A stretch of DNA of 64,000 nt from Candidatus Multivoradales bacterium (GTDB lineage Bacteria > Acidobacteriota > Thermoanaerobaculia > Multivoradales > JAHEKO01). The DNA lies in contig CBDCXM010000002.1 in assembly GCA_965223855.1 (NCBI GenBank), positions 64,001-128,000 on the forward strand. The letters are read 5' to 3'. The notes beneath the pieces are model-generated. The model did not search any database and had not been told where the DNA came from. It saw only the letters and a list, made by a program, of their open reading frames with translations. The position numbers were made by a program, and so were the translations under genes. This document shows positions 1 through 64,000 of this stretch, one piece after another (positions within the stretch are counted from its first letter, which is position 1; each line of letters opens with the position of its first letter).

Positions 1-799
1 TGTTGGGGCTGCGAACGAAGCGGGTGCGGTTGAGCAGGTGAGTGAGCTCATGAACCAGCACCGAGGTCAGTTCGGAGCGCTTGTAGTTGCCGCTGTGGAG
101 GGCGGCCAGCGTGTTGTCCGCGTGCCCGTCGGCACCCAGTCCGACGACCTTGCCCTTGGCATCGGCGAAGGCGCGATAGTCGACCTCGCGCCGGTAGAGC
201 ACGATCGGCGCCAGGTTCTCTATCTTCGGCTCGAGGCCGAATCTGGCGCGATAGACCTCAGGCAGGAGCCGTGCCACCTTGTCGAGGTGGTCGAGGAGGT
301 CGTCGTTGTCGATGTCGGTGTGGAGGGGCCAGCGGCCGAGCGTGGTCCGACGACGGTTCTCCGACTGCAGGTGGGCGCGCGCCTCCGCGAGCCGTGCCGC
401 TCGCTCCTCGACCGGGTCGGGCCCGACGAGGATCTTCTGCGCCGCGACCGGCAACGGGGTCGAGGCCTCCGGTCGGGGCTCTCCCGAGGGCGCGACCCAG
501 CCCAGCAGATCGCCGTAGCGGATCCGCACCCAGGGACCCTGGCGCTCGAGCACAGGCAGAACGAGCGTTTCGGGGAGGATCGACAACCGGGCGGCCCGGC
601 TGTCGGGGTGGGATCGCAGCGGTGTTTCCGCCGGGACGCTCACCGCCTCCTGGTCGAGATCGACGGGGGAGAAGGCCGCCCGGCTGCCGTGGACCCGCTC
701 ACCGGGGTCCTGCTGTGTTGACTCCTCCAGCTCCTGCCGCGACTCGGCGGCAGCCGCCGTGGCCGCGAGGATGAGGGTCGCCGCGGCGAGCCGTCTCAC
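1..799 (-). CDS. Secreted zinc metallopeptidase-like protein with SH3-like segment (partial, runs off the left edge)
   Basis: Not in the ORF track. Hand translation from GTG 799 (GTGA overlap with the upstream stop) gives signal peptide MRRLAAATLILAATAAAA, SH3b-like VLERQGPWVRIRYGDLLGWV and the HExxH motif LVHELTHLL at nt 52-38. Confidence 0.75.
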   Translation of the reverse strand, partial: MRRLAAATLILAATAAAAESRQELEESTQQDPGERVHGSRAAFSPVDLDQEAVSVPAETPLRSHPDSRAARLSILPETLVLPVLERQGPWVRIRYGDLLGWVAPSGEPRPEASTPLPVAAQKILVGPDPVEERAARLAEARAHLQSENRRRTTLGRWPLHTDIDNDDLLDHLDKVARLLPEVYRARFGLEPKIENLAPIVLYRREVDYRAFADAKGKVVGLGADGHADNTLAALHSGNYKRSELTSVLVHELTHLLNRTRFVRSPN

Positions 800-2070
800 G
801 AGCCGGCGAGTCGGACGCCGGGCAGCTCGGCCGCCAGGGAGACCTCGGGCGGCTGGAAGTCCCCTTCGACCCAGACGATGCGTTGCGACTCGAGGTGTTT
901 GGTCAGCCGGCGAGTCTCCCGCTCGAGCCTGGCGAGGGTCGAGACGTCCGCCGCCGCGCCCCAGGGCGTTTCGATCGCTCCGGCGGTGCTCCAAACCAGC
1001 AACGGCACCCGCAACGAACGCAGGTAGGTGCGTACACTCTCTGCCGAGTGGCGACTGTGATCGGCGGCGTCTTCGCCGACCAGCAGCACGACGGCCCGTC
1101 GATGGCCGCTCGCCGAGATGTTGACGCCTGCGACCGCCACCGCGTCGGAGAGCCTCTGCATCGGATCGGGGACCCGGGGATCGCGCGCGCGGGTCAGCCA
1201 CCACATCAGGCCGCCGTCGCTCGGCGAGAGGATGCGGGGCGCGAAGAGCTGGATGTCCACGCCGGTGCGGATTCTGCGTTCGGCGACCGGGCGCAGGAAC
1301 TGCAGCGAGTAGTCCTTCTTGAGCGGTGCCGCCCAGCGGAAGGAGTCGCGGCTCTTGCGGGCGATCTTGTCCAGGGCGGTCTGCGTCGCCTGATCACGGA
1401 CGAGCACCACGGCCGCCGGGCCGCTCACGACGTCGATGACGTCCAGCGTCTGCCCGTTCGCCTCCAGCCATCCGCCGCGGGCGGGAGGGCGGACACCCTT
1501 GTCCAGCCTCAACGGTACGGCCGTCAGTTCGCTGTTGACGGTTCCGGTGAACGCGCCACCGAAGGTGCGCTCCACCACGCGACTGAGATTGTCCGAGAAC
1601 TGGACTTCGACCTTGAGGTAGTGGAGCTGCTTCGGGTCGTGCGGCGGCAGGGTGATCGAGCTGGGATCGAGGGCGGGAATCTCGATGCCGTCGAAGCTGG
1701 CCCGGACGCTCTTCGGCGTCTCGCTCTCGACACTCTCCCAGCTCAGGTGAGCCGTCATGACGCCGTCCTCTCCTTCCGTGAGAAGGAGCTGGACGTCGGC
1801 CGGAGGGTGGGGGAGGTTGAGCCACTGCCGGGTTCTGCCGAGTTCCACACCGGCATCGTCGTAGGCGACCGCCTCGAGCCGTTTCGGCTCGAGCCGCTCG
1901 CCCAGGTCGCAGGTGACTCGCCATGGGGCGTCCGCGATCTCGGCCACGATGCGGCCGTCGAGGAGAAGCTCGATGCCGGCGACCTCGTTGCCGACCAGAA
2001 CCTCGATCTCCTGAGGCCCGACGACGAGGCCCAGAAACAGCGAGGCGAACGCAACCACGTCTCTGGTCAA
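796..2070 (-). CDS. Hypothetical protein with Ig-like N-terminal region and degenerate VWA-like C-terminus
   Basis: 424-aa ORF with globular composition; C-terminal RRAVVLLVG...VPLLVW resembles VWA strands. Start uncertain. Confidence 0.65.
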   Translation of the reverse strand: MTRDVVAFASLFLGLVVGPQEIEVLVGNEVAGIELLLDGRIVAEIADAPWRVTCDLGERLEPKRLEAVAYDDAGVELGRTRQWLNLPHPPADVQLLLTEGEDGVMTAHLSWESVESETPKSVRASFDGIEIPALDPSSITLPPHDPKQLHYLKVEVQFSDNLSRVVERTFGGAFTGTVNSELTAVPLRLDKGVRPPARGGWLEANGQTLDVIDVVSGPAAVVLVRDQATQTALDKIARKSRDSFRWAAPLKKDYSLQFLRPVAERRIRTGVDIQLFAPRILSPSDGGLMWWLTRARDPRVPDPMQRLSDAVAVAGVNISASGHRRAVVLLVGEDAADHSRHSAESVRTYLRSLRVPLLVWSTAGAIETPWGAAADVSTLARLERETRRLTKHLESQRIVWVEGDFQPPEVSLAAELPGVRLAGS

Positions 2071-2168
2071 GGTGCTCTCATCAGGTAGACCTTCGTAGCT
2101 TCCTACCCCGAGAGGGCGCCCCGGTATTCCAGGAGGGCCTCGAGGTGAACAGCGCTATGATAGCGGGC

Positions 2169-3008
2169 GTGTCGAACGTCGAGTCCGTCGCGGTTTCACG
2201 GCTTCTCTGCGGCCTTTTCTTGGCGGTTGCAACCGCCGGCCCGGGAGAGGGCGATGTCGTCGAACTCGCCAACGGGAACCGTTTCGAGGACGTCGTCGCC
2301 ACCGTCGAGGGTGAGACAGTGCGGATCGAATTCGCCTTCGGGGAGATGAGCGTGCCGAAGTCCTCGGTGTCGGGAATCCTCGACGACACCTCTCCCATCG
2401 AGCGATTCCTCTCCGAGTTCGAGCGGCTCGAGCGCTCGCCGGCCGGGTCGGCGGAGGACTGGTGGGAGTTGGCCAGGGAGGCACGAGAGGCCGGGTTGGA
2501 CAGCGCCTATCGTCGTGCTCTCTCGAGAGCTGCCGATCTCGACCCGCGACTGGGAGCGATCCAGGGGGCGATGAAGGAACTCGGCAGGATCTTCGACCCG
2601 GTCGAGCAACGATGGACCGACAGGCCACCGCAGCGCCCGGCCATGACCGCCGCCGAGGCGGAGAGGTCGCCAGGATTCGAGAGCCGCGCTGCGGAACGGA
2701 ACAGGGCTGAAAGGGAGCGCCTCCTCGAAGCGATCGAGCTTCTGGCGCTGGCACAGCTCGTGGAGCAACTCGAGAAGAGAGAGAGCTCACCGCCTCCAGC
2801 CCCAGCTCCTGCGATCCAGTTCGTCGGCGCTGTCGGTGGCTACGGCTTCGTGCCCACCGCACACAATCGCGAGGTGGTGGAGCAACTGACCCGGCGGCAG
2901 CCCGGGAGCCTGCTGCCGGTCGTCTCCCCGGTCCGATCGTCGGCGGGAGCAGACGGCAGGAGACCGCCCGCCCGCAACCGATCCTCGTTGCGAAGATCCG
3001 ATCGGTGA
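2169..3008 (+). CDS. Secreted hypothetical protein
   Basis: Signal-like LLCGLFLAVATAG followed by DVVELANGNRFE, a common periplasmic small beta-domain start. GTG 2169 lies 7 nt after TATGAT. Confidence 0.65.
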   Translation: MSNVESVAVSRLLCGLFLAVATAGPGEGDVVELANGNRFEDVVATVEGETVRIEFAFGEMSVPKSSVSGILDDTSPIERFLSEFERLERSPAGSAEDWWELAREAREAGLDSAYRRALSRAADLDPRLGAIQGAMKELGRIFDPVEQRWTDRPPQRPAMTAAEAERSPGFESRAAERNRAERERLLEAIELLALAQLVEQLEKRESSPPPAPAPAIQFVGAVGGYGFVPTAHNREVVEQLTRRQPGSLLPVVSPVRSSAGADGRRPPARNRSSLRRSDR

Positions 3009-3480
3009 AGTGGACCTCGCGGTCTCTACGATCGCGGAATCTCGAGGGCACGAGCGCCATCGGAGGGAGGCAGCGGGACGGGTAGGGAAGAAGCGTGGCC
3101 GGGAGGTGTGGCGCCAGGGTACACAAAGTTTTTCGCGAGGTCTCGGGGAGTAAGGTCGAGCAGGAGTCCACTGACTGACCCGGCCGGTCACCCGGTTGTT
3201 GCGCTCGGTTCGGACCGAGCGGCTGCTGCCCGGTCCGTGAGAACGCTCCCCGGTCCGATCGTCGGCGGGAGCAGACGGCAGCGAGTACCGCCCTTCGGGC
3301 TCCGCCGTAGAGCTTCCCCGTAATCGACTTCGCCGCGAAGGCCCGATCCTCGTTGCGACGGCTGGCTAGATCCTCCGACTGTCGGTGAAGTGGACGCCTC
3401 GACGGTCGTCTACGATCGCGGAATCTCGAGGGCACGACCCGCGCATGGCATCGGGAGCTTCGGGCAGGCAGCGTGGAGCT
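2861..3480. repeat. Imperfect duplication: 2861-3075 reappears at 3121-3480 interrupted by many insertions
   Basis: Shared collinear blocks include ctccccggtccgatcgtcggcgggagcagacggcag, ccgatcctcgttgcga, tcggtgaagtggac and tctacgatcgcggaatctcgagggcacga. Confidence 0.85.
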
Positions 3481-4760
3481 TTGTCACGAAACTCCCACCA
3501 TCCGCGAGTCGCTCGAAGAAGCGTCGGCCAGCTTTGCCATGTTGAAAGTATGCGTGAGAACACCATCATTGTCAAGCATAATTTCACCATGTTTTGAGCG
3601 TCCCGTGCTACCGTCCAAGCACAACCTGGCGCTTCCCGCAGGGTACCCGCCGGATCGGGCCTTGTCAACACGGAAACCGTTCCTCGTCACGAAGATCCGG
3701 ATCGCTCGACTCGTCCAGTGCGATGAGGCCAAAGACGAGTCCGGTCCACGCGAAAGGGTCGCCACCACTCTAGGTCGAGATCGCGAAGTCGATCGTCCGC
3801 TCCGTTGTCGGTGTCCGCCTTCTTCGGCTTCTGCGCGCCGGCGAGAGCGGCGGGGCGGTTCGCCTGCCATCAGCTGAGTCGCTCACCTCAGATCCCGATG
3901 TCCTCGGCACCGCCTTCAGGAGCGTGCTCCCCGAGACGAGGCAGCTGGGCTGGGGTGGGTTCAAGTCCAGCGCTGACCTCCTGCCGGCTACGGTTTCCGG
4001 TCAACGCTCGCAAGATGGCGGTTTCTATCCCCAGGGTAGCGGCCAGCCCGGGAAGACGCTCTTGTCGCCATTGTGACGCCGTTCGAAGTTGTTCAGCTGG
4101 TTCCGGAACGTGCCCCAAGGGATGTACGCTGCCGTCGTGTCCTTCGTCCTGTGCCGCGCCGATTACACTCGCGTGTAACGGCACTCGTCAAGCCATCTCT
4201 TGGAGGGTTCCTGCGGTGTTAGGGTTCCCTCATGGATCCGACGAAGGTCGTTACCTTCGATCGGTCGAGTCTACCTGATCTCCCGGTCTTCGTCGCGCGA
4301 GGAGGGGCGGGAGCCGCCGATCGGCTTCCGGTCGGGATGATCGAGCGAAGCCAGCGTCGGACTTTGGGCCTTCTTGGCGATCTCGCTGCGGCGGCGCGCA
4401 GAGCGCCCCCGGCCTTTCGTTTGACAGCGACGGGGTCCTTCTCTGGGGGGGCCTGCTTCGGCTTCTGGCCGGTCGCCTCCTGGACAATCTCCCAGGCGCG
4501 GCGGTCTGTTGAACGCGGAGCCAATGCGCTCATTCGTACCGCCACCCCTCCCGGCTCAGGACCCACTACCAGGGTCAGGCCTTGTGAAAGTTTTCACAAA
4601 GTGCTAGAGTCTCCTCATCGTAAGCTCGCAAGAGCTTCTGGGAGGTTCCCCTACCACCACTGGTCCTACCATCTCCCGGTCTTCTCGAGGCCCGGGCATC
4701 TCCAGTACCCCACCCCTTCCCTGGTTCCCCAGGGTCAAGCCAAACAAGCCCCACCCAAAG
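3480..4760. mobile_element. Degraded or garbled insert, possible IS1595/IS1-like remnant
   Basis: Lower GC and no coherent ORF. A minus-strand fragment AWEIVQEATGQKPK..KDPVAVKRKAGG resembles the small basic passenger proteins seen beside such transposases. No intact transposase seen. Confidence 0.3.
4582..4599. promoter_or_regulatory. Palindromic operator TTGTGAA-N4-TTCACAA (Rex-like; also fits CRP-type TGTGA-N6-TCACA)
   Basis: ttgtgaa agtt ttcacaa, immediately followed by an extended -10-like TGcTAGAGT at 4602-4610. Confidence 0.55.
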
Positions 4761-4833
4761 GAACCTCCCGTTTCCTTTCCCTCTCCCACCCGAATCGCCT
4801 TCGAGTGATCACGACCGCAGCGAAACCCGCTCG

Positions 4834-5595
4834 ATGATCGAGCGAAGCGCGCTCGTGACCGGCGGCGCCAGACGGGTCGGGAAGGGCATCGCGGAGGCGC
4901 TGGCTCAGGCCGGCTACGACCTCTGGCTGCACTATCGCTCCTCGCGCCAGGCTGCCGAGAGTACGGCCGCCGAACTGGCGGCGCGCCACGGGGTCAACGT
5001 GCGAACCGTCGATGGCGACCTGGCGGATCCGGAAGCGGTGGAGTCGATCTTCGACCGCGTCGGAGCTCACAGTCCGGGACTCGACCTTCTCGTCAACAGC
5101 GCGGCGAGCTTTCATTCGACCGCGTTCGACGCGGTCGATGCGTCCGCCTGGGACCGTTCGCTCGCGCTCAACGCACGGGCTCCTCATCTATGCACCCGCG
5201 CTGCGCTGCCGCTCCTGAGAGCAGCGGCCGAGCGCGGTGGCTCGGCGGCCGTCGTCAGTATCGGCGACCTTTCGGGGGTTGTACCGTGGCGGGGATTCGT
5301 CGAACACGGCGTCGCCAAGGCGGCGCTCCTGCACTGGACGAAGATCGCGGCGCTCGAGCTGGCACCGCAGATTCGCGTCAACGCCGTCGTGCCCGGAGCC
5401 ATCCTGCCACCGCCCGGTGAGACGCCCGAGTCGGCCGAGTGGCGCTCGCGAGGCGAGGCCCTGCCGGTCGGCAGGTGCGGAGAGCCGCGAGACGTCGGCC
5501 GGGCGGTGCTCTATCTGGCGGAGGCGAGCTTCGTCACCGGTGAGATACTGGCGGTCGACGGGGGAGAGCACCTTCTGGGTAGCACGAAGCGATGA
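4834..5595 (+). CDS. folM: Pteridine reductase-like SDR (FolM/PTR1 family)
   Basis: TGGARRVG, LHYRSS, LVNSAASF, RVNAVVPG and AVDGG motifs; adjacent to a FolB/FolX-family gene. Confidence 0.75.
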   Translation: MIERSALVTGGARRVGKGIAEALAQAGYDLWLHYRSSRQAAESTAAELAARHGVNVRTVDGDLADPEAVESIFDRVGAHSPGLDLLVNSAASFHSTAFDAVDASAWDRSLALNARAPHLCTRAALPLLRAAAERGGSAAVVSIGDLSGVVPWRGFVEHGVAKAALLHWTKIAALELAPQIRVNAVVPGAILPPPGETPESAEWRSRGEALPVGRCGEPRDVGRAVLYLAEASFVTGEILAVDGGEHLLGSTKR

Positions 5596-5626
5596 GCACG
5601 AAGCGATGAGCCAGAAGCGATGAGCA
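5581..5626 (+). repeat. 14-bp tandem repeat (3 copies) across the folM-folX junction
   Basis: agcacgaagcgatg, agcacgaagcgatg, agccagaagcgatg, then agca. Confidence 0.95.
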
Positions 5627-6030
5627 AGACAGCCCGGAACGATTCGCGGGACCGCATTCTGATCAGGGACCTGCGGCTACGGGGCATCATCGGCATCAAC
5701 GACTGGGAGCGGGAGAAGCGGCAGGACATCCTCGTCAATCTGACGCTCTGGGGAGACTTCCGGGAGGCCGGCGCCAGCGACGCCATCGAGGAGACGCTCA
5801 ACTACCGAACGATCACCAAGGAGGTGATCGAGCACGTCGAGAACTCCTCGTACTTCCTGGTCGAGAAACTCGCGACCGAACTCGCCCGCATCTGCGTCGA
5901 GCATGGTGCGGAGCGGGTCGCCGTGCGGATCGAGAAGCCTGGTGCACTTCGATTCGCCGATTCGGTCGGTATCGAGATCGAGCGTCATCGAAAAGACTTC
6001 GAGCAGGGCTCGGAGGGGAATACGCAATGA
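5620..6030 (+). CDS. folB: Dihydroneopterin aldolase / dihydroneopterin triphosphate epimerase (FolB/FolX family)
   Basis: IRDLRLRGIIG..WER...Q, LNYRTITK, LVEKLA and KPGALRFADSVG motifs. LNYRT and ALRFADSV are FolX-like. Confidence 0.85.
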   Translation: MSKTARNDSRDRILIRDLRLRGIIGINDWEREKRQDILVNLTLWGDFREAGASDAIEETLNYRTITKEVIEHVENSSYFLVEKLATELARICVEHGAERVAVRIEKPGALRFADSVGIEIERHRKDFEQGSEGNTQ

Positions 6031-6365
6031 GCTCGATCCAGAGGTTGGAGTCGATCGAGGACCTCGATCGCTTCCTCGACGCCCCGACAGGGCGTTCGTT
6101 GTGGATCTTCAAGCACAGCCTCACCTGCGGCATCTCGACCGCGGCGTGGCGACCGTTCCAGCAGTTCGTCGAGGAGTCCACCGGCGGCGATGCCGCTTGG
6201 GCCGTGATCGAGATGCAGAGCGCGCGGCCGGTCTCGAACGCGGTCGCCGAACGGTTCGGCGTGCGGCACGAGTCGCCTCAGGCACTCCTGGTGAAGGACG
6301 GCGAGGTGCGCTGGCATGCGAGCCACTGGGACATCGATCACGACGCGCTGAGATCGGCGACGTGA
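6027..6365 (+). CDS. ytxJ: Bacillithiol-system redox protein YtxJ/BrxC (DUF2847)
   Basis: FKHSxTCxIS, RHESPQ and WHASH motifs. Confidence 0.85.
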   Translation: MSSIQRLESIEDLDRFLDAPTGRSLWIFKHSLTCGISTAAWRPFQQFVEESTGGDAAWAVIEMQSARPVSNAVAERFGVRHESPQALLVKDGEVRWHASHWDIDHDALRSAT

Positions 6366-6552
6366 CCGCGGTGCCCGCCTGCTGTGCTACGCTTCCCGCG
6401 GTGCTTACCAGTTTCCAGGGTTTCCAAGAGCCGACGGCCTTCGCCGCGCGCTGCACGACCGTCCTGCAGTGAAGCAGTCGCCCGCTCGTCGCGCGTCATG
6501 AGGCGCGCCGTCCGCTCCAAGGTTCCCGCAGCTTCTCAGAAGGAGATGTACC

Positions 6553-7197
6553 ATCCCTAGAAGACGTCGTTGGCGGCCGGAGCCCGTCCAGAAGAAGGAC
6601 AAGTTCCGCATCAATCGCCAGATTCGAAAAAGTCCCGTTCGTCTGATCGACGAGGAGGGCACCCAGGTCGGCGTCATCGACTTGGAGAAGGCGCGTGAGC
6701 GTGCCGAAGAGGCGGGGCTCGACCTCGTCGAAGTGGGGCCCAACGCCGATCCGCCCGTCGTGAGGATTCTCGACTGGGGAAAGCTCAAGTACGAGCAGGA
6801 GAAGAAGGCCCGCGAGTCGCGCAAGAAGCAGCACACGATCGATGTGAAAGAGGTCAAGTACCGACCGAACATCGACGATCACGACTTCGAGATCAAGACG
6901 AATCGCGCGCGGCGGTTCCTGAAGTCCGGCAAGAAGGTCAAGTTCACGGTCTTCTTCCGCTATCGTCAGTTGCGGCGACCCGAGCTCGGCGACGAGGTTC
7001 TGAACCGCGTGACCGAGGAACTCGCGGAGATCGCCACCGTGGAGAGCCGGACCGGCATGGACGGCCGCCGTCTCGTGATGGTGCTGGCGCCGATCGAGAC
7101 GACCGGCACCAAGGAGTCCGACAAGCAGGCTCCGAAGCCACCGAAGAAGAGCAAGGCTCCCCGCAGCGACTCGCCTCCGGCTGAAGCGGCCGGCTGA
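6553..7197 (+). CDS. infC: Translation initiation factor IF-3 with non-canonical ATC start
   Basis: RINRQIR..VRLID, DLVEV, KEVKYRPNIDDHDF and KVK motifs. SD AAGGAG at 6540-6545 precedes the in-frame ATC at 6553. Confidence 0.95.
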   Translation: MPRRRRWRPEPVQKKDKFRINRQIRKSPVRLIDEEGTQVGVIDLEKARERAEEAGLDLVEVGPNADPPVVRILDWGKLKYEQEKKARESRKKQHTIDVKEVKYRPNIDDHDFEIKTNRARRFLKSGKKVKFTVFFRYRQLRRPELGDEVLNRVTEELAEIATVESRTGMDGRRLVMVLAPIETTGTKESDKQAPKPPKKSKAPRSDSPPAEAAG

Positions 7198-7203
7198 GGC
7201 GGG

Positions 7204-8244
7204 CTAGCGGTGGCGGGGCGGGAGGCGCTCCGACTCGATTCCGGCCGCTTCGTAGAGAGCCGCTCGGGTGTAGCTCTCGACCATCGCGGCTCGCCACTGG
7301 GCCTGAAAGTCGGTGTTGTCGAACGGGGTCGCCGGCTTGCGGGCCAGGCGGGCCGCCTCGTCGAGTGCCTCCGCTTCGAGTGTCTTCCCGACGAGAAACT
7401 CGGATGCCTTCTCGGCGAGGAGCGGCCGGGAGCTGACGGCGCCGAGGTAGATCGCCGCTTTCTCGATCACTCCGCCGGCGTCCGTCCACAGGGCGACCGA
7501 GCTCGACAGGACCGCGAAGTCGATCGAGCCGCGCCTCCTCAGCTTCCAGTAGGCGGTGTGGCAACGGTCGGAGGCCGAGTCTCGAGGAATCTCGATCGCC
7601 GTGACGATCTCGTCGTCACGCTTCGTCAGGTAGCGGATCCCGTCGTCGACGAAGAGCTCGGTCAGGGGGAGCTCGCGCTCTCCCTCGACGGAGGCCAACC
7701 GGACCCGGGCGTCGAGGGCGCACAGCATCGGTGCAGAGTCGGAGGCCGAGTGGGCGAGGCAGCGCTTGGAGCCCGGCGCCACCCAGCAGGTCTCCCCGCA
7801 CTCCTTGAGGCAGTAGTCGATCGCCCGCCGCCAGTCCTCGGTCTGGTTGTAGTAGGTACAGCGGGTATCGACACAGACGTTGCCGCCCAGCGTTCCCATG
7901 TGTCGCAGCGGCGGAGACGAGATCGAGCGCACAGCCCGCGCCAGCGCCGGATAGCGCTCGACGACCGCCGGGTCGGTCGCCACCTCGTGGAGAGAGAGAG
8001 TGGCACCGAGCGACAGGTCGCCGTCGCCGTTGCCGACGGAGCCGCTGGCGACCTGGCGCAGCTCCGGCAAGCGCATCAGGCTGATGACGTCGTCGGCCTG
8101 CTGGTGCCGGCGCTTCATGTTGGGCCACAGGTCCGTGCCGCCGGCGACGACGCGAGTGCTGCCGGCGCCGCCGTCGGCGAGGACGCTCGCCGCCTCCTCG
8201 ATCGAGGTCGGCATGTGGAAACGAAACGGCGGCAGGCGCAGCAT
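7204..8244 (-). CDS. hcrB: 4-hydroxybenzoyl-CoA reductase-like FAD/[4Fe-4S] subunit
   Basis: AGGTDL and GTLGGN motifs plus the extra Cys cluster DTRC..NQ..W...YCLK..C......RC typical of HcrB. Confidence 0.8.
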   Translation of the reverse strand: MLRLPPFRFHMPTSIEEAASVLADGGAGSTRVVAGGTDLWPNMKRRHQQADDVISLMRLPELRQVASGSVGNGDGDLSLGATLSLHEVATDPAVVERYPALARAVRSISSPPLRHMGTLGGNVCVDTRCTYYNQTEDWRRAIDYCLKECGETCWVAPGSKRCLAHSASDSAPMLCALDARVRLASVEGERELPLTELFVDDGIRYLTKRDDEIVTAIEIPRDSASDRCHTAYWKLRRRGSIDFAVLSSSVALWTDAGGVIEKAAIYLGAVSSRPLLAEKASEFLVGKTLEAEALDEAARLARKPATPFDNTDFQAQWRAAMVESYTRAALYEAAGIESERLPPRHR

Positions 8245-10793
8245 CAGCGGGTCGTCAGGTCGCCGTCGCGAAGCGCGGTATCGCGTTCGCTCATGGTGCC
8301 GGTAGCGCCGCGCATGCCGCTGCGCAGCTTGTGCTTGAAGTCGTCGATCGCGCGGCCGTCACCCCCTTCGGCGGGAGTGGGAACGACGAGCGTCTCGCCG
8401 AAATCAACCTGAGGAAAGGCGCGCGGCCCGAAGCGGGCCTCGCCTGAGCGGTCGCGGGCGCGCAGGCCGGCGAGGATCATGTGGGGGTGGATCGGCACCT
8501 GGTCGACTCGGACTCCGACCGCGTCGTAGATCGAGTTCGCTAGTGCCGGCATCACCGGGAGCAATGGCCCCTGGCCGACCTCCTTGGCGCCGAACGGACC
8601 CTCCGGATCGGGATCCTCGATGATGTAGCTGGTAACGGGAGGCATGTCCTCGAAGGTCGGGCTCTTGTACTCGAGGATCGACGGCATCTTGTGCACGAGG
8701 GCGCCGGAGCGCTGCTTCGGCAGACGTCGGAAGGCCTGCTCTTCCATCATCGCCTCTCCCAGCCCCATGTAGACGCCACCCTCGATCTGCCCCATCACCA
8801 GCACCGGGTTGATGCACTTGCCGACGTCGTGGGCAAGCCAGACGTGGACCGGCCGGTAGAGCCCGGTTTCCATGTCGACCTCGGTTTCGATGACCGCGGC
8901 GGAGTAGGAGTAGGCGGGCGACGGTCCGACTCCGGCGCCGCGGTACTTGCCGGGCGAACGGGGCGGGATGTAGCTGCCGACGAATCCGAGGGTGCCGTGC
9001 GCCGCCTCCGCGGCGATGCAGGCGTCGGCGAAGTCGAGGCCGTTGTCGGTGTCGGCGGCGTCGAACACCCGTCTCTCGGCGAACACCAGCCGGTCGGGGG
9101 GTACCTCGAGTCTCTGCCCGACCGCCTTCGCGATGACGTCCCGTGCTCGCTCCGCCGCCTGAAGGGCGGCGTTGCCGACCATCAGCGTGACGCGGGACGA
9201 GTAGCTTCCGAGATCGACCGGTGTGAGGTCGGTGTCGGCGACGCAGAGGCGAAGGTCGCCCAACTCGACGCCGAGCAGCTCGGCGACGACCGCCGCCAGC
9301 ACGGAGTCCGAGCCCTGGCCGATCTCCGCCTCGCCGCAGAAGACCGCGACCCGGCCGGATCGATCGAGCTGCAACTGCACTCCCGACTGCGGCATGTGAT
9401 TCCAGTAGATCGGCAGGCCGGCGCCGCAGAGGTAGGAGCCGCAGGCGAGGCCGAGGCCGCGGCCTGGGGGCAGCTTGCCGTAACGCTCCTTCCACCCGGA
9501 TCCTTCGACGACCGCCTCGATGCAGGCGCCGAGGCCCATCGAGCCGATCCGAAGCCAGTTGGCCGTGACGGTGTCCGGCTCGGCGAGGTTGCGCAGCCGC
9601 AGCTCGGCCGGGTCGATGCCGAGCTTCTCGGCCGCCTTGTCGAGGTGGATCTCGAAGGCGAAGCGCGGCTGAGGCGTGCCGTGGCCCCGCTTCGGGCCGC
9701 ACGGCGGCTTGTTGGTGAAGACCCGCACTCCGTCGAAGCGGTAGGCCGGAAGGTCGTAGGTGACGGTCTGAAGCGCGCCGGTGTAGTAGGTCGAGGCGAC
9801 TCCGTAGCTGCCGTAGGCTCCGCCGTCGAGCCCGGTCTTGAGGTGCTGCGCGAGCAGGCGACCGTCGGACGAGAAGCCGGAGCGCACCGACATGAGGACC
9901 GGGTGTCGGCCCCGATGGCAGTAGAAGACCTCCTCGCGGGTGAGCGTCACCTTGACCGGGCGGCCGAGATCGAGCGCCATCCGAGCGGCGACCACCTCGT
10001 GGTTGAACGGGTCGCTCTTGCCGCCGAAGCCGCCGCCGTTGGAGCAGGCGACGACCCGAATCCTCGAAGCGGGAATGTCGAGCACCCTGGCGAGTGCACG
10101 GTGCACGTAGTGCGGCGTCTGAGTCGAGGAGTAGAGGGTCACCCGGTCGTCGTCTTCCGGCACCGCGACCGCCGAGTGCTGCTCCATCGGCAGGTGGGTG
10201 TTGCCCTCGTAGAAGACCGTGTCTTCGAGCACCAGGTCGGCCGCGTCGAGGCCTGCCTCGACATCACCGAACCTCATCGACACCCGCTTGTGAACGTTGC
10301 CGCCGTCGCCGTAGTCGTGAATCCTCGGCTCGTCGGTCTCGAGCGCCTCCTCGAGCGAGGCGATCGTCTCGAGAGGGCGGTACTTGACCCGGACCTTCCA
10401 CGCCGCCTCGTAGGCGGCGTCCTCGGTGAGTGCTGCCACCGCAGCGACCGGGTCGCCGACGAATCGCACCTTGTCGGGGCACAGGGCGTGCTCGTCCTGC
10501 GACACCGGCAGGATGCCGAAGGTCTCGGGCATGTCCCTGCCGGTCAGGAAGCCGAGGACACCCTCGACCTTCTCGGCTTCGGAGAAGTCGATCGACTCGA
10601 TCTCGGCATGCGGGACGGTCGAGCGCACCAGGCGCAGGTGGCACATCCTCGGGAAGACGAGGTCGTCGGCGAAGAGCGTCGTGCCGGTGACCTTCGCCCG
10701 CCCGTCGACACGCCGGAACGGCTTGCCGACGATGTTCGAGGCCTCCCGGACCGGGGGCCGCTCGGGAGCGTCCCTGCGAACGGGTTCGGCCAC
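8244..10793 (-). CDS. hcrA: Xanthine dehydrogenase-family molybdopterin subunit, HcrA-like
   Basis: KVTG, GGGFGGK, RGHGTPQ, IGQGS, GSYSSR, GQIEGG and GAKEVG motifs. Confidence 0.85.
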   Translation of the reverse strand: MAEPVRRDAPERPPVREASNIVGKPFRRVDGRAKVTGTTLFADDLVFPRMCHLRLVRSTVPHAEIESIDFSEAEKVEGVLGFLTGRDMPETFGILPVSQDEHALCPDKVRFVGDPVAAVAALTEDAAYEAAWKVRVKYRPLETIASLEEALETDEPRIHDYGDGGNVHKRVSMRFGDVEAGLDAADLVLEDTVFYEGNTHLPMEQHSAVAVPEDDDRVTLYSSTQTPHYVHRALARVLDIPASRIRVVACSNGGGFGGKSDPFNHEVVAARMALDLGRPVKVTLTREEVFYCHRGRHPVLMSVRSGFSSDGRLLAQHLKTGLDGGAYGSYGVASTYYTGALQTVTYDLPAYRFDGVRVFTNKPPCGPKRGHGTPQPRFAFEIHLDKAAEKLGIDPAELRLRNLAEPDTVTANWLRIGSMGLGACIEAVVEGSGWKERYGKLPPGRGLGLACGSYLCGAGLPIYWNHMPQSGVQLQLDRSGRVAVFCGEAEIGQGSDSVLAAVVAELLGVELGDLRLCVADTDLTPVDLGSYSSRVTLMVGNAALQAAERARDVIAKAVGQRLEVPPDRLVFAERRVFDAADTDNGLDFADACIAAEAAHGTLGFVGSYIPPRSPGKYRGAGVGPSPAYSYSAAVIETEVDMETGLYRPVHVWLAHDVGKCINPVLVMGQIEGGVYMGLGEAMMEEQAFRRLPKQRSGALVHKMPSILEYKSPTFEDMPPVTSYIIEDPDPEGPFGAKEVGQGPLLPVMPALANSIYDAVGVRVDQVPIHPHMILAGLRARDRSGEARFGPRAFPQVDFGETLVVPTPAEGGDGRAIDDFKHKLRSGMRGATGTMSERDTALRDGDLTTR

Positions 10794-10832
10794 GTCAGCG
10801 GACCTCCGCGTTGGGACTTTCGTCGCCCGATC

Positions 10833-11372
10833 TCATCCGTCGTCCCCCGGCGGCGGAGATCCGTAGAGAACCTCCCGCGACGGCTCCCAATCCTCTCCGC
10901 GGGCCAGTGCGGCGGCGCCCTCCACCGCCTCGACGATCTTGTGGTAGCCGGTGCAGCGGCACAGATTGCCGCCGAGCGCCTCGTTGATCTCCTCGCGTTC
11001 GGGATCCGGGTTTTCGGCCAGGAGAGCCTTGGCGGTCATCAGGATGCCGGGAGTGCAGTAGCCGCATTGGGCGGCGCCGAGGTCGGCGAAGGTTTCCTGG
11101 AGCGGGTGGAGGCGGTTGCCGTCGGTGAGCCCTTCGACCGTCTCGATCTCGCGCCCTTCGAGCTCCGCTGCGAGCGCGAGGCAGGAGAGGATCGGCCGCC
11201 CGTCGACGAGCACGGCGCAGGTGCCGCATTCGCCCAGTTCGCAGCCGTGCTTGGTTCCGGTGAGGCCGCATTCCTCCCGCAGAACTTCGAGCAGGGTGTG
11301 GTGGGTGGGCGCCAGCACGCGGTGACGCTCGCCGTTGACGACCAGTTCGAGCTGGAGGACGGGTGGACTCAT
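10833..11372 (-). CDS. hcrC: [2Fe-2S] subunit, HcrC/CoxS-like
   Basis: [22 protein letters not shown] and NLCRCTGY motifs. Confidence 0.9.
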
Positions 11373-11507
11373 CGTGGGTGCGGCGCGTTGCCTGGTGCGG
11401 CGCGGTGCTGGGCCGTGACGGGCGCGATCTTACACTCGCCCGCGACCGCCCGTCCGGTTCGCCTCGCGCGCCTCCGCTGCCCTCCGGGGCCTATCCTGGC
11501 AGGGGCG

Positions 11508-12275
11508 TCAGGGCTGGAAGAGCGCCGTCAGCTCCGCGTCGTCCGGATCGGTGGAGAGACTCACCTCGGGGAAGAAGATCCTCACCGCCGGCCCTTCGCC
11601 GGCACGGACCTTCGAGTGCGAAAGCTTCACCCCGGGGGCGTGCTCGGTCCACTCGGTCCACTCCCAGATCGTCGGCTCTCCCTCCCCGGCGGCCCCGTCC
11701 TCGGCCTGGAGCACGTAGGCCCAGCGGTCCATCAGACCGTTCTCCCGATCGACGTAGCCGTAGTAGCGATCCCCCGAGGTCAGGCCGGTGCCGTCATCGA
11801 AGGTCAACTCGACCACGTCGTGCCCGTCGTCCGCGGCGGAAGCCGTTGCGAGATGGACACCGGGGTCCTGCCACTTGAAGGGCATCAGCAGCCAGTAGCT
11901 GTCGTTGATGAAGCGACCGTACGCCTGCTCGAGCGCCCCCTCGAGCGCCTCGCCCGAGAGCTCCTCGTCACCGAGCCAGGCAGCACCCTGTCTGGTACCG
12001 ATGTTGAACATCGCCAGCGTCGGTGCTCCGCTCTCGCGATCGACACCCTCCACACGGTAGTCGCCGGTCCAGCGGTCCCAGGCGTGTCGAACCTCGACGA
12101 CCACCTCACCGTCCCGCTCGACCGCCCAGGTGAACTCGAGAAGGCGGACCTTCTCGAACGCCTCGGCGCCGATCGCCATCTCGAGTCTGCGCGCTGTCTC
12201 GGCGGCGCCGTCGTCGGCCGCAAGCGGAACGGCGAGAAGCAGTGTCAGGGCAAGGGCGGACAGAGATCGATTCAT
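11508..12275 (-). CDS. Secreted hypothetical protein
   Basis: Signal peptide; FINDSYWLLMPFK and GLTSGDRY segments typical of a periplasmic family of unknown function. Confidence 0.8.
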   Translation of the reverse strand: MNRSLSALALTLLLAVPLAADDGAAETARRLEMAIGAEAFEKVRLLEFTWAVERDGEVVVEVRHAWDRWTGDYRVEGVDRESGAPTLAMFNIGTRQGAAWLGDEELSGEALEGALEQAYGRFINDSYWLLMPFKWQDPGVHLATASAADDGHDVVELTFDDGTGLTSGDRYYGYVDRENGLMDRWAYVLQAEDGAAGEGEPTIWEWTEWTEHAPGVKLSHSKVRAGEGPAVRIFFPEVSLSTDPDDAELTALFQP

Positions 12276-12276
12276 T

Positions 12277-14154
12277 TCAGGGGCTCCACTGTGAACCGGG
12301 CGGGCGGAAGTAGACGGTCAGCAGGGCTTCACCCGCTCCGTCGTCCTGACGCACGGCGAGCGCGTGAACGATGGTCGCGGCGGCGCCCCGCGCGATGCGG
12401 GGCGGGCCGAGAAAGGACACTGCATCGCCGTCGCACGGACGGTCGGGCAGGCAGGGTTCGCGGCCGGAGGAGTCTTCGTACTCGAACTGAAAGCCGACGA
12501 AGCGCGCTCCCTTGGGAAGAACCACTCCCAGGGGGGCACAACCGAGCGCCCGAGCCTTCTCGAGGTCGGCCGTCAGGCCGGACTCGCCTCCACCGGAGAC
12601 GCGGCGCAGCACCCCATCGTCGCCGCCGACGCGGCCGACAAGAGCGGAGAGCTCCACCGCGCCTTCGTCGGCGAGCTCGGCAAGCCCGGAGACCAGGCCG
12701 TCGGCCGTGCCCGCCGGGCAGGCGCCGCGCGACAGCGGTGTGCGGACCGTGACCGCCCACTCACCGGGTCGGCATTCGGGGCAGGTCCGCTTCGAGGCGG
12801 CTCGCCATTCGGCCGGCGGGAGCGGGTGATCGGCGACGGCAGCCGTCGCCGGGGGTGCCGCCTCGGGCTGCGGGGGGGCGACCGGCCGAGGCTCGACGGC
12901 CGGCTGGGGCTCGACGGCCGGCTCCGGCACCGGTGCCGCTTCCTCGGCGGCAGGGGGTGTCGGCGCCGCCGCTTCGGCCATCTCGGCGGTCGGCAGCTCG
13001 GTTTCGGCCGGTCCGGAACTCGGCAACTCGGTTTCCGGCAACTCGGTTTCCGGCAGCTCGGGCTTCGGCAGCTCGGTTTCCGGCATCTCCGGCTCGGGCA
13101 TTTCCGGCTCCGGCAGCCCGGCTTCGGGAACCGTCGGCTCGGGTACCCGCGGTTCCGGGAGGTCGCTCTCCGGCACCGCGACCGCCGCGGGCGTTTCGAG
13201 CGGAGGCGTTACTGCTGCGCTCGGCGCTTCTTCGGCGGGTGGTGCTTCCGGGCTGGCTGTCTCGGAACTGGCAGTCTCGGAACTGGCAGTCTCCGAGCTG
13301 GCAGTCCCCGGCCCGGGAGGTTCCGGCGTCGCCGGCTCGGGCATCGACGGCATCTTCGCCTCGATGCTCTCTGACGTAGGAGGCGGAGCGACGGGCACGG
13401 CGACTTCTTTGACCGTCGACTCCTCGGCCGCTTCGGTGGCCTGCTCCTGCTGCGGCTCGGTGGTCGTGACCGGGGGCGTTGTCGGCGCGGTAGCCGGTGT
13501 CGGTCCCGGCTCCGTCACTCCGGCCGGCGACTCCGGATCTCCGGTCGCCACCGGCTCGCTCGCGGCCACGGCTGCCGCATCAGGAGTGGCTGCCGCCCGA
13601 TCCTCGATCGTGGCCTCACCAGTCGCCGTTTCGGCGGCAGGCTGCTCCGCTTCGGGCTGCGCTGGAGGGGGCGGAGTTTCGGCGACCTGCGGCGGCAGCG
13701 GTGGCGAGGGCCGCCCGCCACGTGCCCGCGACAGCTTGACCTGGATCGGCACCGAGGCGCCCGTTCCCGCCTCGAGGAACGAGGCGGTGATGGCCGGTTT
13801 GGCCTTCGTGTCGAGGCGGGCCACGGCGACGAACGACATGAAGTCGGGGTGACGCACCTCGATCTGCCAGGTTCCTGGCGCCAGACCCAGCACCACCGCC
13901 GTTCCCCTGGAATCGGTGGCCACCGCCGCGGGCCCGCCGCCGTCCCGGCCGTCGCGATACTTCAGCTCGACTCTGGCGCCGGAGACGGCCCCCCCTCTCC
14001 GGCTCGAGACCTTGATCTCGAGACCGGTGGAACCCTGCCATGGCTGGGCGTCCAGACCCAGTGCGACAAGGCTCAGAACTGCGGCCGTCAGCCATCGACG
14101 GGCGTTGCTCGGCCACCCTGGCCACCTGGTTGGGCAGTTCCCTGGCTTCATCAT
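12277..14154 (-). CDS. Secreted protein with carboxypeptidase-regulatory-like domain, long Pro/Glu/Ala linker and Cys-containing C-terminal domain
   Basis: Hydrophobic signal and GAVSGARV..TDSRG..GLAPGTW. The upstream part of the track ORF is antisense to ilvE, so the start was trimmed to ATG 14154. Confidence 0.7.
   Translation of the reverse strand: MMKPGNCPTRWPGWPSNARRWLTAAVLSLVALGLDAQPWQGSTGLEIKVSSRRGGAVSGARVELKYRDGRDGGGPAAVATDSRGTAVVLGLAPGTWQIEVRHPDFMSFVAVARLDTKAKPAITASFLEAGTGASVPIQVKLSRARGGRPSPPLPPQVAETPPPPAQPEAEQPAAETATGEATIEDRAAATPDAAAVAASEPVATGDPESPAGVTEPGPTPATAPTTPPVTTTEPQQEQATEAAEESTVKEVAVPVAPPPTSESIEAKMPSMPEPATPEPPGPGTASSETASSETASSETASPEAPPAEEAPSAAVTPPLETPAAVAVPESDLPEPRVPEPTVPEAGLPEPEMPEPEMPETELPKPELPETELPETELPSSGPAETELPTAEMAEAAAPTPPAAEEAAPVPEPAVEPQPAVEPRPVAPPQPEAAPPATAAVADHPLPPAEWRAASKRTCPECRPGEWAVTVRTPLSRGACPAGTADGLVSGLAELADEGAVELSALVGRVGGDDGVLRRVSGGGESGLTADLEKARALGCAPLGVVLPKGARFVGFQFEYEDSSGREPCLPDRPCDGDAVSFLGPPRIARGAAATIVHALAVRQDDGAGEALLTVYFRPPGSQWSP
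13021..13306 (-). repeat. In-frame 15-bp coding tandem repeats (PETEL/PEPEM and SETAS pentapeptides)
   Basis: ggcaactcggtttcc-type units at about 13021-13175; ctcggaactggcagt-type unit x3 at 13261-13306. Confidence 0.85.
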
Positions 14155-14283
14155 CCGCGTCTCCGGGTTTCGGGGAAGATCGTCAGTGTACCCCGCCACG
14201 GGGAGTCGTGATCGGTGGGTTATACTCGCTGCTGCCGTATCCCGCCGCGGGCGCCTTCCGCGCCGCTTTTCACAAGGAGTTCC

Positions 14284-15231
14284 ATGACCGATCTCAAGAC
14301 TGCATTCGTTTGGATGGAGGGCCGTCTCATTCCGTTCGAGGAGGCCAACGTCCACCTGCTGACCCACTCGCTTCACTACGGCCTCGGGGTGTTCGAGGGC
14401 ACGCGCGCCTATCAGCAGACGGGCGGCGGCAGCGCCATCTTCCGCCTCGACGACCATCTGCGGCGTCTGTGGGGTTCGGCGAATGCAGTCGACATAGAGC
14501 TTCCGGTCGATCGGGAACAGGTTCGCCAGGGGTCGATCGACCTCGTCGAGGCGAACGGTATCGCCACCTGCTATCTGCGCCACATCGCGTGGATCGGCGC
14601 CGGGATCATGGGTCTGCACCCCAAGGACAACCCGATCCGTTTCGCCATCATTTCCTGGCCGTGGGGTGCCTATCTCGGCAAAGAAGGGCTCGAGAAGGGA
14701 GTCCGCTGCAAGGTCTCGAGTTTCACCCGGCCCTTCCCGAACTCGACCCTCACCAAGGCGAAGATCACCGGCAACTACGTCAACTCGATTCTCGCCAAGA
14801 GAGAAGTGGTGGCGATGGGGTACGACGAGGCGATTCTCGTCGACTCGAACGGCTTTCTCGCGGAGTGCAGCGGCGAGAACATCTTCCTCGTTCGCGATGG
14901 CGTCGTTCGCACGCCGGCGATGAGCAGCGTTCTCGAGGGGATCACCCGCGCGACGGTGATGAAGATCGCCCGCGATCTGGGCTACGTCGTCGAGCAGGCG
15001 ATTCTCACGCGCGACGACATGTACTTCGCCGACGAGGTCTTCATGACCGGCACGGCGGCCGAGGTGACGCCGGTGCGCGAGGTCGATGACCGGCCGGTGG
15101 GCGCGGGCACGGCTGGGCCGATCACCAAGCAGATTCAGGGCATCTTCTTCGAGACGATCCGCGGCGAGCGTCCGGAGTACGCCGACTGGCTCACGCCGGT
15201 GGCGATGCGCGAGACCGCCGCCGCTTCCTGA
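14284..15231 (+). CDS. ilvE: Branched-chain amino acid aminotransferase
   Basis: HSLHYGLGVFEG, KAKITGNY, ECSGENIF, LEGITR and GTAAEVTP motifs; SD AAGGAG. Confidence 0.95.
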   Translation: MTDLKTAFVWMEGRLIPFEEANVHLLTHSLHYGLGVFEGTRAYQQTGGGSAIFRLDDHLRRLWGSANAVDIELPVDREQVRQGSIDLVEANGIATCYLRHIAWIGAGIMGLHPKDNPIRFAIISWPWGAYLGKEGLEKGVRCKVSSFTRPFPNSTLTKAKITGNYVNSILAKREVVAMGYDEAILVDSNGFLAECSGENIFLVRDGVVRTPAMSSVLEGITRATVMKIARDLGYVVEQAILTRDDMYFADEVFMTGTAAEVTPVREVDDRPVGAGTAGPITKQIQGIFFETIRGERPEYADWLTPVAMRETAAAS

Positions 15232-15733
15232 TCGCGTCGACCGGCTCGACGGCTCTCGGCGACGTCGGCGTGGCGGCGCCGGCGGCAGGCTGCCTCGTCA
15301 CGAGGTAGGGGTAGTCGCCACCGGCCGCGAGCAGGTTGCGACGCGCGGGCAGGGTCGTCAGGTAGGTCAGGCACAGGTCGGCGGCGCTCCGTCGCCTCAG
15401 GACGGTGTCGAGGAAGGAGCGCTGCCACAGTCGGGGTGGTCCACCGGCGCGCACGACGAGCCTTGCGGTGGCCGACTTGAACCGTGCCACCAGGCGGGGC
15501 AGGTCTCGACCGTCGTCGAGCAGCCAGTGCAGGCGGTCGGGCAGGACCAGGCCGCAGCGGGTCCTTGGATGGACGGCGAGCGCTTCGAACACGAGCCTGG
15601 CGAGGCGGGGTTCCCCGAGAGTGGGTCTCCCGCCGGCGGTGCCGATCCACACATGAACCGGGAGGGCGGGGTAACGGGGCAGGCGGTGGCGGGCCGGCGG
15701 GTGGAGTTCCCACGGTCGCAGTGCGGTCGTCAT
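15191..15733 (-). CDS. Degenerate REP-associated tyrosine transposase (RAYT/Y1 HUH) homolog
   Basis: VLPDRLHWLL, FKSATAR and LWQRSFLDTVLR resemble the RAYT motifs MPDHxH, FK and WQxxFxDHxIR. Confidence 0.6.
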   Translation of the reverse strand: MTTALRPWELHPPARHRLPRYPALPVHVWIGTAGGRPTLGEPRLARLVFEALAVHPRTRCGLVLPDRLHWLLDDGRDLPRLVARFKSATARLVVRAGGPPRLWQRSFLDTVLRRRSAADLCLTYLTTLPARRNLLAAGGDYPYLVTRQPAAGAATPTSPRAVEPVDAIRKRRRSRASPPA

Positions 15734-15815
15734 GCCCCACAGGACGGATTCCGTCCGTGAGGTCGCACACCGATCCCCTCGACGACTGCCCGCCGGCAGC
15801 CGTCGAGGGTTCAGG

Positions 15816-17981
<2,166 letters not shown>

Positions 17982-18485
17982 GCGAAGCTCCTTCTTTCGG
18001 GGACGGTCTGGTCGAGCGACCCTATCGGATTGCGGTCCGACGGTTCCGGCTGTTTGGGCTGAGCGAGCTGGTCGAGCTGGTCGGACAGACAGGACTCGGC
18101 CCGACCGCAGCGATCGAGGCGTCTTGACCGGGCACTGGATCGGCAGCGAGTCAGCCGAGCGTCGTGGTGCGGCGCATGATCGCTTTCCCGGTAGGCAGGA
18201 GGTGCGGTTGGCCTGTGCGCTTGGGGAGCGGGCTCGCCCGGCGAGCCGATCCTCGTGTCGGCTGCCTGCGAATCGTCCGGCGGAGGGCCAGCCTTTGACC
18301 CCACGCGGCGAAGCACGAAGTCGCCGCCACAGCCATCGATTCGGCAACGCGGAACGGCCGTGCTTCCGGCGGTCGATCGAGCACCTGACCACCTGGAAGC
18401 CCTTCTCTACGGGCGTTGCAGTCCCGGCGACGGTCGTCCTCGAGCGCTTCCGTGGCCTAGCTCGACCGTCGGTTTTTCCCGGACC

Positions 18486-19883
18486 CTAGCGGTCGTAGTG
18501 AGCCGGCCGGGCGCCCGCGGCCATGATGAGGTGTCGCAGGAAGTCGATGAAGGCGGGCTGGTAGATATCGACGTGGTTGGGGATGATCTTCGGGTCGACT
18601 TCGACCACCATCACAGGAGCGTTCGACGGCAGGGGGCCGCCCTTCCAGACGAGTTCCGAGGTCGGGAACGGGAACTCGGATTCGCCGTTCGCGAGAAAGC
18701 GCCGCAATGCCGTCGCTCGCTCGCGCACGGCCCCGGGATCCTCGTTCGAGAGCATCGCGGAGCCGAGGTCGAACGGGCAGTCGCAGCTGGCGATCTTCGC
18801 TTTGTCTTCGACGCCGATCTTCGGCGTCCGATCGGTCGCCGTCAGCGCATGGGTGTTGTAGGGCTTGAAGTGGCCCAGCGTGCGCAGGTTGGCCTCGCGC
18901 TCGAGCTGTACCTTGCCCGGCGGGTAGTCGTCGAGCCGCACCGAAAGCGCGCGGCCCCTCGGGAACCACTTGCCGGTGGCGTCGTCTCCGGTCGATGTCG
19001 CGACGACGAAGATCGGCGGCTGGCAGGTCGGGAAGGAACCTTCCTGCGACAGGGCATGAAGCGGTTGGTAGCGAGCCGCCTCGAAGGCCGGATTGACGAG
19101 CAGGACGAGGTCGCCGAAGCCGCGAACGGCGTCGCCGGGCAGCGGCTGCCGCAGGCAGTCGATCTCCTCGGCGGCCGAGTCGTCGTCAGGCGCCCCTTCG
19201 GCGAGGGAGCGGGCGACCGCCATCCGCTCCATCAGCAGCTGTGACGTCGCCGACCAGATCAGGGCACCGCCGAAGCTGTGGCCGACGATCACCAGCCGGG
19301 TGTCGGAGTCGGTCACCGATCGGTGGCGCTCCTCGCGTAACTGCTTGAGCCGCACCAGGAGCTCCGTGACCGCTCCCGAGCCGACCTTGTGGGCGGTCGC
19401 CTTGCGGCCGTAGAAGGTGAGTTGGCGCGACACGGTGGTGTCCCAGGAGAGGCCGCGCCAGCCGACGTAGATGCCGACGATCCGGCGCTCCGCGCCCGGT
19501 GCGGCGACCGCCTTCTCGGTGGCGTGGAGCTGTTCCAGGATCGTGCGAAAGCAGGTGACGTTCGAGTCGCAGCTCTCCGAATTGTGCTTCCACCCGTGAG
19601 CGAAGACGACCATGAGGACGTCTCGTTCTTCGAGTTCGCGGCCGATCCGCTCGAGCAGAGTGGTCTGCTGGCGCCGATCGTGAGCCCAACCGAGGTCGTC
19701 GAACTCGACGAAGCCGAGCAGGTACTCCTCGCGCTCCTCGAGGAAGGCGGCCGAGCAGTCGCTCGTCTCGGCGGCGCATCCACCGCCCTCGATCGGTTCC
19801 GTGTGGTAGGGGACGACCGGCACCGTTCGGCAGCCGGCCGAGACCATGAGGAAGGCGAACAGAGCCAGGTGGCGCGGGCGCAT
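18486..19883 (-). CDS. Lipoprotein with alpha/beta-hydrolase-like fold
   Basis: Lipobox VSAGC; HGWKHN and GHSFGG nucleophile elbow. Confidence 0.75.
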   Translation of the reverse strand: MRPRHLALFAFLMVSAGCRTVPVVPYHTEPIEGGGCAAETSDCSAAFLEEREEYLLGFVEFDDLGWAHDRRQQTTLLERIGRELEERDVLMVVFAHGWKHNSESCDSNVTCFRTILEQLHATEKAVAAPGAERRIVGIYVGWRGLSWDTTVSRQLTFYGRKATAHKVGSGAVTELLVRLKQLREERHRSVTDSDTRLVIVGHSFGGALIWSATSQLLMERMAVARSLAEGAPDDDSAAEEIDCLRQPLPGDAVRGFGDLVLLVNPAFEAARYQPLHALSQEGSFPTCQPPIFVVATSTGDDATGKWFPRGRALSVRLDDYPPGKVQLEREANLRTLGHFKPYNTHALTATDRTPKIGVEDKAKIASCDCPFDLGSAMLSNEDPGAVRERATALRRFLANGESEFPFPTSELVWKGGPLPSNAPVMVVEVDPKIIPNHVDIYQPAFIDFLRHLIMAAGARPAHYDR

Positions 19884-19968
19884 CGACCGGCCGCGGCCTC
19901 GCGGGGCGACGGCGCTCTTGCCGGGGATGAGCCTCTTCGTATCGATACAAGACGATACCATGGGGGGC

Positions 19969-22260
19969 ATGCGTCACCGGCTCGCAGCGGGGGCCCTCGC
20001 GCTCCTCGTCGCCTGCTCTTCGGGCGACGAGACGCCACCGATCGGCCGTGCGGCGCAGAAGGGCTGGACGGCCCGGGACATGCCCGCGGCGGGGGAGGCG
20101 TGGTTCCCCGGGCTCGACGGCGGCGTCGAGCTGAGCCCGGCGGCGGTCCGCGGCCGCAACACCTGGATGGTGTGGACCGGCGGCAACGAGGCGATGTGGG
20201 ACCACTTCGCCAACCACTCGTTCGGCACCTTCGACCTGCTCAAGACGCTCTCCTCGCATCCCGCGCTCCCAGGCGGGCGCTCCGATCGTTTTCGTCGCCT
20301 CGGGCTATGGAACGAGCCGGGGTTCGAGGAGGCGGACGGCCCCGACCCGGAGCGCCATGGACTGTGGCTCGACCGCAGGGTCGGCGAATGGCGCGATCCG
20401 TTCGAGGACGGCGATCGCTACCCGGGGGTGGATGGCGGCGCTCTCTACGGCGAGCCTTCGGGCATCGTCGGACTGCGCCTGTTCCCGAACCCGGCGTTCG
20501 ACGAGGAGGCGCGACGGCGCTGGGATCCCGATCGCTACTACACCGACTCGAAGTACTACCTCGATCGCGAGCTGGTCCGGCCCTATCGAGTCGGCATGGC
20601 GTGCTCGTTCTGTCACGTCGGCGCGAGTCCGGTCGCGCCGCCCGCCGATCCCGAGGGCCCCGCCTGGAGCGAGCTGTCGGCCTACGTCGGCTCGCAGTAC
20701 TTCCGCAACGGCACCGTCTTCTACTACGACCCCGATCCGGGCAATTTCCTCTTTCAGCTCTTCGACGCTCCGCCGCGCGGTACCAACGACACCTCGTTCC
20801 TCGCGACCGACACGATCTTCAATCCGAGGACGATGAACGCCATCTACTCGGTCGGCGCGCGTCTCGACGCCGCAGGCCGGTGGGGCTCCGAGACGCTGTC
20901 CGGGAGAGCCCTTGCGAACCCGAGCCTCGGCGCCGGGGAGGGTGCGGCCGGCGCCGAGGTCGTCACCCAGGTCGTCACTCAGGTCGACCGCGACGTGCCG
21001 CACATCCTCAAGGACGGCGCCGACTCGGTCGGCGTGCTCGGTGCCCTGAACCGTGTCTACGTCAACATCGGCATGTTTCACGAGGAGTGGTTCCGGCACT
21101 TCAACCCGCTCCTGGGGGGAGTCGCCCAGCGACCCCTAGACCTCGAGTCTGCGAGGGAGCGTTCCACCTACTGGAGCGCCACCGAGGCGCGGACCCCCGA
21201 CGTCGCGCAGTACTTCCTCGAGGCGGCGCGACCCCATCGTCTTCGAGACGCTCCCGGAGGCGCCGACCGGCTGGAGGACGATGCGGAGGTGATGCGGAGC
21301 GGGCGGCTCGCCTTCGCCGATCACTGCGCCGGCTGCCACTCGAGCAAGCTTCCCGCCGCCGAAGAGGCCGGCGTGCCGGAGGCGTCCGGGGCCTACTGGG
21401 AGTGGCTGCGCGGCGACGAGGGGCGCGCGGCGCTGCGTGAGATCGTCCTGGCGGAGGACTTCCTGAAGGGAAACTACCTGTCCAACGACAGGAGGATCGC
21501 CGCTGATGTCCTGGGAACGAATCTGTGCAGTCCGGCGGCGACCAACGCGACGGCCGGCCACATCTGGGAGGCGTTCAGCTCCGACAGTTATCGAGCCCTG
21601 CCGGCGATCGGCCCGCTCGAGGTCGAGGGACTTCCCGGAGTGACCGCCGATCGGACGTGGGAGCTGGGGCCGGGAGGGCCGGGGTACACCAGGGTGCCGT
21701 CGCTGATCGGCGTCTGGGCGTCGGCGCCGCTGCTGCTGTCGAACACTCTCGGCGAATACACCGGAGACCCCTCGGTGGAAGGTCGCCTCCAGGCCTTCGA
21801 CTCGGCGATGGAGCAGCTGCTGTGGCCCGAACTGCGGCGACCCTTCGTGCCGCGCACCACCGAGGTCAGCCACCTCGAGATCGCCGTCGCCTACCTGCGC
21901 TCTCCCCTCGATCGCCTGGTCGGCTTCGTCTCCCGGTGGTTCGGCAACGGCGTGATCGAGATCGGGCCGATCCCGAAGGGGACACCGGTGGGGCTGCTCG
22001 CGAACCTGGACCTCAACCGTCCCGAGCGACACGGCGAACTGCTGCGTCTCGTGCCGCGGATCGCCACCTCGCTGGCGAAGATCTCGACGGAGAGGATGAG
22101 CGAGGCGGAGGCGACCGAGCTCCTGCGGCGAGAGGTGGCGCCGAGCCTGCTCGCCCTCAACACCTGCCCCGACTTCGTGCTGAATCGCGGACACGAGTTC
22201 GGCAGTGAGCTCTCGGACGCCCGCAAGCGGGCGCTGATCGAGTTCGTCAGGACGTTCTGA
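19969..22260 (+). CDS. Large di-heme cytochrome c lipoprotein (RoxA/MauG-superfamily-like)
   Basis: Lipobox LVAC; CSFCH and CAGCH; PSLIGVWASAP; C-terminal GHEFG..LS...KRALIEF. Confidence 0.75.
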   Translation: MRHRLAAGALALLVACSSGDETPPIGRAAQKGWTARDMPAAGEAWFPGLDGGVELSPAAVRGRNTWMVWTGGNEAMWDHFANHSFGTFDLLKTLSSHPALPGGRSDRFRRLGLWNEPGFEEADGPDPERHGLWLDRRVGEWRDPFEDGDRYPGVDGGALYGEPSGIVGLRLFPNPAFDEEARRRWDPDRYYTDSKYYLDRELVRPYRVGMACSFCHVGASPVAPPADPEGPAWSELSAYVGSQYFRNGTVFYYDPDPGNFLFQLFDAPPRGTNDTSFLATDTIFNPRTMNAIYSVGARLDAAGRWGSETLSGRALANPSLGAGEGAAGAEVVTQVVTQVDRDVPHILKDGADSVGVLGALNRVYVNIGMFHEEWFRHFNPLLGGVAQRPLDLESARERSTYWSATEARTPDVAQYFLEAARPHRLRDAPGGADRLEDDAEVMRSGRLAFADHCAGCHSSKLPAAEEAGVPEASGAYWEWLRGDEGRAALREIVLAEDFLKGNYLSNDRRIAADVLGTNLCSPAATNATAGHIWEAFSSDSYRALPAIGPLEVEGLPGVTADRTWELGPGGPGYTRVPSLIGVWASAPLLLSNTLGEYTGDPSVEGRLQAFDSAMEQLLWPELRRPFVPRTTEVSHLEIAVAYLRSPLDRLVGFVSRWFGNGVIEIGPIPKGTPVGLLANLDLNRPERHGELLRLVPRIATSLAKISTERMSEAEATELLRREVAPSLLALNTCPDFVLNRGHEFGSELSDARKRALIEFVRTF

Positions 22261-22356
22261 CTTCGCTGCTCGGCCGGCGGCCCTGATACCCTCACGACGC
22301 CGGGGCCGGCAAGTCCGAGATCGATTGCAGTCGATACAGCTCACCTGGAGGGTTTG

Positions 22357-23211
22357 ATGGGCGAAGCCCACGTGGGAGAGGTGTATCGAGCGCTCGCGGT
22401 CTTCGTCGAGCCGCCTTCTCCCGAGCACGAGGTCGTCGCGTCGGTGCTGGAGCTAGGTGAGCTGCCCACTGCGGCCGAGCACACCGACCTGTTCGATTTT
22501 CAACTCTTCCCTCACGCGTCGGTCTACCTGAGCGACTCCGGGTTCAAGGGAGGCGAGGCGCGCGATCGGATCGCCGGCTTCTGGCGGGTCCTCGAGCTCG
22601 AGCCGCCTCGCGATCCCGACCACCTCACCGTGCTGCTGGCGGCGTACGGTGCGCTTCTCGATCGCGAAGCGGTGGCGGCCAGCGGCGATCACGCCAACTG
22701 GCGGCATGTCCGCCAGGTCTTCCTGCACGAGCACCTGCTCTCGTGGCTGCCGCTCTACCTCCAGGCGGTGCGGGAGCACGCCGGGACGTTCCACTGCCGC
22801 TGGGTCGACCGCCTCGAGGAGGTCCTCGCGAGCGAGTCGCTCGACGAGGCCGTCGCCTCCGAACTGCCGGCGGCACTACGCGAGCTGGCGCCCGTGCCCG
22901 ACCCGCGCGTCGAGGGAGGCGGGCCGTGGCTTGCTGCCCTTCTGGCGCCCGCGAGGGCGGGTTTCATCCTCACCCGCGACGCTCTGGCGGGGCTCGCCCG
23001 TGAGACGGGTCTCGGGCGGCGGGTCGCGGAGCGCCGCTACGTGCTGGAGGCGCTGCTGTCGCAGGATGCCCGCGCGGTTCTCGAAGGGCTCGCCGAACTC
23101 GCGCGGCCGACGGGACTGGAGGTGATGCCGTCGGTGACGCGAGCGTGGTGGCAGGAGCGAGCGGCCGCCACCTCGAGCCTGCTTCTCGAACTGGCCGCGG
23201 ACGCCGGCTGA
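22357..23211 (+). CDS. TorD/DmsD-family molybdoenzyme chaperone
   Basis: PHASVYL, PDHL and FLHEHLLSW motifs. Confidence 0.8.
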   Translation: MGEAHVGEVYRALAVFVEPPSPEHEVVASVLELGELPTAAEHTDLFDFQLFPHASVYLSDSGFKGGEARDRIAGFWRVLELEPPRDPDHLTVLLAAYGALLDREAVAASGDHANWRHVRQVFLHEHLLSWLPLYLQAVREHAGTFHCRWVDRLEEVLASESLDEAVASELPAALRELAPVPDPRVEGGGPWLAALLAPARAGFILTRDALAGLARETGLGRRVAERRYVLEALLSQDARAVLEGLAELARPTGLEVMPSVTRAWWQERAAATSSLLLELAADAG

Positions 23212-23247
23212 TCGAGCCGGGCTTCAGGACCTGACAGCCTCCCGGGC

Positions 23248-23276
23248 TTGACAACCATCCGGAGCCCGCGCACGCT
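23248..23276 (+). promoter_or_regulatory. Sigma70-type promoter TTGACA-17-CACGCT
   Basis: ttgaca at 23248-23253, 17-nt spacer, cacgct at 23271-23276, in-frame GTG 7 nt later. Confidence 0.5.
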
Positions 23277-23283
23277 CGCCGCC

Positions 23284-24792
23284 GTGAACGCAGGGGGTGC
23301 AGTGAGGAGAGCGTGGGTGCTGGCCGCCGGCGTGCTGGTGGCGGTGAGCGGTGGCTGCGGTCGCGAGGAGCGCCCGCCCAATGTGCTGTGGATCGTCTGG
23401 GACACCGTCCGGGCGGATCGGCTCAGCCTCTACGGACACGACCGGTCGACCACTCCGAACCTCGAGGCGCTGGCGGCGGCGGGGCGGGTCTACGACGCCA
23501 CCTCGGCTTCGTGCTGGACGATCCCGTCCCACACCTCGATGTTCACAGGGCTGTTCCCCGGAGAGCATGGGGTGCATGGCGCCGGCTCACGACTCGCCGA
23601 GACGACACCGACTCTGGCGGAGCTTCTCGCGGCCCGGGGGTACTCGACGTTCCTCTTCTCGGCCAATCCCTTCCTCGTCATGGACCTCGGGACGAGTCGC
23701 GGTTTCGAGACCGTCGAGCATCCGATGCTCGAAGGGCTCGCCGAGCGGTCGCTCGAGCTCGTGGAGGAGAGACTTCACCCCCTCGACCGCCGCAACGAGC
23801 TCAGGGCCGGCCTGCGTTCGAAGCGCACGGCCGGCTGGCAGCGCAAGGCTGTCGGCAGCCTCACCAACGAGCGTTTCGAGCGCTTCCTCGACGGTCGCGA
23901 CGAGTCGCGGCCGTTCTTCGCCTTCCTCAACTACATGGAAGCGCATCGTCCGCGAGCGCCGAGGCGAGAGGACCTCGAGCGCTTCCTCGACGAGACTGAG
24001 ATCCGAAGCTGGTACCGTCTCGATCGCAGCAAGGCGCGACTTCACCGGCTGAGCCTGGCGATCGACGACGCCGAACCGCTCGGCCCGCGGCAGCTCGATC
24101 TCTTCCGGACCGCCTACGATGCGACGTTGGTCGAGCTGGACGAACTGCTCGCGGCGGTGTTCGAGGGTCTCGAGCGCCGCGGGCTGCGGGACTCGACCGT
24201 GGTGGTCCTGACGTCGGACCACGGCGAGCATCTGGGAGAACACGGCAGCTATCTCCATCAGTACAGCCTCTTCGAACCGGTCGTCTCGGTGCCGCTCGTC
24301 GTCTGGGCACCCGGTCGGATCGAGCCCGGGCGTGAGGCGGTTCCGGTCTCGAACGTCGATCTCTTCCCGACCCTGCTCGCTCTGACCGGCGTCGAGGGTC
24401 CCCAGCGACCGCGACTCGGCAACCTGCTCAGCCCCCAGCCGCGCCATCCGGTGGTCAGCGAGTACCTCGTCGCCTACCGGGCGATTCTCGCGAAGAAGGC
24501 CCTCGAGTATCCCGATTGGGACCCGTCTCCCTACGAACGTCAGCTTCGATCGCTCAGGCTCGGCGACAGCAAGCTGCTGTGGCGGTCCGGCGGCGGCAAC
24601 TCGCTCTTCGACCTTGCCGACGATCCGCTCGAAGGAGTCGATCTGACGCCGACCGATCCGACGCTGGCCAGTCGGCTCGAGGGGCTTCTCACCCACTGGA
24701 TCTCCCTCGGCGAGGACGGCGAGGCGGGGGAGGTGGCCGACGAGCTTTCCGACGAGCAGCTCGAATGGCTGCAAGACCTCGGTTACCTGTGA
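23284..24792 (+). CDS. Sulfatase-like lipoprotein (alkaline phosphatase superfamily), paralog 1
   Basis: DTVRAD, WTIPSHTSMFTG, NYMEAH, TSDHGE and C-terminal LQDLGYL. Alternative start GTG 23302. Confidence 0.85.
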   Translation: MNAGGAVRRAWVLAAGVLVAVSGGCGREERPPNVLWIVWDTVRADRLSLYGHDRSTTPNLEALAAAGRVYDATSASCWTIPSHTSMFTGLFPGEHGVHGAGSRLAETTPTLAELLAARGYSTFLFSANPFLVMDLGTSRGFETVEHPMLEGLAERSLELVEERLHPLDRRNELRAGLRSKRTAGWQRKAVGSLTNERFERFLDGRDESRPFFAFLNYMEAHRPRAPRREDLERFLDETEIRSWYRLDRSKARLHRLSLAIDDAEPLGPRQLDLFRTAYDATLVELDELLAAVFEGLERRGLRDSTVVVLTSDHGEHLGEHGSYLHQYSLFEPVVSVPLVVWAPGRIEPGREAVPVSNVDLFPTLLALTGVEGPQRPRLGNLLSPQPRHPVVSEYLVAYRAILAKKALEYPDWDPSPYERQLRSLRLGDSKLLWRSGGGNSLFDLADDPLEGVDLTPTDPTLASRLEGLLTHWISLGEDGEAGEVADELSDEQLEWLQDLGYL

Positions 24793-26516
24793 GCCGGGCG
24801 AACCAGCCCCGAGACTCTTCGTGGGTCTTCCCGGCCCCGATCGAGTGGTGCTACCTCTCGGTCGGCGCCCTGCTGATGGTGCGGTACCGGTGGATCATGG
24901 ACGACGCGATGGTCTACCTGCGCTATCTCGACAATCTGCTCTTCTTGAAGCTCGGACTGGTCTTCAACGCCGGCGAGTACGTGGAGGGGTTCTCGAGCCT
25001 CGGCTGGGTCGTGCTGCTGATCCCTCTGCGGGCGATCGGACTGTCGTTCGAGACGATCGTGCTGGGGGTCGGGATCGTCGTCTTCGCCTGTTTCGGCTAC
25101 GGCCTCGTCGTCCTCAACCGCAAGCTGGCTCCGGAGGGGGCGCCGGTCGTCAACCTGCCCCTGGCGCTGCTCCTCGGCAACTACGCCTGCCTGTCGTTCT
25201 TCACCGGCGGTCTCGAAGTCGTCCTGGTGCAGCTTCTGGCGGTGGTGTTCGCCCTCTTCTTCATCGAGCCGCAGTCCCGTCTCTGGCAGGTCGGCGTCGC
25301 ATTGGCCCCGGTGGTCCGGCACGAACTCGTCGTGCCGCTGTTGCTGGCGCTCGTCTTCGTGCGCGCGCAGCGCAGGATCGCGCTGCGGATCGGCATCCTT
25401 GCCGTCGCGGCGCTCGGTCTTCTCGTCGCGTTCCGGGTCGTCTACTACGCCGAGCTGGTACCGAACACCTTCTTCGTCAAGGACGATGTCGAGATCCGCC
25501 GGGGCCTCACCTACCTGTGGGAGACCGTTTCGACCTACGGCACAGCCTGGGTCGCGGCGGCGGGCGTGATTGCTACCTGGTGGCTGCTGCGGCGACGCGC
25601 CCTGACCTTCGCCCCGGCGAGGCTCTGGATGCTGGCGGCGGCGGCGTCGGTAGCGGCCTATGTCGTCAAGGTGGGCGGGGCTCCGCTCCACTACTGGTAC
25701 CTCGCCTTCCCGTTCTGCCTGTCGCTGGCGACGACCGCCGGGCTTGCCGAGGGTCTCCTGGCACGGGAGTTCCGAGGCCGCCGGATCGTCGCCTGGACGG
25801 CGGGTCTCGCGCTCTTCGCCGCTACGATCCTGGCGTATCCGATCCGGCTGGAGCGGCATCCGCTCTCGGCCGATCTCGGCCTCCGCAACGGCAAGGGGTT
25901 CAGCGATCCGGAGTGGCACCGCAAGCTCTTCCGGCGGGACTCCTACGGGATCGACGCGAAGCCGGACTATTCGGCGACGATGCCCGACGGAGAGTACCGG
26001 GGAGTCTCGATGCACGGTCTGTGTGCGCTGATGTTCGAGAGGATCGACTACCGCTGGGTGCACGGGTTCGGGCTGACGGATCCGATTCTCGCGAGAGTCG
26101 ACGTCGAAGAGCACCGGGCGGGACACAAACGGCGGCTCTTCCTGCTCGCCAACGACCTGCGGGAGCTGCGGGAATCTCCCGAGTACCGTCGGATCGGCGG
26201 CCTCGGACAGGCGGTGGAGGACGGGGTGGCACCGCCCTGGGTCGAGCACGAGATCGAGAAGATCTCGGTCATCGAGCGCAAGCTCTACAACCGGCACCGC
26301 CCGTGGGAGAACCTGAAGCTGGCGCTGGCCGGAGACCTGACGCTCTCACTCGATGGCGAGACGCGCGAACGCGTCGAGAACTATGTCCAGGGAGTGGAGG
26401 ATCGCCGGTTGGAGCGGAGGCGAGCGGCACGCGAGGAGCGCCGCAAGAAACGCCGCGAGGCGCAACGCGCCCGAGCGTCCGGGACCGCGGAGCCGACAGA
26501 GGAGCCGCCACCTTGA
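24789..26516 (+). CDS. Polytopic membrane protein, GT-C glycosyltransferase-like (AftB-like)
   Basis: DDA...RY..N...GLVFNAGEYVEGFSS motif, PNTFFVK and many TM helices; GTGA overlap with the upstream stop. Confidence 0.75.
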   Translation: MSRANQPRDSSWVFPAPIEWCYLSVGALLMVRYRWIMDDAMVYLRYLDNLLFLKLGLVFNAGEYVEGFSSLGWVVLLIPLRAIGLSFETIVLGVGIVVFACFGYGLVVLNRKLAPEGAPVVNLPLALLLGNYACLSFFTGGLEVVLVQLLAVVFALFFIEPQSRLWQVGVALAPVVRHELVVPLLLALVFVRAQRRIALRIGILAVAALGLLVAFRVVYYAELVPNTFFVKDDVEIRRGLTYLWETVSTYGTAWVAAAGVIATWWLLRRRALTFAPARLWMLAAAASVAAYVVKVGGAPLHYWYLAFPFCLSLATTAGLAEGLLAREFRGRRIVAWTAGLALFAATILAYPIRLERHPLSADLGLRNGKGFSDPEWHRKLFRRDSYGIDAKPDYSATMPDGEYRGVSMHGLCALMFERIDYRWVHGFGLTDPILARVDVEEHRAGHKRRLFLLANDLRELRESPEYRRIGGLGQAVEDGVAPPWVEHEIEKISVIERKLYNRHRPWENLKLALAGDLTLSLDGETRERVENYVQGVEDRRLERRRAAREERRKKRREAQRARASGTAEPTEEPPP

Positions 26517-28027
26517 GATGCGTCTCCCGGCTTGCCCCAGTCGTTCTCTCGCTGGCACTGCTGCCAGTCGGCGGCTGCAGCCCGGCGGAGCGGCCGACCT
26601 CCGATTTCGCCTTGCCGAACCTGCTGTGGATCGTCTGGGACACCGTCAGGGCGGACCGGCTGAGCCTCTACGGCCACGAGCGAGCGACGACACCCCATCT
26701 GGAACAGCTGGCCGCCTCGGCGAGGGTCTACGACGCCTCTTCGCCGTCCTGCTGGACCGTCCCCTCCCACGCCTCGATGTTCACCGGGCTCTACCCGGGC
26801 GATCACGGGATGAACCGGATGGGGTCGGTGCTCGATCCGTCGTTGCCGACCCTCGCCGAGCTCTTCGGAGAGCGGGGATACGCGACCTTCCTCTACAGCG
26901 CCAACCCCTTCCTCTCCCGCGAGACCGGGCTGGCGCGCGGTTTCGAGGTCGTCGAGCAGCCGGGCGATCCCGATCTGAGGGAGCGCGCCCGCGAGCTTGT
27001 GCTGGCGAAGATCGAGCCGGGCATGCCTCATCCCCTCAGAGAGCTCGTCGATCGAGCGGAGGGAGCGGACTGGGCGCTTCAGGGAGCGGGGGAGCTGGCC
27101 GAAGAGCGGCTCGAGAGGTTCCTCGACACGCGAGACCGGGGACAGCCGTTCTTCGCTTTCCTCAACTACATGGAGGCGCATCGCATCCGCCTCCCCTCGA
27201 GGGCTCGGCTCGAGCGCTTCCTCTCGCCGGAGGAGGCATCCGCTGCCCTGGAGCTCGGCACCAGCCAGGAGCGCTTCCAGGCGACGACGCTCGGGCTGGC
27301 TCCTCCTTTCACCGACGAAGAGGAGCATCTGCTGGCCGCCGCCTACGACGCGACGCTGCTCGACCTCGACGAGCTGCTCGCCGGGATCTTCGATCTGTTG
27401 GCCGATCGCGGCCTCGCCTCCGACACGGTGGTCGTCCTGACCTCGGACCATGGCGAGCACCTCGGTGAGGGCGGAAGCTGGGTCCACCAGTACAGCCTGT
27501 CGGAGGCGCTGGTCAACGTGCCGCTCGTGGTGTGGACTCCCGACTCCGTCGCAGCCCGGCGGTTGGAGGCGGGCAGGGAGCCGGTGCCCGTCTCGACTGT
27601 CGGTCTGTTCGGCGCGCTGCAGTGGTGGGCGGGTCTGGAGGAGGTCGAGTGGGGTGTCGGCGGCCGGTCGCTCGTGGCCCCCGATCCGACGCAGGCCGTG
27701 CATGCCGAGTACCTCCGGCCGGCCGAGCAGGTGCTCAAGGGCTTCGAGGCTCGGCATCCGGGATGGAGCGCCGACTCCTTCCGGCACCGGCTCCGTTCTC
27801 TGCGACTGGGGAGCGAGAAGCTCGTCTGGTCTTCGGGCGAGCCGTTCGCCCTCTTCGAACTCGCGGGCGGGGGGGCAGAGCACAGAGTCGATCGGCCCCG
27901 ACGGATCGAAGAGCTGAGGCGGAGCTTCGATCGCTGGATGAAGGCGCGAGGCGCCGAGGCAGCAGGGGGCAGCCGGACGCTCTCCGAGGAAGAGGAGCGC
28001 CAGCTCCGGGCGCTCGGCTATCTATAG
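26513..28027 (+). CDS. Sulfatase-like lipoprotein, paralog 2
   Basis: Same motifs as paralog 1 (WTVPSHASMFTG, TSDHGE, LRALGYL); TTGA overlap start; lipobox VGGC. Confidence 0.85.
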   Translation: MRCVSRLAPVVLSLALLPVGGCSPAERPTSDFALPNLLWIVWDTVRADRLSLYGHERATTPHLEQLAASARVYDASSPSCWTVPSHASMFTGLYPGDHGMNRMGSVLDPSLPTLAELFGERGYATFLYSANPFLSRETGLARGFEVVEQPGDPDLRERARELVLAKIEPGMPHPLRELVDRAEGADWALQGAGELAEERLERFLDTRDRGQPFFAFLNYMEAHRIRLPSRARLERFLSPEEASAALELGTSQERFQATTLGLAPPFTDEEEHLLAAAYDATLLDLDELLAGIFDLLADRGLASDTVVVLTSDHGEHLGEGGSWVHQYSLSEALVNVPLVVWTPDSVAARRLEAGREPVPVSTVGLFGALQWWAGLEEVEWGVGGRSLVAPDPTQAVHAEYLRPAEQVLKGFEARHPGWSADSFRHRLRSLRLGSEKLVWSSGEPFALFELAGGGAEHRVDRPRRIEELRRSFDRWMKARGAEAAGGSRTLSEEEERQLRALGYL

Positions 28028-28179
28028 CCGGGCAGTCGAGCGGGCTCGACCTGGCGTGAGACTCGCCTGCTTCGCAGGACTCTGGTCTCGCACGTCTTCT
28101 GCGACGCAGGCCCTTTCGTTGTCCGCAGGGCGAGACGTTGGCCGGTTTCGGCGACCCCTGAAACGCCGTTCGGGTCGGG

Positions 28180-29499
28180 TCAGGGCACCGTGACCGACCA
28201 TGCCGAGGTATCGCCGGACTCGAACCCGTCCGAGAAGACCGGCGGGAGTCGGTAGATCCAGGCGGTACCGTGGGGTTCGAACAGCACGTTGTTGGAGTTG
28301 CCGATGACTACACGAGAGCCATCGAAGGCGATCGATTCACCAAAGGTGTCGAGGCCGTGGCCGACGGGAGCTCGGAAGCTGCCGACTTCCACCCACTTGC
28401 CGTCGATGTAGCGGTTGTCATAGACGATGCCTCTCAGGATGTCGTTCCCTTGGCCGCTTTCACCGCCTACTAGGGCCATGTTGCCTCTCAGTGCCACCGC
28501 AGTGCCGTAGAAGCGACCATTGTTGGCAGCGTCAGAGGCCAGCAGCTGCTGCTCCTCTGTCCAAACACCATTGGAGCGGCGGAAGACGTAGGCAGCGCCT
28601 TGGGTCGATTGCCCGCCGGAAACATGTTGGTCGGCGCCGGCCAGGAGGACGTCGGCGTCGAGAGCCACAGAGCTGCCGAGGTGAGTCGTCGTTCCCGCAT
28701 CCGAGGCTGCGAGTCTCTGCTCCAGGGTCCAGACGCTGTTCTCGAGGGTGTACACGTAGACAGCCCCAGCGTTGTCGCCTCCGGGGCCATCCTGGATGCT
28801 GTCTCCAACCGCGAGAGTCTCGCCATCAAGGGCTACTGACCTCCCAAAGGCGTCACCGAGGCCCAGAGAGGGGTCATAGAGCTTCTGCTGTTCGATCCAA
28901 TGGCTGCCGACCAACTCGAAGACGTAGGCCGCTCCACCAGGACTGGTACCGGAGCCCGCTCTTGACGCCCCAACCAGGAGACGTGTCCCTTCCAGATCCA
29001 TAGACCAACCAAAGGCGTCCTGCTCGTCCCCGTCAGAACTGCGGATCTTCGCAAGCTCGACCCAGACTCCCCCGACACCGCGCCGAAAGTAGTAGGCACT
29101 GCCCTGTTGGACCTCCTCATCGTCCGCCATTGCGCCGACGATCGCGATATCGCCGTCAATAGCTACCGAGAAGCCGAAGAGATCGTCCTCCGCTCCATCG
29201 GAGGCGGTCAGCATCGCCTCTTCGACCCAGGTGTCTCCATCACGCCTGAAGATCCAGGCGGCACCCTGGGAGTCGTTGTCACCGATGTCAGCGTGAAACG
29301 CACCCACGATGGCCAGGTCGCCACTCAGATCGACCGCCTCGCCGAAGCTCGACTGAGACTCCTGGTCTTCACCAAAGAGCCTCGCTTCGTCCTCCCAGAG
29401 CGGCCCAGATCCGGAGGCGAGGACTGGGGGCAAAGCGATCGAGGAGGCGATCAGCATTCCCGCAAGGGAGTACCCGCTTCTATGGATCGCAGTTCCCAT
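28180..29499 (-). CDS. FG-GAP repeat beta-propeller protein with C-terminal DGFESGD tail
   Basis: Repeated FGxSVAxDGDxxxVGA...GAAYVF units; ends VFSDGFESGDTSAWSVTVP. Confidence 0.9.
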   Translation of the reverse strand: MGTAIHRSGYSLAGMLIASSIALPPVLASGSGPLWEDEARLFGEDQESQSSFGEAVDLSGDLAIVGAFHADIGDNDSQGAAWIFRRDGDTWVEEAMLTASDGAEDDLFGFSVAIDGDIAIVGAMADDEEVQQGSAYYFRRGVGGVWVELAKIRSSDGDEQDAFGWSMDLEGTRLLVGASRAGSGTSPGGAAYVFELVGSHWIEQQKLYDPSLGLGDAFGRSVALDGETLAVGDSIQDGPGGDNAGAVYVYTLENSVWTLEQRLAASDAGTTTHLGSSVALDADVLLAGADQHVSGGQSTQGAAYVFRRSNGVWTEEQQLLASDAANNGRFYGTAVALRGNMALVGGESGQGNDILRGIVYDNRYIDGKWVEVGSFRAPVGHGLDTFGESIAFDGSRVVIGNSNNVLFEPHGTAWIYRLPPVFSDGFESGDTSAWSVTVP

Positions 29500-29657
29500 T
29501 GCCAACGTCCAGTTGCACCTCAGGGCAGGTCGATGTTGCCATGGATGGCGCTTCCTGAGACGGACCAGTGGGCTACCTCCAGCGCCGAGACACCCGTGGC
29601 CGGACCCGCGTCGAGAGCACCAGGCGGATCGCCGGGTGGGCTCTCGAGAACGTCGGG

Positions 29658-30599
29658 CTAGGAGGACTCGCTTGCCGCGGCCGGTCGAGGGCGGTCCGCT
29701 TCCGAAACCGTTGTCTTCGTCGTTCGATGGATCGGTCCGCTGCTTTGCGGGCCCGAGAAGAAGCCGAGGAGAAGCGGTACCGGCTCCTCACCGCTGCGCG
29801 CGATGATCCACTCACAGGCACGCACGCAGTCTCCGCACTCGAGGCAGTGATTGCGCCCGGGAGCTTCGGCGATCGAGATGCCGGGGCGCTCGCCGGTGGG
29901 AGCGAAGAGGTCTCGAGGGGCGAGCTCGACAGGGCAGACGTTGTCGCAGGCGTCGCAGTCGATGCAGGTCTCGGCCTCGTTGCGGAAGTGGACGCCGAAC
30001 CAGTGGGCAGGGGAGACGAACGAGTAGTAGAGCCCGATCGGGCAGGTGGTCATGCAGAAGCGCCACCGCCACCACCGGCCGTGCGCGTAGCAGACGAGCG
30101 TCAGCGCGATCGCCGCCGCTCCGGCTGCGGCGGAAGCGCCGGGACCGGCGGTCGCCAGGGAGCGGGGATCGACCCACCACGTCAGGACCGACACGGCAAG
30201 GGCGGCTGAGAAGCCGAGGGCGGCGAGCCGGGTGCGCGCTCTCGAACGGCCGCGACGCTGAGGCACCTCGAGCGCCTCGCCGAAACGCGAAAGCTGCCCG
30301 ATCGGACAACCCCAGCCACAGAAGAGCCGTCCGCCGACGAGGTTGACGAGGAAGGTCGCCACATAGAACGCGCCGATCGCGACGACGACTCCCGCGAAGG
30401 CGTTGCGAGCGGAGGTCGGTTCGAAGAGAAGCCGATGCCGTCCCCCGAGCAGGTCGAGCCGTGCCAGCCCGCTCGAGGGCACGGCGAAGAGCACGGCGAG
30501 CGTGACAGCCATACCGCCCGCGCGAAGGATGTCGTAGCGATGGGGGCTCACCCGCAGGGCGCCGAGCAGACGCCGGCGAAGCGGTGTGGTGCGGGCCAT
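29658..30599 (-). CDS. Membrane 4Fe-4S binding protein, CcoG/FixG/NapH-like
   Basis: GRLFCGWGCP, FCMTTCP, CIDCDACDNVCP and CLECGDCVRAC motifs. Confidence 0.85.
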   Translation of the reverse strand: MARTTPLRRRLLGALRVSPHRYDILRAGGMAVTLAVLFAVPSSGLARLDLLGGRHRLLFEPTSARNAFAGVVVAIGAFYVATFLVNLVGGRLFCGWGCPIGQLSRFGEALEVPQRRGRSRARTRLAALGFSAALAVSVLTWWVDPRSLATAGPGASAAAGAAAIALTLVCYAHGRWWRWRFCMTTCPIGLYYSFVSPAHWFGVHFRNEAETCIDCDACDNVCPVELAPRDLFAPTGERPGISIAEAPGRNHCLECGDCVRACEWIIARSGEEPVPLLLGFFSGPQSSGPIHRTTKTTVSEADRPRPAAASESS

Positions 30600-30605
30600 G
30601 GAGTG

Positions 30606-30677
30606 ACGCTAGCAGCGGTGCGGGGTCGCCCACCCACCCGCTCGGGTGGTGTGCAGCTTCCGCCGCGCTGCTAGCTT
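30606..30677. promoter_or_regulatory. Back-to-back extended -10 promoters forming an inverted repeat
   Basis: gctagcagcg (30608-30617) and cgctgctagc (30666-30675); reads TGcTAGCGT on minus and TGcTAGCTT on plus; inner hairpin ccaccc/gggtgg. Confidence 0.5.
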
Positions 30678-30712
30678 GCGCACATTCTTCGAGCCCTTAC
30701 CTGGGAGTCCGC

Positions 30713-31327
30713 ATGGACGAACGAAAGAGAAGAGCTGCGATCGAGGACCACCTCGAAGCGATTCGCCGGTTGGAGTCGGAAGCCGCGAGGGGGTCCGGAG
30801 CCGCGAAGACCGCGTGGCCGCCCGACGGCTTCTACATGACCTGGCACGTGCTCGCCGGCCTGGTGCTCGGAGCCGTGGCGGCGGCGGTCAGCCTGATCCT
30901 CAACGTCGTCGGAGCCCCGATGTTCGGCCACCGGCCGTTCGACCTGGTGCGCACGTACCTGACGTTCCCGATGGGGGAGCGCGCCCTCCAGGTGGAGGAC
31001 GGAGCCGTCCTGACGATCGGCTCGATCCTCTACCTTGCGACCGGAGCTGTCGTCGGGTTGGCGCTACACCTCTTCATGAGAGTGCGCTACGACGGGGTCT
31101 CGCTCGGCAGGCGACTCGCCCTGGCGACCGTGGTCGGCGTCGTGTTGTGGATCACGAGCTTCTATCTGATCCTGAGCTGGCTGCAACCGAAGCTCCTGGG
31201 TGGCAACTGGATCGTCGAGGGAATCCCATGGTGGGTCGGGCTCGGCACCCACCTCGCCTTCACCTGGAGCCTCGCTCTCGGTGAGGGGATGACGAGATTC
31301 GACCGACCCGAGGAGGCGACATCGTGA
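30713..31327 (+). CDS. Membrane protein (about 4 TM), first gene of the oxidase operon
   Basis: Hydrophobic helices; GTGA coupling to the next gene. Confidence 0.75.
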   Translation: MDERKRRAAIEDHLEAIRRLESEAARGSGAAKTAWPPDGFYMTWHVLAGLVLGAVAAAVSLILNVVGAPMFGHRPFDLVRTYLTFPMGERALQVEDGAVLTIGSILYLATGAVVGLALHLFMRVRYDGVSLGRRLALATVVGVVLWITSFYLILSWLQPKLLGGNWIVEGIPWWVGLGTHLAFTWSLALGEGMTRFDRPEEATS

Positions 31328-32331
31328 CGATTCCGGAGGCGTTGAGGGGCGCCGCCTTTTCAGGTCTGCTGGTGGCGGCGGGCGCGGTGCAAGCGCAGCC
31401 GGCCGGAGTCGACGACGAGGCACTCGAGTACCCGAAGTGGGAGACCGTGGCTCCCGGAGAGAACCCGTCCTACAACCAGCGGGAGAGCCTCCTTCAACGC
31501 GGCAAGCTGGTCTACGAGAAGTACTGCGTCGGCTGCCACGGCGGTGCGGGGGACGGCGCGGGACCGGCGGCGGCGCGGCTGCTGACCCAGCCGCGGGACT
31601 TCACGAGCGGGATCTACAAGTTCCGCTCGACCGACTCGAGCAGCCTGCCGCTGGAGGAGGATCTCTACCGGACGATCACCCGCGGGCTGGCCCGCGTGTC
31701 GATGCCCGCCTTCCCGCTGATGCCGGAGAACGAGAAGGTCGCCGTGATCGCCTACATCGCGAGTTTCTACCCGCAGTGGGAGGCGCAGAAGGGCTCCCGG
31801 GCGATCGTCGAGGTGCCGAATGCGCCCGCCGACCTCATGAGCCCGGACCGGATTGCGCGTGGCCGGGTCTCCTACCTGGCGACGCAGTGCTGGAAATGCC
31901 ACGGCACGGATGGACGGGGCGCTGGGGCCACACAGACGGAGTACGTCGACGCGTGGGGCAACGCTCAGAAGCCGTTCGACTTCACCCGCGGAGATCTCAA
32001 GGGGGGTGGAGCTCCGGAGGACATCTACCGGATCTTCCACACCGGACTGAGGAGCATCATGCCGTCGTTCGGCGGCGACACGATGGGCCGGGTCAGCCGA
32101 CAGGCCTTCGAACTCAGCGCCAACGAGCTGCCGCCCGGAGAGGTCGACGACCTCGCGCCGTGGCTAGAGGCGTTCCCCGCCGACGCTCTCGAGGTCAGTC
32201 AGCTCGGGCCTGAGGAGCTGCTCGCAGCGGCGGAGCGCAATTCATGGGATCTCGTGGCCTACATCCTGTCGCTGAGGACCGACACCTCGACCGCGGCGGC
32301 CGTACTCGGACCGCAGGGGGTTTCACCGTGA
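31324..32331 (+). CDS. Di-heme cytochrome c, probable CcoP-equivalent electron donor
   Basis: Signal peptide; CVGCH..MPAF and CWKCH..MPSF. Confidence 0.85.
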   Translation: MTIPEALRGAAFSGLLVAAGAVQAQPAGVDDEALEYPKWETVAPGENPSYNQRESLLQRGKLVYEKYCVGCHGGAGDGAGPAAARLLTQPRDFTSGIYKFRSTDSSSLPLEEDLYRTITRGLARVSMPAFPLMPENEKVAVIAYIASFYPQWEAQKGSRAIVEVPNAPADLMSPDRIARGRVSYLATQCWKCHGTDGRGAGATQTEYVDAWGNAQKPFDFTRGDLKGGGAPEDIYRIFHTGLRSIMPSFGGDTMGRVSRQAFELSANELPPGEVDDLAPWLEAFPADALEVSQLGPEELLAAAERNSWDLVAYILSLRTDTSTAAAVLGPQGVSP

Positions 32332-32398
32332 TGATGACGACGATCCGTCGACCGAACCCGGGAACCGATCCCGGACTTCCGCCCGGGGTAGCGAAGCG

Positions 32399-33844
32399 AT
32401 GACCGCGACTGCCGAAGCTCTGTCGCCCTCCGCCGTCGGGACACCGCTCTCGAACCGAACGCTCGTCCGCTGGCACCTGTGTGCCGGTGTGACCTGGCTG
32501 GCGATCGCGCTCGTGGCCGGGTTGCTGTATTCGCTGCAGCTGCTGCAGCACTGGCCGCTGCCGAAGATCGCAACGCTGTCGCCGGGCCGGATCCGAATGG
32601 TGCACACGAACCTGATCGCCTTCGGCTTTCTGACGAACTCGTTCCTCGCGATGCTCTACTGGACGGTGCCGCGACTCACCGGGCGGCGCGTCGCCTCCAA
32701 CGGTCTCGGCTGGATCATCTTCGGCGCCTGGAACCTGATCATTCTCGGCACCTGGGTCGGCCTCCACATCGGCGAGGCCCAGGCGATCGAGTGGGGCGAG
32801 ACGCCGGTGTGGATCGATCCGCTGGTCGTCGTGGGCGCGATCCTCGTGTGGATCCAGTTCTACCGGCCGATCGTCAAGACGACGGAGCGGTCCCTGTACG
32901 TCTCGTTGTGGTACTTCACCGCGGGCTTCATCTGGCTCGGGCTGACCTACATCATGGGGAACTTTTTCCCCCAGTATCTCGTCGCCGGCAACGCGGCGGG
33001 ACCGCTGCTGGGACTCTACATTCACGACCTGGTCGGCCTGTGGGTGACGCCGATGGGGTGGGGGATGATGTACTTCTTCGTCCCGATCATCCTGCGCAAG
33101 CCGATCTGGTCGCATGCGCTCTCACTCGTCGGTTTCTGGGGGCTCGCCTTCTTCTATCCGCTGCAGGGGGTCCATCACTTCCTCGGCTCGCCGATCCCGA
33201 TGTTCGCGCAGTACAGCGCCGTCATCTCGACGATCGCCGTCGAGATCGTCGTCGCGACCGTGATCATCAACTTCTTCATGACCTGGAAGGGGAGCGAGGG
33301 GACTCTGCAGCGCTCGATCCCGATCCGCTGGTTCTGGGTCGGCGCGCTGTGCTACGCGATCACCTGCCTGCAGTGCGCCTTCCAGGTCACCTTGACCTTC
33401 CAGCAGGTGATCCACTTCACGGACTGGGTCGTGGCCCACGCGCATCTCGTGATGTTCGGGGTCTTCAGCTTCTGGATCTTCGGCATGATCGAGCATCTGT
33501 GGCCGAAGCTGACCGGGAACGAGTGGTGGTCGAGCGGCCTGCGCCGCTGGAGCTTCTGGTGTACCTCGCTCGGGCTGCTGGTGATGTTCGTCACGCTGAC
33601 CGCCGGCGGTCTGATCGAGGGCTTCATGGCGATGAACCTGGTGCCGCGCGAGACGATCCTGACTACGATGCAGCCGTACTGGCTGGTTCGCTCCCTGAGC
33701 GGCGTTTCGATCATGGTCGGTGTCGGTGCACTGCTGACGAACATGGTGCTGACGGCGCGGATCCGGCGCGCGGCCCACGTCGATACCGAGTACGCCCCGT
33801 ACGAGGAGCACGAGAACGAGGAGGTGACGCTTGGAGCGGTTTAG
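32399..33844 (+). CDS. ccoN: cbb3-type (C-family) heme-copper oxidase subunit I, divergent
   Basis: Six His ligands (VHTN, IHDLVG, GVHH, AHAH), helix-VII Tyr (FYPLQGVHH), EWGE and HFTDW. Confidence 0.85.
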   Translation: MTATAEALSPSAVGTPLSNRTLVRWHLCAGVTWLAIALVAGLLYSLQLLQHWPLPKIATLSPGRIRMVHTNLIAFGFLTNSFLAMLYWTVPRLTGRRVASNGLGWIIFGAWNLIILGTWVGLHIGEAQAIEWGETPVWIDPLVVVGAILVWIQFYRPIVKTTERSLYVSLWYFTAGFIWLGLTYIMGNFFPQYLVAGNAAGPLLGLYIHDLVGLWVTPMGWGMMYFFVPIILRKPIWSHALSLVGFWGLAFFYPLQGVHHFLGSPIPMFAQYSAVISTIAVEIVVATVIINFFMTWKGSEGTLQRSIPIRWFWVGALCYAITCLQCAFQVTLTFQQVIHFTDWVVAHAHLVMFGVFSFWIFGMIEHLWPKLTGNEWWSSGLRRWSFWCTSLGLLVMFVTLTAGGLIEGFMAMNLVPRETILTTMQPYWLVRSLSGVSIMVGVGALLTNMVLTARIRRAAHVDTEYAPYEEHENEEVTLGAV

Positions 33845-34520
33845 CTTCGTCTTCCTGGTGGCAGGGATCGGATTCTTCGCCATCGCCTTTGTCGCCAGCG
33901 CCTGGATCCCGATGCTCCCGGTGCAGCACCTCGAGGTGCGCACGGTCGAGCAGCTGGCGGCCGGGCAGCCGCTCGAGTGGCACGAGCTCAAAGACCAGTA
34001 TCCGGAGGCGTTCGAAGCCGCCTTCGGAGGCATGAGCGACGAAGCCGCCTTCGCCGAGGCACTGAGGGTCGGCCACAAGACCTACGTCGGCGAGGCGTGC
34101 TGGCACTGTCACAGCCAGCAGGTGCGGCCGTGGGGCAACGACGAGGCTCGCTACGGGCGTCGCGCCTTCCCGGAGGAGTACCACAACGAGCTCAACATGC
34201 CGCCGCTGTGGGGAACCCGCCGGATCGGGCCCGACCTGAGCCGCAGGGGCGGACGGCAGTCGAACGACTGGCACGTTGCCCACTTCTACCACCCGCCCGA
34301 CGTCAACCCGGTCAGCGTGATGCCGAGCTACCCGTGGTTCCTCGAGGAGGACGGCGTGACCCCGAACAAGACCGGTTTGTCGATCATCGCCTACGTTCAG
34401 TGGCTCGGCAGTTGGGTCGAGACGATCGACGAGACGGTCTACGAGATCGATGCGATCGAGCAGCGCTACCCGGCCCCCGACCTGACCGCCGCCGTGGGTG
34501 AAGCCGGGGGTGAAGGATGA
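33831..34520 (+). CDS. ccoO: cbb3 oxidase subunit II (monoheme)
   Basis: CWHCHSQQVRP, WGTRRIGPDLSR.GG and SVMPSY motifs. Confidence 0.9.
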   Translation: MERFSFVFLVAGIGFFAIAFVASAWIPMLPVQHLEVRTVEQLAAGQPLEWHELKDQYPEAFEAAFGGMSDEAAFAEALRVGHKTYVGEACWHCHSQQVRPWGNDEARYGRRAFPEEYHNELNMPPLWGTRRIGPDLSRRGGRQSNDWHVAHFYHPPDVNPVSVMPSYPWFLEEDGVTPNKTGLSIIAYVQWLGSWVETIDETVYEIDAIEQRYPAPDLTAAVGEAGGEG

Positions 34521-34888
34521 GCGCCGTCCGTCCCGCCGAGGGGCCCCGCGGGGTCGCTCCCTCGCCGCAGCCCTCGGATCTTTCGCCCCGCGGCAGAGCG
34601 TTCCTGTGGGCGTTCTCCATAGCGATGATCCTGGTGGCCGGGTCCGCCTTCGTCCTCAAGCTGATCGAATTCACGACGACGGCGACCCGCGAAGGCACCG
34701 GAGCTCTCGCGTCTTTCCTGATCCCGGTGCTCAACTACCTGCTCGTCGCGGCCGGCTTCTTCTGTCTCTTCCTGTGGGCCTACTTCCGGGGCCACTATCG
34801 CGACGTCGAGGGACCGAAGTACAGGATGCTGGAGCTGGCGAGCGAGGTCGATCGCGCCGAGCGCCAGGGAGGAGGAACAGATGGCTGA
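34517..34888 (+). CDS. CcoS/FixS-like two-TM maturation protein
   Basis: FLWAYFRGHYRDVEGPKYRML matches the CcoS pattern FLWAxxxGQxDDxxxPxxRxL. Confidence 0.7.
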   Translation: MSAVRPAEGPRGVAPSPQPSDLSPRGRAFLWAFSIAMILVAGSAFVLKLIEFTTTATREGTGALASFLIPVLNYLLVAAGFFCLFLWAYFRGHYRDVEGPKYRMLELASEVDRAERQGGGTDG

Positions 34889-35030
34889 GACTCCGGAACG
34901 AAAGCCCTTCCGCCGCCACAAGTACCTCGACTACAAGGGGTACGACTTCCCGTGGTACGCGTCGCTCATCTGGATCTCGTTCTTCATCGGCGGGCTGATC
35001 TACTTCGTCCGCTTCGTGCTGTTGGAGTGA
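34881..35030 (+). CDS. 49-aa single-TM protein (CcoQ or FixP N-terminus-like)
   Basis: Strong SD GGAGGAGG; MAETPERKPFRRHKYLDYKGYDFPWYASLIWISFFIGGLIYFVRFVLLE; absent from the ORF track. Confidence 0.75.
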   Translation: MAETPERKPFRRHKYLDYKGYDFPWYASLIWISFFIGGLIYFVRFVLLE

Positions 35031-35037
35031 TCGGGTG

Positions 35038-37245
35038 ATGGCGACGTCGGGGGAGGAAGGGGCGACCCCGACGGCGTCGTGTGTCCAGTGCGGCCTGCCC
35101 GTGCGGCGGCCTGCGAAGAAGTCCGGCGGGAGTGCACTCGCGTTCTGCTGTCTGGGGTGCGCGGTCGTCCACCGGCTCGCGCTTCCCTCGATGCAAGGGG
35201 GAGGGACGGGGAGCGGCTCGACCGTACTGCTGCGTCTCGGGCTCGGCATCTTCCTGACCCTCAACGTGATGGTGGCGAGCTGGCTCTCGTACTCCAGCGA
35301 GATCCTGGGCGTCGAGCCGGCGGCCGGCGGCGAGTCCGCCCTGGCGGCGATGGCGGCGTACCTGGCGATGACGCTGACGACGTGCGTCGTCGCACTTCTC
35401 GGCGTCCCGTTGCTCGTCGATTCGGTGAGGGCACTGGTTCTCGAGCGTCGCCTCGACGCGCAGTTGCTGGTGGTTCTCAGCGTCTTCTCGGCCTTCGTTC
35501 TGAGCGTCGTGCACACCGTGCGCGGCAGCGGGTCGCTCTACTTCGACACCGCGGCGCTGGTGCTGGTAATCGTGACTCTCGGAGCGCAGATGGAGGCGAG
35601 CGCCCGTCGGCGTGCCGGGGCTCATGCGCGGCGGCTGCTCGTCGACTTGCCCTCCGGCGCCAGGGTGTGGCGTGACGGCGCGTGGGATGAGGTGCCGCCG
35701 TCCGAACTCGAGGTGGGGGAGCGGGTGCAGATCCCGGCGGGTGAGACGGTGGCGGTCGACGGCGTCGTCGAGGAGGGCGAGAGCCAGGTCGACGAGGCCT
35801 GTCTCACCGGAGAGTCGCGACCTCGCTTCGTCGCAGCGGGAGACGCGCTGCTGGCGGGGGCGCAGAACTTCGACGGTCGTCTCGTCGTCCGGGTCGGACG
35901 GCCGGCGGCCGACACGGTGCTCGCCCAGATGGAGCGGTCGCTTCGACAGGCCCGCGGCTCGCGACCCCCGGTGCAGCGACTCGCCGACCGCATCGCCGCG
36001 ATCTTCGTGCCCGGAGTCGTCGTCCTGGCGCTGTCGCTGCTGGTCGTGCTCTGGGCGCGTGGAAGTGCGGCCGAAGGCCTGATCCGTGCGTTGAGCGTGC
36101 TGCTGATCGCCTGCCCGTGCGCTCTGGGGCTGGCAGCTCCGCTGGCGAGTTGGGTCGGCCTGCGACGAGCCGCCCGGCTCGGAGTGCTCGTCGACTCCGC
36201 CGCGACGCTCGAGCGCGCGGCGGCGGTCGACCGGCTGTTCGTCGACAAGACGGGCACGCTCAGCGTTCCCGACCCGGCGCTCGACTCGATCGTCACCGCC
36301 GAGGGTCTCTCTCGCGGCGAGGCGCTATCGATGGCGGCGGCACTCGAGACGGCGAGCCGCCATCCTGTGGCCGCCGCGGTGCTCGAGGCCGCCGCGGCCG
36401 CGGGGACTCGTCCCTGCGAGGTCGAGCGGGCCCGCCAGGTCGTGGCGCGAGGCGTCGAAGGTCGGATCGACGGCCGGAAGGTGAGGCTGGGGAGTGCGCG
36501 CTGGGCACGAGAGCACGGTGTCGACCCCGGGCGGCTGACCGGCGCCGTCGATGCCGACTCGGGTTCGGAGGGCTCCGCTGCGGATGGGAAAGAAGGGGAG
36601 GGTCTGGTTCTGTTCGACGACCGACCGCTGGCGGTGTTCGAACTGGCGGAGCGGCCTCGTCCGGACGTCGTTCCCATGCTCCGGCAACTGCACGCGACCG
36701 GCGTCGAAGTCAGACTCCTCAGCGGCGACGAGGAGAGCAGAGTTCGGGCGTTCGCCGAGCGCTTCGGCCTGCAGGCACAGGGAGAGCTGAGCTCTGAGGA
36801 CAAGCTCGCAGTGGTTCGGGAGGCGGCGTCCCGCTCGGGTGGACGCGGCGCGGTCGCCATGCTCGGCGACGGAGTCAACGACGCCGCGGTCCTGGCGGGT
36901 GCGGACGTCGGGATCTCGGTCGGCTCGGCGAGCGACCTGGCGCGCCGGGCCGGCAACGTGAGGTTGGTGGGCGACCGGCTGACTGCGGTGCCCGAGCTGT
37001 TGACTCTGGCACGCGACGTGCGCCGGAGAATTCGCTGGAACCTCGCCTTCGCCTTCGGCTTCAACTCGGTCGGAGTGACCCTTGCGGCCTTCGGTGTGCT
37101 GACTCCGGTCTTCGCTGCGCTGGCGATGCTCCTGTCGAGCCTGGCGGTGCTGAGGATCTCGACGCGCGCCCCGGCCGCTCCCTCGCCGGAGTCCGACGAA
37201 GTGGCCCTCTGGCCTCTGCCGGCCGCACCCGAGGCGACCGGATGA
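35038..37245 (+). CDS. ccoI: Heavy-metal P1B-type ATPase, CcoI/FixI-like
   Basis: CxxC and FCCxGC at the N-terminus; LTGES, CPCALG, DKTGT, HP and GDGVND motifs. Confidence 0.85.
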   Translation: MATSGEEGATPTASCVQCGLPVRRPAKKSGGSALAFCCLGCAVVHRLALPSMQGGGTGSGSTVLLRLGLGIFLTLNVMVASWLSYSSEILGVEPAAGGESALAAMAAYLAMTLTTCVVALLGVPLLVDSVRALVLERRLDAQLLVVLSVFSAFVLSVVHTVRGSGSLYFDTAALVLVIVTLGAQMEASARRRAGAHARRLLVDLPSGARVWRDGAWDEVPPSELEVGERVQIPAGETVAVDGVVEEGESQVDEACLTGESRPRFVAAGDALLAGAQNFDGRLVVRVGRPAADTVLAQMERSLRQARGSRPPVQRLADRIAAIFVPGVVVLALSLLVVLWARGSAAEGLIRALSVLLIACPCALGLAAPLASWVGLRRAARLGVLVDSAATLERAAAVDRLFVDKTGTLSVPDPALDSIVTAEGLSRGEALSMAAALETASRHPVAAAVLEAAAAAGTRPCEVERARQVVARGVEGRIDGRKVRLGSARWAREHGVDPGRLTGAVDADSGSEGSAADGKEGEGLVLFDDRPLAVFELAERPRPDVVPMLRQLHATGVEVRLLSGDEESRVRAFAERFGLQAQGELSSEDKLAVVREAASRSGGRGAVAMLGDGVNDAAVLAGADVGISVGSASDLARRAGNVRLVGDRLTAVPELLTLARDVRRRIRWNLAFAFGFNSVGVTLAAFGVLTPVFAALAMLLSSLAVLRISTRAPAAPSPESDEVALWPLPAAPEATG

Positions 37246-37913
37246 GGCTGGGCGACGGACCGGAGTTCTGGGCGGCGACGTCGGCGCTCTTCGTGGCAGG
37301 CCTCGTCGGCAGCCTTCACTGTGTCGTCATGTGCGGTCCGCTGCACGCGGCCGCTGCCCGCCTGCAGGCGAAGACGACGCAGAGCCCTCTGTCGGGCGCC
37401 CTCGTCTTTCAGCTCGGGAGAGTGTGGACCTACGGCCTCCTGGGCCTGCTGGTGGGCCTGGCAGGGGTTCGTCTGGAAGCGGGTTTGCAGACGATCGGCT
37501 GGCTGCGACCGGTCGCCGTCGCCGCGGGGCTGCTGATGGTGGCGGCAGGCGTGACGATCGCACTGCGTGGCGGCACCTGGCTGCCGCAGCGCTGCCTCTC
37601 CTGGTTGGGCTCGCGGCGCGGCTTCGGCGGCGCCCTGCGTTCGCAGCCGAAGGTCGTCCTCGGAGCCCTCTCGGGCCTGGTTCCGTGCGGGCTGGTCTAC
37701 GCCGCACTTCTGGTTGCTGCGACTGCGGCGAAGCCGTGGCAGGCCGCGGCGGCGATGGTGGCCTTCGGTGCCGGAACGCTCGTACCCCTCACGGCACTGA
37801 CGGTCGGCTCCATGCGACTTCCCTCGAGGTGGGCGGCGCGGGAATCCGCCGTGACCTCGGGACTGCTGATGGTGGCCGGCAGCCTCCTGCTATTCAGGGC
37901 GTGGGCGGGCTGA
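37242..37913 (+). CDS. DsbD_2/TauE-SafE-like membrane protein (cbb3 maturation)
   Basis: GSLHCVVMCG, PCGLVY and FGAGT motifs. Confidence 0.85.
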   Translation: MRLGDGPEFWAATSALFVAGLVGSLHCVVMCGPLHAAAARLQAKTTQSPLSGALVFQLGRVWTYGLLGLLVGLAGVRLEAGLQTIGWLRPVAVAAGLLMVAAGVTIALRGGTWLPQRCLSWLGSRRGFGGALRSQPKVVLGALSGLVPCGLVYAALLVAATAAKPWQAAAAMVAFGAGTLVPLTALTVGSMRLPSRWAARESAVTSGLLMVAGSLLLFRAWAG

Positions 37914-38113
37914 CGAGGCTCGCGGCCGAGCCGCACGACTTCCACGACGACCGGACAGCCCGCGAGTGGTTGGGGACCCCTCGAGCGTCCAACCGACCGG
38001 CCTGCCTGGATCCCCTGGCCCGAACCGTCGGGTCCGGCAGCCGAGCGCCTTCGGAGCTATGCTCGCAGCCCGGGGGAGGGAACCCTGGGGCGGCAGCTGC
38101 CGGCTGTCTACCT

Positions 38114-38647
38114 TCAGTCCTCTGTGAGACCGAGTCGCTCCCTCACGACACCCTCGAGACTCGTCAGCCCGGACTCGAGCCCGATCTCGAGCGCTTCTGC
38201 GCCGCTCCGGCCGTCGACGAAGTGCGCCTCGAGCGCGAACAGGCCGCCGACGCGGTTGCCACTGCCGCAGTGAACGAGGGTCGGTCGCGGGAGCTCGTCG
38301 AGCAGGCGGGCGAACTCCCGCGCCGACTCCTCGGTGAGTCCTGCAGCGCCCTCGATCGGGAGCTCGAAGTACTCGAGGCCGAAGCGCTCGACCTCTTCTC
38401 CACGAATCGACGATTCTTCGCCGCCCCGCAGGTTGAGGACCGAGGCGTAGCCGGCGTCGGCGAGCCCGGCGAGCGCGTCCTCGGTCGGTTGCCCGCCGAC
38501 GAGGATCCCGCCTTCGAGCAGTTTGCCGTTCGGCACGAGAGCCGTGACGTCCGGGTCGGTTGCGTCCTCGTCGGCATGAGCCGCCGCCAGCATCGTGACC
38601 GCGAAGACCAGGGAGACGAAGAGGGAGAGGCGTCGCGTCAGGTTCAT
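38114..38647 (-). CDS. Periplasmic Blh/DUF442 phosphatase-fold sulfurtransferase-like protein
   Basis: Signal peptide; GGQP, VLNLR and HCGSGNR (Cx5R). Confidence 0.75.
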   Translation of the reverse strand: MNLTRRLSLFVSLVFAVTMLAAAHADEDATDPDVTALVPNGKLLEGGILVGGQPTEDALAGLADAGYASVLNLRGGEESSIRGEEVERFGLEYFELPIEGAAGLTEESAREFARLLDELPRPTLVHCGSGNRVGGLFALEAHFVDGRSGAEALEIGLESGLTSLEGVVRERLGLTED

Positions 38648-38766
38648 CCCGTGACGCTATCGCACGACGGCCCAGAGCCGAACTCGGGGGGCGAGATCCC
38701 GCCCTGCCGGCGTCTCCCGGCGGGCGCCTCCGACACTCTTCCGAGACTCGGTTATATTCGCTCCAC

Positions 38767-40308
38767 ATGGAGCCCGCTTCCGGAGCGTCGACACCCAGCC
38801 CTCGCTGGGCCAAGGTGATCGACCATGAGACCTGCATCGGCTGCCACGCCTGTTCGACGGCGTGCAAGTCCGAGAACGAGGTCCCGCTGTCGGTCAACCG
38901 GACCTACGTCAAGTACGTCGATGTGGGCGAGTTTCCCGAGGCGCGCCGCGCCTTTCAGGTGACGCGCTGCAACCAGTGCTCCGACGCCCCGTGCGTGACG
39001 GCGTGCCCGACCTCGGCGATGTACGCCCGCGAGGACGGCATCGTCGACTTCGACAAGTCGATCTGCATCGGCTGCAAGGCGTGCATGGCGGCCTGCCCGT
39101 ACGACGCGATCTTCATCAACCCGGAGGACCACTCGGCGGAGAAGTGCAACTTCTGCGCGCACCGGATCGACGTCGGTCTCGAGCCTGCGTGCTCGGTGGT
39201 CTGCCCGGTGGAGGCGATCGTCGTCGGGGATCTCGAAGATCCCACGAGCCGGGTCGCACAGATGGTCCATCGCCAGCCGGTGACGGTGCGCCGCCCGGAG
39301 AAAGAGACCGGGCCGAAGCTCTTCTACACCGGGGCGCACCAGGCGACGGTGGATCCCCTGGCGGCGCGCCGGCCGGAGGGCGGGCTCTTCATGTGGTCGG
39401 AGCAGCTGGGCCCCGAGGCGGGGCCGGAGATGCTCGTCGCCGGGCATCCCGGCCACGGCAACTCCTCGGCGGCTGCGCTCCTCTCCTACGATGCACCCCA
39501 CCGGATTCCCTGGGACTGGAAGGTCAGCCTCTACACGCTGACCAAGTCGATCGCCGCCGGCGTGATGCTGGCAGCCGCCTTCGTGCCGGCAGGGCTGGGC
39601 GACCACCTGTGGCAGTGGGGGGTCCCTCTGCTCGGTCTGGCGTTCCTCGCGCTGACCGGCCTGCTCCTGATCGCCGATCTGGAGCACCCGAAGCGCTTCT
39701 ACCTCATCTTCACCCGCCCGCAGTGGAAGAGCTGGCTCGTGCGTGGCGCCTTCGTGATCGCCGCCTACGGTGCCTTTCTCACCCTGCATCTGGCGTCGTC
39801 GCTCTTCGGCGCGACGTTGGCACGAGGGTGGATCACGGCCGGAGTGCTGACCGGCGGGGCGACCGCCGTCTACACGGCGTGGCTCTTCGCTCAGGCGAAA
39901 GCCCGTGATCTGTGGCAGTCGCCGCTGCTGCCACCCCATCTGCTCGTCCAGGCGCTGGTCGCCGGTAGCGCTACCTTGCTGTTGTGGGCGACCGCCTGGG
40001 CACCGGAGGCGAGCGGGCGGCTGGCCGTCGTCCTGGCGGTCAGCAGCGCGCTCCATCTCGTGCTGGTGGCGACGGAGCTCACCCTGCCGCACTCGACGGC
40101 GCACGTCTCGCTCGCCGTGAGGGAGATGACGCGAGGCCGCTACCGCCGCTGGTTCCGGGCCGGGCTCACCCTCGGGGCGCTCGGTCTGGTGTCGCCGTGG
40201 GTCGAACCGTCGTGGCTGATGGCGGTGCCGGCGTGCGGCGCCCTCGTCGGCCTCGGTCTTTACGAACACGCCTACGTCCAGGGCGGGCAGGCGGTGCCGC
40301 TGGCATGA
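38767..40308 (+). CDS. Fusion of a four-cluster 4Fe-4S protein and an NrfD/PsrC-type membrane anchor
   Basis: CIGCHAC, RCNQC...PC...CP, CIGCKAC and KCNFC motifs; C-terminal DLEHPKRF..SWLVRGA with TM helices. Confidence 0.9.
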   Translation: MEPASGASTPSPRWAKVIDHETCIGCHACSTACKSENEVPLSVNRTYVKYVDVGEFPEARRAFQVTRCNQCSDAPCVTACPTSAMYAREDGIVDFDKSICIGCKACMAACPYDAIFINPEDHSAEKCNFCAHRIDVGLEPACSVVCPVEAIVVGDLEDPTSRVAQMVHRQPVTVRRPEKETGPKLFYTGAHQATVDPLAARRPEGGLFMWSEQLGPEAGPEMLVAGHPGHGNSSAAALLSYDAPHRIPWDWKVSLYTLTKSIAAGVMLAAAFVPAGLGDHLWQWGVPLLGLAFLALTGLLLIADLEHPKRFYLIFTRPQWKSWLVRGAFVIAAYGAFLTLHLASSLFGATLARGWITAGVLTGGATAVYTAWLFAQAKARDLWQSPLLPPHLLVQALVAGSATLLLWATAWAPEASGRLAVVLAVSSALHLVLVATELTLPHSTAHVSLAVREMTRGRYRRWFRAGLTLGALGLVSPWVEPSWLMAVPACGALVGLGLYEHAYVQGGQAVPLA

Positions 40309-43299
40309 CGAAGCCTGAGTCGAAGAACTCGGCCTCGACCGAGCCGGGGCGGGGCGACCTGAGATCGAAGGTCTCGGCAGCACGGGACGCGACCGAGGCT
40401 CGAGGAGAGACCTTCTACCCCGGCGCCTCCCGGATTCACCTCGCCGCCTTCCCGCCGAAGGAACGGTGGGACGACTGGGTCGAGCTCGATTCGAAGGCCT
40501 GGCCGGAGAGAGTCGAGCGACGCTACATGCTGGTGCCGACGACCTGCTTCAACTGCGAGTCGGCGTGCGGCCTGCTGGCCTACGTCGACAAGGACTCGCG
40601 GCGGATCCGCAAGTTCGAAGGCAATCCGGAGCACCCGGGGTCGAGGGGACGCAACTGCGCCAAGGGCCCGGCGACCCTCAACCAGATCACCGACCCCGAC
40701 CGGATCCTTCACCCGCTGCGTCGGGCGGGCGCCCGCGGAGAGGGGAAGTGGGAGCGCATCTCCTGGGACGAGGCGCTCGACCTGCTGGCGGAGCGGATTC
40801 GCAAGGCGATGCGGGAGAAGCGCCACAGCGAGCTGATGTACCACGTCGGTCGACCGGGAGAGGACGGCTTCACCGAGCGGATCATGGCCGCCTGGGGGGT
40901 CGACGGCCATAACTCCCACACCAACATCTGCTCCTCGGCAGCGCGTGCGGGCTACCAGTTCTGGTGCGGCATCGATCGCCCGAGCCCCGACCACGCCCGC
41001 GCACGGGTGATCTACCTCATCAGCTCGCACCTCGAGACGGGGCACTACTTCAATCCTCACGCGCAGCGGATCATGGAGGCGAAGGCGAACGGCGCGAAGC
41101 TGATCGTCCTCGACACCCGGCTGTCGAACACCGCGACCCACGCCGACCACTGGCTGGCGACGATCCCGGGATCGGAGGCGGCGGTCAACCTGGCGATCGC
41201 CTCGTTCCTGATCCGGACAGCGACGCTACGACCGCGAGTTCGTCCGTCGATGGTGGAACTGGGAGGAGTACCTCGAGGCGGTGCATCCCGGGCTAGAGGT
41301 TTCCTTCGAGAGTTTCGAGCGCATGCTCGAGGCGGAGTACGAGCCGTACACCTTCGAGTTCGCGGCCGCGGAGTCGGGGATCGACGCCGCGACCCTCGAG
41401 CAGGTCGCCGAGACCGTGGCCGGCGCCGGCACCCGTCTGGCGACCCACAACTGGCGCAGTGCCTCGTCGGGCAACGAGGGGGGCTGGCAGGTCGCGCGCA
41501 CCCTGTTCCTGCTCAATGCGCTCACCGGCTCGATCGCGACGCCCGGAGGCATGCATCCGAACGCCTGGAACAAGTTCGTGCCGCGCCCGATCCGCCTCCC
41601 CCGGCACCCGGACTACTGGAACACACTCACCTGGCCCGAGGAATGGCCGCTGACGATGTACGAGGTGTCGTTCCTGCTGCCGCACATGGTGCGCCGCGAG
41701 GGGGCGCGGCTCGACACCTATTTCACCCGCGTCTACAACCCGGTCTGGACCAACCCGGACGGCTTCTCGTGGCTCGAGATGCTGACCGACGAAGAGCGCG
41801 TCGGCCTCCACGTGGCGTTGACGCCGACCTGGAACGAGACGGCGTACTTCGCCGACCTCGTGCTGCCGATGGGGCACGCCTCGGAACGCCACGACATCCA
41901 CTCCTACGAGACCCACGCCGGGCAGTGGATCGGCTTCCGTCAGCCGGTGCTGCGGGCGGCTGCCGAGCGGATGGGAGAGTCGGTGGGCGACACCCGGGAC
42001 GTCAATCCCGGCGAGGTGTGGGAGGAGAACGAGTTCTGGCTCGAGCTGTCGTGGCGCATCGACGAGGACGGTTCGCTCGGTATCCGTGAGTTCGTCGAAT
42101 CGGAAGTCGAGCCGGGACAGCGACTGTCGGTCGACGAGTACTACGGACACATCTTCGAGAACTCGGTCCCGGGTCTTCCCGAACGGGCCGCCGAAGAAGG
42201 ACTGACTCCGCTGGCGTACATGCGTCGCTACGGCGCCTTCGAGATCGCAAACGAGGTCGAGACCCCCTACGAGCAGCCGGTCCCCACAGAGGAGCTCGAA
42301 GACGTGGCCGAAGACAGGTACGGCCGCGTCTTCACCCGAGCCGCGGCGCCGCCGCCTCTCAACGTCGTCCCGACCGGCGCTCCCGGCGGGGACGCCGACG
42401 GCCGCCGGCCGGTCGGCGTGCGGGTCGACGGCGACGTCCTGCGCGGGTTTCCCACTCCGAGCGGTCGACTCGAGTTCTACTCGCCGACTCTGGCGGCGTG
42501 GGGGTGGGGCGACGTCGCGGTGCCGACCTACATGCGGTCCCACGTCCATCCTGATCGGATGGACGACGATCAGCACGTCCTGATCTCGACTTTCCGCCTG
42601 CCGGTCCAGATTCACACCAGGAGCGCGAACTCGAAGTGGCTCGATGAGATCGCTCACACCAACCCGCTGTGGATTCACACTTCACACGCGGCGGCGATCG
42701 ACGTGCGGACGGGAGACCTGGTGAGAGTCGAGACCGAGATCGGGCACTTCGTCGTCAAGGCGTGGGTCACCGAGGGGATCCGGCCCGGCGTGGTCGCCTG
42801 CTCCCATCACATGGGGCGCTGGAAGCTCAGTGAGGGCATCATCGAGGAGGGAGCGCGTGAGATCGCTCCCGGCAACGGCGAGCGCAGCGGGGAAGGACAG
42901 CGTCAGCTCATGGCGACGGCTCGCGTCGGCCGCGCCGGTAGCGAGTGGTCCCTCGAGCGCCGGCGTGGGGCTCGGCCGTTCGCCAGCTCGGACCCCGACA
43001 CCAGTCGAATCTGGTGGACGGACGTCGGGGTGCACCAGAACCTCACCTTCCCGGTTCACCCCGATCCGGTCAGCGGGATGCACTGCTGGCATCAGGCGGT
43101 CCGGGTTCGCAAGGCTGAGCCCGGAGACGCCTACGGCCAGATCAGCGTCGATACCGCGCGATCGCGAGAGGTGTTCGAGGAGTGGCTGGCCCGTACCCGT
43201 GGCGCCAGGGAGCACTCGCCCGACGGTTCGCGTCGCCCGTCCTGGCTGATCCGCCCGGTCAAGCCGGTCGCAGCCGCCTACCGCCTCGACGAATCCTGA
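40305..43299 (+). CDS. DMSO-reductase-family molybdopterin oxidoreductase (Psr/Sre-like), frameshifted near 41220
   Basis: CFNCESAC..C cluster motif and HTNICSS. The frame continues after a +1 shift into RYDREFVRRWWNW and ends in a molybdopterin-binding domain (NPLWIH, GIRPGVV). Confidence 0.85.
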
Positions 43300-43308
43300 G
43301 TCGCGGGC

Positions 43309-43695
43309 TCAGTCGAGCAGGGTGACGCCGAAGAAGCTCCTGCAGTCGCCCGACTGGCAGCCGGGCGGGTTCTGCAGCGGCGAGGTGCGGATCCACAGGC
43401 GGATCGACTTGCCGCTCGACATCGCCTCGTGCACCACCGCCATCGCCTGCGCGACCTGGTCGGCATTGCTGTCCGGGATGGAGAAGTAGGGGATCTGCTG
43501 GTCGTAGTAGCGCCCCACCAGCAGCGGGGTGTTGCAGCGCACGTGGTAACGGCTGCCGAAGAAGATCGCCGATTCGGTCGGCCGGCAGACCTTCGACACG
43601 GTGTCGGGCAGCGGCGGGTCGGCCAGGAGCGCGGTGGCCGCGCAGAACAACGAGGCTGCGAATAGGAAGGACAAAGGGATGGTGAATCGGCGCAT
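43309..43695 (-). CDS. Small secreted hypothetical protein with 4 Cys in the mature part
   Basis: SD AAAGGAG; signal peptide MRRFTIPLSFLFAASLFCAATALLA. Confidence 0.7.
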   Translation of the reverse strand: MRRFTIPLSFLFAASLFCAATALLADPPLPDTVSKVCRPTESAIFFGSRYHVRCNTPLLVGRYYDQQIPYFSIPDSNADQVAQAMAVVHEAMSSGKSIRLWIRTSPLQNPPGCQSGDCRSFFGVTLLD

Positions 43696-43953
43696 CTGAA
43701 GTCTCCTTTCCCGCAACTGGCGCGCGAGGTGAGCTGACCGTTACCGCCGGCGACCGGAAACGAGAGACTTCCAGCGTCGGTCCGAGTCCCCTTGCCGCAT
43801 CGGACGTGGACCCTCCCGGGGGCTTCTCTGCCTGCAGCGGTTCCTCGCGACCCTCGCCAACCCCGATCGACCTCGTCGCGACAGCCGCCCCCGCCGCCCG
43901 GCCTGGGCTCGTGTCGGATCTCTCCCGGAAGAGGGGCGGGCTAGACTCAGAGG

Positions 43954-44949
43954 GTGTTCGGAGCGGAGGCGGAGCGAAGGCTGGCCGCAGGCGAAGTGCT
44001 GGTGCTCGACGGCGGACTGGCGACGGAGCTCGAACGGCGCGGTCTGGTGCTCGACGAGCTGCTCTGGTCTGCGTCGGTACTCGCCGAGCGGCCCGAAGCG
44101 ATTCTCGCCGTGCACGCCGACGCGGTCGACGCCGGGGCCGACATCGTCACGACGGCGACCTATCAGGCGTCCTTTGACGGCTTCGCCGGCGCAGGTCTGC
44201 CGGCTGTCGAGGCGCGCCGGCTGTTCCGCTCCGCGGTGACTCTGGCGAGAAGGGCGGGAGAACGCCGCGCGGAACCGCTGCCGCTGGTGGCGGCGTCGAT
44301 CGGCCCCTACGGCGCTGCGCTGGCGGACGGCTCCGAGTACCGAGGCCGGTACGGCGTGTCGAGACGGGAGCTGCGACGGTTTCATGAGGAGCGCTGGCGG
44401 TTGCTGGCGGAAGCTACCGGCCTGATCGCCTGCGAGACGCTTCCCGATCTCGACGAGATCCTCGTGCTGGCGGAGCTGCTCGAGAGCACCCCCAGAGTGC
44501 GCGCCTGGTTCAGCTTCAGTTGCCGCGATACGACGACGCTCGCCGACGGCACCGGGCTCGACGAGGTGGCCCGCCGTCTCTCGGGCTGTCCCCGGCTGCT
44601 GGCGATCGGCGTCAACTGCGTCCCGCCAGCCGGTGTTCTGGAACAGATCGAAGCGCTGCGCTCGGGGGCTCCGCGAGCACCGATCGTCGTCTACCCCAAC
44701 TCCGGTGAGCGTTATGACGCTGCGACGGGAGGGTGGAGTGCGGACGGCGGGGAGGGCGCCTCTACGGGGCCGGAACCGGTCGCCGAATTTCGTGCCAGGG
44801 TCCGCGGTTGGATCTCCGCGGGAGCCCGTATCGTCGGTGGGTGCTGCCGCACCGGGCCGCGGCACGTGAGGGCGGTGCGTGAGGAGGTGGACGCCATGAA
44901 GGGCGACCACCGGGCCGGTCGGCGAAAGGCGTCGGCCAAGCCGGGCTAG
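43954..44949 (+). CDS. mmuM: Homocysteine S-methyltransferase
   Basis: LDGGLATEL, GPYGA.LADGSEY, ET, GVNC, YPNSGE and GGCC motifs. Confidence 0.9.
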   Translation: MFGAEAERRLAAGEVLVLDGGLATELERRGLVLDELLWSASVLAERPEAILAVHADAVDAGADIVTTATYQASFDGFAGAGLPAVEARRLFRSAVTLARRAGERRAEPLPLVAASIGPYGAALADGSEYRGRYGVSRRELRRFHEERWRLLAEATGLIACETLPDLDEILVLAELLESTPRVRAWFSFSCRDTTTLADGTGLDEVARRLSGCPRLLAIGVNCVPPAGVLEQIEALRSGAPRAPIVVYPNSGERYDAATGGWSADGGEGASTGPEPVAEFRARVRGWISAGARIVGGCCRTGPRHVRAVREEVDAMKGDHRAGRRKASAKPG

Positions 44950-46739
44950 GAAAGCTCCAGCAGCTGGTAGAGCACGCCGTCGTCGAAGCCGAGGCTCCGG
45001 TAGTAGCGGCGGGTGCCGACGGCCGAAATGACGGCCAGGTGGCGATAGCCGCGACGGCGAGCGATCCCGGCCGCCGCTTCCACCAGCGACCGGCCGAGAC
45101 CGACATGCTGGGGCCGGCCCGGCTCCTGCCGGTGGAGCTCGACGAGCCGGCCGTAGACGTGGACCTCTCGCAGAAGCGCGGCATCTTCGAGCTCATCGTG
45201 CGGGGTCTCTTGCTCCGACTCTTTTCCGAGCTCGGGCAGTCCGAGGCGCAGGAAAGCGGCCAGGCGGTCGTCGGGCGTCACGTACTGGAGGAAGACTTCG
45301 TGCCCCGCGCCACCACGGTACTCGCATCGCTCGAGGGTGAGCTCGTCGTGGAGGATCTTGCGTCCCCGCACCTCACGGCTGCGAATCTCCCTCGACCGCA
45401 GCCCGTCCGCGTCGAGGCTCGCCTCGACGATCTGCCGGAAGTTCGTGAGTTTGTTGCCGGTGACGATGTCGGTGCCCGGGATGTCGCGGATCACCCTCGT
45501 CAGGCGGCAGTACTCCGGAGTAGCGAGGAAGCACGCTCGCAGCACGGTGAGCAGCTCCTCGTGACCGTAGGGTCGCCAGCGCCCGTCCTCGTGATAGCTC
45601 ATGAGTTCGGCACTCTCGATGAGGCTGCACGGGTAGATCTTCAGCTCGTCCGGCCGGAGGTCCGGGTCGTCGAAGAGCCGGCCGTAGTCTTCGATGTCGA
45701 GCTCGGGGCTCGAGCCGTAGAGGTTCGGCATCCAGTGGGCGTGGATCTTGAAGCCGACTCTGCGCAGGGCGCGAAACGCGCGGCGAGTGGTGGCGACGTC
45801 GTGGCCGCGATGATTGAGCTCGAGCACCCGGTCGCTGGCGCTCTGGATTCCGATCTGAATCTTGGTCGCGCCCAGCCTGCGCAGGCGCAGCGCCTCCGCC
45901 AGGTCGAGCGTGTCGGGCCTGGTCTCGACGACCAGGCCGACGCAGCGGCTCGAGGCGGACTCGTTGCGCGCGTGCGCCGCCTCGACTTGCTCCCACGTCG
46001 CCTCCTCGTGACGGGGCTCGGGCGCGAGTCTCCGGACGGCCTCGTTGTAGCTCTCGGCGAGACGACGGCCATCGACGCGATCCTCGAGCTTCCGATAGTC
46101 GAAGCGGTTGAAGTGGTCGGAGGTCTCCCGCGCAACGCCTCCCGCGGTGAGGCGATCCGCCTCGTTGAGGGCGTCGAAGCACCGCAGGATGAACCAGAGC
46201 TGATAGCTCTCGGGATAGGACGACCAGGTGCCGCCGAGCACGATCAACTCGACCTTGTCGATCGAGTGGCCGGTGTTGAGCAGCGTCTGCAGCCGTGACG
46301 TCGTCTGGTCGTAGGGGTCGAAGCGATGCTGGGCCGCTCGCTGTGCGCCGGGCTCGTCGGAGAGGTAGCTCTTGGGCATCCTCACGTCGCTGGGGCAGAA
46401 GATGCACTTCCCCGGGCACGGGTAGGGCTTCGTGAGCACGGTGACCGGGGCGACACCGCTCAGGGTGCGGATCGGCTTGCGACGCACCCGCTCGAGGACG
46501 GTGGACCGATCCCCCGCCCATGCGCCCGTCTCCTCCAGATAGCCGAGGCCGGCGATGATCTCCGCTTTCGAGAAGAAGCCGCGGCCGTCCTTGGGGTAGC
46601 GCCGCAGAAGCGCCTCGAAGGCCGTGCGGTCGAACGCTCCGGGTCGGGCGAGTTCGGTGATCAGCCCGAGGAGTTCGCGGCGGTGGGGAGCCGGATCGAA
46701 CGAGAACTTCGACGCTGCGGTCGGTGCGACAGGTGTCAC
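44946..46739 (-). CDS. elp3: Elp3-family radical SAM/KAT tRNA U34 carboxymethyltransferase
   Basis: RTLSGVAPV, CPGKCIFCP, ETRPD, KIYP, RVIRDIP, REVHVYG, QHxGLG and ISAVGTRRYY motifs. Confidence 0.9.
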   Translation of the reverse strand: MTPVAPTAASKFSFDPAPHRRELLGLITELARPGAFDRTAFEALLRRYPKDGRGFFSKAEIIAGLGYLEETGAWAGDRSTVLERVRRKPIRTLSGVAPVTVLTKPYPCPGKCIFCPSDVRMPKSYLSDEPGAQRAAQHRFDPYDQTTSRLQTLLNTGHSIDKVELIVLGGTWSSYPESYQLWFILRCFDALNEADRLTAGGVARETSDHFNRFDYRKLEDRVDGRRLAESYNEAVRRLAPEPRHEEATWEQVEAAHARNESASSRCVGLVVETRPDTLDLAEALRLRRLGATKIQIGIQSASDRVLELNHRGHDVATTRRAFRALRRVGFKIHAHWMPNLYGSSPELDIEDYGRLFDDPDLRPDELKIYPCSLIESAELMSYHEDGRWRPYGHEELLTVLRACFLATPEYCRLTRVIRDIPGTDIVTGNKLTNFRQIVEASLDADGLRSREIRSREVRGRKILHDELTLERCEYRGGAGHEVFLQYVTPDDRLAAFLRLGLPELGKESEQETPHDELEDAALLREVHVYGRLVELHRQEPGRPQHVGLGRSLVEAAAGIARRRGYRHLAVISAVGTRRYYRSLGFDDGVLYQLLELS

Positions 46740-48922
46740 GGCTCGAACCCGGCCTCGACGACCGGTAGCGGGGTCCAGCGCTCGGGATCCTCGCCGGTGA
46801 GCTTGAAGATCTCGACCCTCACACGCCCCGTGCCGAGTCGTTGCGGATCGATGAGCGCCGTGAAGTCGACCCTCCCATCCACGGTCTGAAAGGTCTCGGT
46901 GGTCGTCGCGACGCGACCGTCGAGCGCGATGGCGATCACGGCCGGCGGGGTCAGATTCCTGTAGGCGAGGCTGCCGGGCCGCACACCGCGTTTGGCCTCG
47001 GGAAGCTCGATGGTGCCGAGCGATCCGTACAGGTGGACCGGCAGCTTTGAACTGTCGTCGTCGACATCGTGGAAGCGCTCCAGGCCGATCAACTCGGCCC
47101 TTGCCGAGCGGTCCGGCGCCGTCGTCTCGAGATTCCTCACCCGGCGACCGACAAGGCCGTCGCGGGGACCAGCACGGTAGAGCGACTCCCAGTCACCGCT
47201 GCCGAAACGCCGTGCAATCGCGTCGGCCCCCTCCCGGCGACCGACGATCTCGTCGGTCCGGTACTCGAGCGGCACTCCCGCGGAGGCCCCACGATTGCCG
47301 CTGCGGAAGGTGCGTTTGATGCTGTCCTCGGAGCGGGGTTCGCCGGCGAGCGAGACGCCGTCGAAGCTGCCCGGCTGCCCGATCGCTTCCATGATGGTCG
47401 GCAGGATGTCGACGGTCTCCGCGTTGCGGTCGTCGATCGCACCGTCGCGCTGCTGCGGAAGCTTGACGAACAGCGGCACCCCGACGAGGGCGTCGAACGG
47501 ATCGTTGCGCACGTTGCGGCGCGGCTGGCCCGTGTCGAAAGTGGTCCCGTGATCGGAAGTGACGACGATCATCGCCTCGTCGAAGATTCCGAGATCGTCG
47601 AGCCGATCGAGCAGGCGTCCCAACAGGGTATCGGCGAACCCGACGGCGAGCATGTGACGCTGATGCGCCTGAGTCGTCTCCCATTCCGAGCCGATCCAAC
47701 GCTGGTAGCGAAGGCCGTGCGGGTAGGTGGTGTACCCCTCGAACCGGCGACCGTCGGGGAGCCATGTCCAGGGAGCGTGAGGGATGTAGACGTGGGCGAA
47801 GTGAAGCGCAGGCTCACGGCCGAGGCTCGCGATCCGGTTGAGGAACCAGTCGTAGAGCAGCTCCGGGCTTCGGGTCCGCTTCGCCGGACCGCGCGGCGCC
47901 GCGTCGGCCTTCTCGCGGCTACCGCGGAAGTCGCGCCACTGATCGCCGATGGCGAAGCGTTCCGCGAGTTCGCCTCCGGGGCCGACGGCGGCGAGATAGA
48001 GGACCGCCGTGTCGCTCAGCAGGGCCGGCAGGCGCTCGCTGCGTGAGAGCGTCCACTCCGCCGGCGGGCGGCAGCGCTCCAGCGGGCACAGGCGGGTGGA
48101 GGTCTCCCAGATGTTGAACGGCGTCTCCGCGTCGAGGAGCGTGAACAGGTTGGTCGGGTGGCCGTTGATGTTCGGCGTCGCGGCGATCCTGCGCTGCGGG
48201 TAGCGGCCGGTGAGGATCGCAGGGACGGCGTAGATCGTCGACTGCGCCACGGTGGTCGCCTTGCGGTACCAGGTCGAGGTCGCTGCCAGTCGATGAAAGT
48301 TGGGGAATCGACCTCGGTCGATCACGTCTTCCGGAGTCGTCAGGGAGACGGAGGGCAACTCGTCGAAGAGCACCAGGAAGACGGGGAAGGGGAGAGTTCC
48401 GGCGGTCTCGACCGCGTTCTCCGGGTCTTCGGGCACCAGCACGTCCCGGACGCTCGGGTGAGAGAGAAAGAGCACCGGGAAGAGGAGCGCCGGTGCTGCG
48501 GTCCAGCGCAGTCCCGTTCGCCACGCCGGGCGTTTGCAGAACCCACCCAGGAGCAGGCCGGCGACGCCTCCGAGAGCGAGGCTCGTGACGGTGCCGAGAC
48601 CGAGCTGCCGGGCGACGAGCAGGCCACCCGCCGCGCCGCACAGCCCGATCAGTGCCCGATAGGTGGCGCTTCCGATACCAGGGCCGAGCGCCCTCGCCAC
48701 GGCGAGCACCAGCGCTGCGACCAGCGGAACTCCCAGGCTGAGGATCGTCACCAGGCCGAGCACGTCGAGGCCGTCCGCCTGATGGGCGACGAAGAATGCC
48801 GACTGGTCGCGCCACAGGTCGTAGAGCGGCTGGGCGACGACGAAGCCGGTGAGTCCGCCGACGGCTAGACTGTCGCCCGCCAGCGACGAGTTGGTTCCGG
48901 AGGCGGCTTCCAGTGATGGCAT
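46736..48922 (-). CDS. Membrane-anchored sulfatase-like hydrolase/transferase
   Basis: N-terminal TM helices; FDELP, STIYAVPAILTG, PHAPW, SDHG and DILPT motifs. Start uncertain because it overlaps the divergent gene's start. Confidence 0.8.
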   Translation of the reverse strand: MPSLEAASGTNSSLAGDSLAVGGLTGFVVAQPLYDLWRDQSAFFVAHQADGLDVLGLVTILSLGVPLVAALVLAVARALGPGIGSATYRALIGLCGAAGGLLVARQLGLGTVTSLALGGVAGLLLGGFCKRPAWRTGLRWTAAPALLFPVLFLSHPSVRDVLVPEDPENAVETAGTLPFPVFLVLFDELPSVSLTTPEDVIDRGRFPNFHRLAATSTWYRKATTVAQSTIYAVPAILTGRYPQRRIAATPNINGHPTNLFTLLDAETPFNIWETSTRLCPLERCRPPAEWTLSRSERLPALLSDTAVLYLAAVGPGGELAERFAIGDQWRDFRGSREKADAAPRGPAKRTRSPELLYDWFLNRIASLGREPALHFAHVYIPHAPWTWLPDGRRFEGYTTYPHGLRYQRWIGSEWETTQAHQRHMLAVGFADTLLGRLLDRLDDLGIFDEAMIVVTSDHGTTFDTGQPRRNVRNDPFDALVGVPLFVKLPQQRDGAIDDRNAETVDILPTIMEAIGQPGSFDGVSLAGEPRSEDSIKRTFRSGNRGASAGVPLEYRTDEIVGRREGADAIARRFGSGDWESLYRAGPRDGLVGRRVRNLETTAPDRSARAELIGLERFHDVDDDSSKLPVHLYGSLGTIELPEAKRGVRPGSLAYRNLTPPAVIAIALDGRVATTTETFQTVDGRVDFTALIDPQRLGTGRVRVEIFKLTGEDPERWTPLPVVEAGFEP

Positions 48923-49680
48923 CAGGATCGGATCGAGACGACTACGAAGCGAGATGGCGCGAGATCAACCGGCGGTTCTACCGGGAGCACGCCGCCACCT
49001 TCGATGCGACTCGCGGCAGGCCCTGGTCGGGCTGGTCCCGCGCGCTCGGCCATCTCGAGGATCGGCGCAGCCCATCCATTCTAGACGTTGGTTGCGGCAA
49101 CGGGCGCCTCGCGGATGTCGTGCACGACCGGCTGCGGGGGGCGCGCTACCTCGGCATCGACTCCTGCCTCGAGCTGCTTTCCGCGGCCCGTCTTCGCCCC
49201 TCCTTGCGGGCGCTCCACGGACGGCTCCTGGGGGTGGATGCTCTGACCGGTTCGCTTCCGATCGCGGGTGAGCTCGACGCGATCGCCGTCTTCGGCTTCC
49301 TGCATCATGTCCCCTCCCTCGAGGCGACCTCCCGGCTGTTGCATCGCCTCTTCGGCCACCTGAGCGAAGGCGGCGTGTTGATGGTCTCCTTCTGGCAGTT
49401 CGCGAAGCTCGAACGTTTCAGGGAGCGGTCCGTGGCACCCGCTGAGATCGGTCTTCCGGCAGGAGTACTGGGGCCGGGCGATTTCCTTCTGCCGTGGCAG
49501 CGCGTGGCCGGCGCCGTGCGTTTCTGCCATCACTCGTCGCCGGAGGAGGCGGAGCGACTCGTGGAGCCGCTCGTGGGGACGTCGGGCGGTGAACTGGTCG
49601 ATCGCTTTTCGGCCGACGGTGCGGGTGGCGATCTGAATCTCTACTTCGTCCTTCGCAGGCCGGATTCGCCGAGGGAGTAG
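48916..49680 (+). CDS. Class I SAM-dependent methyltransferase
   Basis: FDATR..PW, ILDVGCGNGR and LHHVP motifs. Confidence 0.85.
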   Translation: MASGSDRDDYEARWREINRRFYREHAATFDATRGRPWSGWSRALGHLEDRRSPSILDVGCGNGRLADVVHDRLRGARYLGIDSCLELLSAARLRPSLRALHGRLLGVDALTGSLPIAGELDAIAVFGFLHHVPSLEATSRLLHRLFGHLSEGGVLMVSFWQFAKLERFRERSVAPAEIGLPAGVLGPGDFLLPWQRVAGAVRFCHHSSPEEAERLVEPLVGTSGGELVDRFSADGAGGDLNLYFVLRRPDSPRE

Positions 49681-49714
49681 AAGAGCGGGCCCGCTTGTTA
49701 GGGTGTCGTGCACC

Positions 49715-51730
49715 ATGCGACGCGATTCCCCGAGTCGAGCCCTGGTCCGGGTCCTGGCGGCGGCAGGCTGTGCCGTGGCCTTGGCTGCTCTGGCGCTGAC
49801 CGCCGGGGCGGCGCAGTCACCCGGAACGCAGCCTGCTGAGGCCGAGACGGAGCCTGCGCGCGATGGCAGTCCGGCGGCCGGCCTGCAACCGACGGTCGAT
49901 CCGGCGGCGGTCGAGGCGGCCGACCGGCTGCTCGAGGGGGTCGATCGAGGGCGGCGCGATTTCGAGGTGCAGGCGCTGTTCGCGAGCGGCACGGAGGCCG
50001 CCGCCGAAGACGGACGGGTCCAGATCGGAATCGAGGTCAGAGTCGCGGTACCGCCTCACTGGCAGCAGGGAAGAGCCGTGCGCGTCGTTCTCGTCGCCTA
50101 TCCCCTCGATGAAGACCCGGAGGTCTTCGAGGAGCAGGTGGTCCTGGGAGACGTCGGAGCGGCCGCCTGGTGGGTCTACCGCCGAACCGTGACCCTTTCG
50201 GAGGAGTTCCTCGAGGCGGTCGTGACCGTGGAGGATCCCCAGGCCCGCCTCGCGGCGACCTCCTCGGTCGGCTATGCGACGGTCGCTGCGTCACAGCCCC
50301 GGACCGAGACGGTCGTCGATGTCCTTGAGGCGCCGACGCCGCCCGCGCGGCAGCAGCCGCGGGTCTCGCTGGTGCGCCTGGTGGCCCCACCCGGAGGGCC
50401 GCATACCGGTCGCATTCGCCTTCGTACCCTGTTGAGCTCGGATGCCGTCGATGCCGTCCGCTTCGAGGTCGACGGTGAGTCGGTCACGACCGACGATCGG
50501 CGCCCCTTCAACTACGAGATCGACCTGGGTGCCGAGGTGAGGTCGAGGGAGGTCGTCGCGGTCGCACTTTCGGCGTCCGGGCGCGAGCTGGGCCGAGACC
50601 GGATCCTGCTGAATCCGGAGGTCGAGCTCTTCGATGTGCGCCTTACCGGGCTTCTCGAAGGGGAGGGTGGCGTGGTGGCCGCCGCCGCGGTGACGGTGCC
50701 GCGGGACGGGCAGCTCGAGCGGGTCGAGTTCTACCGCAACGAGGATCTCATCGAGACGCTGCGGGAGGAGCCTTTCGAGAGCACGGTTTCGCCAGGGCCG
50801 CTCGATAGTGACGACTACGTGAGAGTGGTCGCCTTCCTCGAGGGCGGCGAGTGGCTGGAGGACGTCGTGCTGGCGAACGCGGCCCACGCGGCCGCCGAAG
50901 TCGACGTCAACCTGGTCGAGGTCTACGCCGTGGCGACGGATCGCTCCGGAGAGCCGCTGACCGATCTTTCCCGGTCGGACTTCGTCGTCCGCCTCGGAGG
51001 TCGGCGTGTCGAGATCGAGCGGTTCGAGCGAGCGGTCGAGGTGCCGCTGTCGCTGGGGCTGGTGCTCGACACGTCGGGGAGCATGCTCGCTCTCATGCCC
51101 GACGCGAAGCAGGCCGGAGCGCGATTCCTCGACGCCGTTCTCCAGGAAGGCGACCAGGCGTTCCTGGTCGATTTCGACACCCGACCGCGACTGGCTCATC
51201 CGATGACTTCGGACATCGGATCGCTGTTGCGGCGTTTCGGCACGCTCATTCCCGAGGGCAACACGGCGCTCTACGACGCGGTCGTCTTCAGCTGTCTGCA
51301 GTTCGAGGGAAGTCGGGGCCGGCGGGCGCTGGTGGTCCTCACCGACGGGCAGGCGTTCGGCGGCCAATTCGGCGCTCGCGAATCGGTGCGCCATGCCCTC
51401 AGTCAAGCCCTGCCGATCTACGTGATCGACCTCAGCGGTGTGTTCGGCGGGACCGGCCAGTCGAAGCTGTCCCTCATCGGCCTGACCAAGGCGACGGGAG
51501 GCCAGGTCTTCACCGTGCCGCCGGTCGATCCGCTGAAACAGGACTACGACAAGGTACGCGAGAACCTCGAGCAGGCGTACGACCGGATTCACCGCGAACT
51601 GCGAGGCCAGTACGTCCTCGCCTTCTCGACCGAGTCGGCTCTCTCGGTCGAGGAACTCGAGAAGATCGAGGTCGATGTGCGCCGTCCCAGAGTCAAGGTG
51701 CGGCGGGTCGTCGGTACGACGCTGCGTTGA
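49715..51730 (+). CDS. Secreted Ig-like plus VWA domain protein (Acidobacterial VWFA-related)
   Basis: VDVNLVEVY, DTSGSM (MIDAS), TALYDA, LTDG and ELRGQYVL motifs. Confidence 0.85.
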   Translation: MRRDSPSRALVRVLAAAGCAVALAALALTAGAAQSPGTQPAEAETEPARDGSPAAGLQPTVDPAAVEAADRLLEGVDRGRRDFEVQALFASGTEAAAEDGRVQIGIEVRVAVPPHWQQGRAVRVVLVAYPLDEDPEVFEEQVVLGDVGAAAWWVYRRTVTLSEEFLEAVVTVEDPQARLAATSSVGYATVAASQPRTETVVDVLEAPTPPARQQPRVSLVRLVAPPGGPHTGRIRLRTLLSSDAVDAVRFEVDGESVTTDDRRPFNYEIDLGAEVRSREVVAVALSASGRELGRDRILLNPEVELFDVRLTGLLEGEGGVVAAAAVTVPRDGQLERVEFYRNEDLIETLREEPFESTVSPGPLDSDDYVRVVAFLEGGEWLEDVVLANAAHAAAEVDVNLVEVYAVATDRSGEPLTDLSRSDFVVRLGGRRVEIERFERAVEVPLSLGLVLDTSGSMLALMPDAKQAGARFLDAVLQEGDQAFLVDFDTRPRLAHPMTSDIGSLLRRFGTLIPEGNTALYDAVVFSCLQFEGSRGRRALVVLTDGQAFGGQFGARESVRHALSQALPIYVIDLSGVFGGTGQSKLSLIGLTKATGGQVFTVPPVDPLKQDYDKVRENLEQAYDRIHRELRGQYVLAFSTESALSVEELEKIEVDVRRPRVKVRRVVGTTLR

Positions 51731-52536
51731 CGTACGAGGCTCTCTTCCGCGCTCCCGGCGCTCGACACGGCGAGCTGGTGGCAGAACTGTGGGTGGCCGG
51801 CACCCTCGGTGTCGAGGAACGCGGTGACGAGGTGCACGCCTACTTCGAGCGTCCCCCGGCCGACCTCGAGGCACTCGCCGGGAGGGCGGGCGCAATCCTG
51901 CTGAGGGTGGGAGAAGTGCACGACCGCGACTGGATCGCGGAGTATCGGCGCCGCGTGCGGCCGCTCGAGATCGGCCCCTTCTGGATCGACCCCCGGGAGC
52001 CCGGCGAGGAGGCGGCCCCCGACGGCATGTTGCCGCTGCGTGTGCCCGCTCGCAATGCTTTCGGCACCGGCAGTCACGCTTCGACGGCGCTCGTGCTCGA
52101 CTGGCTGCCGCGACTGGGCGTCTCCGGCCTGAGAGTCGTCGATGTCGGTTGCGGCTCCGGCATCCTCTCCTTCGCCGCGCTCGAGCTCGGAGCGGCGATG
52201 GCGGTCGGCCTCGACCTCGACGTCGGTTCGGCCGTGACGGCAAGCCTCTACACCTCCCTCAATCGGCATCGCCCTTCCTGGCTCGCCGCTACCGCCGGCG
52301 CGCTCGACGCCACCTTCGACCTTGCCCTCGTCAACATCCTGCCGGAACGGTGGCTCGATCAGGCCGGCGAGGTAGTCCGTCTGGTGCGTCCGGGCGGCGG
52401 TCTCGTCACCTCGGGACTGCTCACCGAGCAGGCCGGCGAAGTCGGGGATCGGCTCGCAGAACACGGCCTGCTCATGCTGGAACAACGTGACCGCGAGGAA
52501 TGGTCGGCGCTCCTGCTGGTGCAGCCCGGCTCCTGA
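51727..52536 (+). CDS. prmA: Ribosomal protein L11 methyltransferase
   Basis: AFGTGSHAST, DVGCGSGILS, NIL and SGLL motifs; TTGA overlap start. Confidence 0.85.
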   Translation: MTYEALFRAPGARHGELVAELWVAGTLGVEERGDEVHAYFERPPADLEALAGRAGAILLRVGEVHDRDWIAEYRRRVRPLEIGPFWIDPREPGEEAAPDGMLPLRVPARNAFGTGSHASTALVLDWLPRLGVSGLRVVDVGCGSGILSFAALELGAAMAVGLDLDVGSAVTASLYTSLNRHRPSWLAATAGALDATFDLALVNILPERWLDQAGEVVRLVRPGGGLVTSGLLTEQAGEVGDRLAEHGLLMLEQRDREEWSALLLVQPGS

Positions 52537-52914
52537 GGGGTGGTATCGAACGCGCGCTCACTCGGGCGCGTCCAGAGGGTGCTCAGGACCGACACCCCGC
52601 GAGGAACTCCTGGTCGCAGGATCCACGTTCGCTTTCCAGGTAGTCCGCATGAACCGGCATCTCTTGCCGTACGACTGGAACCGGCTGAGCCAGCGATTCT
52701 TCGGTAGGTAGGCGGGCGCCAGCCCACGGGCAAGGAGATTCGTCCGCGGTGCTGCCGCTCCGACGTCCCCTGCCTACCTGGAAGCCTTTCGCGCAGAGCT
52801 CCGGCCAAGGGAAGACGGCGCCTCTTCGGGAGGGAGTCGCAGTCGATCGTGTAGGGCGCACCGGTTCGCCCGAACCGGAGGCGAAGCGGTCGAGACGTTC
52901 CGGTTGTCAGGTCG

Positions 52915-54795
52915 TCAGGGAATGACGTTCGACCAGGCGCTGGTGTCGCCGGACTCGAAGCCGTCCTCGAAGATCTCGGCCGCGATGTCGACCATCGCCA
53001 TCGTCGTCTCCATGTCGTGCGGCGACGAGCGGTCGATGTTCTCCCACAGCCAGTAGAGGTACTCTCCGCGGCTGCGCTCGCCGGGGTCGAGCCCGATCGG
53101 CCAGCTCCATCCGGGCGAGCGGGTGATGCAGTCGTCGTCGAAGTTCTGGACGACGGCCTCGTTCTGCAGGAACTCGATGTACTCCTTGCTCGAGTTCTGG
53201 AACCGCAGTTCGACCGACACGGTCAGAGGACTGGCGGCGTCGCCCGGCAGCGGGATCGAGTAGTTGGTGATGTCGTAGTTGACGAGAACGCCGGAGCCGG
53301 GACTCGTTTCCGGGTAGGTGTATCCGACCGGCTGGGTTTCGAGATCGTCGCCACCCGTGAAGCCTAGCGGCGGGATTCGGTTGTCGAGCTTGATGCAGTC
53401 GTTGAGCACGAAGTGAAACTGTTCGACCCCCGAAGGATTGGTGTGGTCGCAGGTGTTCATGCCGTTGGCGTTCCAGATGCCGCGCTGGGTCTCGTAGACC
53501 TTGACGTCGGAGTCACGGGTGAGCTCGCCGGTCGACGGGTCGTAGGCACCGCTCTCGTAGATCAGGTCGTTGTCGTCGCCGCGGACCTCGACATGGATCC
53601 ACATCCGCCGCCCTTCGACGTAGCCGGTCGGCAGCTTGTGGCCGCTCAGGTTGGTGACCTTGACTTCGAGGTCGAGCGTGCCGCCGGGGGAGATCGCCGG
53701 CGGGGCCGTGAGTTCGAGGCTGGCGGCGCTCTCGAGCATCGCCTCGGCGCGGGCGATGGTGTCGGTGAAACCCGTACCGTTGTCGATCGTGGCGCCGTAC
53801 TGGTCCTCCAGCAGCGCCGGCACCCACGTGTTTCCGCCGACGAAATGGTGCTGCGGCATGTCGCCGGCGCGATCGATGTTCTCGAAGATGCAGGCGTAGG
53901 AATCGGGGTCCGTGGCGTCCGGCATGTGACAGTTCTGACAGGTCGCCTCCGCGCTGCCGCCGATCCGGTATTCGCTCTGATCCCACTCGTTGTAGGTGCG
54001 CTCGATCGGGTAGAGGATCCCGGTGTCGACGCCGCTCTCGTCGATCAGGGTGAGGACCGGGTTGGTCACGTTGTGACAGGTGGCGCAGATCTGCGAACCC
54101 TCGTGGTAGGCGGAATACGCCCACTCGTGCGGGGGCTCCGGCGGACTGGCGTAGTCGTAGGGGCCGTGGCGACACGGCTCGCTGCCGCCGGGACAGACCT
54201 CGTCGTCGATCCAGTACTCGGCGTTCTCGAGGTAGTTCCCTTCCTCGCCGGGCGGCGGTGAGTCGTTGATCACCATCCGATGGCAGAGGTGACAGGTCAC
54301 CCCCTCGAAGTCGTTGGCGGTCGTCTCGTCGATGTTGCCGACGAGGCCGCAGCCGTCGGCGTCACCGACGCCGATCACCATGCCGCCCTTGTCGGTCTCC
54401 GCACTTGCCCTACCGTCGAGCCAGGCCTTCGGAGCGTGGCAGCGCAGGCAGTATTCGCCGATTCCGGGAAGATCGGCGTTGGCGACGTCGAGGGCCGCCC
54501 AGAAGACCGGATCGCGAGTGGAGTTGGCCATCATCGACCCCGACCAGGTATTGAAGGGCTCGACGTCGTCCTTCTCGTAGTCGCCGTGACAGTTGCGGCA
54601 GAAGCCGGGGGCGGTGTACGCGTACTCGATCTCGAAGGTCAGATCGCCGGGCTGGGTCGCCCTGGGCGTGAAGGGGCCGGCGTCCGCCAGTGCCGACCAG
54701 CCGAGGACGGCGAAGAGGCCGCACAGCACCCCGAGGGCCCATGATCTGAGGATGGAACGGTGCCGTGAGCGACCTGAGTGCGATGCGTGCTGCAA
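52915..54795 (-). CDS. Secreted pentaheme cytochrome c with C-terminal DGFESGD tail
   Basis: CRNCH, CLRCH, CHLCH, CATCH, CQNCH; GHKLPTG; ends IFEDGFESGDTSAWSNVIP. Confidence 0.9.
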   Translation of the reverse strand: MQHASHSGRSRHRSILRSWALGVLCGLFAVLGWSALADAGPFTPRATQPGDLTFEIEYAYTAPGFCRNCHGDYEKDDVEPFNTWSGSMMANSTRDPVFWAALDVANADLPGIGEYCLRCHAPKAWLDGRASAETDKGGMVIGVGDADGCGLVGNIDETTANDFEGVTCHLCHRMVINDSPPPGEEGNYLENAEYWIDDEVCPGGSEPCRHGPYDYASPPEPPHEWAYSAYHEGSQICATCHNVTNPVLTLIDESGVDTGILYPIERTYNEWDQSEYRIGGSAEATCQNCHMPDATDPDSYACIFENIDRAGDMPQHHFVGGNTWVPALLEDQYGATIDNGTGFTDTIARAEAMLESAASLELTAPPAISPGGTLDLEVKVTNLSGHKLPTGYVEGRRMWIHVEVRGDDNDLIYESGAYDPSTGELTRDSDVKVYETQRGIWNANGMNTCDHTNPSGVEQFHFVLNDCIKLDNRIPPLGFTGGDDLETQPVGYTYPETSPGSGVLVNYDITNYSIPLPGDAASPLTVSVELRFQNSSKEYIEFLQNEAVVQNFDDDCITRSPGWSWPIGLDPGERSRGEYLYWLWENIDRSSPHDMETTMAMVDIAAEIFEDGFESGDTSAWSNVIP

Positions 54796-54850
54796 TGGAA
54801 TCCCCTCCCGAAAGGGTTCGAGCCGAATGCCGGGAGGATAGCATCCGGCG

Positions 54851-55663
54851 GTGAGCGAGGATGTGACGACGGTCGCGAGGCGGGCGCTGATCCTCGCCGC
54901 CGGCCGCGGTTCGCGGATGAGCCGTGCGGACCCGGCGGCTCGCTTGACGACGCCTCAGCGTCGCGCCGCAGCCCTCGGTCTCAAAGGGCTGATGCCGGTG
55001 GCGGGCCTGCCGCTGCTCGAACACGCCGCACGACGCCTCGAGGCGGCGGGCATGGAGAGCCTGGCCCTCGTCATCCCGCCTTCGGGCGACGATCTGCGGC
55101 GCTGGGCGCAGGGGCGCCCGACTCCGATCGAGATCGTCGAGCAGGAAGAGCCGCGCGGCACCGCCGACGCCGTCTGTCGTGGCGAGGAGTTCGCAGACGG
55201 CGAGCCGTTCCTCGTCGTCAACAGCGACAACCTCTATCCGACCGAGGCACTCCGAACTCTGGCGGCTGCGACGCCACAGGCCGTCGTCGTCGTCGAGCGG
55301 CGTCGCGCCATAGAGGAAGGCTGGTTCGATGCCGCCAGGCTCGCGGACTTCGCCCTCGTCGAGCTCGGGGGCGACGGCGTGGTGCGATCGATCGTCGAGA
55401 AGCCCGGGCTCGAGACCCTTCTCGACGCTCCCGACCCTGCCTACTCGAGTGTTAACGCGTGGCGGTTCGAGAGCCCGATCTTCGAGCACTGCCGAGCCAT
55501 CGGTCCTTCGCCACGGGGTGAGTACGAGCTCCCTGATGCGGTCGCGCGTGCGATGGCTCACGGCGAAGTCTTCCGGGTCGTGCCGACGACCGGAATCGTC
55601 GCCGATCTCTCGACGAGGAGCGACGTTGCGAGGGTCGAGCGCCAACTCAGTGGGGATCTGTAG
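54851..55663 (+). CDS. Sugar-1-phosphate nucleotidyltransferase
   Basis: LAAGRGSRM, QEEPRGTADA, NSDN, VEKP and RGEYEL motifs. Confidence 0.85.
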   Translation: MSEDVTTVARRALILAAGRGSRMSRADPAARLTTPQRRAAALGLKGLMPVAGLPLLEHAARRLEAAGMESLALVIPPSGDDLRRWAQGRPTPIEIVEQEEPRGTADAVCRGEEFADGEPFLVVNSDNLYPTEALRTLAAATPQAVVVVERRRAIEEGWFDAARLADFALVELGGDGVVRSIVEKPGLETLLDAPDPAYSSVNAWRFESPIFEHCRAIGPSPRGEYELPDAVARAMAHGEVFRVVPTTGIVADLSTRSDVARVERQLSGDL

Positions 55664-57060
55664 TGCGGCCGAGACCGCTCCAGGATTGGATCGCAGCACC
55701 GCAGTGGCGAGGCGCCGCCCTCGGCCTCCGCGACCTCGGCAGTCGAGGGCCGGCGGCGGCTCTGTGGGTCCCTGGACGGGTCGAACTCTTCGGCAAGCAC
55801 ACCGACTACGCAGGCGGCGCGAGCCTGGCGACGGCGATCGCTCATGGTCTGCGAGTCCTCGTGACGGCAGGGGACGACGATCTCTGGGCGTGGTGGTCCA
55901 GGGAGGCCGGCAACGGCGGAGACCTTGCCGAGTTCGACCCGAGGCGGCCGAGGGTGCGCCACGGAGACTGGCGCGACTACCTGAGTGTGACGCTCGATCG
56001 ACTGGAGCGAGACGGTGGTGTTCGGGCAGGGGGCGTCACGGTGGCGATGACGAGCGACCTCCCGGCGGCGGCGGGGCTCAGCAGCTCGAGCGCGCTGGTG
56101 GTCGCCGCCTTCATGGTCGCGATGGCTACCGCCGTCGACGCCGCTCCGGGACCGTGGGCCGATAGCTGGCGGCGACGCGCCGCCTGGCTGGGAGCGGTCG
56201 AGAGCGGCCGGGCGTGGAGGCGCTCGCGGCCCGGTTCTGACAGTGCGGCCCCGGACAGCGAGAGTGCCTCCGGCGGGGGAGTGGGAACGAGGGGCGGCTG
56301 CCAGGATCACGCCGCGATCCTCGGCGCGGAGCCGAACCACGTCCTGCATCTGCGCTTCGGAACCGAGCTCGAGGCCGAGGCCGTGCCGGTGCCCGGCGAC
56401 TGGGTGTTGCTCGTCGGTGTGTCCGGTGTCGTGGCCCACAAGGCAGCGGGGGCGCGCGACGCGTTCAATGCCCTGTCACGCAGTAGCAGTGAGCTGGTCG
56501 AGCTGTGGTCGAGTGTCGGGAGACCTTCGGAGCGTCGGGGACCGACCGCCCTGCCATCGCTCGGCGGGATTCTCGAGAGCGGCACCGGCCCCCCGACGAT
56601 GGAGAAGCTGCTGGCGGCACTCTCGGAGGCGAGGAGAGGCGCTCTCTCCGCGCGGTGGCGCCACTTCGCCGCCGAGAGCGGCGAGATCGTGCCCGAAGCC
56701 GTCGGGGCGCTGCGACGGGGTGACTCCGAGGAGCTGGGTCGGCTGGCTCGGGAGTCGCAGCGGCTGGCCGAGGAGCTCCTCGGCAATCAGGTGGCGGAGA
56801 CCAGCTCCCTCGCCCGTCTCGCTGGCGAGGCCGGAGCGTTCGCCGCGTCTGCCTTCGGAGCGGGTTTCGGGGGCGCTGTCTGGGCGCTCGCCGATCGAAG
56901 GGAAGCGAAGGCGGTGCTGGAGCGCTGGCGTGAGACGTATCTGTCGGCGTGGCCGCAGCACCGGTCGCGGGCACGGTTCTTCGAGACCGATCTCGCTGCC
57001 GGCGCTCGCTGGGTGGAGGAGGAGTTCATGGACACCGGTACCCGGGAGGAAGAGGCATGA
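55663..57060 (+). CDS. Galactokinase-like GHMP sugar kinase (divergent)
   Basis: PGRVELFGKHTDY, GLSSSSA and GAGFGG motifs. Confidence 0.85.
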   Translation: MRPRPLQDWIAAPQWRGAALGLRDLGSRGPAAALWVPGRVELFGKHTDYAGGASLATAIAHGLRVLVTAGDDDLWAWWSREAGNGGDLAEFDPRRPRVRHGDWRDYLSVTLDRLERDGGVRAGGVTVAMTSDLPAAAGLSSSSALVVAAFMVAMATAVDAAPGPWADSWRRRAAWLGAVESGRAWRRSRPGSDSAAPDSESASGGGVGTRGGCQDHAAILGAEPNHVLHLRFGTELEAEAVPVPGDWVLLVGVSGVVAHKAAGARDAFNALSRSSSELVELWSSVGRPSERRGPTALPSLGGILESGTGPPTMEKLLAALSEARRGALSARWRHFAAESGEIVPEAVGALRRGDSEELGRLARESQRLAEELLGNQVAETSSLARLAGEAGAFAASAFGAGFGGAVWALADRREAKAVLERWRETYLSAWPQHRSRARFFETDLAAGARWVEEEFMDTGTREEEA

Positions 57061-58802
57061 GACTGACCGTGCTGGACTGGTGGGTGCTGGGTGGCTATTT
57101 TGCCCTCACCCTGTCGATCGGCCTCGTCGCCGCCCGCAGGGCGGGGCGCTCCGCGGGTGACTTCTTCCTCTCCGGGCGCAGCATGCCGTGGTGGCTCCTG
57201 GGCATCTCGATGGTCGCCACGACCTTCTCGACCGACACCCCGAACCTGGTCGCCGACATCACCCGCCAGCACGGCGTCGGCGGCAACTGGGTGTGGTGGG
57301 CGTTCCTGCTCACCGGGATGCTGACCGCCTTCGTCTACGCCGCGCTGTGGCGCCGCAGCGGCGTGACCACCGACCTGGAGTTCTACGAGCTGCGCTACGG
57401 CGGCCGGCCGGCCGCGTTTCTGCGCGGTTTCCGCGCCTTCTACCTCGGGGTGATCTTCAACATTCTTGCGATGGGGCTGGTGACGCTGGCGGCGATCAAG
57501 ATCGGCGCGGTGCTCTTCGGTGTGCGCCCGCTCACGACGGTCCTCGTCGCCGGCTCGGTGACCGTGCTGTTGAGCGCGGCAGGCGGACTGCGGTCGGTCA
57601 TCCTCACCGATCTGCTGCTCTTCGGTGTCGCCATGACCGGCGCGGTCGTGGCCGCCGTCTCGGCGGTGCGCCACCCCGATGTCGGCGGGCTGGCGGCCCT
57701 CGCCGCGCATCCCGAGGTGGCGGCACGAGCCGCCCTGGTGCCCGACTGGACCGATCCGGCGGCGTTCGTACCGCTCCTGGTCGTCCCGCTGGCAGTGCAG
57801 TGGTGGGCCACCTGGTATCCGGGTGCGGAGCCCGGCGGGGGCGGCTACGTCGCCCAGCGGATGCTGGCGGCGAAGGACGAGCGCCACGCGGTCGGCGCCA
57901 CGGTGCTGTTCAACGCCGCCCACTACGCGCTTCGACCGTGGCCGTGGATCCTGGTCGCCCTGGCCTCGCTCGTCGTCTTTCCCGACCTCGACTCGCTGGC
58001 GGCTGCCTTTCCCCACGTAGAGGAGTCGGTGCTCGGGCACGACCTCGCCTATCCGGCCATGCTGACCTTCGTCCCGGCCGGCTGGCTCGGTCTGGTCGTC
58101 GGCTCGCTCGCCGCCGCCTACATGTCGACCATTTCGACCCATCTGAACTGGGGAGCCTCCTACCTCGTCTACGACGTCTACCGGCGGTTCTGGCGTCCGG
58201 AGGCGGGAGAGCGCGAACTGGTCGCGGTGGGTCGGCTGTCGACGATCGGTCTCATGGTCGGCGCGGCGCTCGCCGCTCTGTTGCTCGAGAACGCTCTCCA
58301 GGCCTTCACGATCCTGCTGCAGATCGGCGCCGGCACCGGATTGCTCTTCCTGCTGAGGTGGTTCTGGCGACGGATCAACGCCTGGAGCGAGATCAGCGCG
58401 ATGGCGGCCTCGGTCGTCGTCGCGATCGGCTTCGCCTTCGACGATCTCGGTCTTGCGGGTTGGCAGCAGCTCGTCGTCGGGGTGGCCGTGACGACGGCGT
58501 CCTGGCTTGCCGTGACCTTCCTCACGGCGCCAACCGAGCGGGCCGTGCTCGAGCGCTTCGAGCGGGTGACCCGAAGCCGGCAGGGCGGGGGCATCGCCCT
58601 CGGCATCGCCTGCATGGCAACGGGCAGCTCGGCGATCTACTCGCTGCTCTTCGCGACCGGGTCGTGGCTGCTCGGTCACACCTCGCGCGCCATGCTCTTC
58701 TGCGCCGTCGCAGTGGCCTCTTCGATTGCGCTGGTCGCGCTCTGGCGTAGGCTTGGGCTCACAACGGCCAGGGAGAACACGCATGTCCCAGAGCAGTCGT
58801 AG
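57057..58802 (+). CDS. Sodium:solute symporter
   Basis: FFLSGRSMPWW, SMVATTFSTDTP, QRMLAAKDE and AAYMST motifs. Confidence 0.9.
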   Translation: MRLTVLDWWVLGGYFALTLSIGLVAARRAGRSAGDFFLSGRSMPWWLLGISMVATTFSTDTPNLVADITRQHGVGGNWVWWAFLLTGMLTAFVYAALWRRSGVTTDLEFYELRYGGRPAAFLRGFRAFYLGVIFNILAMGLVTLAAIKIGAVLFGVRPLTTVLVAGSVTVLLSAAGGLRSVILTDLLLFGVAMTGAVVAAVSAVRHPDVGGLAALAAHPEVAARAALVPDWTDPAAFVPLLVVPLAVQWWATWYPGAEPGGGGYVAQRMLAAKDERHAVGATVLFNAAHYALRPWPWILVALASLVVFPDLDSLAAAFPHVEESVLGHDLAYPAMLTFVPAGWLGLVVGSLAAAYMSTISTHLNWGASYLVYDVYRRFWRPEAGERELVAVGRLSTIGLMVGAALAALLLENALQAFTILLQIGAGTGLLFLLRWFWRRINAWSEISAMAASVVVAIGFAFDDLGLAGWQQLVVGVAVTTASWLAVTFLTAPTERAVLERFERVTRSRQGGGIALGIACMATGSSAIYSLLFATGSWLLGHTSRAMLFCAVAVASSIALVALWRRLGLTTARENTHVPEQS

Positions 58803-60132
58803 GGAGTTCCTCACTCGCGTCGCAGGGGCGGGCCTCGGATTGGCGGCGGCGCAGCGGGCCTATGCCGCGCCCCGCGGCAGCCGGGCCGCGGCCGCCTATC
58901 GACCGCCGGAGGGCTTCGCGGCCCCACCGCTCGACGTGCTGCGGGTCGCCTTCGTCGGGGTCGGCCTTCAGGGGGGTAACCACGTGCGCAACTTCGTGAG
59001 GATCCCCGGTGTCGAGGTCGTGGCGATCTGCGACATCGACGGTCCGCGCGCCGCGGAGGTCGGCCACTGGGTCGTCGAAGCAGGCCAGCGAGCCCCGGAT
59101 CTCTACACGCGCGGCGAGGAAGACTACCGCCGTGTGTGCGAGCGCGCCGACGTCGATCTGGTCTTCAACTCGACCCCCTGGCGCTGGCACGTCCCGATCT
59201 GCCTCGAGGCGCTCGAGAGCGGCAAGCACACTGCCGTCGAGGTGCCCGCCGCCTACACCGTCGACGACTGCTGGGAACTCGTCGAGGCGGCCGAGCGGAC
59301 GCGCCGTCACTGCGTGATGATGGAGAACTGCAACTACGGCCGGGCGGAGATGATGGTGCTCAACATGGTCCGCCAGGGCCTCTTTGGCGAGCTGCTCCAC
59401 GCCGAGGGTGCGTACATCCACGATCTGCGCGAGATCAAGTTCTCCGACGCCAACGAGGGTTTGTGGCGGCTGCGCCACTCGCGCAAGCGCAACGGCAACC
59501 TCTACCCGACGCACGGGCTCGGACCGCTGGCGCAGTGCCTCGACATCAACCGCGGCGATCAGTTCGAGGTGCTCACCTCCATGAGTTCGAACGCGCGGGG
59601 GCTCGAGCTCTACGCCCGAGAGAACCTGGAGCCCGGCGACCCGCGGCGCCGCGCCTACGAGCTCGGCGACATGAACACCAGCCTGATCCGTACCCGCCTC
59701 GGGCGGACCATCGTCCTGCAGCACGACACCACCACGCCGCGCCCGTACAGTCGAAACCACCTCGTTCAGGGGACCCGCGGCTGCTTCCGCGGCTACCCCG
59801 ACCGGATCTTCATCGAGGGGCGCAGCGCAGATCACGAGTGGGAGGACGCCGACACCTACCGCGACGAGTTCGAGCACCCGCTGTGGCGGCGCCTCGAGCG
59901 GGAGGCCGAAGAGGGGAGCCACGACGGCATGGACTACCTCGAGGACGCGCGGCTGGTCGAGTGCCTGCTCGCGGGTAAGCCGACCGACATGGATGTCTAC
60001 GATGCTGCGGCGCTTTCGGCGGTGATCGAGATCAGCGAGAGGTCGGTCGCGGCGGGGGGCAAGCCGATCGAGATCCCGGACTTCACTCGCGGTCGGTGGC
60101 AGGAGAACCTGCCGCTCGAGATCGTCTCCTAG
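58783..60132 (+). CDS. Tat-exported GH109 NAD+-dependent alpha-N-acetylgalactosaminidase-like enzyme
   Basis: SRREFL Tat motif; TPW.WH, EVP, ENCNY, YPTHGLGP and HDGMD motifs. Confidence 0.9.
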   Translation: MSQSSRREFLTRVAGAGLGLAAAQRAYAAPRGSRAAAAYRPPEGFAAPPLDVLRVAFVGVGLQGGNHVRNFVRIPGVEVVAICDIDGPRAAEVGHWVVEAGQRAPDLYTRGEEDYRRVCERADVDLVFNSTPWRWHVPICLEALESGKHTAVEVPAAYTVDDCWELVEAAERTRRHCVMMENCNYGRAEMMVLNMVRQGLFGELLHAEGAYIHDLREIKFSDANEGLWRLRHSRKRNGNLYPTHGLGPLAQCLDINRGDQFEVLTSMSSNARGLELYARENLEPGDPRRRAYELGDMNTSLIRTRLGRTIVLQHDTTTPRPYSRNHLVQGTRGCFRGYPDRIFIEGRSADHEWEDADTYRDEFEHPLWRRLEREAEEGSHDGMDYLEDARLVECLLAGKPTDMDVYDAAALSAVIEISERSVAAGGKPIEIPDFTRGRWQENLPLEIVS

Positions 60133-60139
60133 CTTCAGC

Positions 60140-61420
60140 GTGGCAGCGATGTCGACGGCGACGAGGCGGCTGGCGACAAGCATGTCGCTGTCGGTCGCCG
60201 TTTCTCTGTCGTCCGTGACCCCCTCGGCCTCGCAGCAGGTCGCCCTCACGCTCCACGCCACAGGCTTCGACCGGGTGTCGGGGATCGCCCACGCCGGTGA
60301 CGGCTCGGGGCGGCTGTTCGTCGTCGAACGCGACGGACTCGTCTGGGCGCTCGACTCCGGCGGCCAGCGAGGCGTCGATCCGTACCTCGATCTCACGGAC
60401 CGGATTGGGGGGCCTGGCATGGAGCTGGGGTTGCTCGCCCTCGCCTTCGCGCCGGACTTCGAGGCCAGCCGGCGACTGTTCGTCGCCTACACCGACACCG
60501 CGGACGACGTCGTGATCTCGCGGTTCCTCGAGGATGCCGCCGACCCGGCGCACGCCGATCCCGACTCGGAATCGCCGGTCCTCGCCATCCCGCAGCCGAC
60601 CGAGCTTCACAACGTCCACCACCTCGCCTTCGGCCCGGACGGCTATCTCTACGTCGCCTCCGGTGACGGCGGCCCGGCCGGAGACCCGCTCGGCAACGCC
60701 CAGAACCTCGGCGTGCTGCTCGGGAAGATCCTGAGACTCGACGTCGACGTCGCGACCGGCTACTCGATCCCTCCCGACAATCCCTTCATCTCCGTGCCGG
60801 GAGCGCGTGCGGAGATCTGGGCGTACGGGCTCAGGAACCCGGCCGACCTCACCTTCGATAGCGACTCAGGCGACCTGATCCTGACCGACGTCGGCCAGGC
60901 CTCCTGGGAGGAGATCAACCGCCAGCCGGGGACGAGCGGCGGGGGAGAGAATTACGGCTGGCCGTTTCGCGAGGGCTTCGAATGTTTCAACCCGCCGACC
61001 GGCTGCCCGGCGGCCGGTTTCACTCCACCGGTGACGGTCTACCCGCATACCGAAGGACGGTGCGCGGTGATCGGCGTCGGGTGGTCACGCCTCGCCCCGG
61101 AACTGTCGGGCCGGGTCGTCTTCGGAGATTTCTGCACGGGGGGCCTGTCGACAGCCCGTCCCGGTTGTCTCGGATGGCGGCAGACCGAACAGGCCGAGGT
61201 CGTAGGAGGTCTCAGCGCCATCGGACAGGACGAGGCGGGAGAGATCTACGCAGCGGCATGGTCGACCGACGGGAGCGGGGAGTTGTGGCGTCTCGACGGC
61301 GTCACCGGGACGCTCTATGCAGACGATTTCGAGAGCGGCGACCTGGCGGAGTGGTCGGCGTGCCGGGGGGTCGATGCGCCGTCCGCCGAGGTCAGCGGAA
61401 GACGACGTCGATCCCCATAG
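60140..61420 (+). CDS. PQQ-dependent glucose/sorbosone dehydrogenase family protein with DDFESGD tail
   Basis: FGPDGYLY...GDGG, LGKILRLD, PPDNPF, GLRNP and DVGQ..WEEIN motifs; LYADDFESGDLAEWS near the C-terminus. Confidence 0.85.
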   Translation: MAAMSTATRRLATSMSLSVAVSLSSVTPSASQQVALTLHATGFDRVSGIAHAGDGSGRLFVVERDGLVWALDSGGQRGVDPYLDLTDRIGGPGMELGLLALAFAPDFEASRRLFVAYTDTADDVVISRFLEDAADPAHADPDSESPVLAIPQPTELHNVHHLAFGPDGYLYVASGDGGPAGDPLGNAQNLGVLLGKILRLDVDVATGYSIPPDNPFISVPGARAEIWAYGLRNPADLTFDSDSGDLILTDVGQASWEEINRQPGTSGGGENYGWPFREGFECFNPPTGCPAAGFTPPVTVYPHTEGRCAVIGVGWSRLAPELSGRVVFGDFCTGGLSTARPGCLGWRQTEQAEVVGGLSAIGQDEAGEIYAAAWSTDGSGELWRLDGVTGTLYADDFESGDLAEWSACRGVDAPSAEVSGRRRRSP

Positions 61421-61637
61421 CGCTGCGACCGGCGATCTTCGGGATCTGCCGTGCCTCGGTGCCAGGTGAGTGGCGGGGTGAAAGGGGGGCAGCAGACTGC
61501 GCAGGGTCCACCGAGCGGCAAGTGGGCGCGGGGCCAGCTCGAGAGGTGGTGGCAACGGGATTGCAGCTCACGGCTTTCAGCTATCGGAGATCACGAGGAG
61601 ACGGCGAACGAAAGAGACGACGACAGGGAGGTCTCGG

Positions 61638-64000
61638 ATGAGAGTTGGCAGCGCGTGGGCGGCAGCTGGAGTGGGAGCGACGATGATGGTGTTGCTCGCT
61701 GGTGCGATATCGGCACAGCCATCCCAGCTGGAAGTGATGCGCATCCATCCCAGCGGGGAACAGGTACCTTCCGGGCGCCAGGTCGTCGTTCACTTCAACC
61801 AGCCGGTCGTGCCGCTGGGGCGGATGGCACGCTTGTCCTCGGAGGTCCCGGCGACGATCACTCCCGATCCCGGGTGTGAGTGGCGCTGGCTGAGCACCTC
61901 CTCTCTGGCATGCCAACTTGGCGAGTCCAACGCACTCGCTTATGCCACAAAGTACCTTGTCGAGGTGCAGGCCGGCTTCACCTCGGCGACCGGAGCTGTG
62001 CTTCGGGAGGGGGTCGCCGAGCACTTCGAGACCGAGCGCCCTAAGGTTCGCTACCACCGTTTCGAGACCTGGCGCTCGCCTGGGATCCCTCGCGCTCGAA
62101 TCACGTTCAACCAGCCGGTCGACGCAGCTTCCGTCGCCCCGGCCGTCCGCTTCGAGACCGCCGGCGGGGCGGCGCGGACCTGGGTCCTGCCACCGGACGA
62201 CTCGGCGATCGGAAGCGGGGCAACCGAGGACGGCCGCACCTGGTGGGTGGAGCCGGTCCAGCCCCTCGATCCTGGGCAGGAGGTTCGGCTCACGATTCAC
62301 CCCGGTGTCCGCTCGCTTGTCGGTCCGCTCCCCGGCAATGAGGATCGGTTACTGGCGACGTTCTCGACCTTTCCCGAGCCGGAGTTCCTGGGGATCGACT
62401 GCCGCGACTACCGCGGCAACCGTCGCGAGTGGTCGCCGATCGCTTCCCGTCCGGCCGACGTCGGAGACGGGAGCGCAGGTTGCGACCCGCTCGGCGGCGT
62501 CGGGCTCGTCTTTTCTTCGCCGGTCACGGTCGAATCGCTGGCAAAGAGCTTGGAAGTGACCCCGCCGCTCGCCGGAGATCGCGAGGACTTCGATCCGTGG
62601 GACGGCGTCTACTCCTATTCGAGGCTCGGTCGCGCCTCGCGACGACACCGCTACGCCGTTCCGCTGCCCGTGGGCCTGGCCGCTATGACGCAGTACCGTC
62701 TGCGCGCTCGAGCTGCCGAGATCCTCGACGAGTTCGGTCGCCCGCTGCCCCGGGACATCGATTTCACGTTCACGACGGGACACCGCCGTCCCCGCTTCGT
62801 GCTCGACGATCCCGTCTCGACTCTCGAGGAGGGAGTCGAATCCCACCCGACTGGGGTGGTGACGAACCTAGACGGCATCGAGATCGACTTCCGCCGACGC
62901 AAGCCCGCCGGGTCGTGGACGAAGGGCAGCGAGCTCTTCGAGCTGCCCGCCGTCGTCGATGTCGCCTACCGCCACCCCATCCCGACGCGGGCTCTTCTCG
63001 AGGGTGGAGAGGGCGCTGTGGTCGGGCGGCTTCTCACGACCCCCTCCACCACCCAGGGGGGGCGCTGGTTCTTCTCGCAGGTCACCTCCTTCCAGGTGCA
63101 TGTGAAGGCCGGGTTCCACAACTCTCTCGTCTGGGTCACCGACCTGGCGTCTGGGGAGCCGGTGGAAGGCGCCTCCGTGGAAGTCTTCCTGTCCAGCTAT
63201 GCGTCGCTCGACGACGGAGAGGTCGTGGCAGCAGCCGAGACCGACGACAGCGGGCTCGCACATCTTCCGGGCACCGCGAGCCTCGATCCGGAGCATGAAC
63301 TCACCGCGAGCTGGAGGCACAGAGACGAGCAGCACCTCGTCGTGCGAGTCGGCGCCGGCGAGTCGATGGCCCTGGTGCCGCTCGCCGACGACTTCTCCGT
63401 TCGCGGCCGGGGCCCGAACCGGTCCTATCTCCCCACCTGGAGGCGACAGGCTCACGGCCACCTGGTGACCTGGGGCTTTACCGCCCAGGGGATCTACCGT
63501 GCCGGCGATACCGTCGAGTACAAGATCTACGTCCGCGAGGAAGGCAATCGCACTCTCGAGAGCGCCCCTGCCGGTCCCTACGGTCTCGAGGTGCGCGATC
63601 CGGCCGGGAAGGTGGTCCACCGGCGGGCGGATCTCGAACTCAACGAGTTCGGTGCCTTCGACGGGTCGTTCACACTGTCTCGCCAGGGAGCGGTCGGCTG
63701 GCACAGCTTTGAGCTGACCGCCGGCTTCGCTGCGGATCTCGGCTGGACGCCGCTGAGGATGCTGGTCAGTGACTTTGTGCCGGCCCCCTTCCGGGTTGCG
63801 GTCGATCTCGACCGCGAGCTCGTTCGCGATGGAGAGACCGTCGCACTGACGACCTCGGCGGCGCTGCACGCCGGCGGTCCCTACGTGCATGCGCCGACCC
63901 GCATCACGGCGCGTCTCGTACCGGGGCGCTTCCGCCCGGAGGATCCGCGGGCGACCGGGTTCCTCTTCGACACGGGGAGCGCCGAATCCGTAGCGCTGCT
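61638..64000 (+). CDS. Bacterial alpha-2-macroglobulin family protein (partial, runs off the right edge)
   Basis: Not in the ORF track. ATG 61638 with SD GGAGG and a signal peptide; FNQPV and EWRWL Ig repeats; the MG2 motif TAQGIYRAGDTVEYK at 63480 is in the same frame. Confidence 0.85.
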   Translation, partial: MRVGSAWAAAGVGATMMVLLAGAISAQPSQLEVMRIHPSGEQVPSGRQVVVHFNQPVVPLGRMARLSSEVPATITPDPGCEWRWLSTSSLACQLGESNALAYATKYLVEVQAGFTSATGAVLREGVAEHFETERPKVRYHRFETWRSPGIPRARITFNQPVDAASVAPAVRFETAGGAARTWVLPPDDSAIGSGATEDGRTWWVEPVQPLDPGQEVRLTIHPGVRSLVGPLPGNEDRLLATFSTFPEPEFLGIDCRDYRGNRREWSPIASRPADVGDGSAGCDPLGGVGLVFSSPVTVESLAKSLEVTPPLAGDREDFDPWDGVYSYSRLGRASRRHRYAVPLPVGLAAMTQYRLRARAAEILDEFGRPLPRDIDFTFTTGHRRPRFVLDDPVSTLEEGVESHPTGVVTNLDGIEIDFRRRKPAGSWTKGSELFELPAVVDVAYRHPIPTRALLEGGEGAVVGRLLTTPSTTQGGRWFFSQVTSFQVHVKAGFHNSLVWVTDLASGEPVEGASVEVFLSSYASLDDGEVVAAAETDDSGLAHLPGTASLDPEHELTASWRHRDEQHLVVRVGAGESMALVPLADDFSVRGRGPNRSYLPTWRRQAHGHLVTWGFTAQGIYRAGDTVEYKIYVREEGNRTLESAPAGPYGLEVRDPAGKVVHRRADLELNEFGAFDGSFTLSRQGAVGWHSFELTAGFAADLGWTPLRMLVSDFVPAPFRVAVDLDRELVRDGETVALTTSAALHAGGPYVHAPTRITARLVPGRFRPEDPRATGFLFDTGSAESVAL

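What the first reader, a model, noticed from the sequence alone, without database searches (positions are those of the whole stretch)
28180..61420. Shared C-terminal FxDGFESGDxxxWS tail on three unrelated secreted proteins: candidate undescribed protein-sorting or anchoring system
Seen: the FG-GAP propeller ends VFSDGFESGDTSAWSVTVP (28180-28239). The pentaheme cytochrome ends IFEDGFESGDTSAWSNVIP (52915-52974). The PQQ dehydrogenase carries LYADDFESGDLAEWS (61313-61357). All three have N-terminal signal-like segments and otherwise unrelated folds; two share 12 consecutive identical residues and a terminal Pro. Established: short homologous C-terminal tags on diverse exported proteins define sorting systems (LPXTG, PEP-CTERM, GlyGly-CTERM, T9SS CTD). 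Unlike the first three, this tail has no TM helix. Inference: it is a docking tag for a surface scaffold or secretion machine, possibly by beta-strand donation or acidic metal binding. I know of no characterised function for it.
Basis: partly seen in the sequence, partly recalled or inferred. Interest (0 to 1): 0.85.

Follow-up and report, generated by a model that had tools for sequence, protein, structure and literature searches.

The report
Split lectin-fold tag and catcher
Dozens of unrelated exported proteins of this bacterium end in the same short peptide, which is exactly the piece missing from one separately exported small protein, so the two probably snap together as a natural tag-and-catcher pair that holds the proteins at the cell envelope.

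Summary
Confirmed and much larger. 80 ORFs of this genome end in the same 19-residue tail (IFxDGFESGDTSAWSxTVP); 13 more carry variants, 3 of them N-terminal. The tail is the first strand and calcium loop of a Cip1/PL20-like jelly-roll domain. I found its probable reader outside the window: one 208-aa signal-peptide protein (G000:C9:733682-734308) that is this domain minus the tail. Such a headless gene occurs in 20 of 21 tail-bearing versus 2 of 140 tail-poor genomes of this class; homologs occur in 93 of 99 versus 11 of 52 Lysobacterales. The split point shifts reciprocally: short Lysobacterales tails stop before the Trp, and their catchers keep it. The predicted complex scores ipSAE 0.90 (best control 0.03; mark reached by 116/157 solved, 2/215 mismatched pairs), possibly from likeness to solved folds. 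Some catchers carry SLH or dockerin anchors, and sister genera fuse the intact domain to the same cargo. Binding, calcium use and surface location are inferred, not measured. No Pfam/NCBIfam model or paper was found. The scan noted the tail earlier (e1-3949792, e1-1928027) and a tag-acceptor pair (e1-6746090) on other DNA.

The parts
28180..29505 (-). Cargo 1: secreted FG-GAP beta-propeller protein ending in the canonical tail
   Evidence: ORF; Pfam FG-GAP_2 E 4.5e-76, 7 stretches; signal-like N-terminus
28180..28239 (-). Canonical 19-residue donor-strand tail plus stop
52915..54795 (-). Cargo 2: secreted five-heme c-type cytochrome ending in the canonical tail
   Evidence: five CxxCH motifs; Cytochrome_C7 over cut-off
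52915..52974 (-). Canonical 19-residue donor-strand tail plus stop
60140..61420 (+). Cargo 3: glucose/sorbosone (PQQ-type) dehydrogenase. Its homolog in sister-genus genome G486 (48% identity over 377 aa) carries the whole intact jelly-roll domain at this position.
   Evidence: Pfam GSDH E 7.9e-35; comparison
61313..61420 (+). Degenerate tail copy, motif starting 35 residues before the stop
   Evidence: 20.0 bits vs at least 30.3 for canonical tails

Best explanation
The tail is the donor half of a naturally split domain. An ancestral ~200-aa calcium-binding jelly-roll module (Cip1/X122/PL20-like) sat on many exported proteins, often at the C-terminus. In tail-rich Thermoanaerobaculia-type Acidobacteriota and in Lysobacterales it is split. 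Each cargo keeps only the first strand and loop (19 residues here, about 7-12 in Lysobacterales), and usually one gene encodes the rest as a Sec-exported 'catcher' (here G000:C9:733682-734308, 208 aa). After both pass the inner membrane, the tail slots into the catcher: IF pairs with the catcher's last strand, the second Phe fills the core, and W-x-x-T pairs with strand 31-34. This completes the fold and a calcium site whose ligands are split between the two chains. The catcher is then held at the envelope: by SLH repeats or by a dockerin and a cohesin/IPTL-CTERM partner in some lineages, and by an unknown route in this genome, where it has no add-on. One adaptor thus displays about 90 different enzymes, cytochromes and binding proteins. 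SHOWN by sequence or computation: tail = domain head; a headless gene exists; the two co-occur; the split point shifts reciprocally; a complex is predicted; anchor fusions exist. INFERRED: real binding, calcium dependence, anchoring as the purpose, and outer-surface rather than periplasmic location.
For: (1) Tail = head: 24 longer frames that start with the same motif form one family even with the first 20 residues removed. Their profile hits Cip1 3zyp at E 1.7e-10 from residue 3, aligning DGFESG..W with DDFESG..W. (2) An HMM of the domain without its first 19 residues found, besides one degenerate intact copy, one headless protein in the genome (E 1.4e-5), whose mature part starts where the tail ends. 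Its model matches 2zzj at Z 15.3 (rmsd 2.7, 174 aligned) from chain residue 20. (3) Profile, class: 20 of 21 genomes with at least 5 tail matches have a headless signal-peptide gene, against 2 of 140 with at most 2; 15 of 16 without the genomes whose catchers are in the alignment. Lysobacterales: a profile holding no Lysobacterales sequence found one small homolog in 11 of 15 tail-rich and 0 of 15 tail-less genomes. The wider profile gave 93 of 99 against 11 of 52; 83 of 89 without seed genomes. (4) Reciprocal split: Lysobacterales tails mostly end a few residues after DGFE/D, and 30 of the 30 best catchers lack FxDGFE but keep a Trp at the start. Thermoanaerobaculia-type catchers lack it. (5) Predicted complex: ipSAE 0.90 against best control 0.03 (mark reached by 116 of 157 solved and 2 of 215 mismatched pairs). 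Runs agree in at least 85% of contacts, partner pLDDT at least 77, catcher pLDDT 94-95 with tail vs 84-85 with control peptides. The interface holds 5 of the 8 conserved catcher positions (V32, E41, D178, 182, R184). (6) Cip1 calcium ligands Asp5 and Glu7 fall in the tail; Ser37, Asn40 and Asp206 fall in the catcher part (PMC3764139 passages). (7) Catchers carry SLH (Pfam, G514; similar repeats by eye in three more) or dockerin (G408 over cut-off; best hit for 6 of 8 Lysobacterales extensions, 1 over cut-off), followed by cohesin/IPTL-CTERM genes. (8) The window's PQQ enzyme family carries the intact domain in G486 and G127.
Against: No binding was measured. Halves of a split domain tend to pass complex prediction by likeness to solved structures (3zyp, 2zzj), so one search shows fit, not function. 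6 of 99 tail-rich Lysobacterales and 1 of 21 tail-bearing class genomes gave no catcher hit; a second query found only a probable contig-edge fragment in one of five retested. 11 of 52 tail-poor Lysobacterales and 2 of 140 tail-poor class genomes have a hit, and a looser pattern found no variant tail in five of them, so the catcher can persist with few or no tails. Genomes are related, so the counts are not independent. This genome's catcher has no anchor domain, and the 18 of the 30 best Lysobacterales catchers that end with the domain show none either. Two solved relatives of the fold (X122) bound no plant polysaccharide tested (PMC10916295 passages), which weakens 'the catcher is a lectin'.
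Confidence: 0.75

Rival explanations
1. The tail binds the catcher, but the catcher is an export adaptor or chaperone that carries folded cargo through the outer membrane (for example by a type II secretion system) or protects it in the periplasm; it is not a lasting anchor.
For: The genome has a second secretin cluster besides the pilMNOPQ-like one, with genes I read as GspE/F and pseudopilins (names from my reading of the sequences). Many catchers, this one included, have no anchor domain. The cargo include heme proteins, which must fold in the periplasm (established knowledge).
Against: SLH and dockerin fusions and cohesin/IPTL-CTERM neighbours point to attachment. A secretin is also present in tail-poor G178. 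The intact domain sits permanently on cargo in sister genera.
Confidence: 0.14
2. The tail is a processing signal: after recognition it is cut and the cargo is attached covalently to an envelope glycan or lipid by a C25 (PorU/gingipain-like) peptidase or an exosortase.
For: This genome has three C25 proteins. C25 is found in 19 of 21 tail-bearing class genomes and 66 of 99 tail-rich Lysobacterales, and in 0 of the 41 Lysobacterales with neither tail nor catcher. The catcher lies among glycosyltransferase and sulfatase genes.
Against: C25 is also in 62 of 140 tail-poor class genomes and was not found in 33 of 99 tail-rich Lysobacterales. No exosortase match in this genome. The motif also occurs right after signal peptides and between domains, where cutting it off would not anchor the protein.
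Confidence: 0.07
3. The tail is a self-standing calcium-binding or self-associating peptide, or a remnant of truncated domains, and the headless gene is an unrelated surface protein.
For: Catcher hits exist in 13 tail-poor genomes. Some copies are degenerate, such as the window's third.
Against: Five invariant residues in 80 unrelated proteins, the co-occurrence, and above all the reciprocal split point in two phyla are not expected of remnants.
Confidence: 0.04

Closest known systems
Cohesin-dockerin assembly of cellulosomes (established knowledge; search listings)
   Same: One short appended tag recruits many unrelated secreted enzymes to a non-catalytic, cell-attached partner, and calcium is involved. 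Some catchers are themselves tied in through dockerin, cohesin or SLH.
   Different: The dockerin is a folded ~65-residue domain binding the face of a complete cohesin. Here the tag is 7-19 residues and completes the fold of an incomplete partner. The catchers I read are single-domain, not tandem scaffoldins.
Donor-strand complementation/exchange in chaperone-usher pili (recalled)
   Same: An incomplete beta-sandwich is completed by a strand from another chain.
   Different: The fold is a jelly roll, not an Ig-like pilin. Donor and acceptor are on different kinds of protein, so no polymer results, and about 90 unrelated proteins act as donors.
SpyTag/SpyCatcher (engineered split CnaB2 domain; recalled)
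   Same: A short strand taken out of a domain acts as a portable tag at the N-terminus, inside or at the C-terminus.
   Different: This split is natural and has two lineage-specific cut points. No conserved Lys for an isopeptide bond was seen, so the link is probably non-covalent and calcium-assisted.
Cip1 (PDB 3zyp), X122 domains (8q28, 8q2a), PL20 glucuronan lyase (2zzj)
   Same: Same fold, same N-terminal DDFESG..W segment, same calcium site built from N-terminal and C-terminal ligands.
   Different: These are single intact chains. The conserved catcher positions lie at the tail interface or are glycine/core residues, so nothing points to a conserved catalytic set.
C-terminal sorting signals: LPXTG, PEP-/IPTL-CTERM, GlyGly-CTERM, T9SS CTD (recalled; IPTL model hits)
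   Same: A homologous C-terminal tag on many unrelated signal-peptide proteins, co-distributed with one dedicated reader gene.
   Different: No transmembrane helix, no basic end, no folded CTD.

Membership tests
Tripartite sorting signals (LPXTG, PEP-CTERM, GlyGly-CTERM) | motif followed by a transmembrane helix and basic residues | tested here: not met
   the position-by-position counts of 80 tails show an acidic, polar 19-mer ending mostly in Pro
Tripartite sorting signals (LPXTG, PEP-CTERM, GlyGly-CTERM) | cognate exosortase in the genome | tested here: inconclusive
   PF09721: no match in G000 (92.5% complete) or G271, weak matches in 3 of 5 genomes; sortase and rhombosortase not searched
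T9SS C-terminal domain | folded ~70-80-residue CTD recognised by Pfam/NCBIfam models | tested here: not met
   no such hit on the three window proteins or on 30 further motif-bearing frames at E<=1e-8; the tail has 19 residues
T9SS C-terminal domain | SprA translocon in the genome | tested here: inconclusive
   PF14349: 0 of 5 genomes, but also 0 of 14 controls, so the search had no positive control
Cohesin-dockerin | cargo carry a duplicated calcium-binding dockerin | tested here: not met
   no dockerin hit on the 33 cargo frames scanned
Cohesin-dockerin | dockerin on the partner and a cohesin gene nearby (some lineages only) | tested here: met
   Dockerin_1 over cut-off in the G408 and G282 catchers and best hit for 6 of 8 extensions; cohesin over cut-off in the gene two downstream of the G271 catcher; not in this genome's catcher
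Donor-strand complementation (chaperone-usher type) | acceptor is a beta-sandwich lacking a strand that another chain supplies | tested here: met
   (sequence and prediction only)
Donor-strand complementation (chaperone-usher type) | Ig-like pilin fold; each subunit is both donor and acceptor | tested here: not met
   best fold matches are jelly rolls; no tail seen on the catcher sequences printed
Donor-strand complementation (chaperone-usher type) | dedicated chaperone and usher genes | not tested
   no search made; none recognised beside the catcher in 13 loci, which were not fully annotated
Cip1/X122/PL20-like jelly roll | fold and N-terminal DxFE..W segment | tested here: met
   Z 15.3 (rmsd 2.7, 174 aligned) to 2zzj and Z 13.7 (rmsd 2.8, 161 aligned) to 3zyp; profile of intact copies hits 3zyp at E 1.7e-10; intact model best matches 2zzj, 8q2a, 8q28, 3zyp
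Cip1/X122/PL20-like jelly roll | structural calcium site with N- and C-terminal ligands | tested here: met
   by alignment only: invariant tail Glu = Cip1 Glu7, invariant last-strand Asp = Cip1 Asp206; no ion was modelled
Cip1/X122/PL20-like jelly roll | lyase activity or glycan binding | not testable with these tools
   needs assays
Isopeptide-bond domains (SpyTag type) | conserved Lys-Asp/Asn pair with catalytic Glu | tested here: not met
   no Lys among the leading residues at any tail position or among the conserved catcher columns

The most novel reading that the evidence does not exclude
Two bacterial phyla build their envelope proteome with natural split-domain tags. A calcium-locked jelly-roll tag/catcher pair displays up to about 190 different proteins per genome on one abundant catcher, possibly a lattice-forming surface layer. 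A second pair works in parallel: a PVELxxF tail on small secreted proteins and a headless Ig-like domain, often fused to C25 peptidases or prolyl isomerases, encoded right behind the catcher in Dokdonella-type genomes. Strand complementation would then be a general, enzyme-free class of bacterial protein sorting, with mutually orthogonal lineage variants usable as tools.
Probability: 0.45. Interest if true: 0.95.

Novelty: categorically new. Interest (0 to 1): 0.88.

Why it matters
Known C-terminal sorting tags are read by a transpeptidase or a translocon. This one appears to be read by the missing remainder of its own domain, which would be a new principle for addressing secreted proteins. 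It marks about 2.4% of this genome's genes (86 of 3605 called) and gave 42-194 pattern matches in five named Dokdonella, Aquimonas and Thermoanaerobaculia genomes, so it could explain how these soil and water bacteria keep large sets of hydrolases and redox proteins at the cell. A 7-19-residue natural tag with a ~20-kDa catcher and two cut points is also an obvious candidate protein-engineering tool.

Tried and rejected
Mobile DNA repeat: rejected, because codons vary synonymously and nothing is shared after the stop. A phmmer search with the degenerate in-genome domain alone found nothing; the profile was needed. SLH proteins in this genome: none by one regular expression. Listing barrel-like outer-membrane candidates gave no lead, and none was profiled. 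A single-protein search found no Lysobacterales catcher (0 of 3); the alignment did. From I first noted that G127 lacks a stand-alone catcher; this was wrong, it has one with an insertion. G085, G049 and G097 had 24, 16 and 8 loose-pattern matches, but the 16 loci read were mostly short or implausible frames and no catcher was found, so they are not counted as carriers. Searching the PDB with the tail alignment gave only chance hits, best E 0.12. The ESM Atlas returned unnamed clusters and three weak family leads, none followed up. The second tag's acceptor had no PDB sequence hit. Expression: no RNA holder listed. The signal-peptide heuristic is lenient (75 of 80 tailed vs 1330 of 2586 control genes), and the codon-bias rank (44 of 3298) rests on five reference genes; both are weak support. 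Literature: ten searches listed no paper on the tail or the catcher. One search was swamped by an unrelated word, and the library lacks most subscription journals.
Full report
OBSERVATION. The window is G000:C2:64001-128000 of a 4.52-Mb, 68% GC genome, 92.5% complete. Its lineage is not given. Named records with the same 19-residue tail are Thermoanaerobaculia, 'Holophagae' and other Acidobacteriota, so I infer that class. The three motifs translate as reported, on an FG-GAP propeller, a five-heme cytochrome and a GSDH/PQQ-type enzyme. The third copy is degenerate and starts 35 residues before the stop.

SCALE. 80 reading frames have the motif starting exactly 19 residues before the stop; D, F, E, G and W are invariant and 66 end in Pro. 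A tail HMM adds 13 hits of at least 20 bits: ten near the C-terminus and three just after a signal peptide, one of which begins a degenerate intact domain. Two of the 80 look like fragments without a signal peptide. The 86 tagged genes of my gene call fall into 62 sequence groups. Of 30 motif-bearing frames scanned, 15 had Pfam hits at E<=1e-8, among them FG-GAP, M14 peptidase, GDSL lipase, CHRD, LamG, BNR and DUF2961. A lenient signal-peptide test passed 75 of 80 against 1330 of 2586 controls. Codons vary synonymously and downstream DNA is not shared. No Pfam or NCBIfam model covers the tail.

DISTRIBUTION. In 240 genomes of the phylum the pattern count is bimodal: 50-90 in three relatives, 0-8 in all but two of the rest. 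True tails were in Acidobacteriota (long form) and Lysobacterales such as Dokdonella, Rudaea and Aquimonas (short form, IFxDGFE/D plus a few residues, also between domains and after signal peptides); most matches in other taxa were chance. Five named genomes had 42-194 matches with controls of 0-3.

ORIGIN OF THE TAIL. In viral contigs and Chloroflexi the same segment begins a ~200-residue domain. 24 such frames are linked by similarity even without their first 20 residues. A profile of 16 intact copies hits Cip1 (3zyp) at E 1.7e-10, with the tail aligned to Cip1 residues 3-15, and a model of one copy best matches 2zzj, X122 domains and Cip1. A profile search of 1.84 billion representatives found 4625 hits. 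Among the best 150, 239 of 292 domain copies had a head motif by a strict pattern, most of the others a variant or a truncated start, and 86 of 150 proteins had the domain at the C-terminus.

I removed the first 19 residues, built an HMM from 21 of the 24 frames, and searched this genome. Besides the degenerate intact copy (which was in the alignment), one protein matched over nearly the whole model (E 1.4e-5): C9:733682-734308, a signal peptide followed directly by the domain from the point where the tail ends. It has no Pfam or NCBIfam family and only four close homologs. Its model (pLDDT 82.5) matches 2zzj from chain residue 20 at Z 15.3 and 3zyp from residue 24 at Z 13.7.

CO-OCCURRENCE. 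In 161 genomes of the class, 21 had 5-109 tail matches and 140 had 0-2. The catcher profile hit 30 genomes, and I read the best locus of each plus one more. A headless signal-peptide gene was present in 20 of the 21; G531 had none, and in G503 the gene is split over two frames. It was present in 2 of the 140 (G396, G408). The other eight hits were intact fusions (G486, G526) or weak matches in long proteins. Five of the 20 are rows of the alignment; without them 15 of 16. In Lysobacterales, a profile holding no Lysobacterales sequence hit 11 of 15 tail-rich and 0 of 15 tail-less genomes that I had picked by tail count. Over 151 genomes the wider profile hit 93 of 99 with at least 5 matches and 11 of 52 with fewer; 83 of 89 without the ten seed genomes. 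I read the starts of only the best 30 of the 104 hits, plus two tail-poor ones. Related genomes are not independent, but the contrast also holds inside single families: f4, 2 of 2 against 0 of 22; f9, 9 of 10 against 1 of 11. The unpublished genome G023 is one of the 140 tail-poor genomes, and no claim depends on it.

RECIPROCAL SPLIT. Thermoanaerobaculia-type tails run through the Trp and four or five more residues, and their catchers begin after it. Lysobacterales tails mostly stop soon after DGFE/D, and 30 of 30 catchers read lack FxDGFE but have a Trp at the start, aligned with the Trp of intact domains. In each lineage tail plus catcher add up to one domain. I regard this as the strongest evidence, because it does not depend on structure prediction.

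PREDICTED COMPLEX. Catcher alignment plus tail alignment gave ipSAE 0.90, 0.91 and 0.90 against a best control of 0.03. The mark was reached by 116 of 157 solved and 2 of 215 mismatched pairs; the counts hold only roughly for own alignments. Runs agree in at least 85% of contacts and the partner's pLDDT is at least 77. The first Phe pairs with catcher 180-182, the second Phe touches V7, 17-19 and D178, and W-T pairs with 31-34. Five of the eight conserved catcher positions are in this interface. Halves of a split domain can pass by likeness to solved folds, so this shows fit, not binding in cells. In Cip1 the calcium is held by Asp5, Glu7, Ser37, Asn40 and Asp206 (PMC3764139, passages read). 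By alignment the first two map to the tail and the rest to the catcher.

WHAT THE CATCHER DOES. Four class catchers carry SLH-type repeats (Pfam hit for G514, none for G447 at E<=0.01, two by eye only) and G408 carries a dockerin. By eye 12 of the 30 best Lysobacterales catchers have a C-terminal extension (8 by pattern); 6 of 8 extensions tested had Dockerin_1 as best hit, one over the cut-off. In four of seven Lysobacterales catcher loci fetched (G342, G339, G298, G271) the next genes include a protein ending in a hydrophobic and basic tail. Three of these hit IPTL-CTERM (two over cut-off) and choice-of-anchor D, and one hit cohesin over cut-off; the G342 protein and the small genes between had no hit. 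Homologs of the window's PQQ enzyme carry the intact domain in G486 and G127; 14 of 87 queries had a homolog among the fetched sequences, which include flanking ORFs. This supports an adaptor between cargo and envelope. In this genome the catcher has no add-on, lies among glycosyltransferase, sulfatase and membrane-protein genes, and ranks 44 of 3298 in a rough codon-bias score. How it is held is open. Two X122 domains bound no plant polysaccharide tested (PMC10916295, passages read). Whether the complexes are outside or periplasmic is not settled; a type II-like secretin cluster is present.

A SECOND PAIR. About 15 secreted-type proteins of ~200-250 aa end in PVELxxFxV. The genome encodes two proteins with an Ig-like segment that lacks this strand. 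Among 17 longer homologs, 4 have a VELxSF strand directly before the segment and 11 do not, 6 of these fused to C25 and 4 to rotamase domains; 2 could not be judged. In G276 the order is catcher, PVEL protein, headless-Ig protein. Nine class genomes had at least 5 PVEL matches, seven of them rich in the first tail. Binding was not predicted for this pair.

NOVELTY. Ten literature searches listed no paper on the tail or the catcher (listings only). I read passages of two papers and no supplements; family tables in supplements could hold an unindexed mention. The comparisons with chaperone-usher pili, SpyTag, PorU and the sorting systems are recalled. The scan had noted the tail twice without a reader and, on another genome, a tag-and-acceptor pair, which I saw only after my own result. 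It works like cohesin-dockerin recruitment using the chemistry of donor-strand complementation, and it is a member of neither family. I score it categorically new, interest 0.88.

Noticed in passing
G000 genome-wide; L344 (C9:863141-865266), L345 (C8:12663-13238); L311, L315, L316: A second tag: about 15 small secreted-type proteins end in PVELxxFxV, and headless Ig-like domains lacking that strand are encoded in the genome. Homologs are often fused to C25 peptidases or rotamases, and in Dokdonella-type loci the genes follow the jelly-roll catcher.
   Followed up: partly
G000 C8:16055-18664, C9:2931319-2934006, C9:156946-166767: Three C25 (gingipain/PorU family) proteins in a genome with no SprA match. 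In Lysobacterales, C25 was found only in genomes with tails or a catcher (0 of 41 with neither).
   Followed up: partly
L318:7311-10401, L319:7847-10547, L320:9555-12057, L322:9614-12929: Catcher-dockerin followed by cohesin-like and IPTL-CTERM genes in Lysobacterales: a cellulosome-like chain in aerobic Gammaproteobacteria. G339 and G298 keep it with 0-2 tail matches.
   Followed up: partly
L223:467-1429, L300:1501-2445: A catcher subtype with an insertion of roughly 70-80 residues, next to a tailed gene, in G127 and G498.
   Followed up: no
L037-L068 (viral contigs): Viral contigs carry both intact domains and tail-only proteins (for example L044, L047, L056); whether the latter are phage genes or host flanks was not checked.
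   Followed up: no
L124 (Roseiflexaceae): One protein ends in a 13-residue truncated tail in a locus that also encodes an intact domain: a possible early stage of the split in Chloroflexi.
   Followed up: no
L078, L089, L101, L103: Tailed genes in Lysobacterales often lie beside what I read as ECF sigma factor and Ser/Thr kinase genes.
   Followed up: no
window 23317-28027 and genome-wide: Many sulfatase-like proteins end in a shared L-x-A-L-G-Y-L motif (ALGYL among the last 40 residues of 16 called proteins); several flank the catcher.
   Followed up: no
window 32399-43299: By my reading of the sequences (no family search), a cbb3-type oxidase cluster followed by ferredoxin and molybdopterin-enzyme genes.
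   Followed up: no
window 61737 to the end: Start of an 1875-aa gene that looks to me like a bacterial alpha-2-macroglobulin (recalled, not searched).
   Followed up: no
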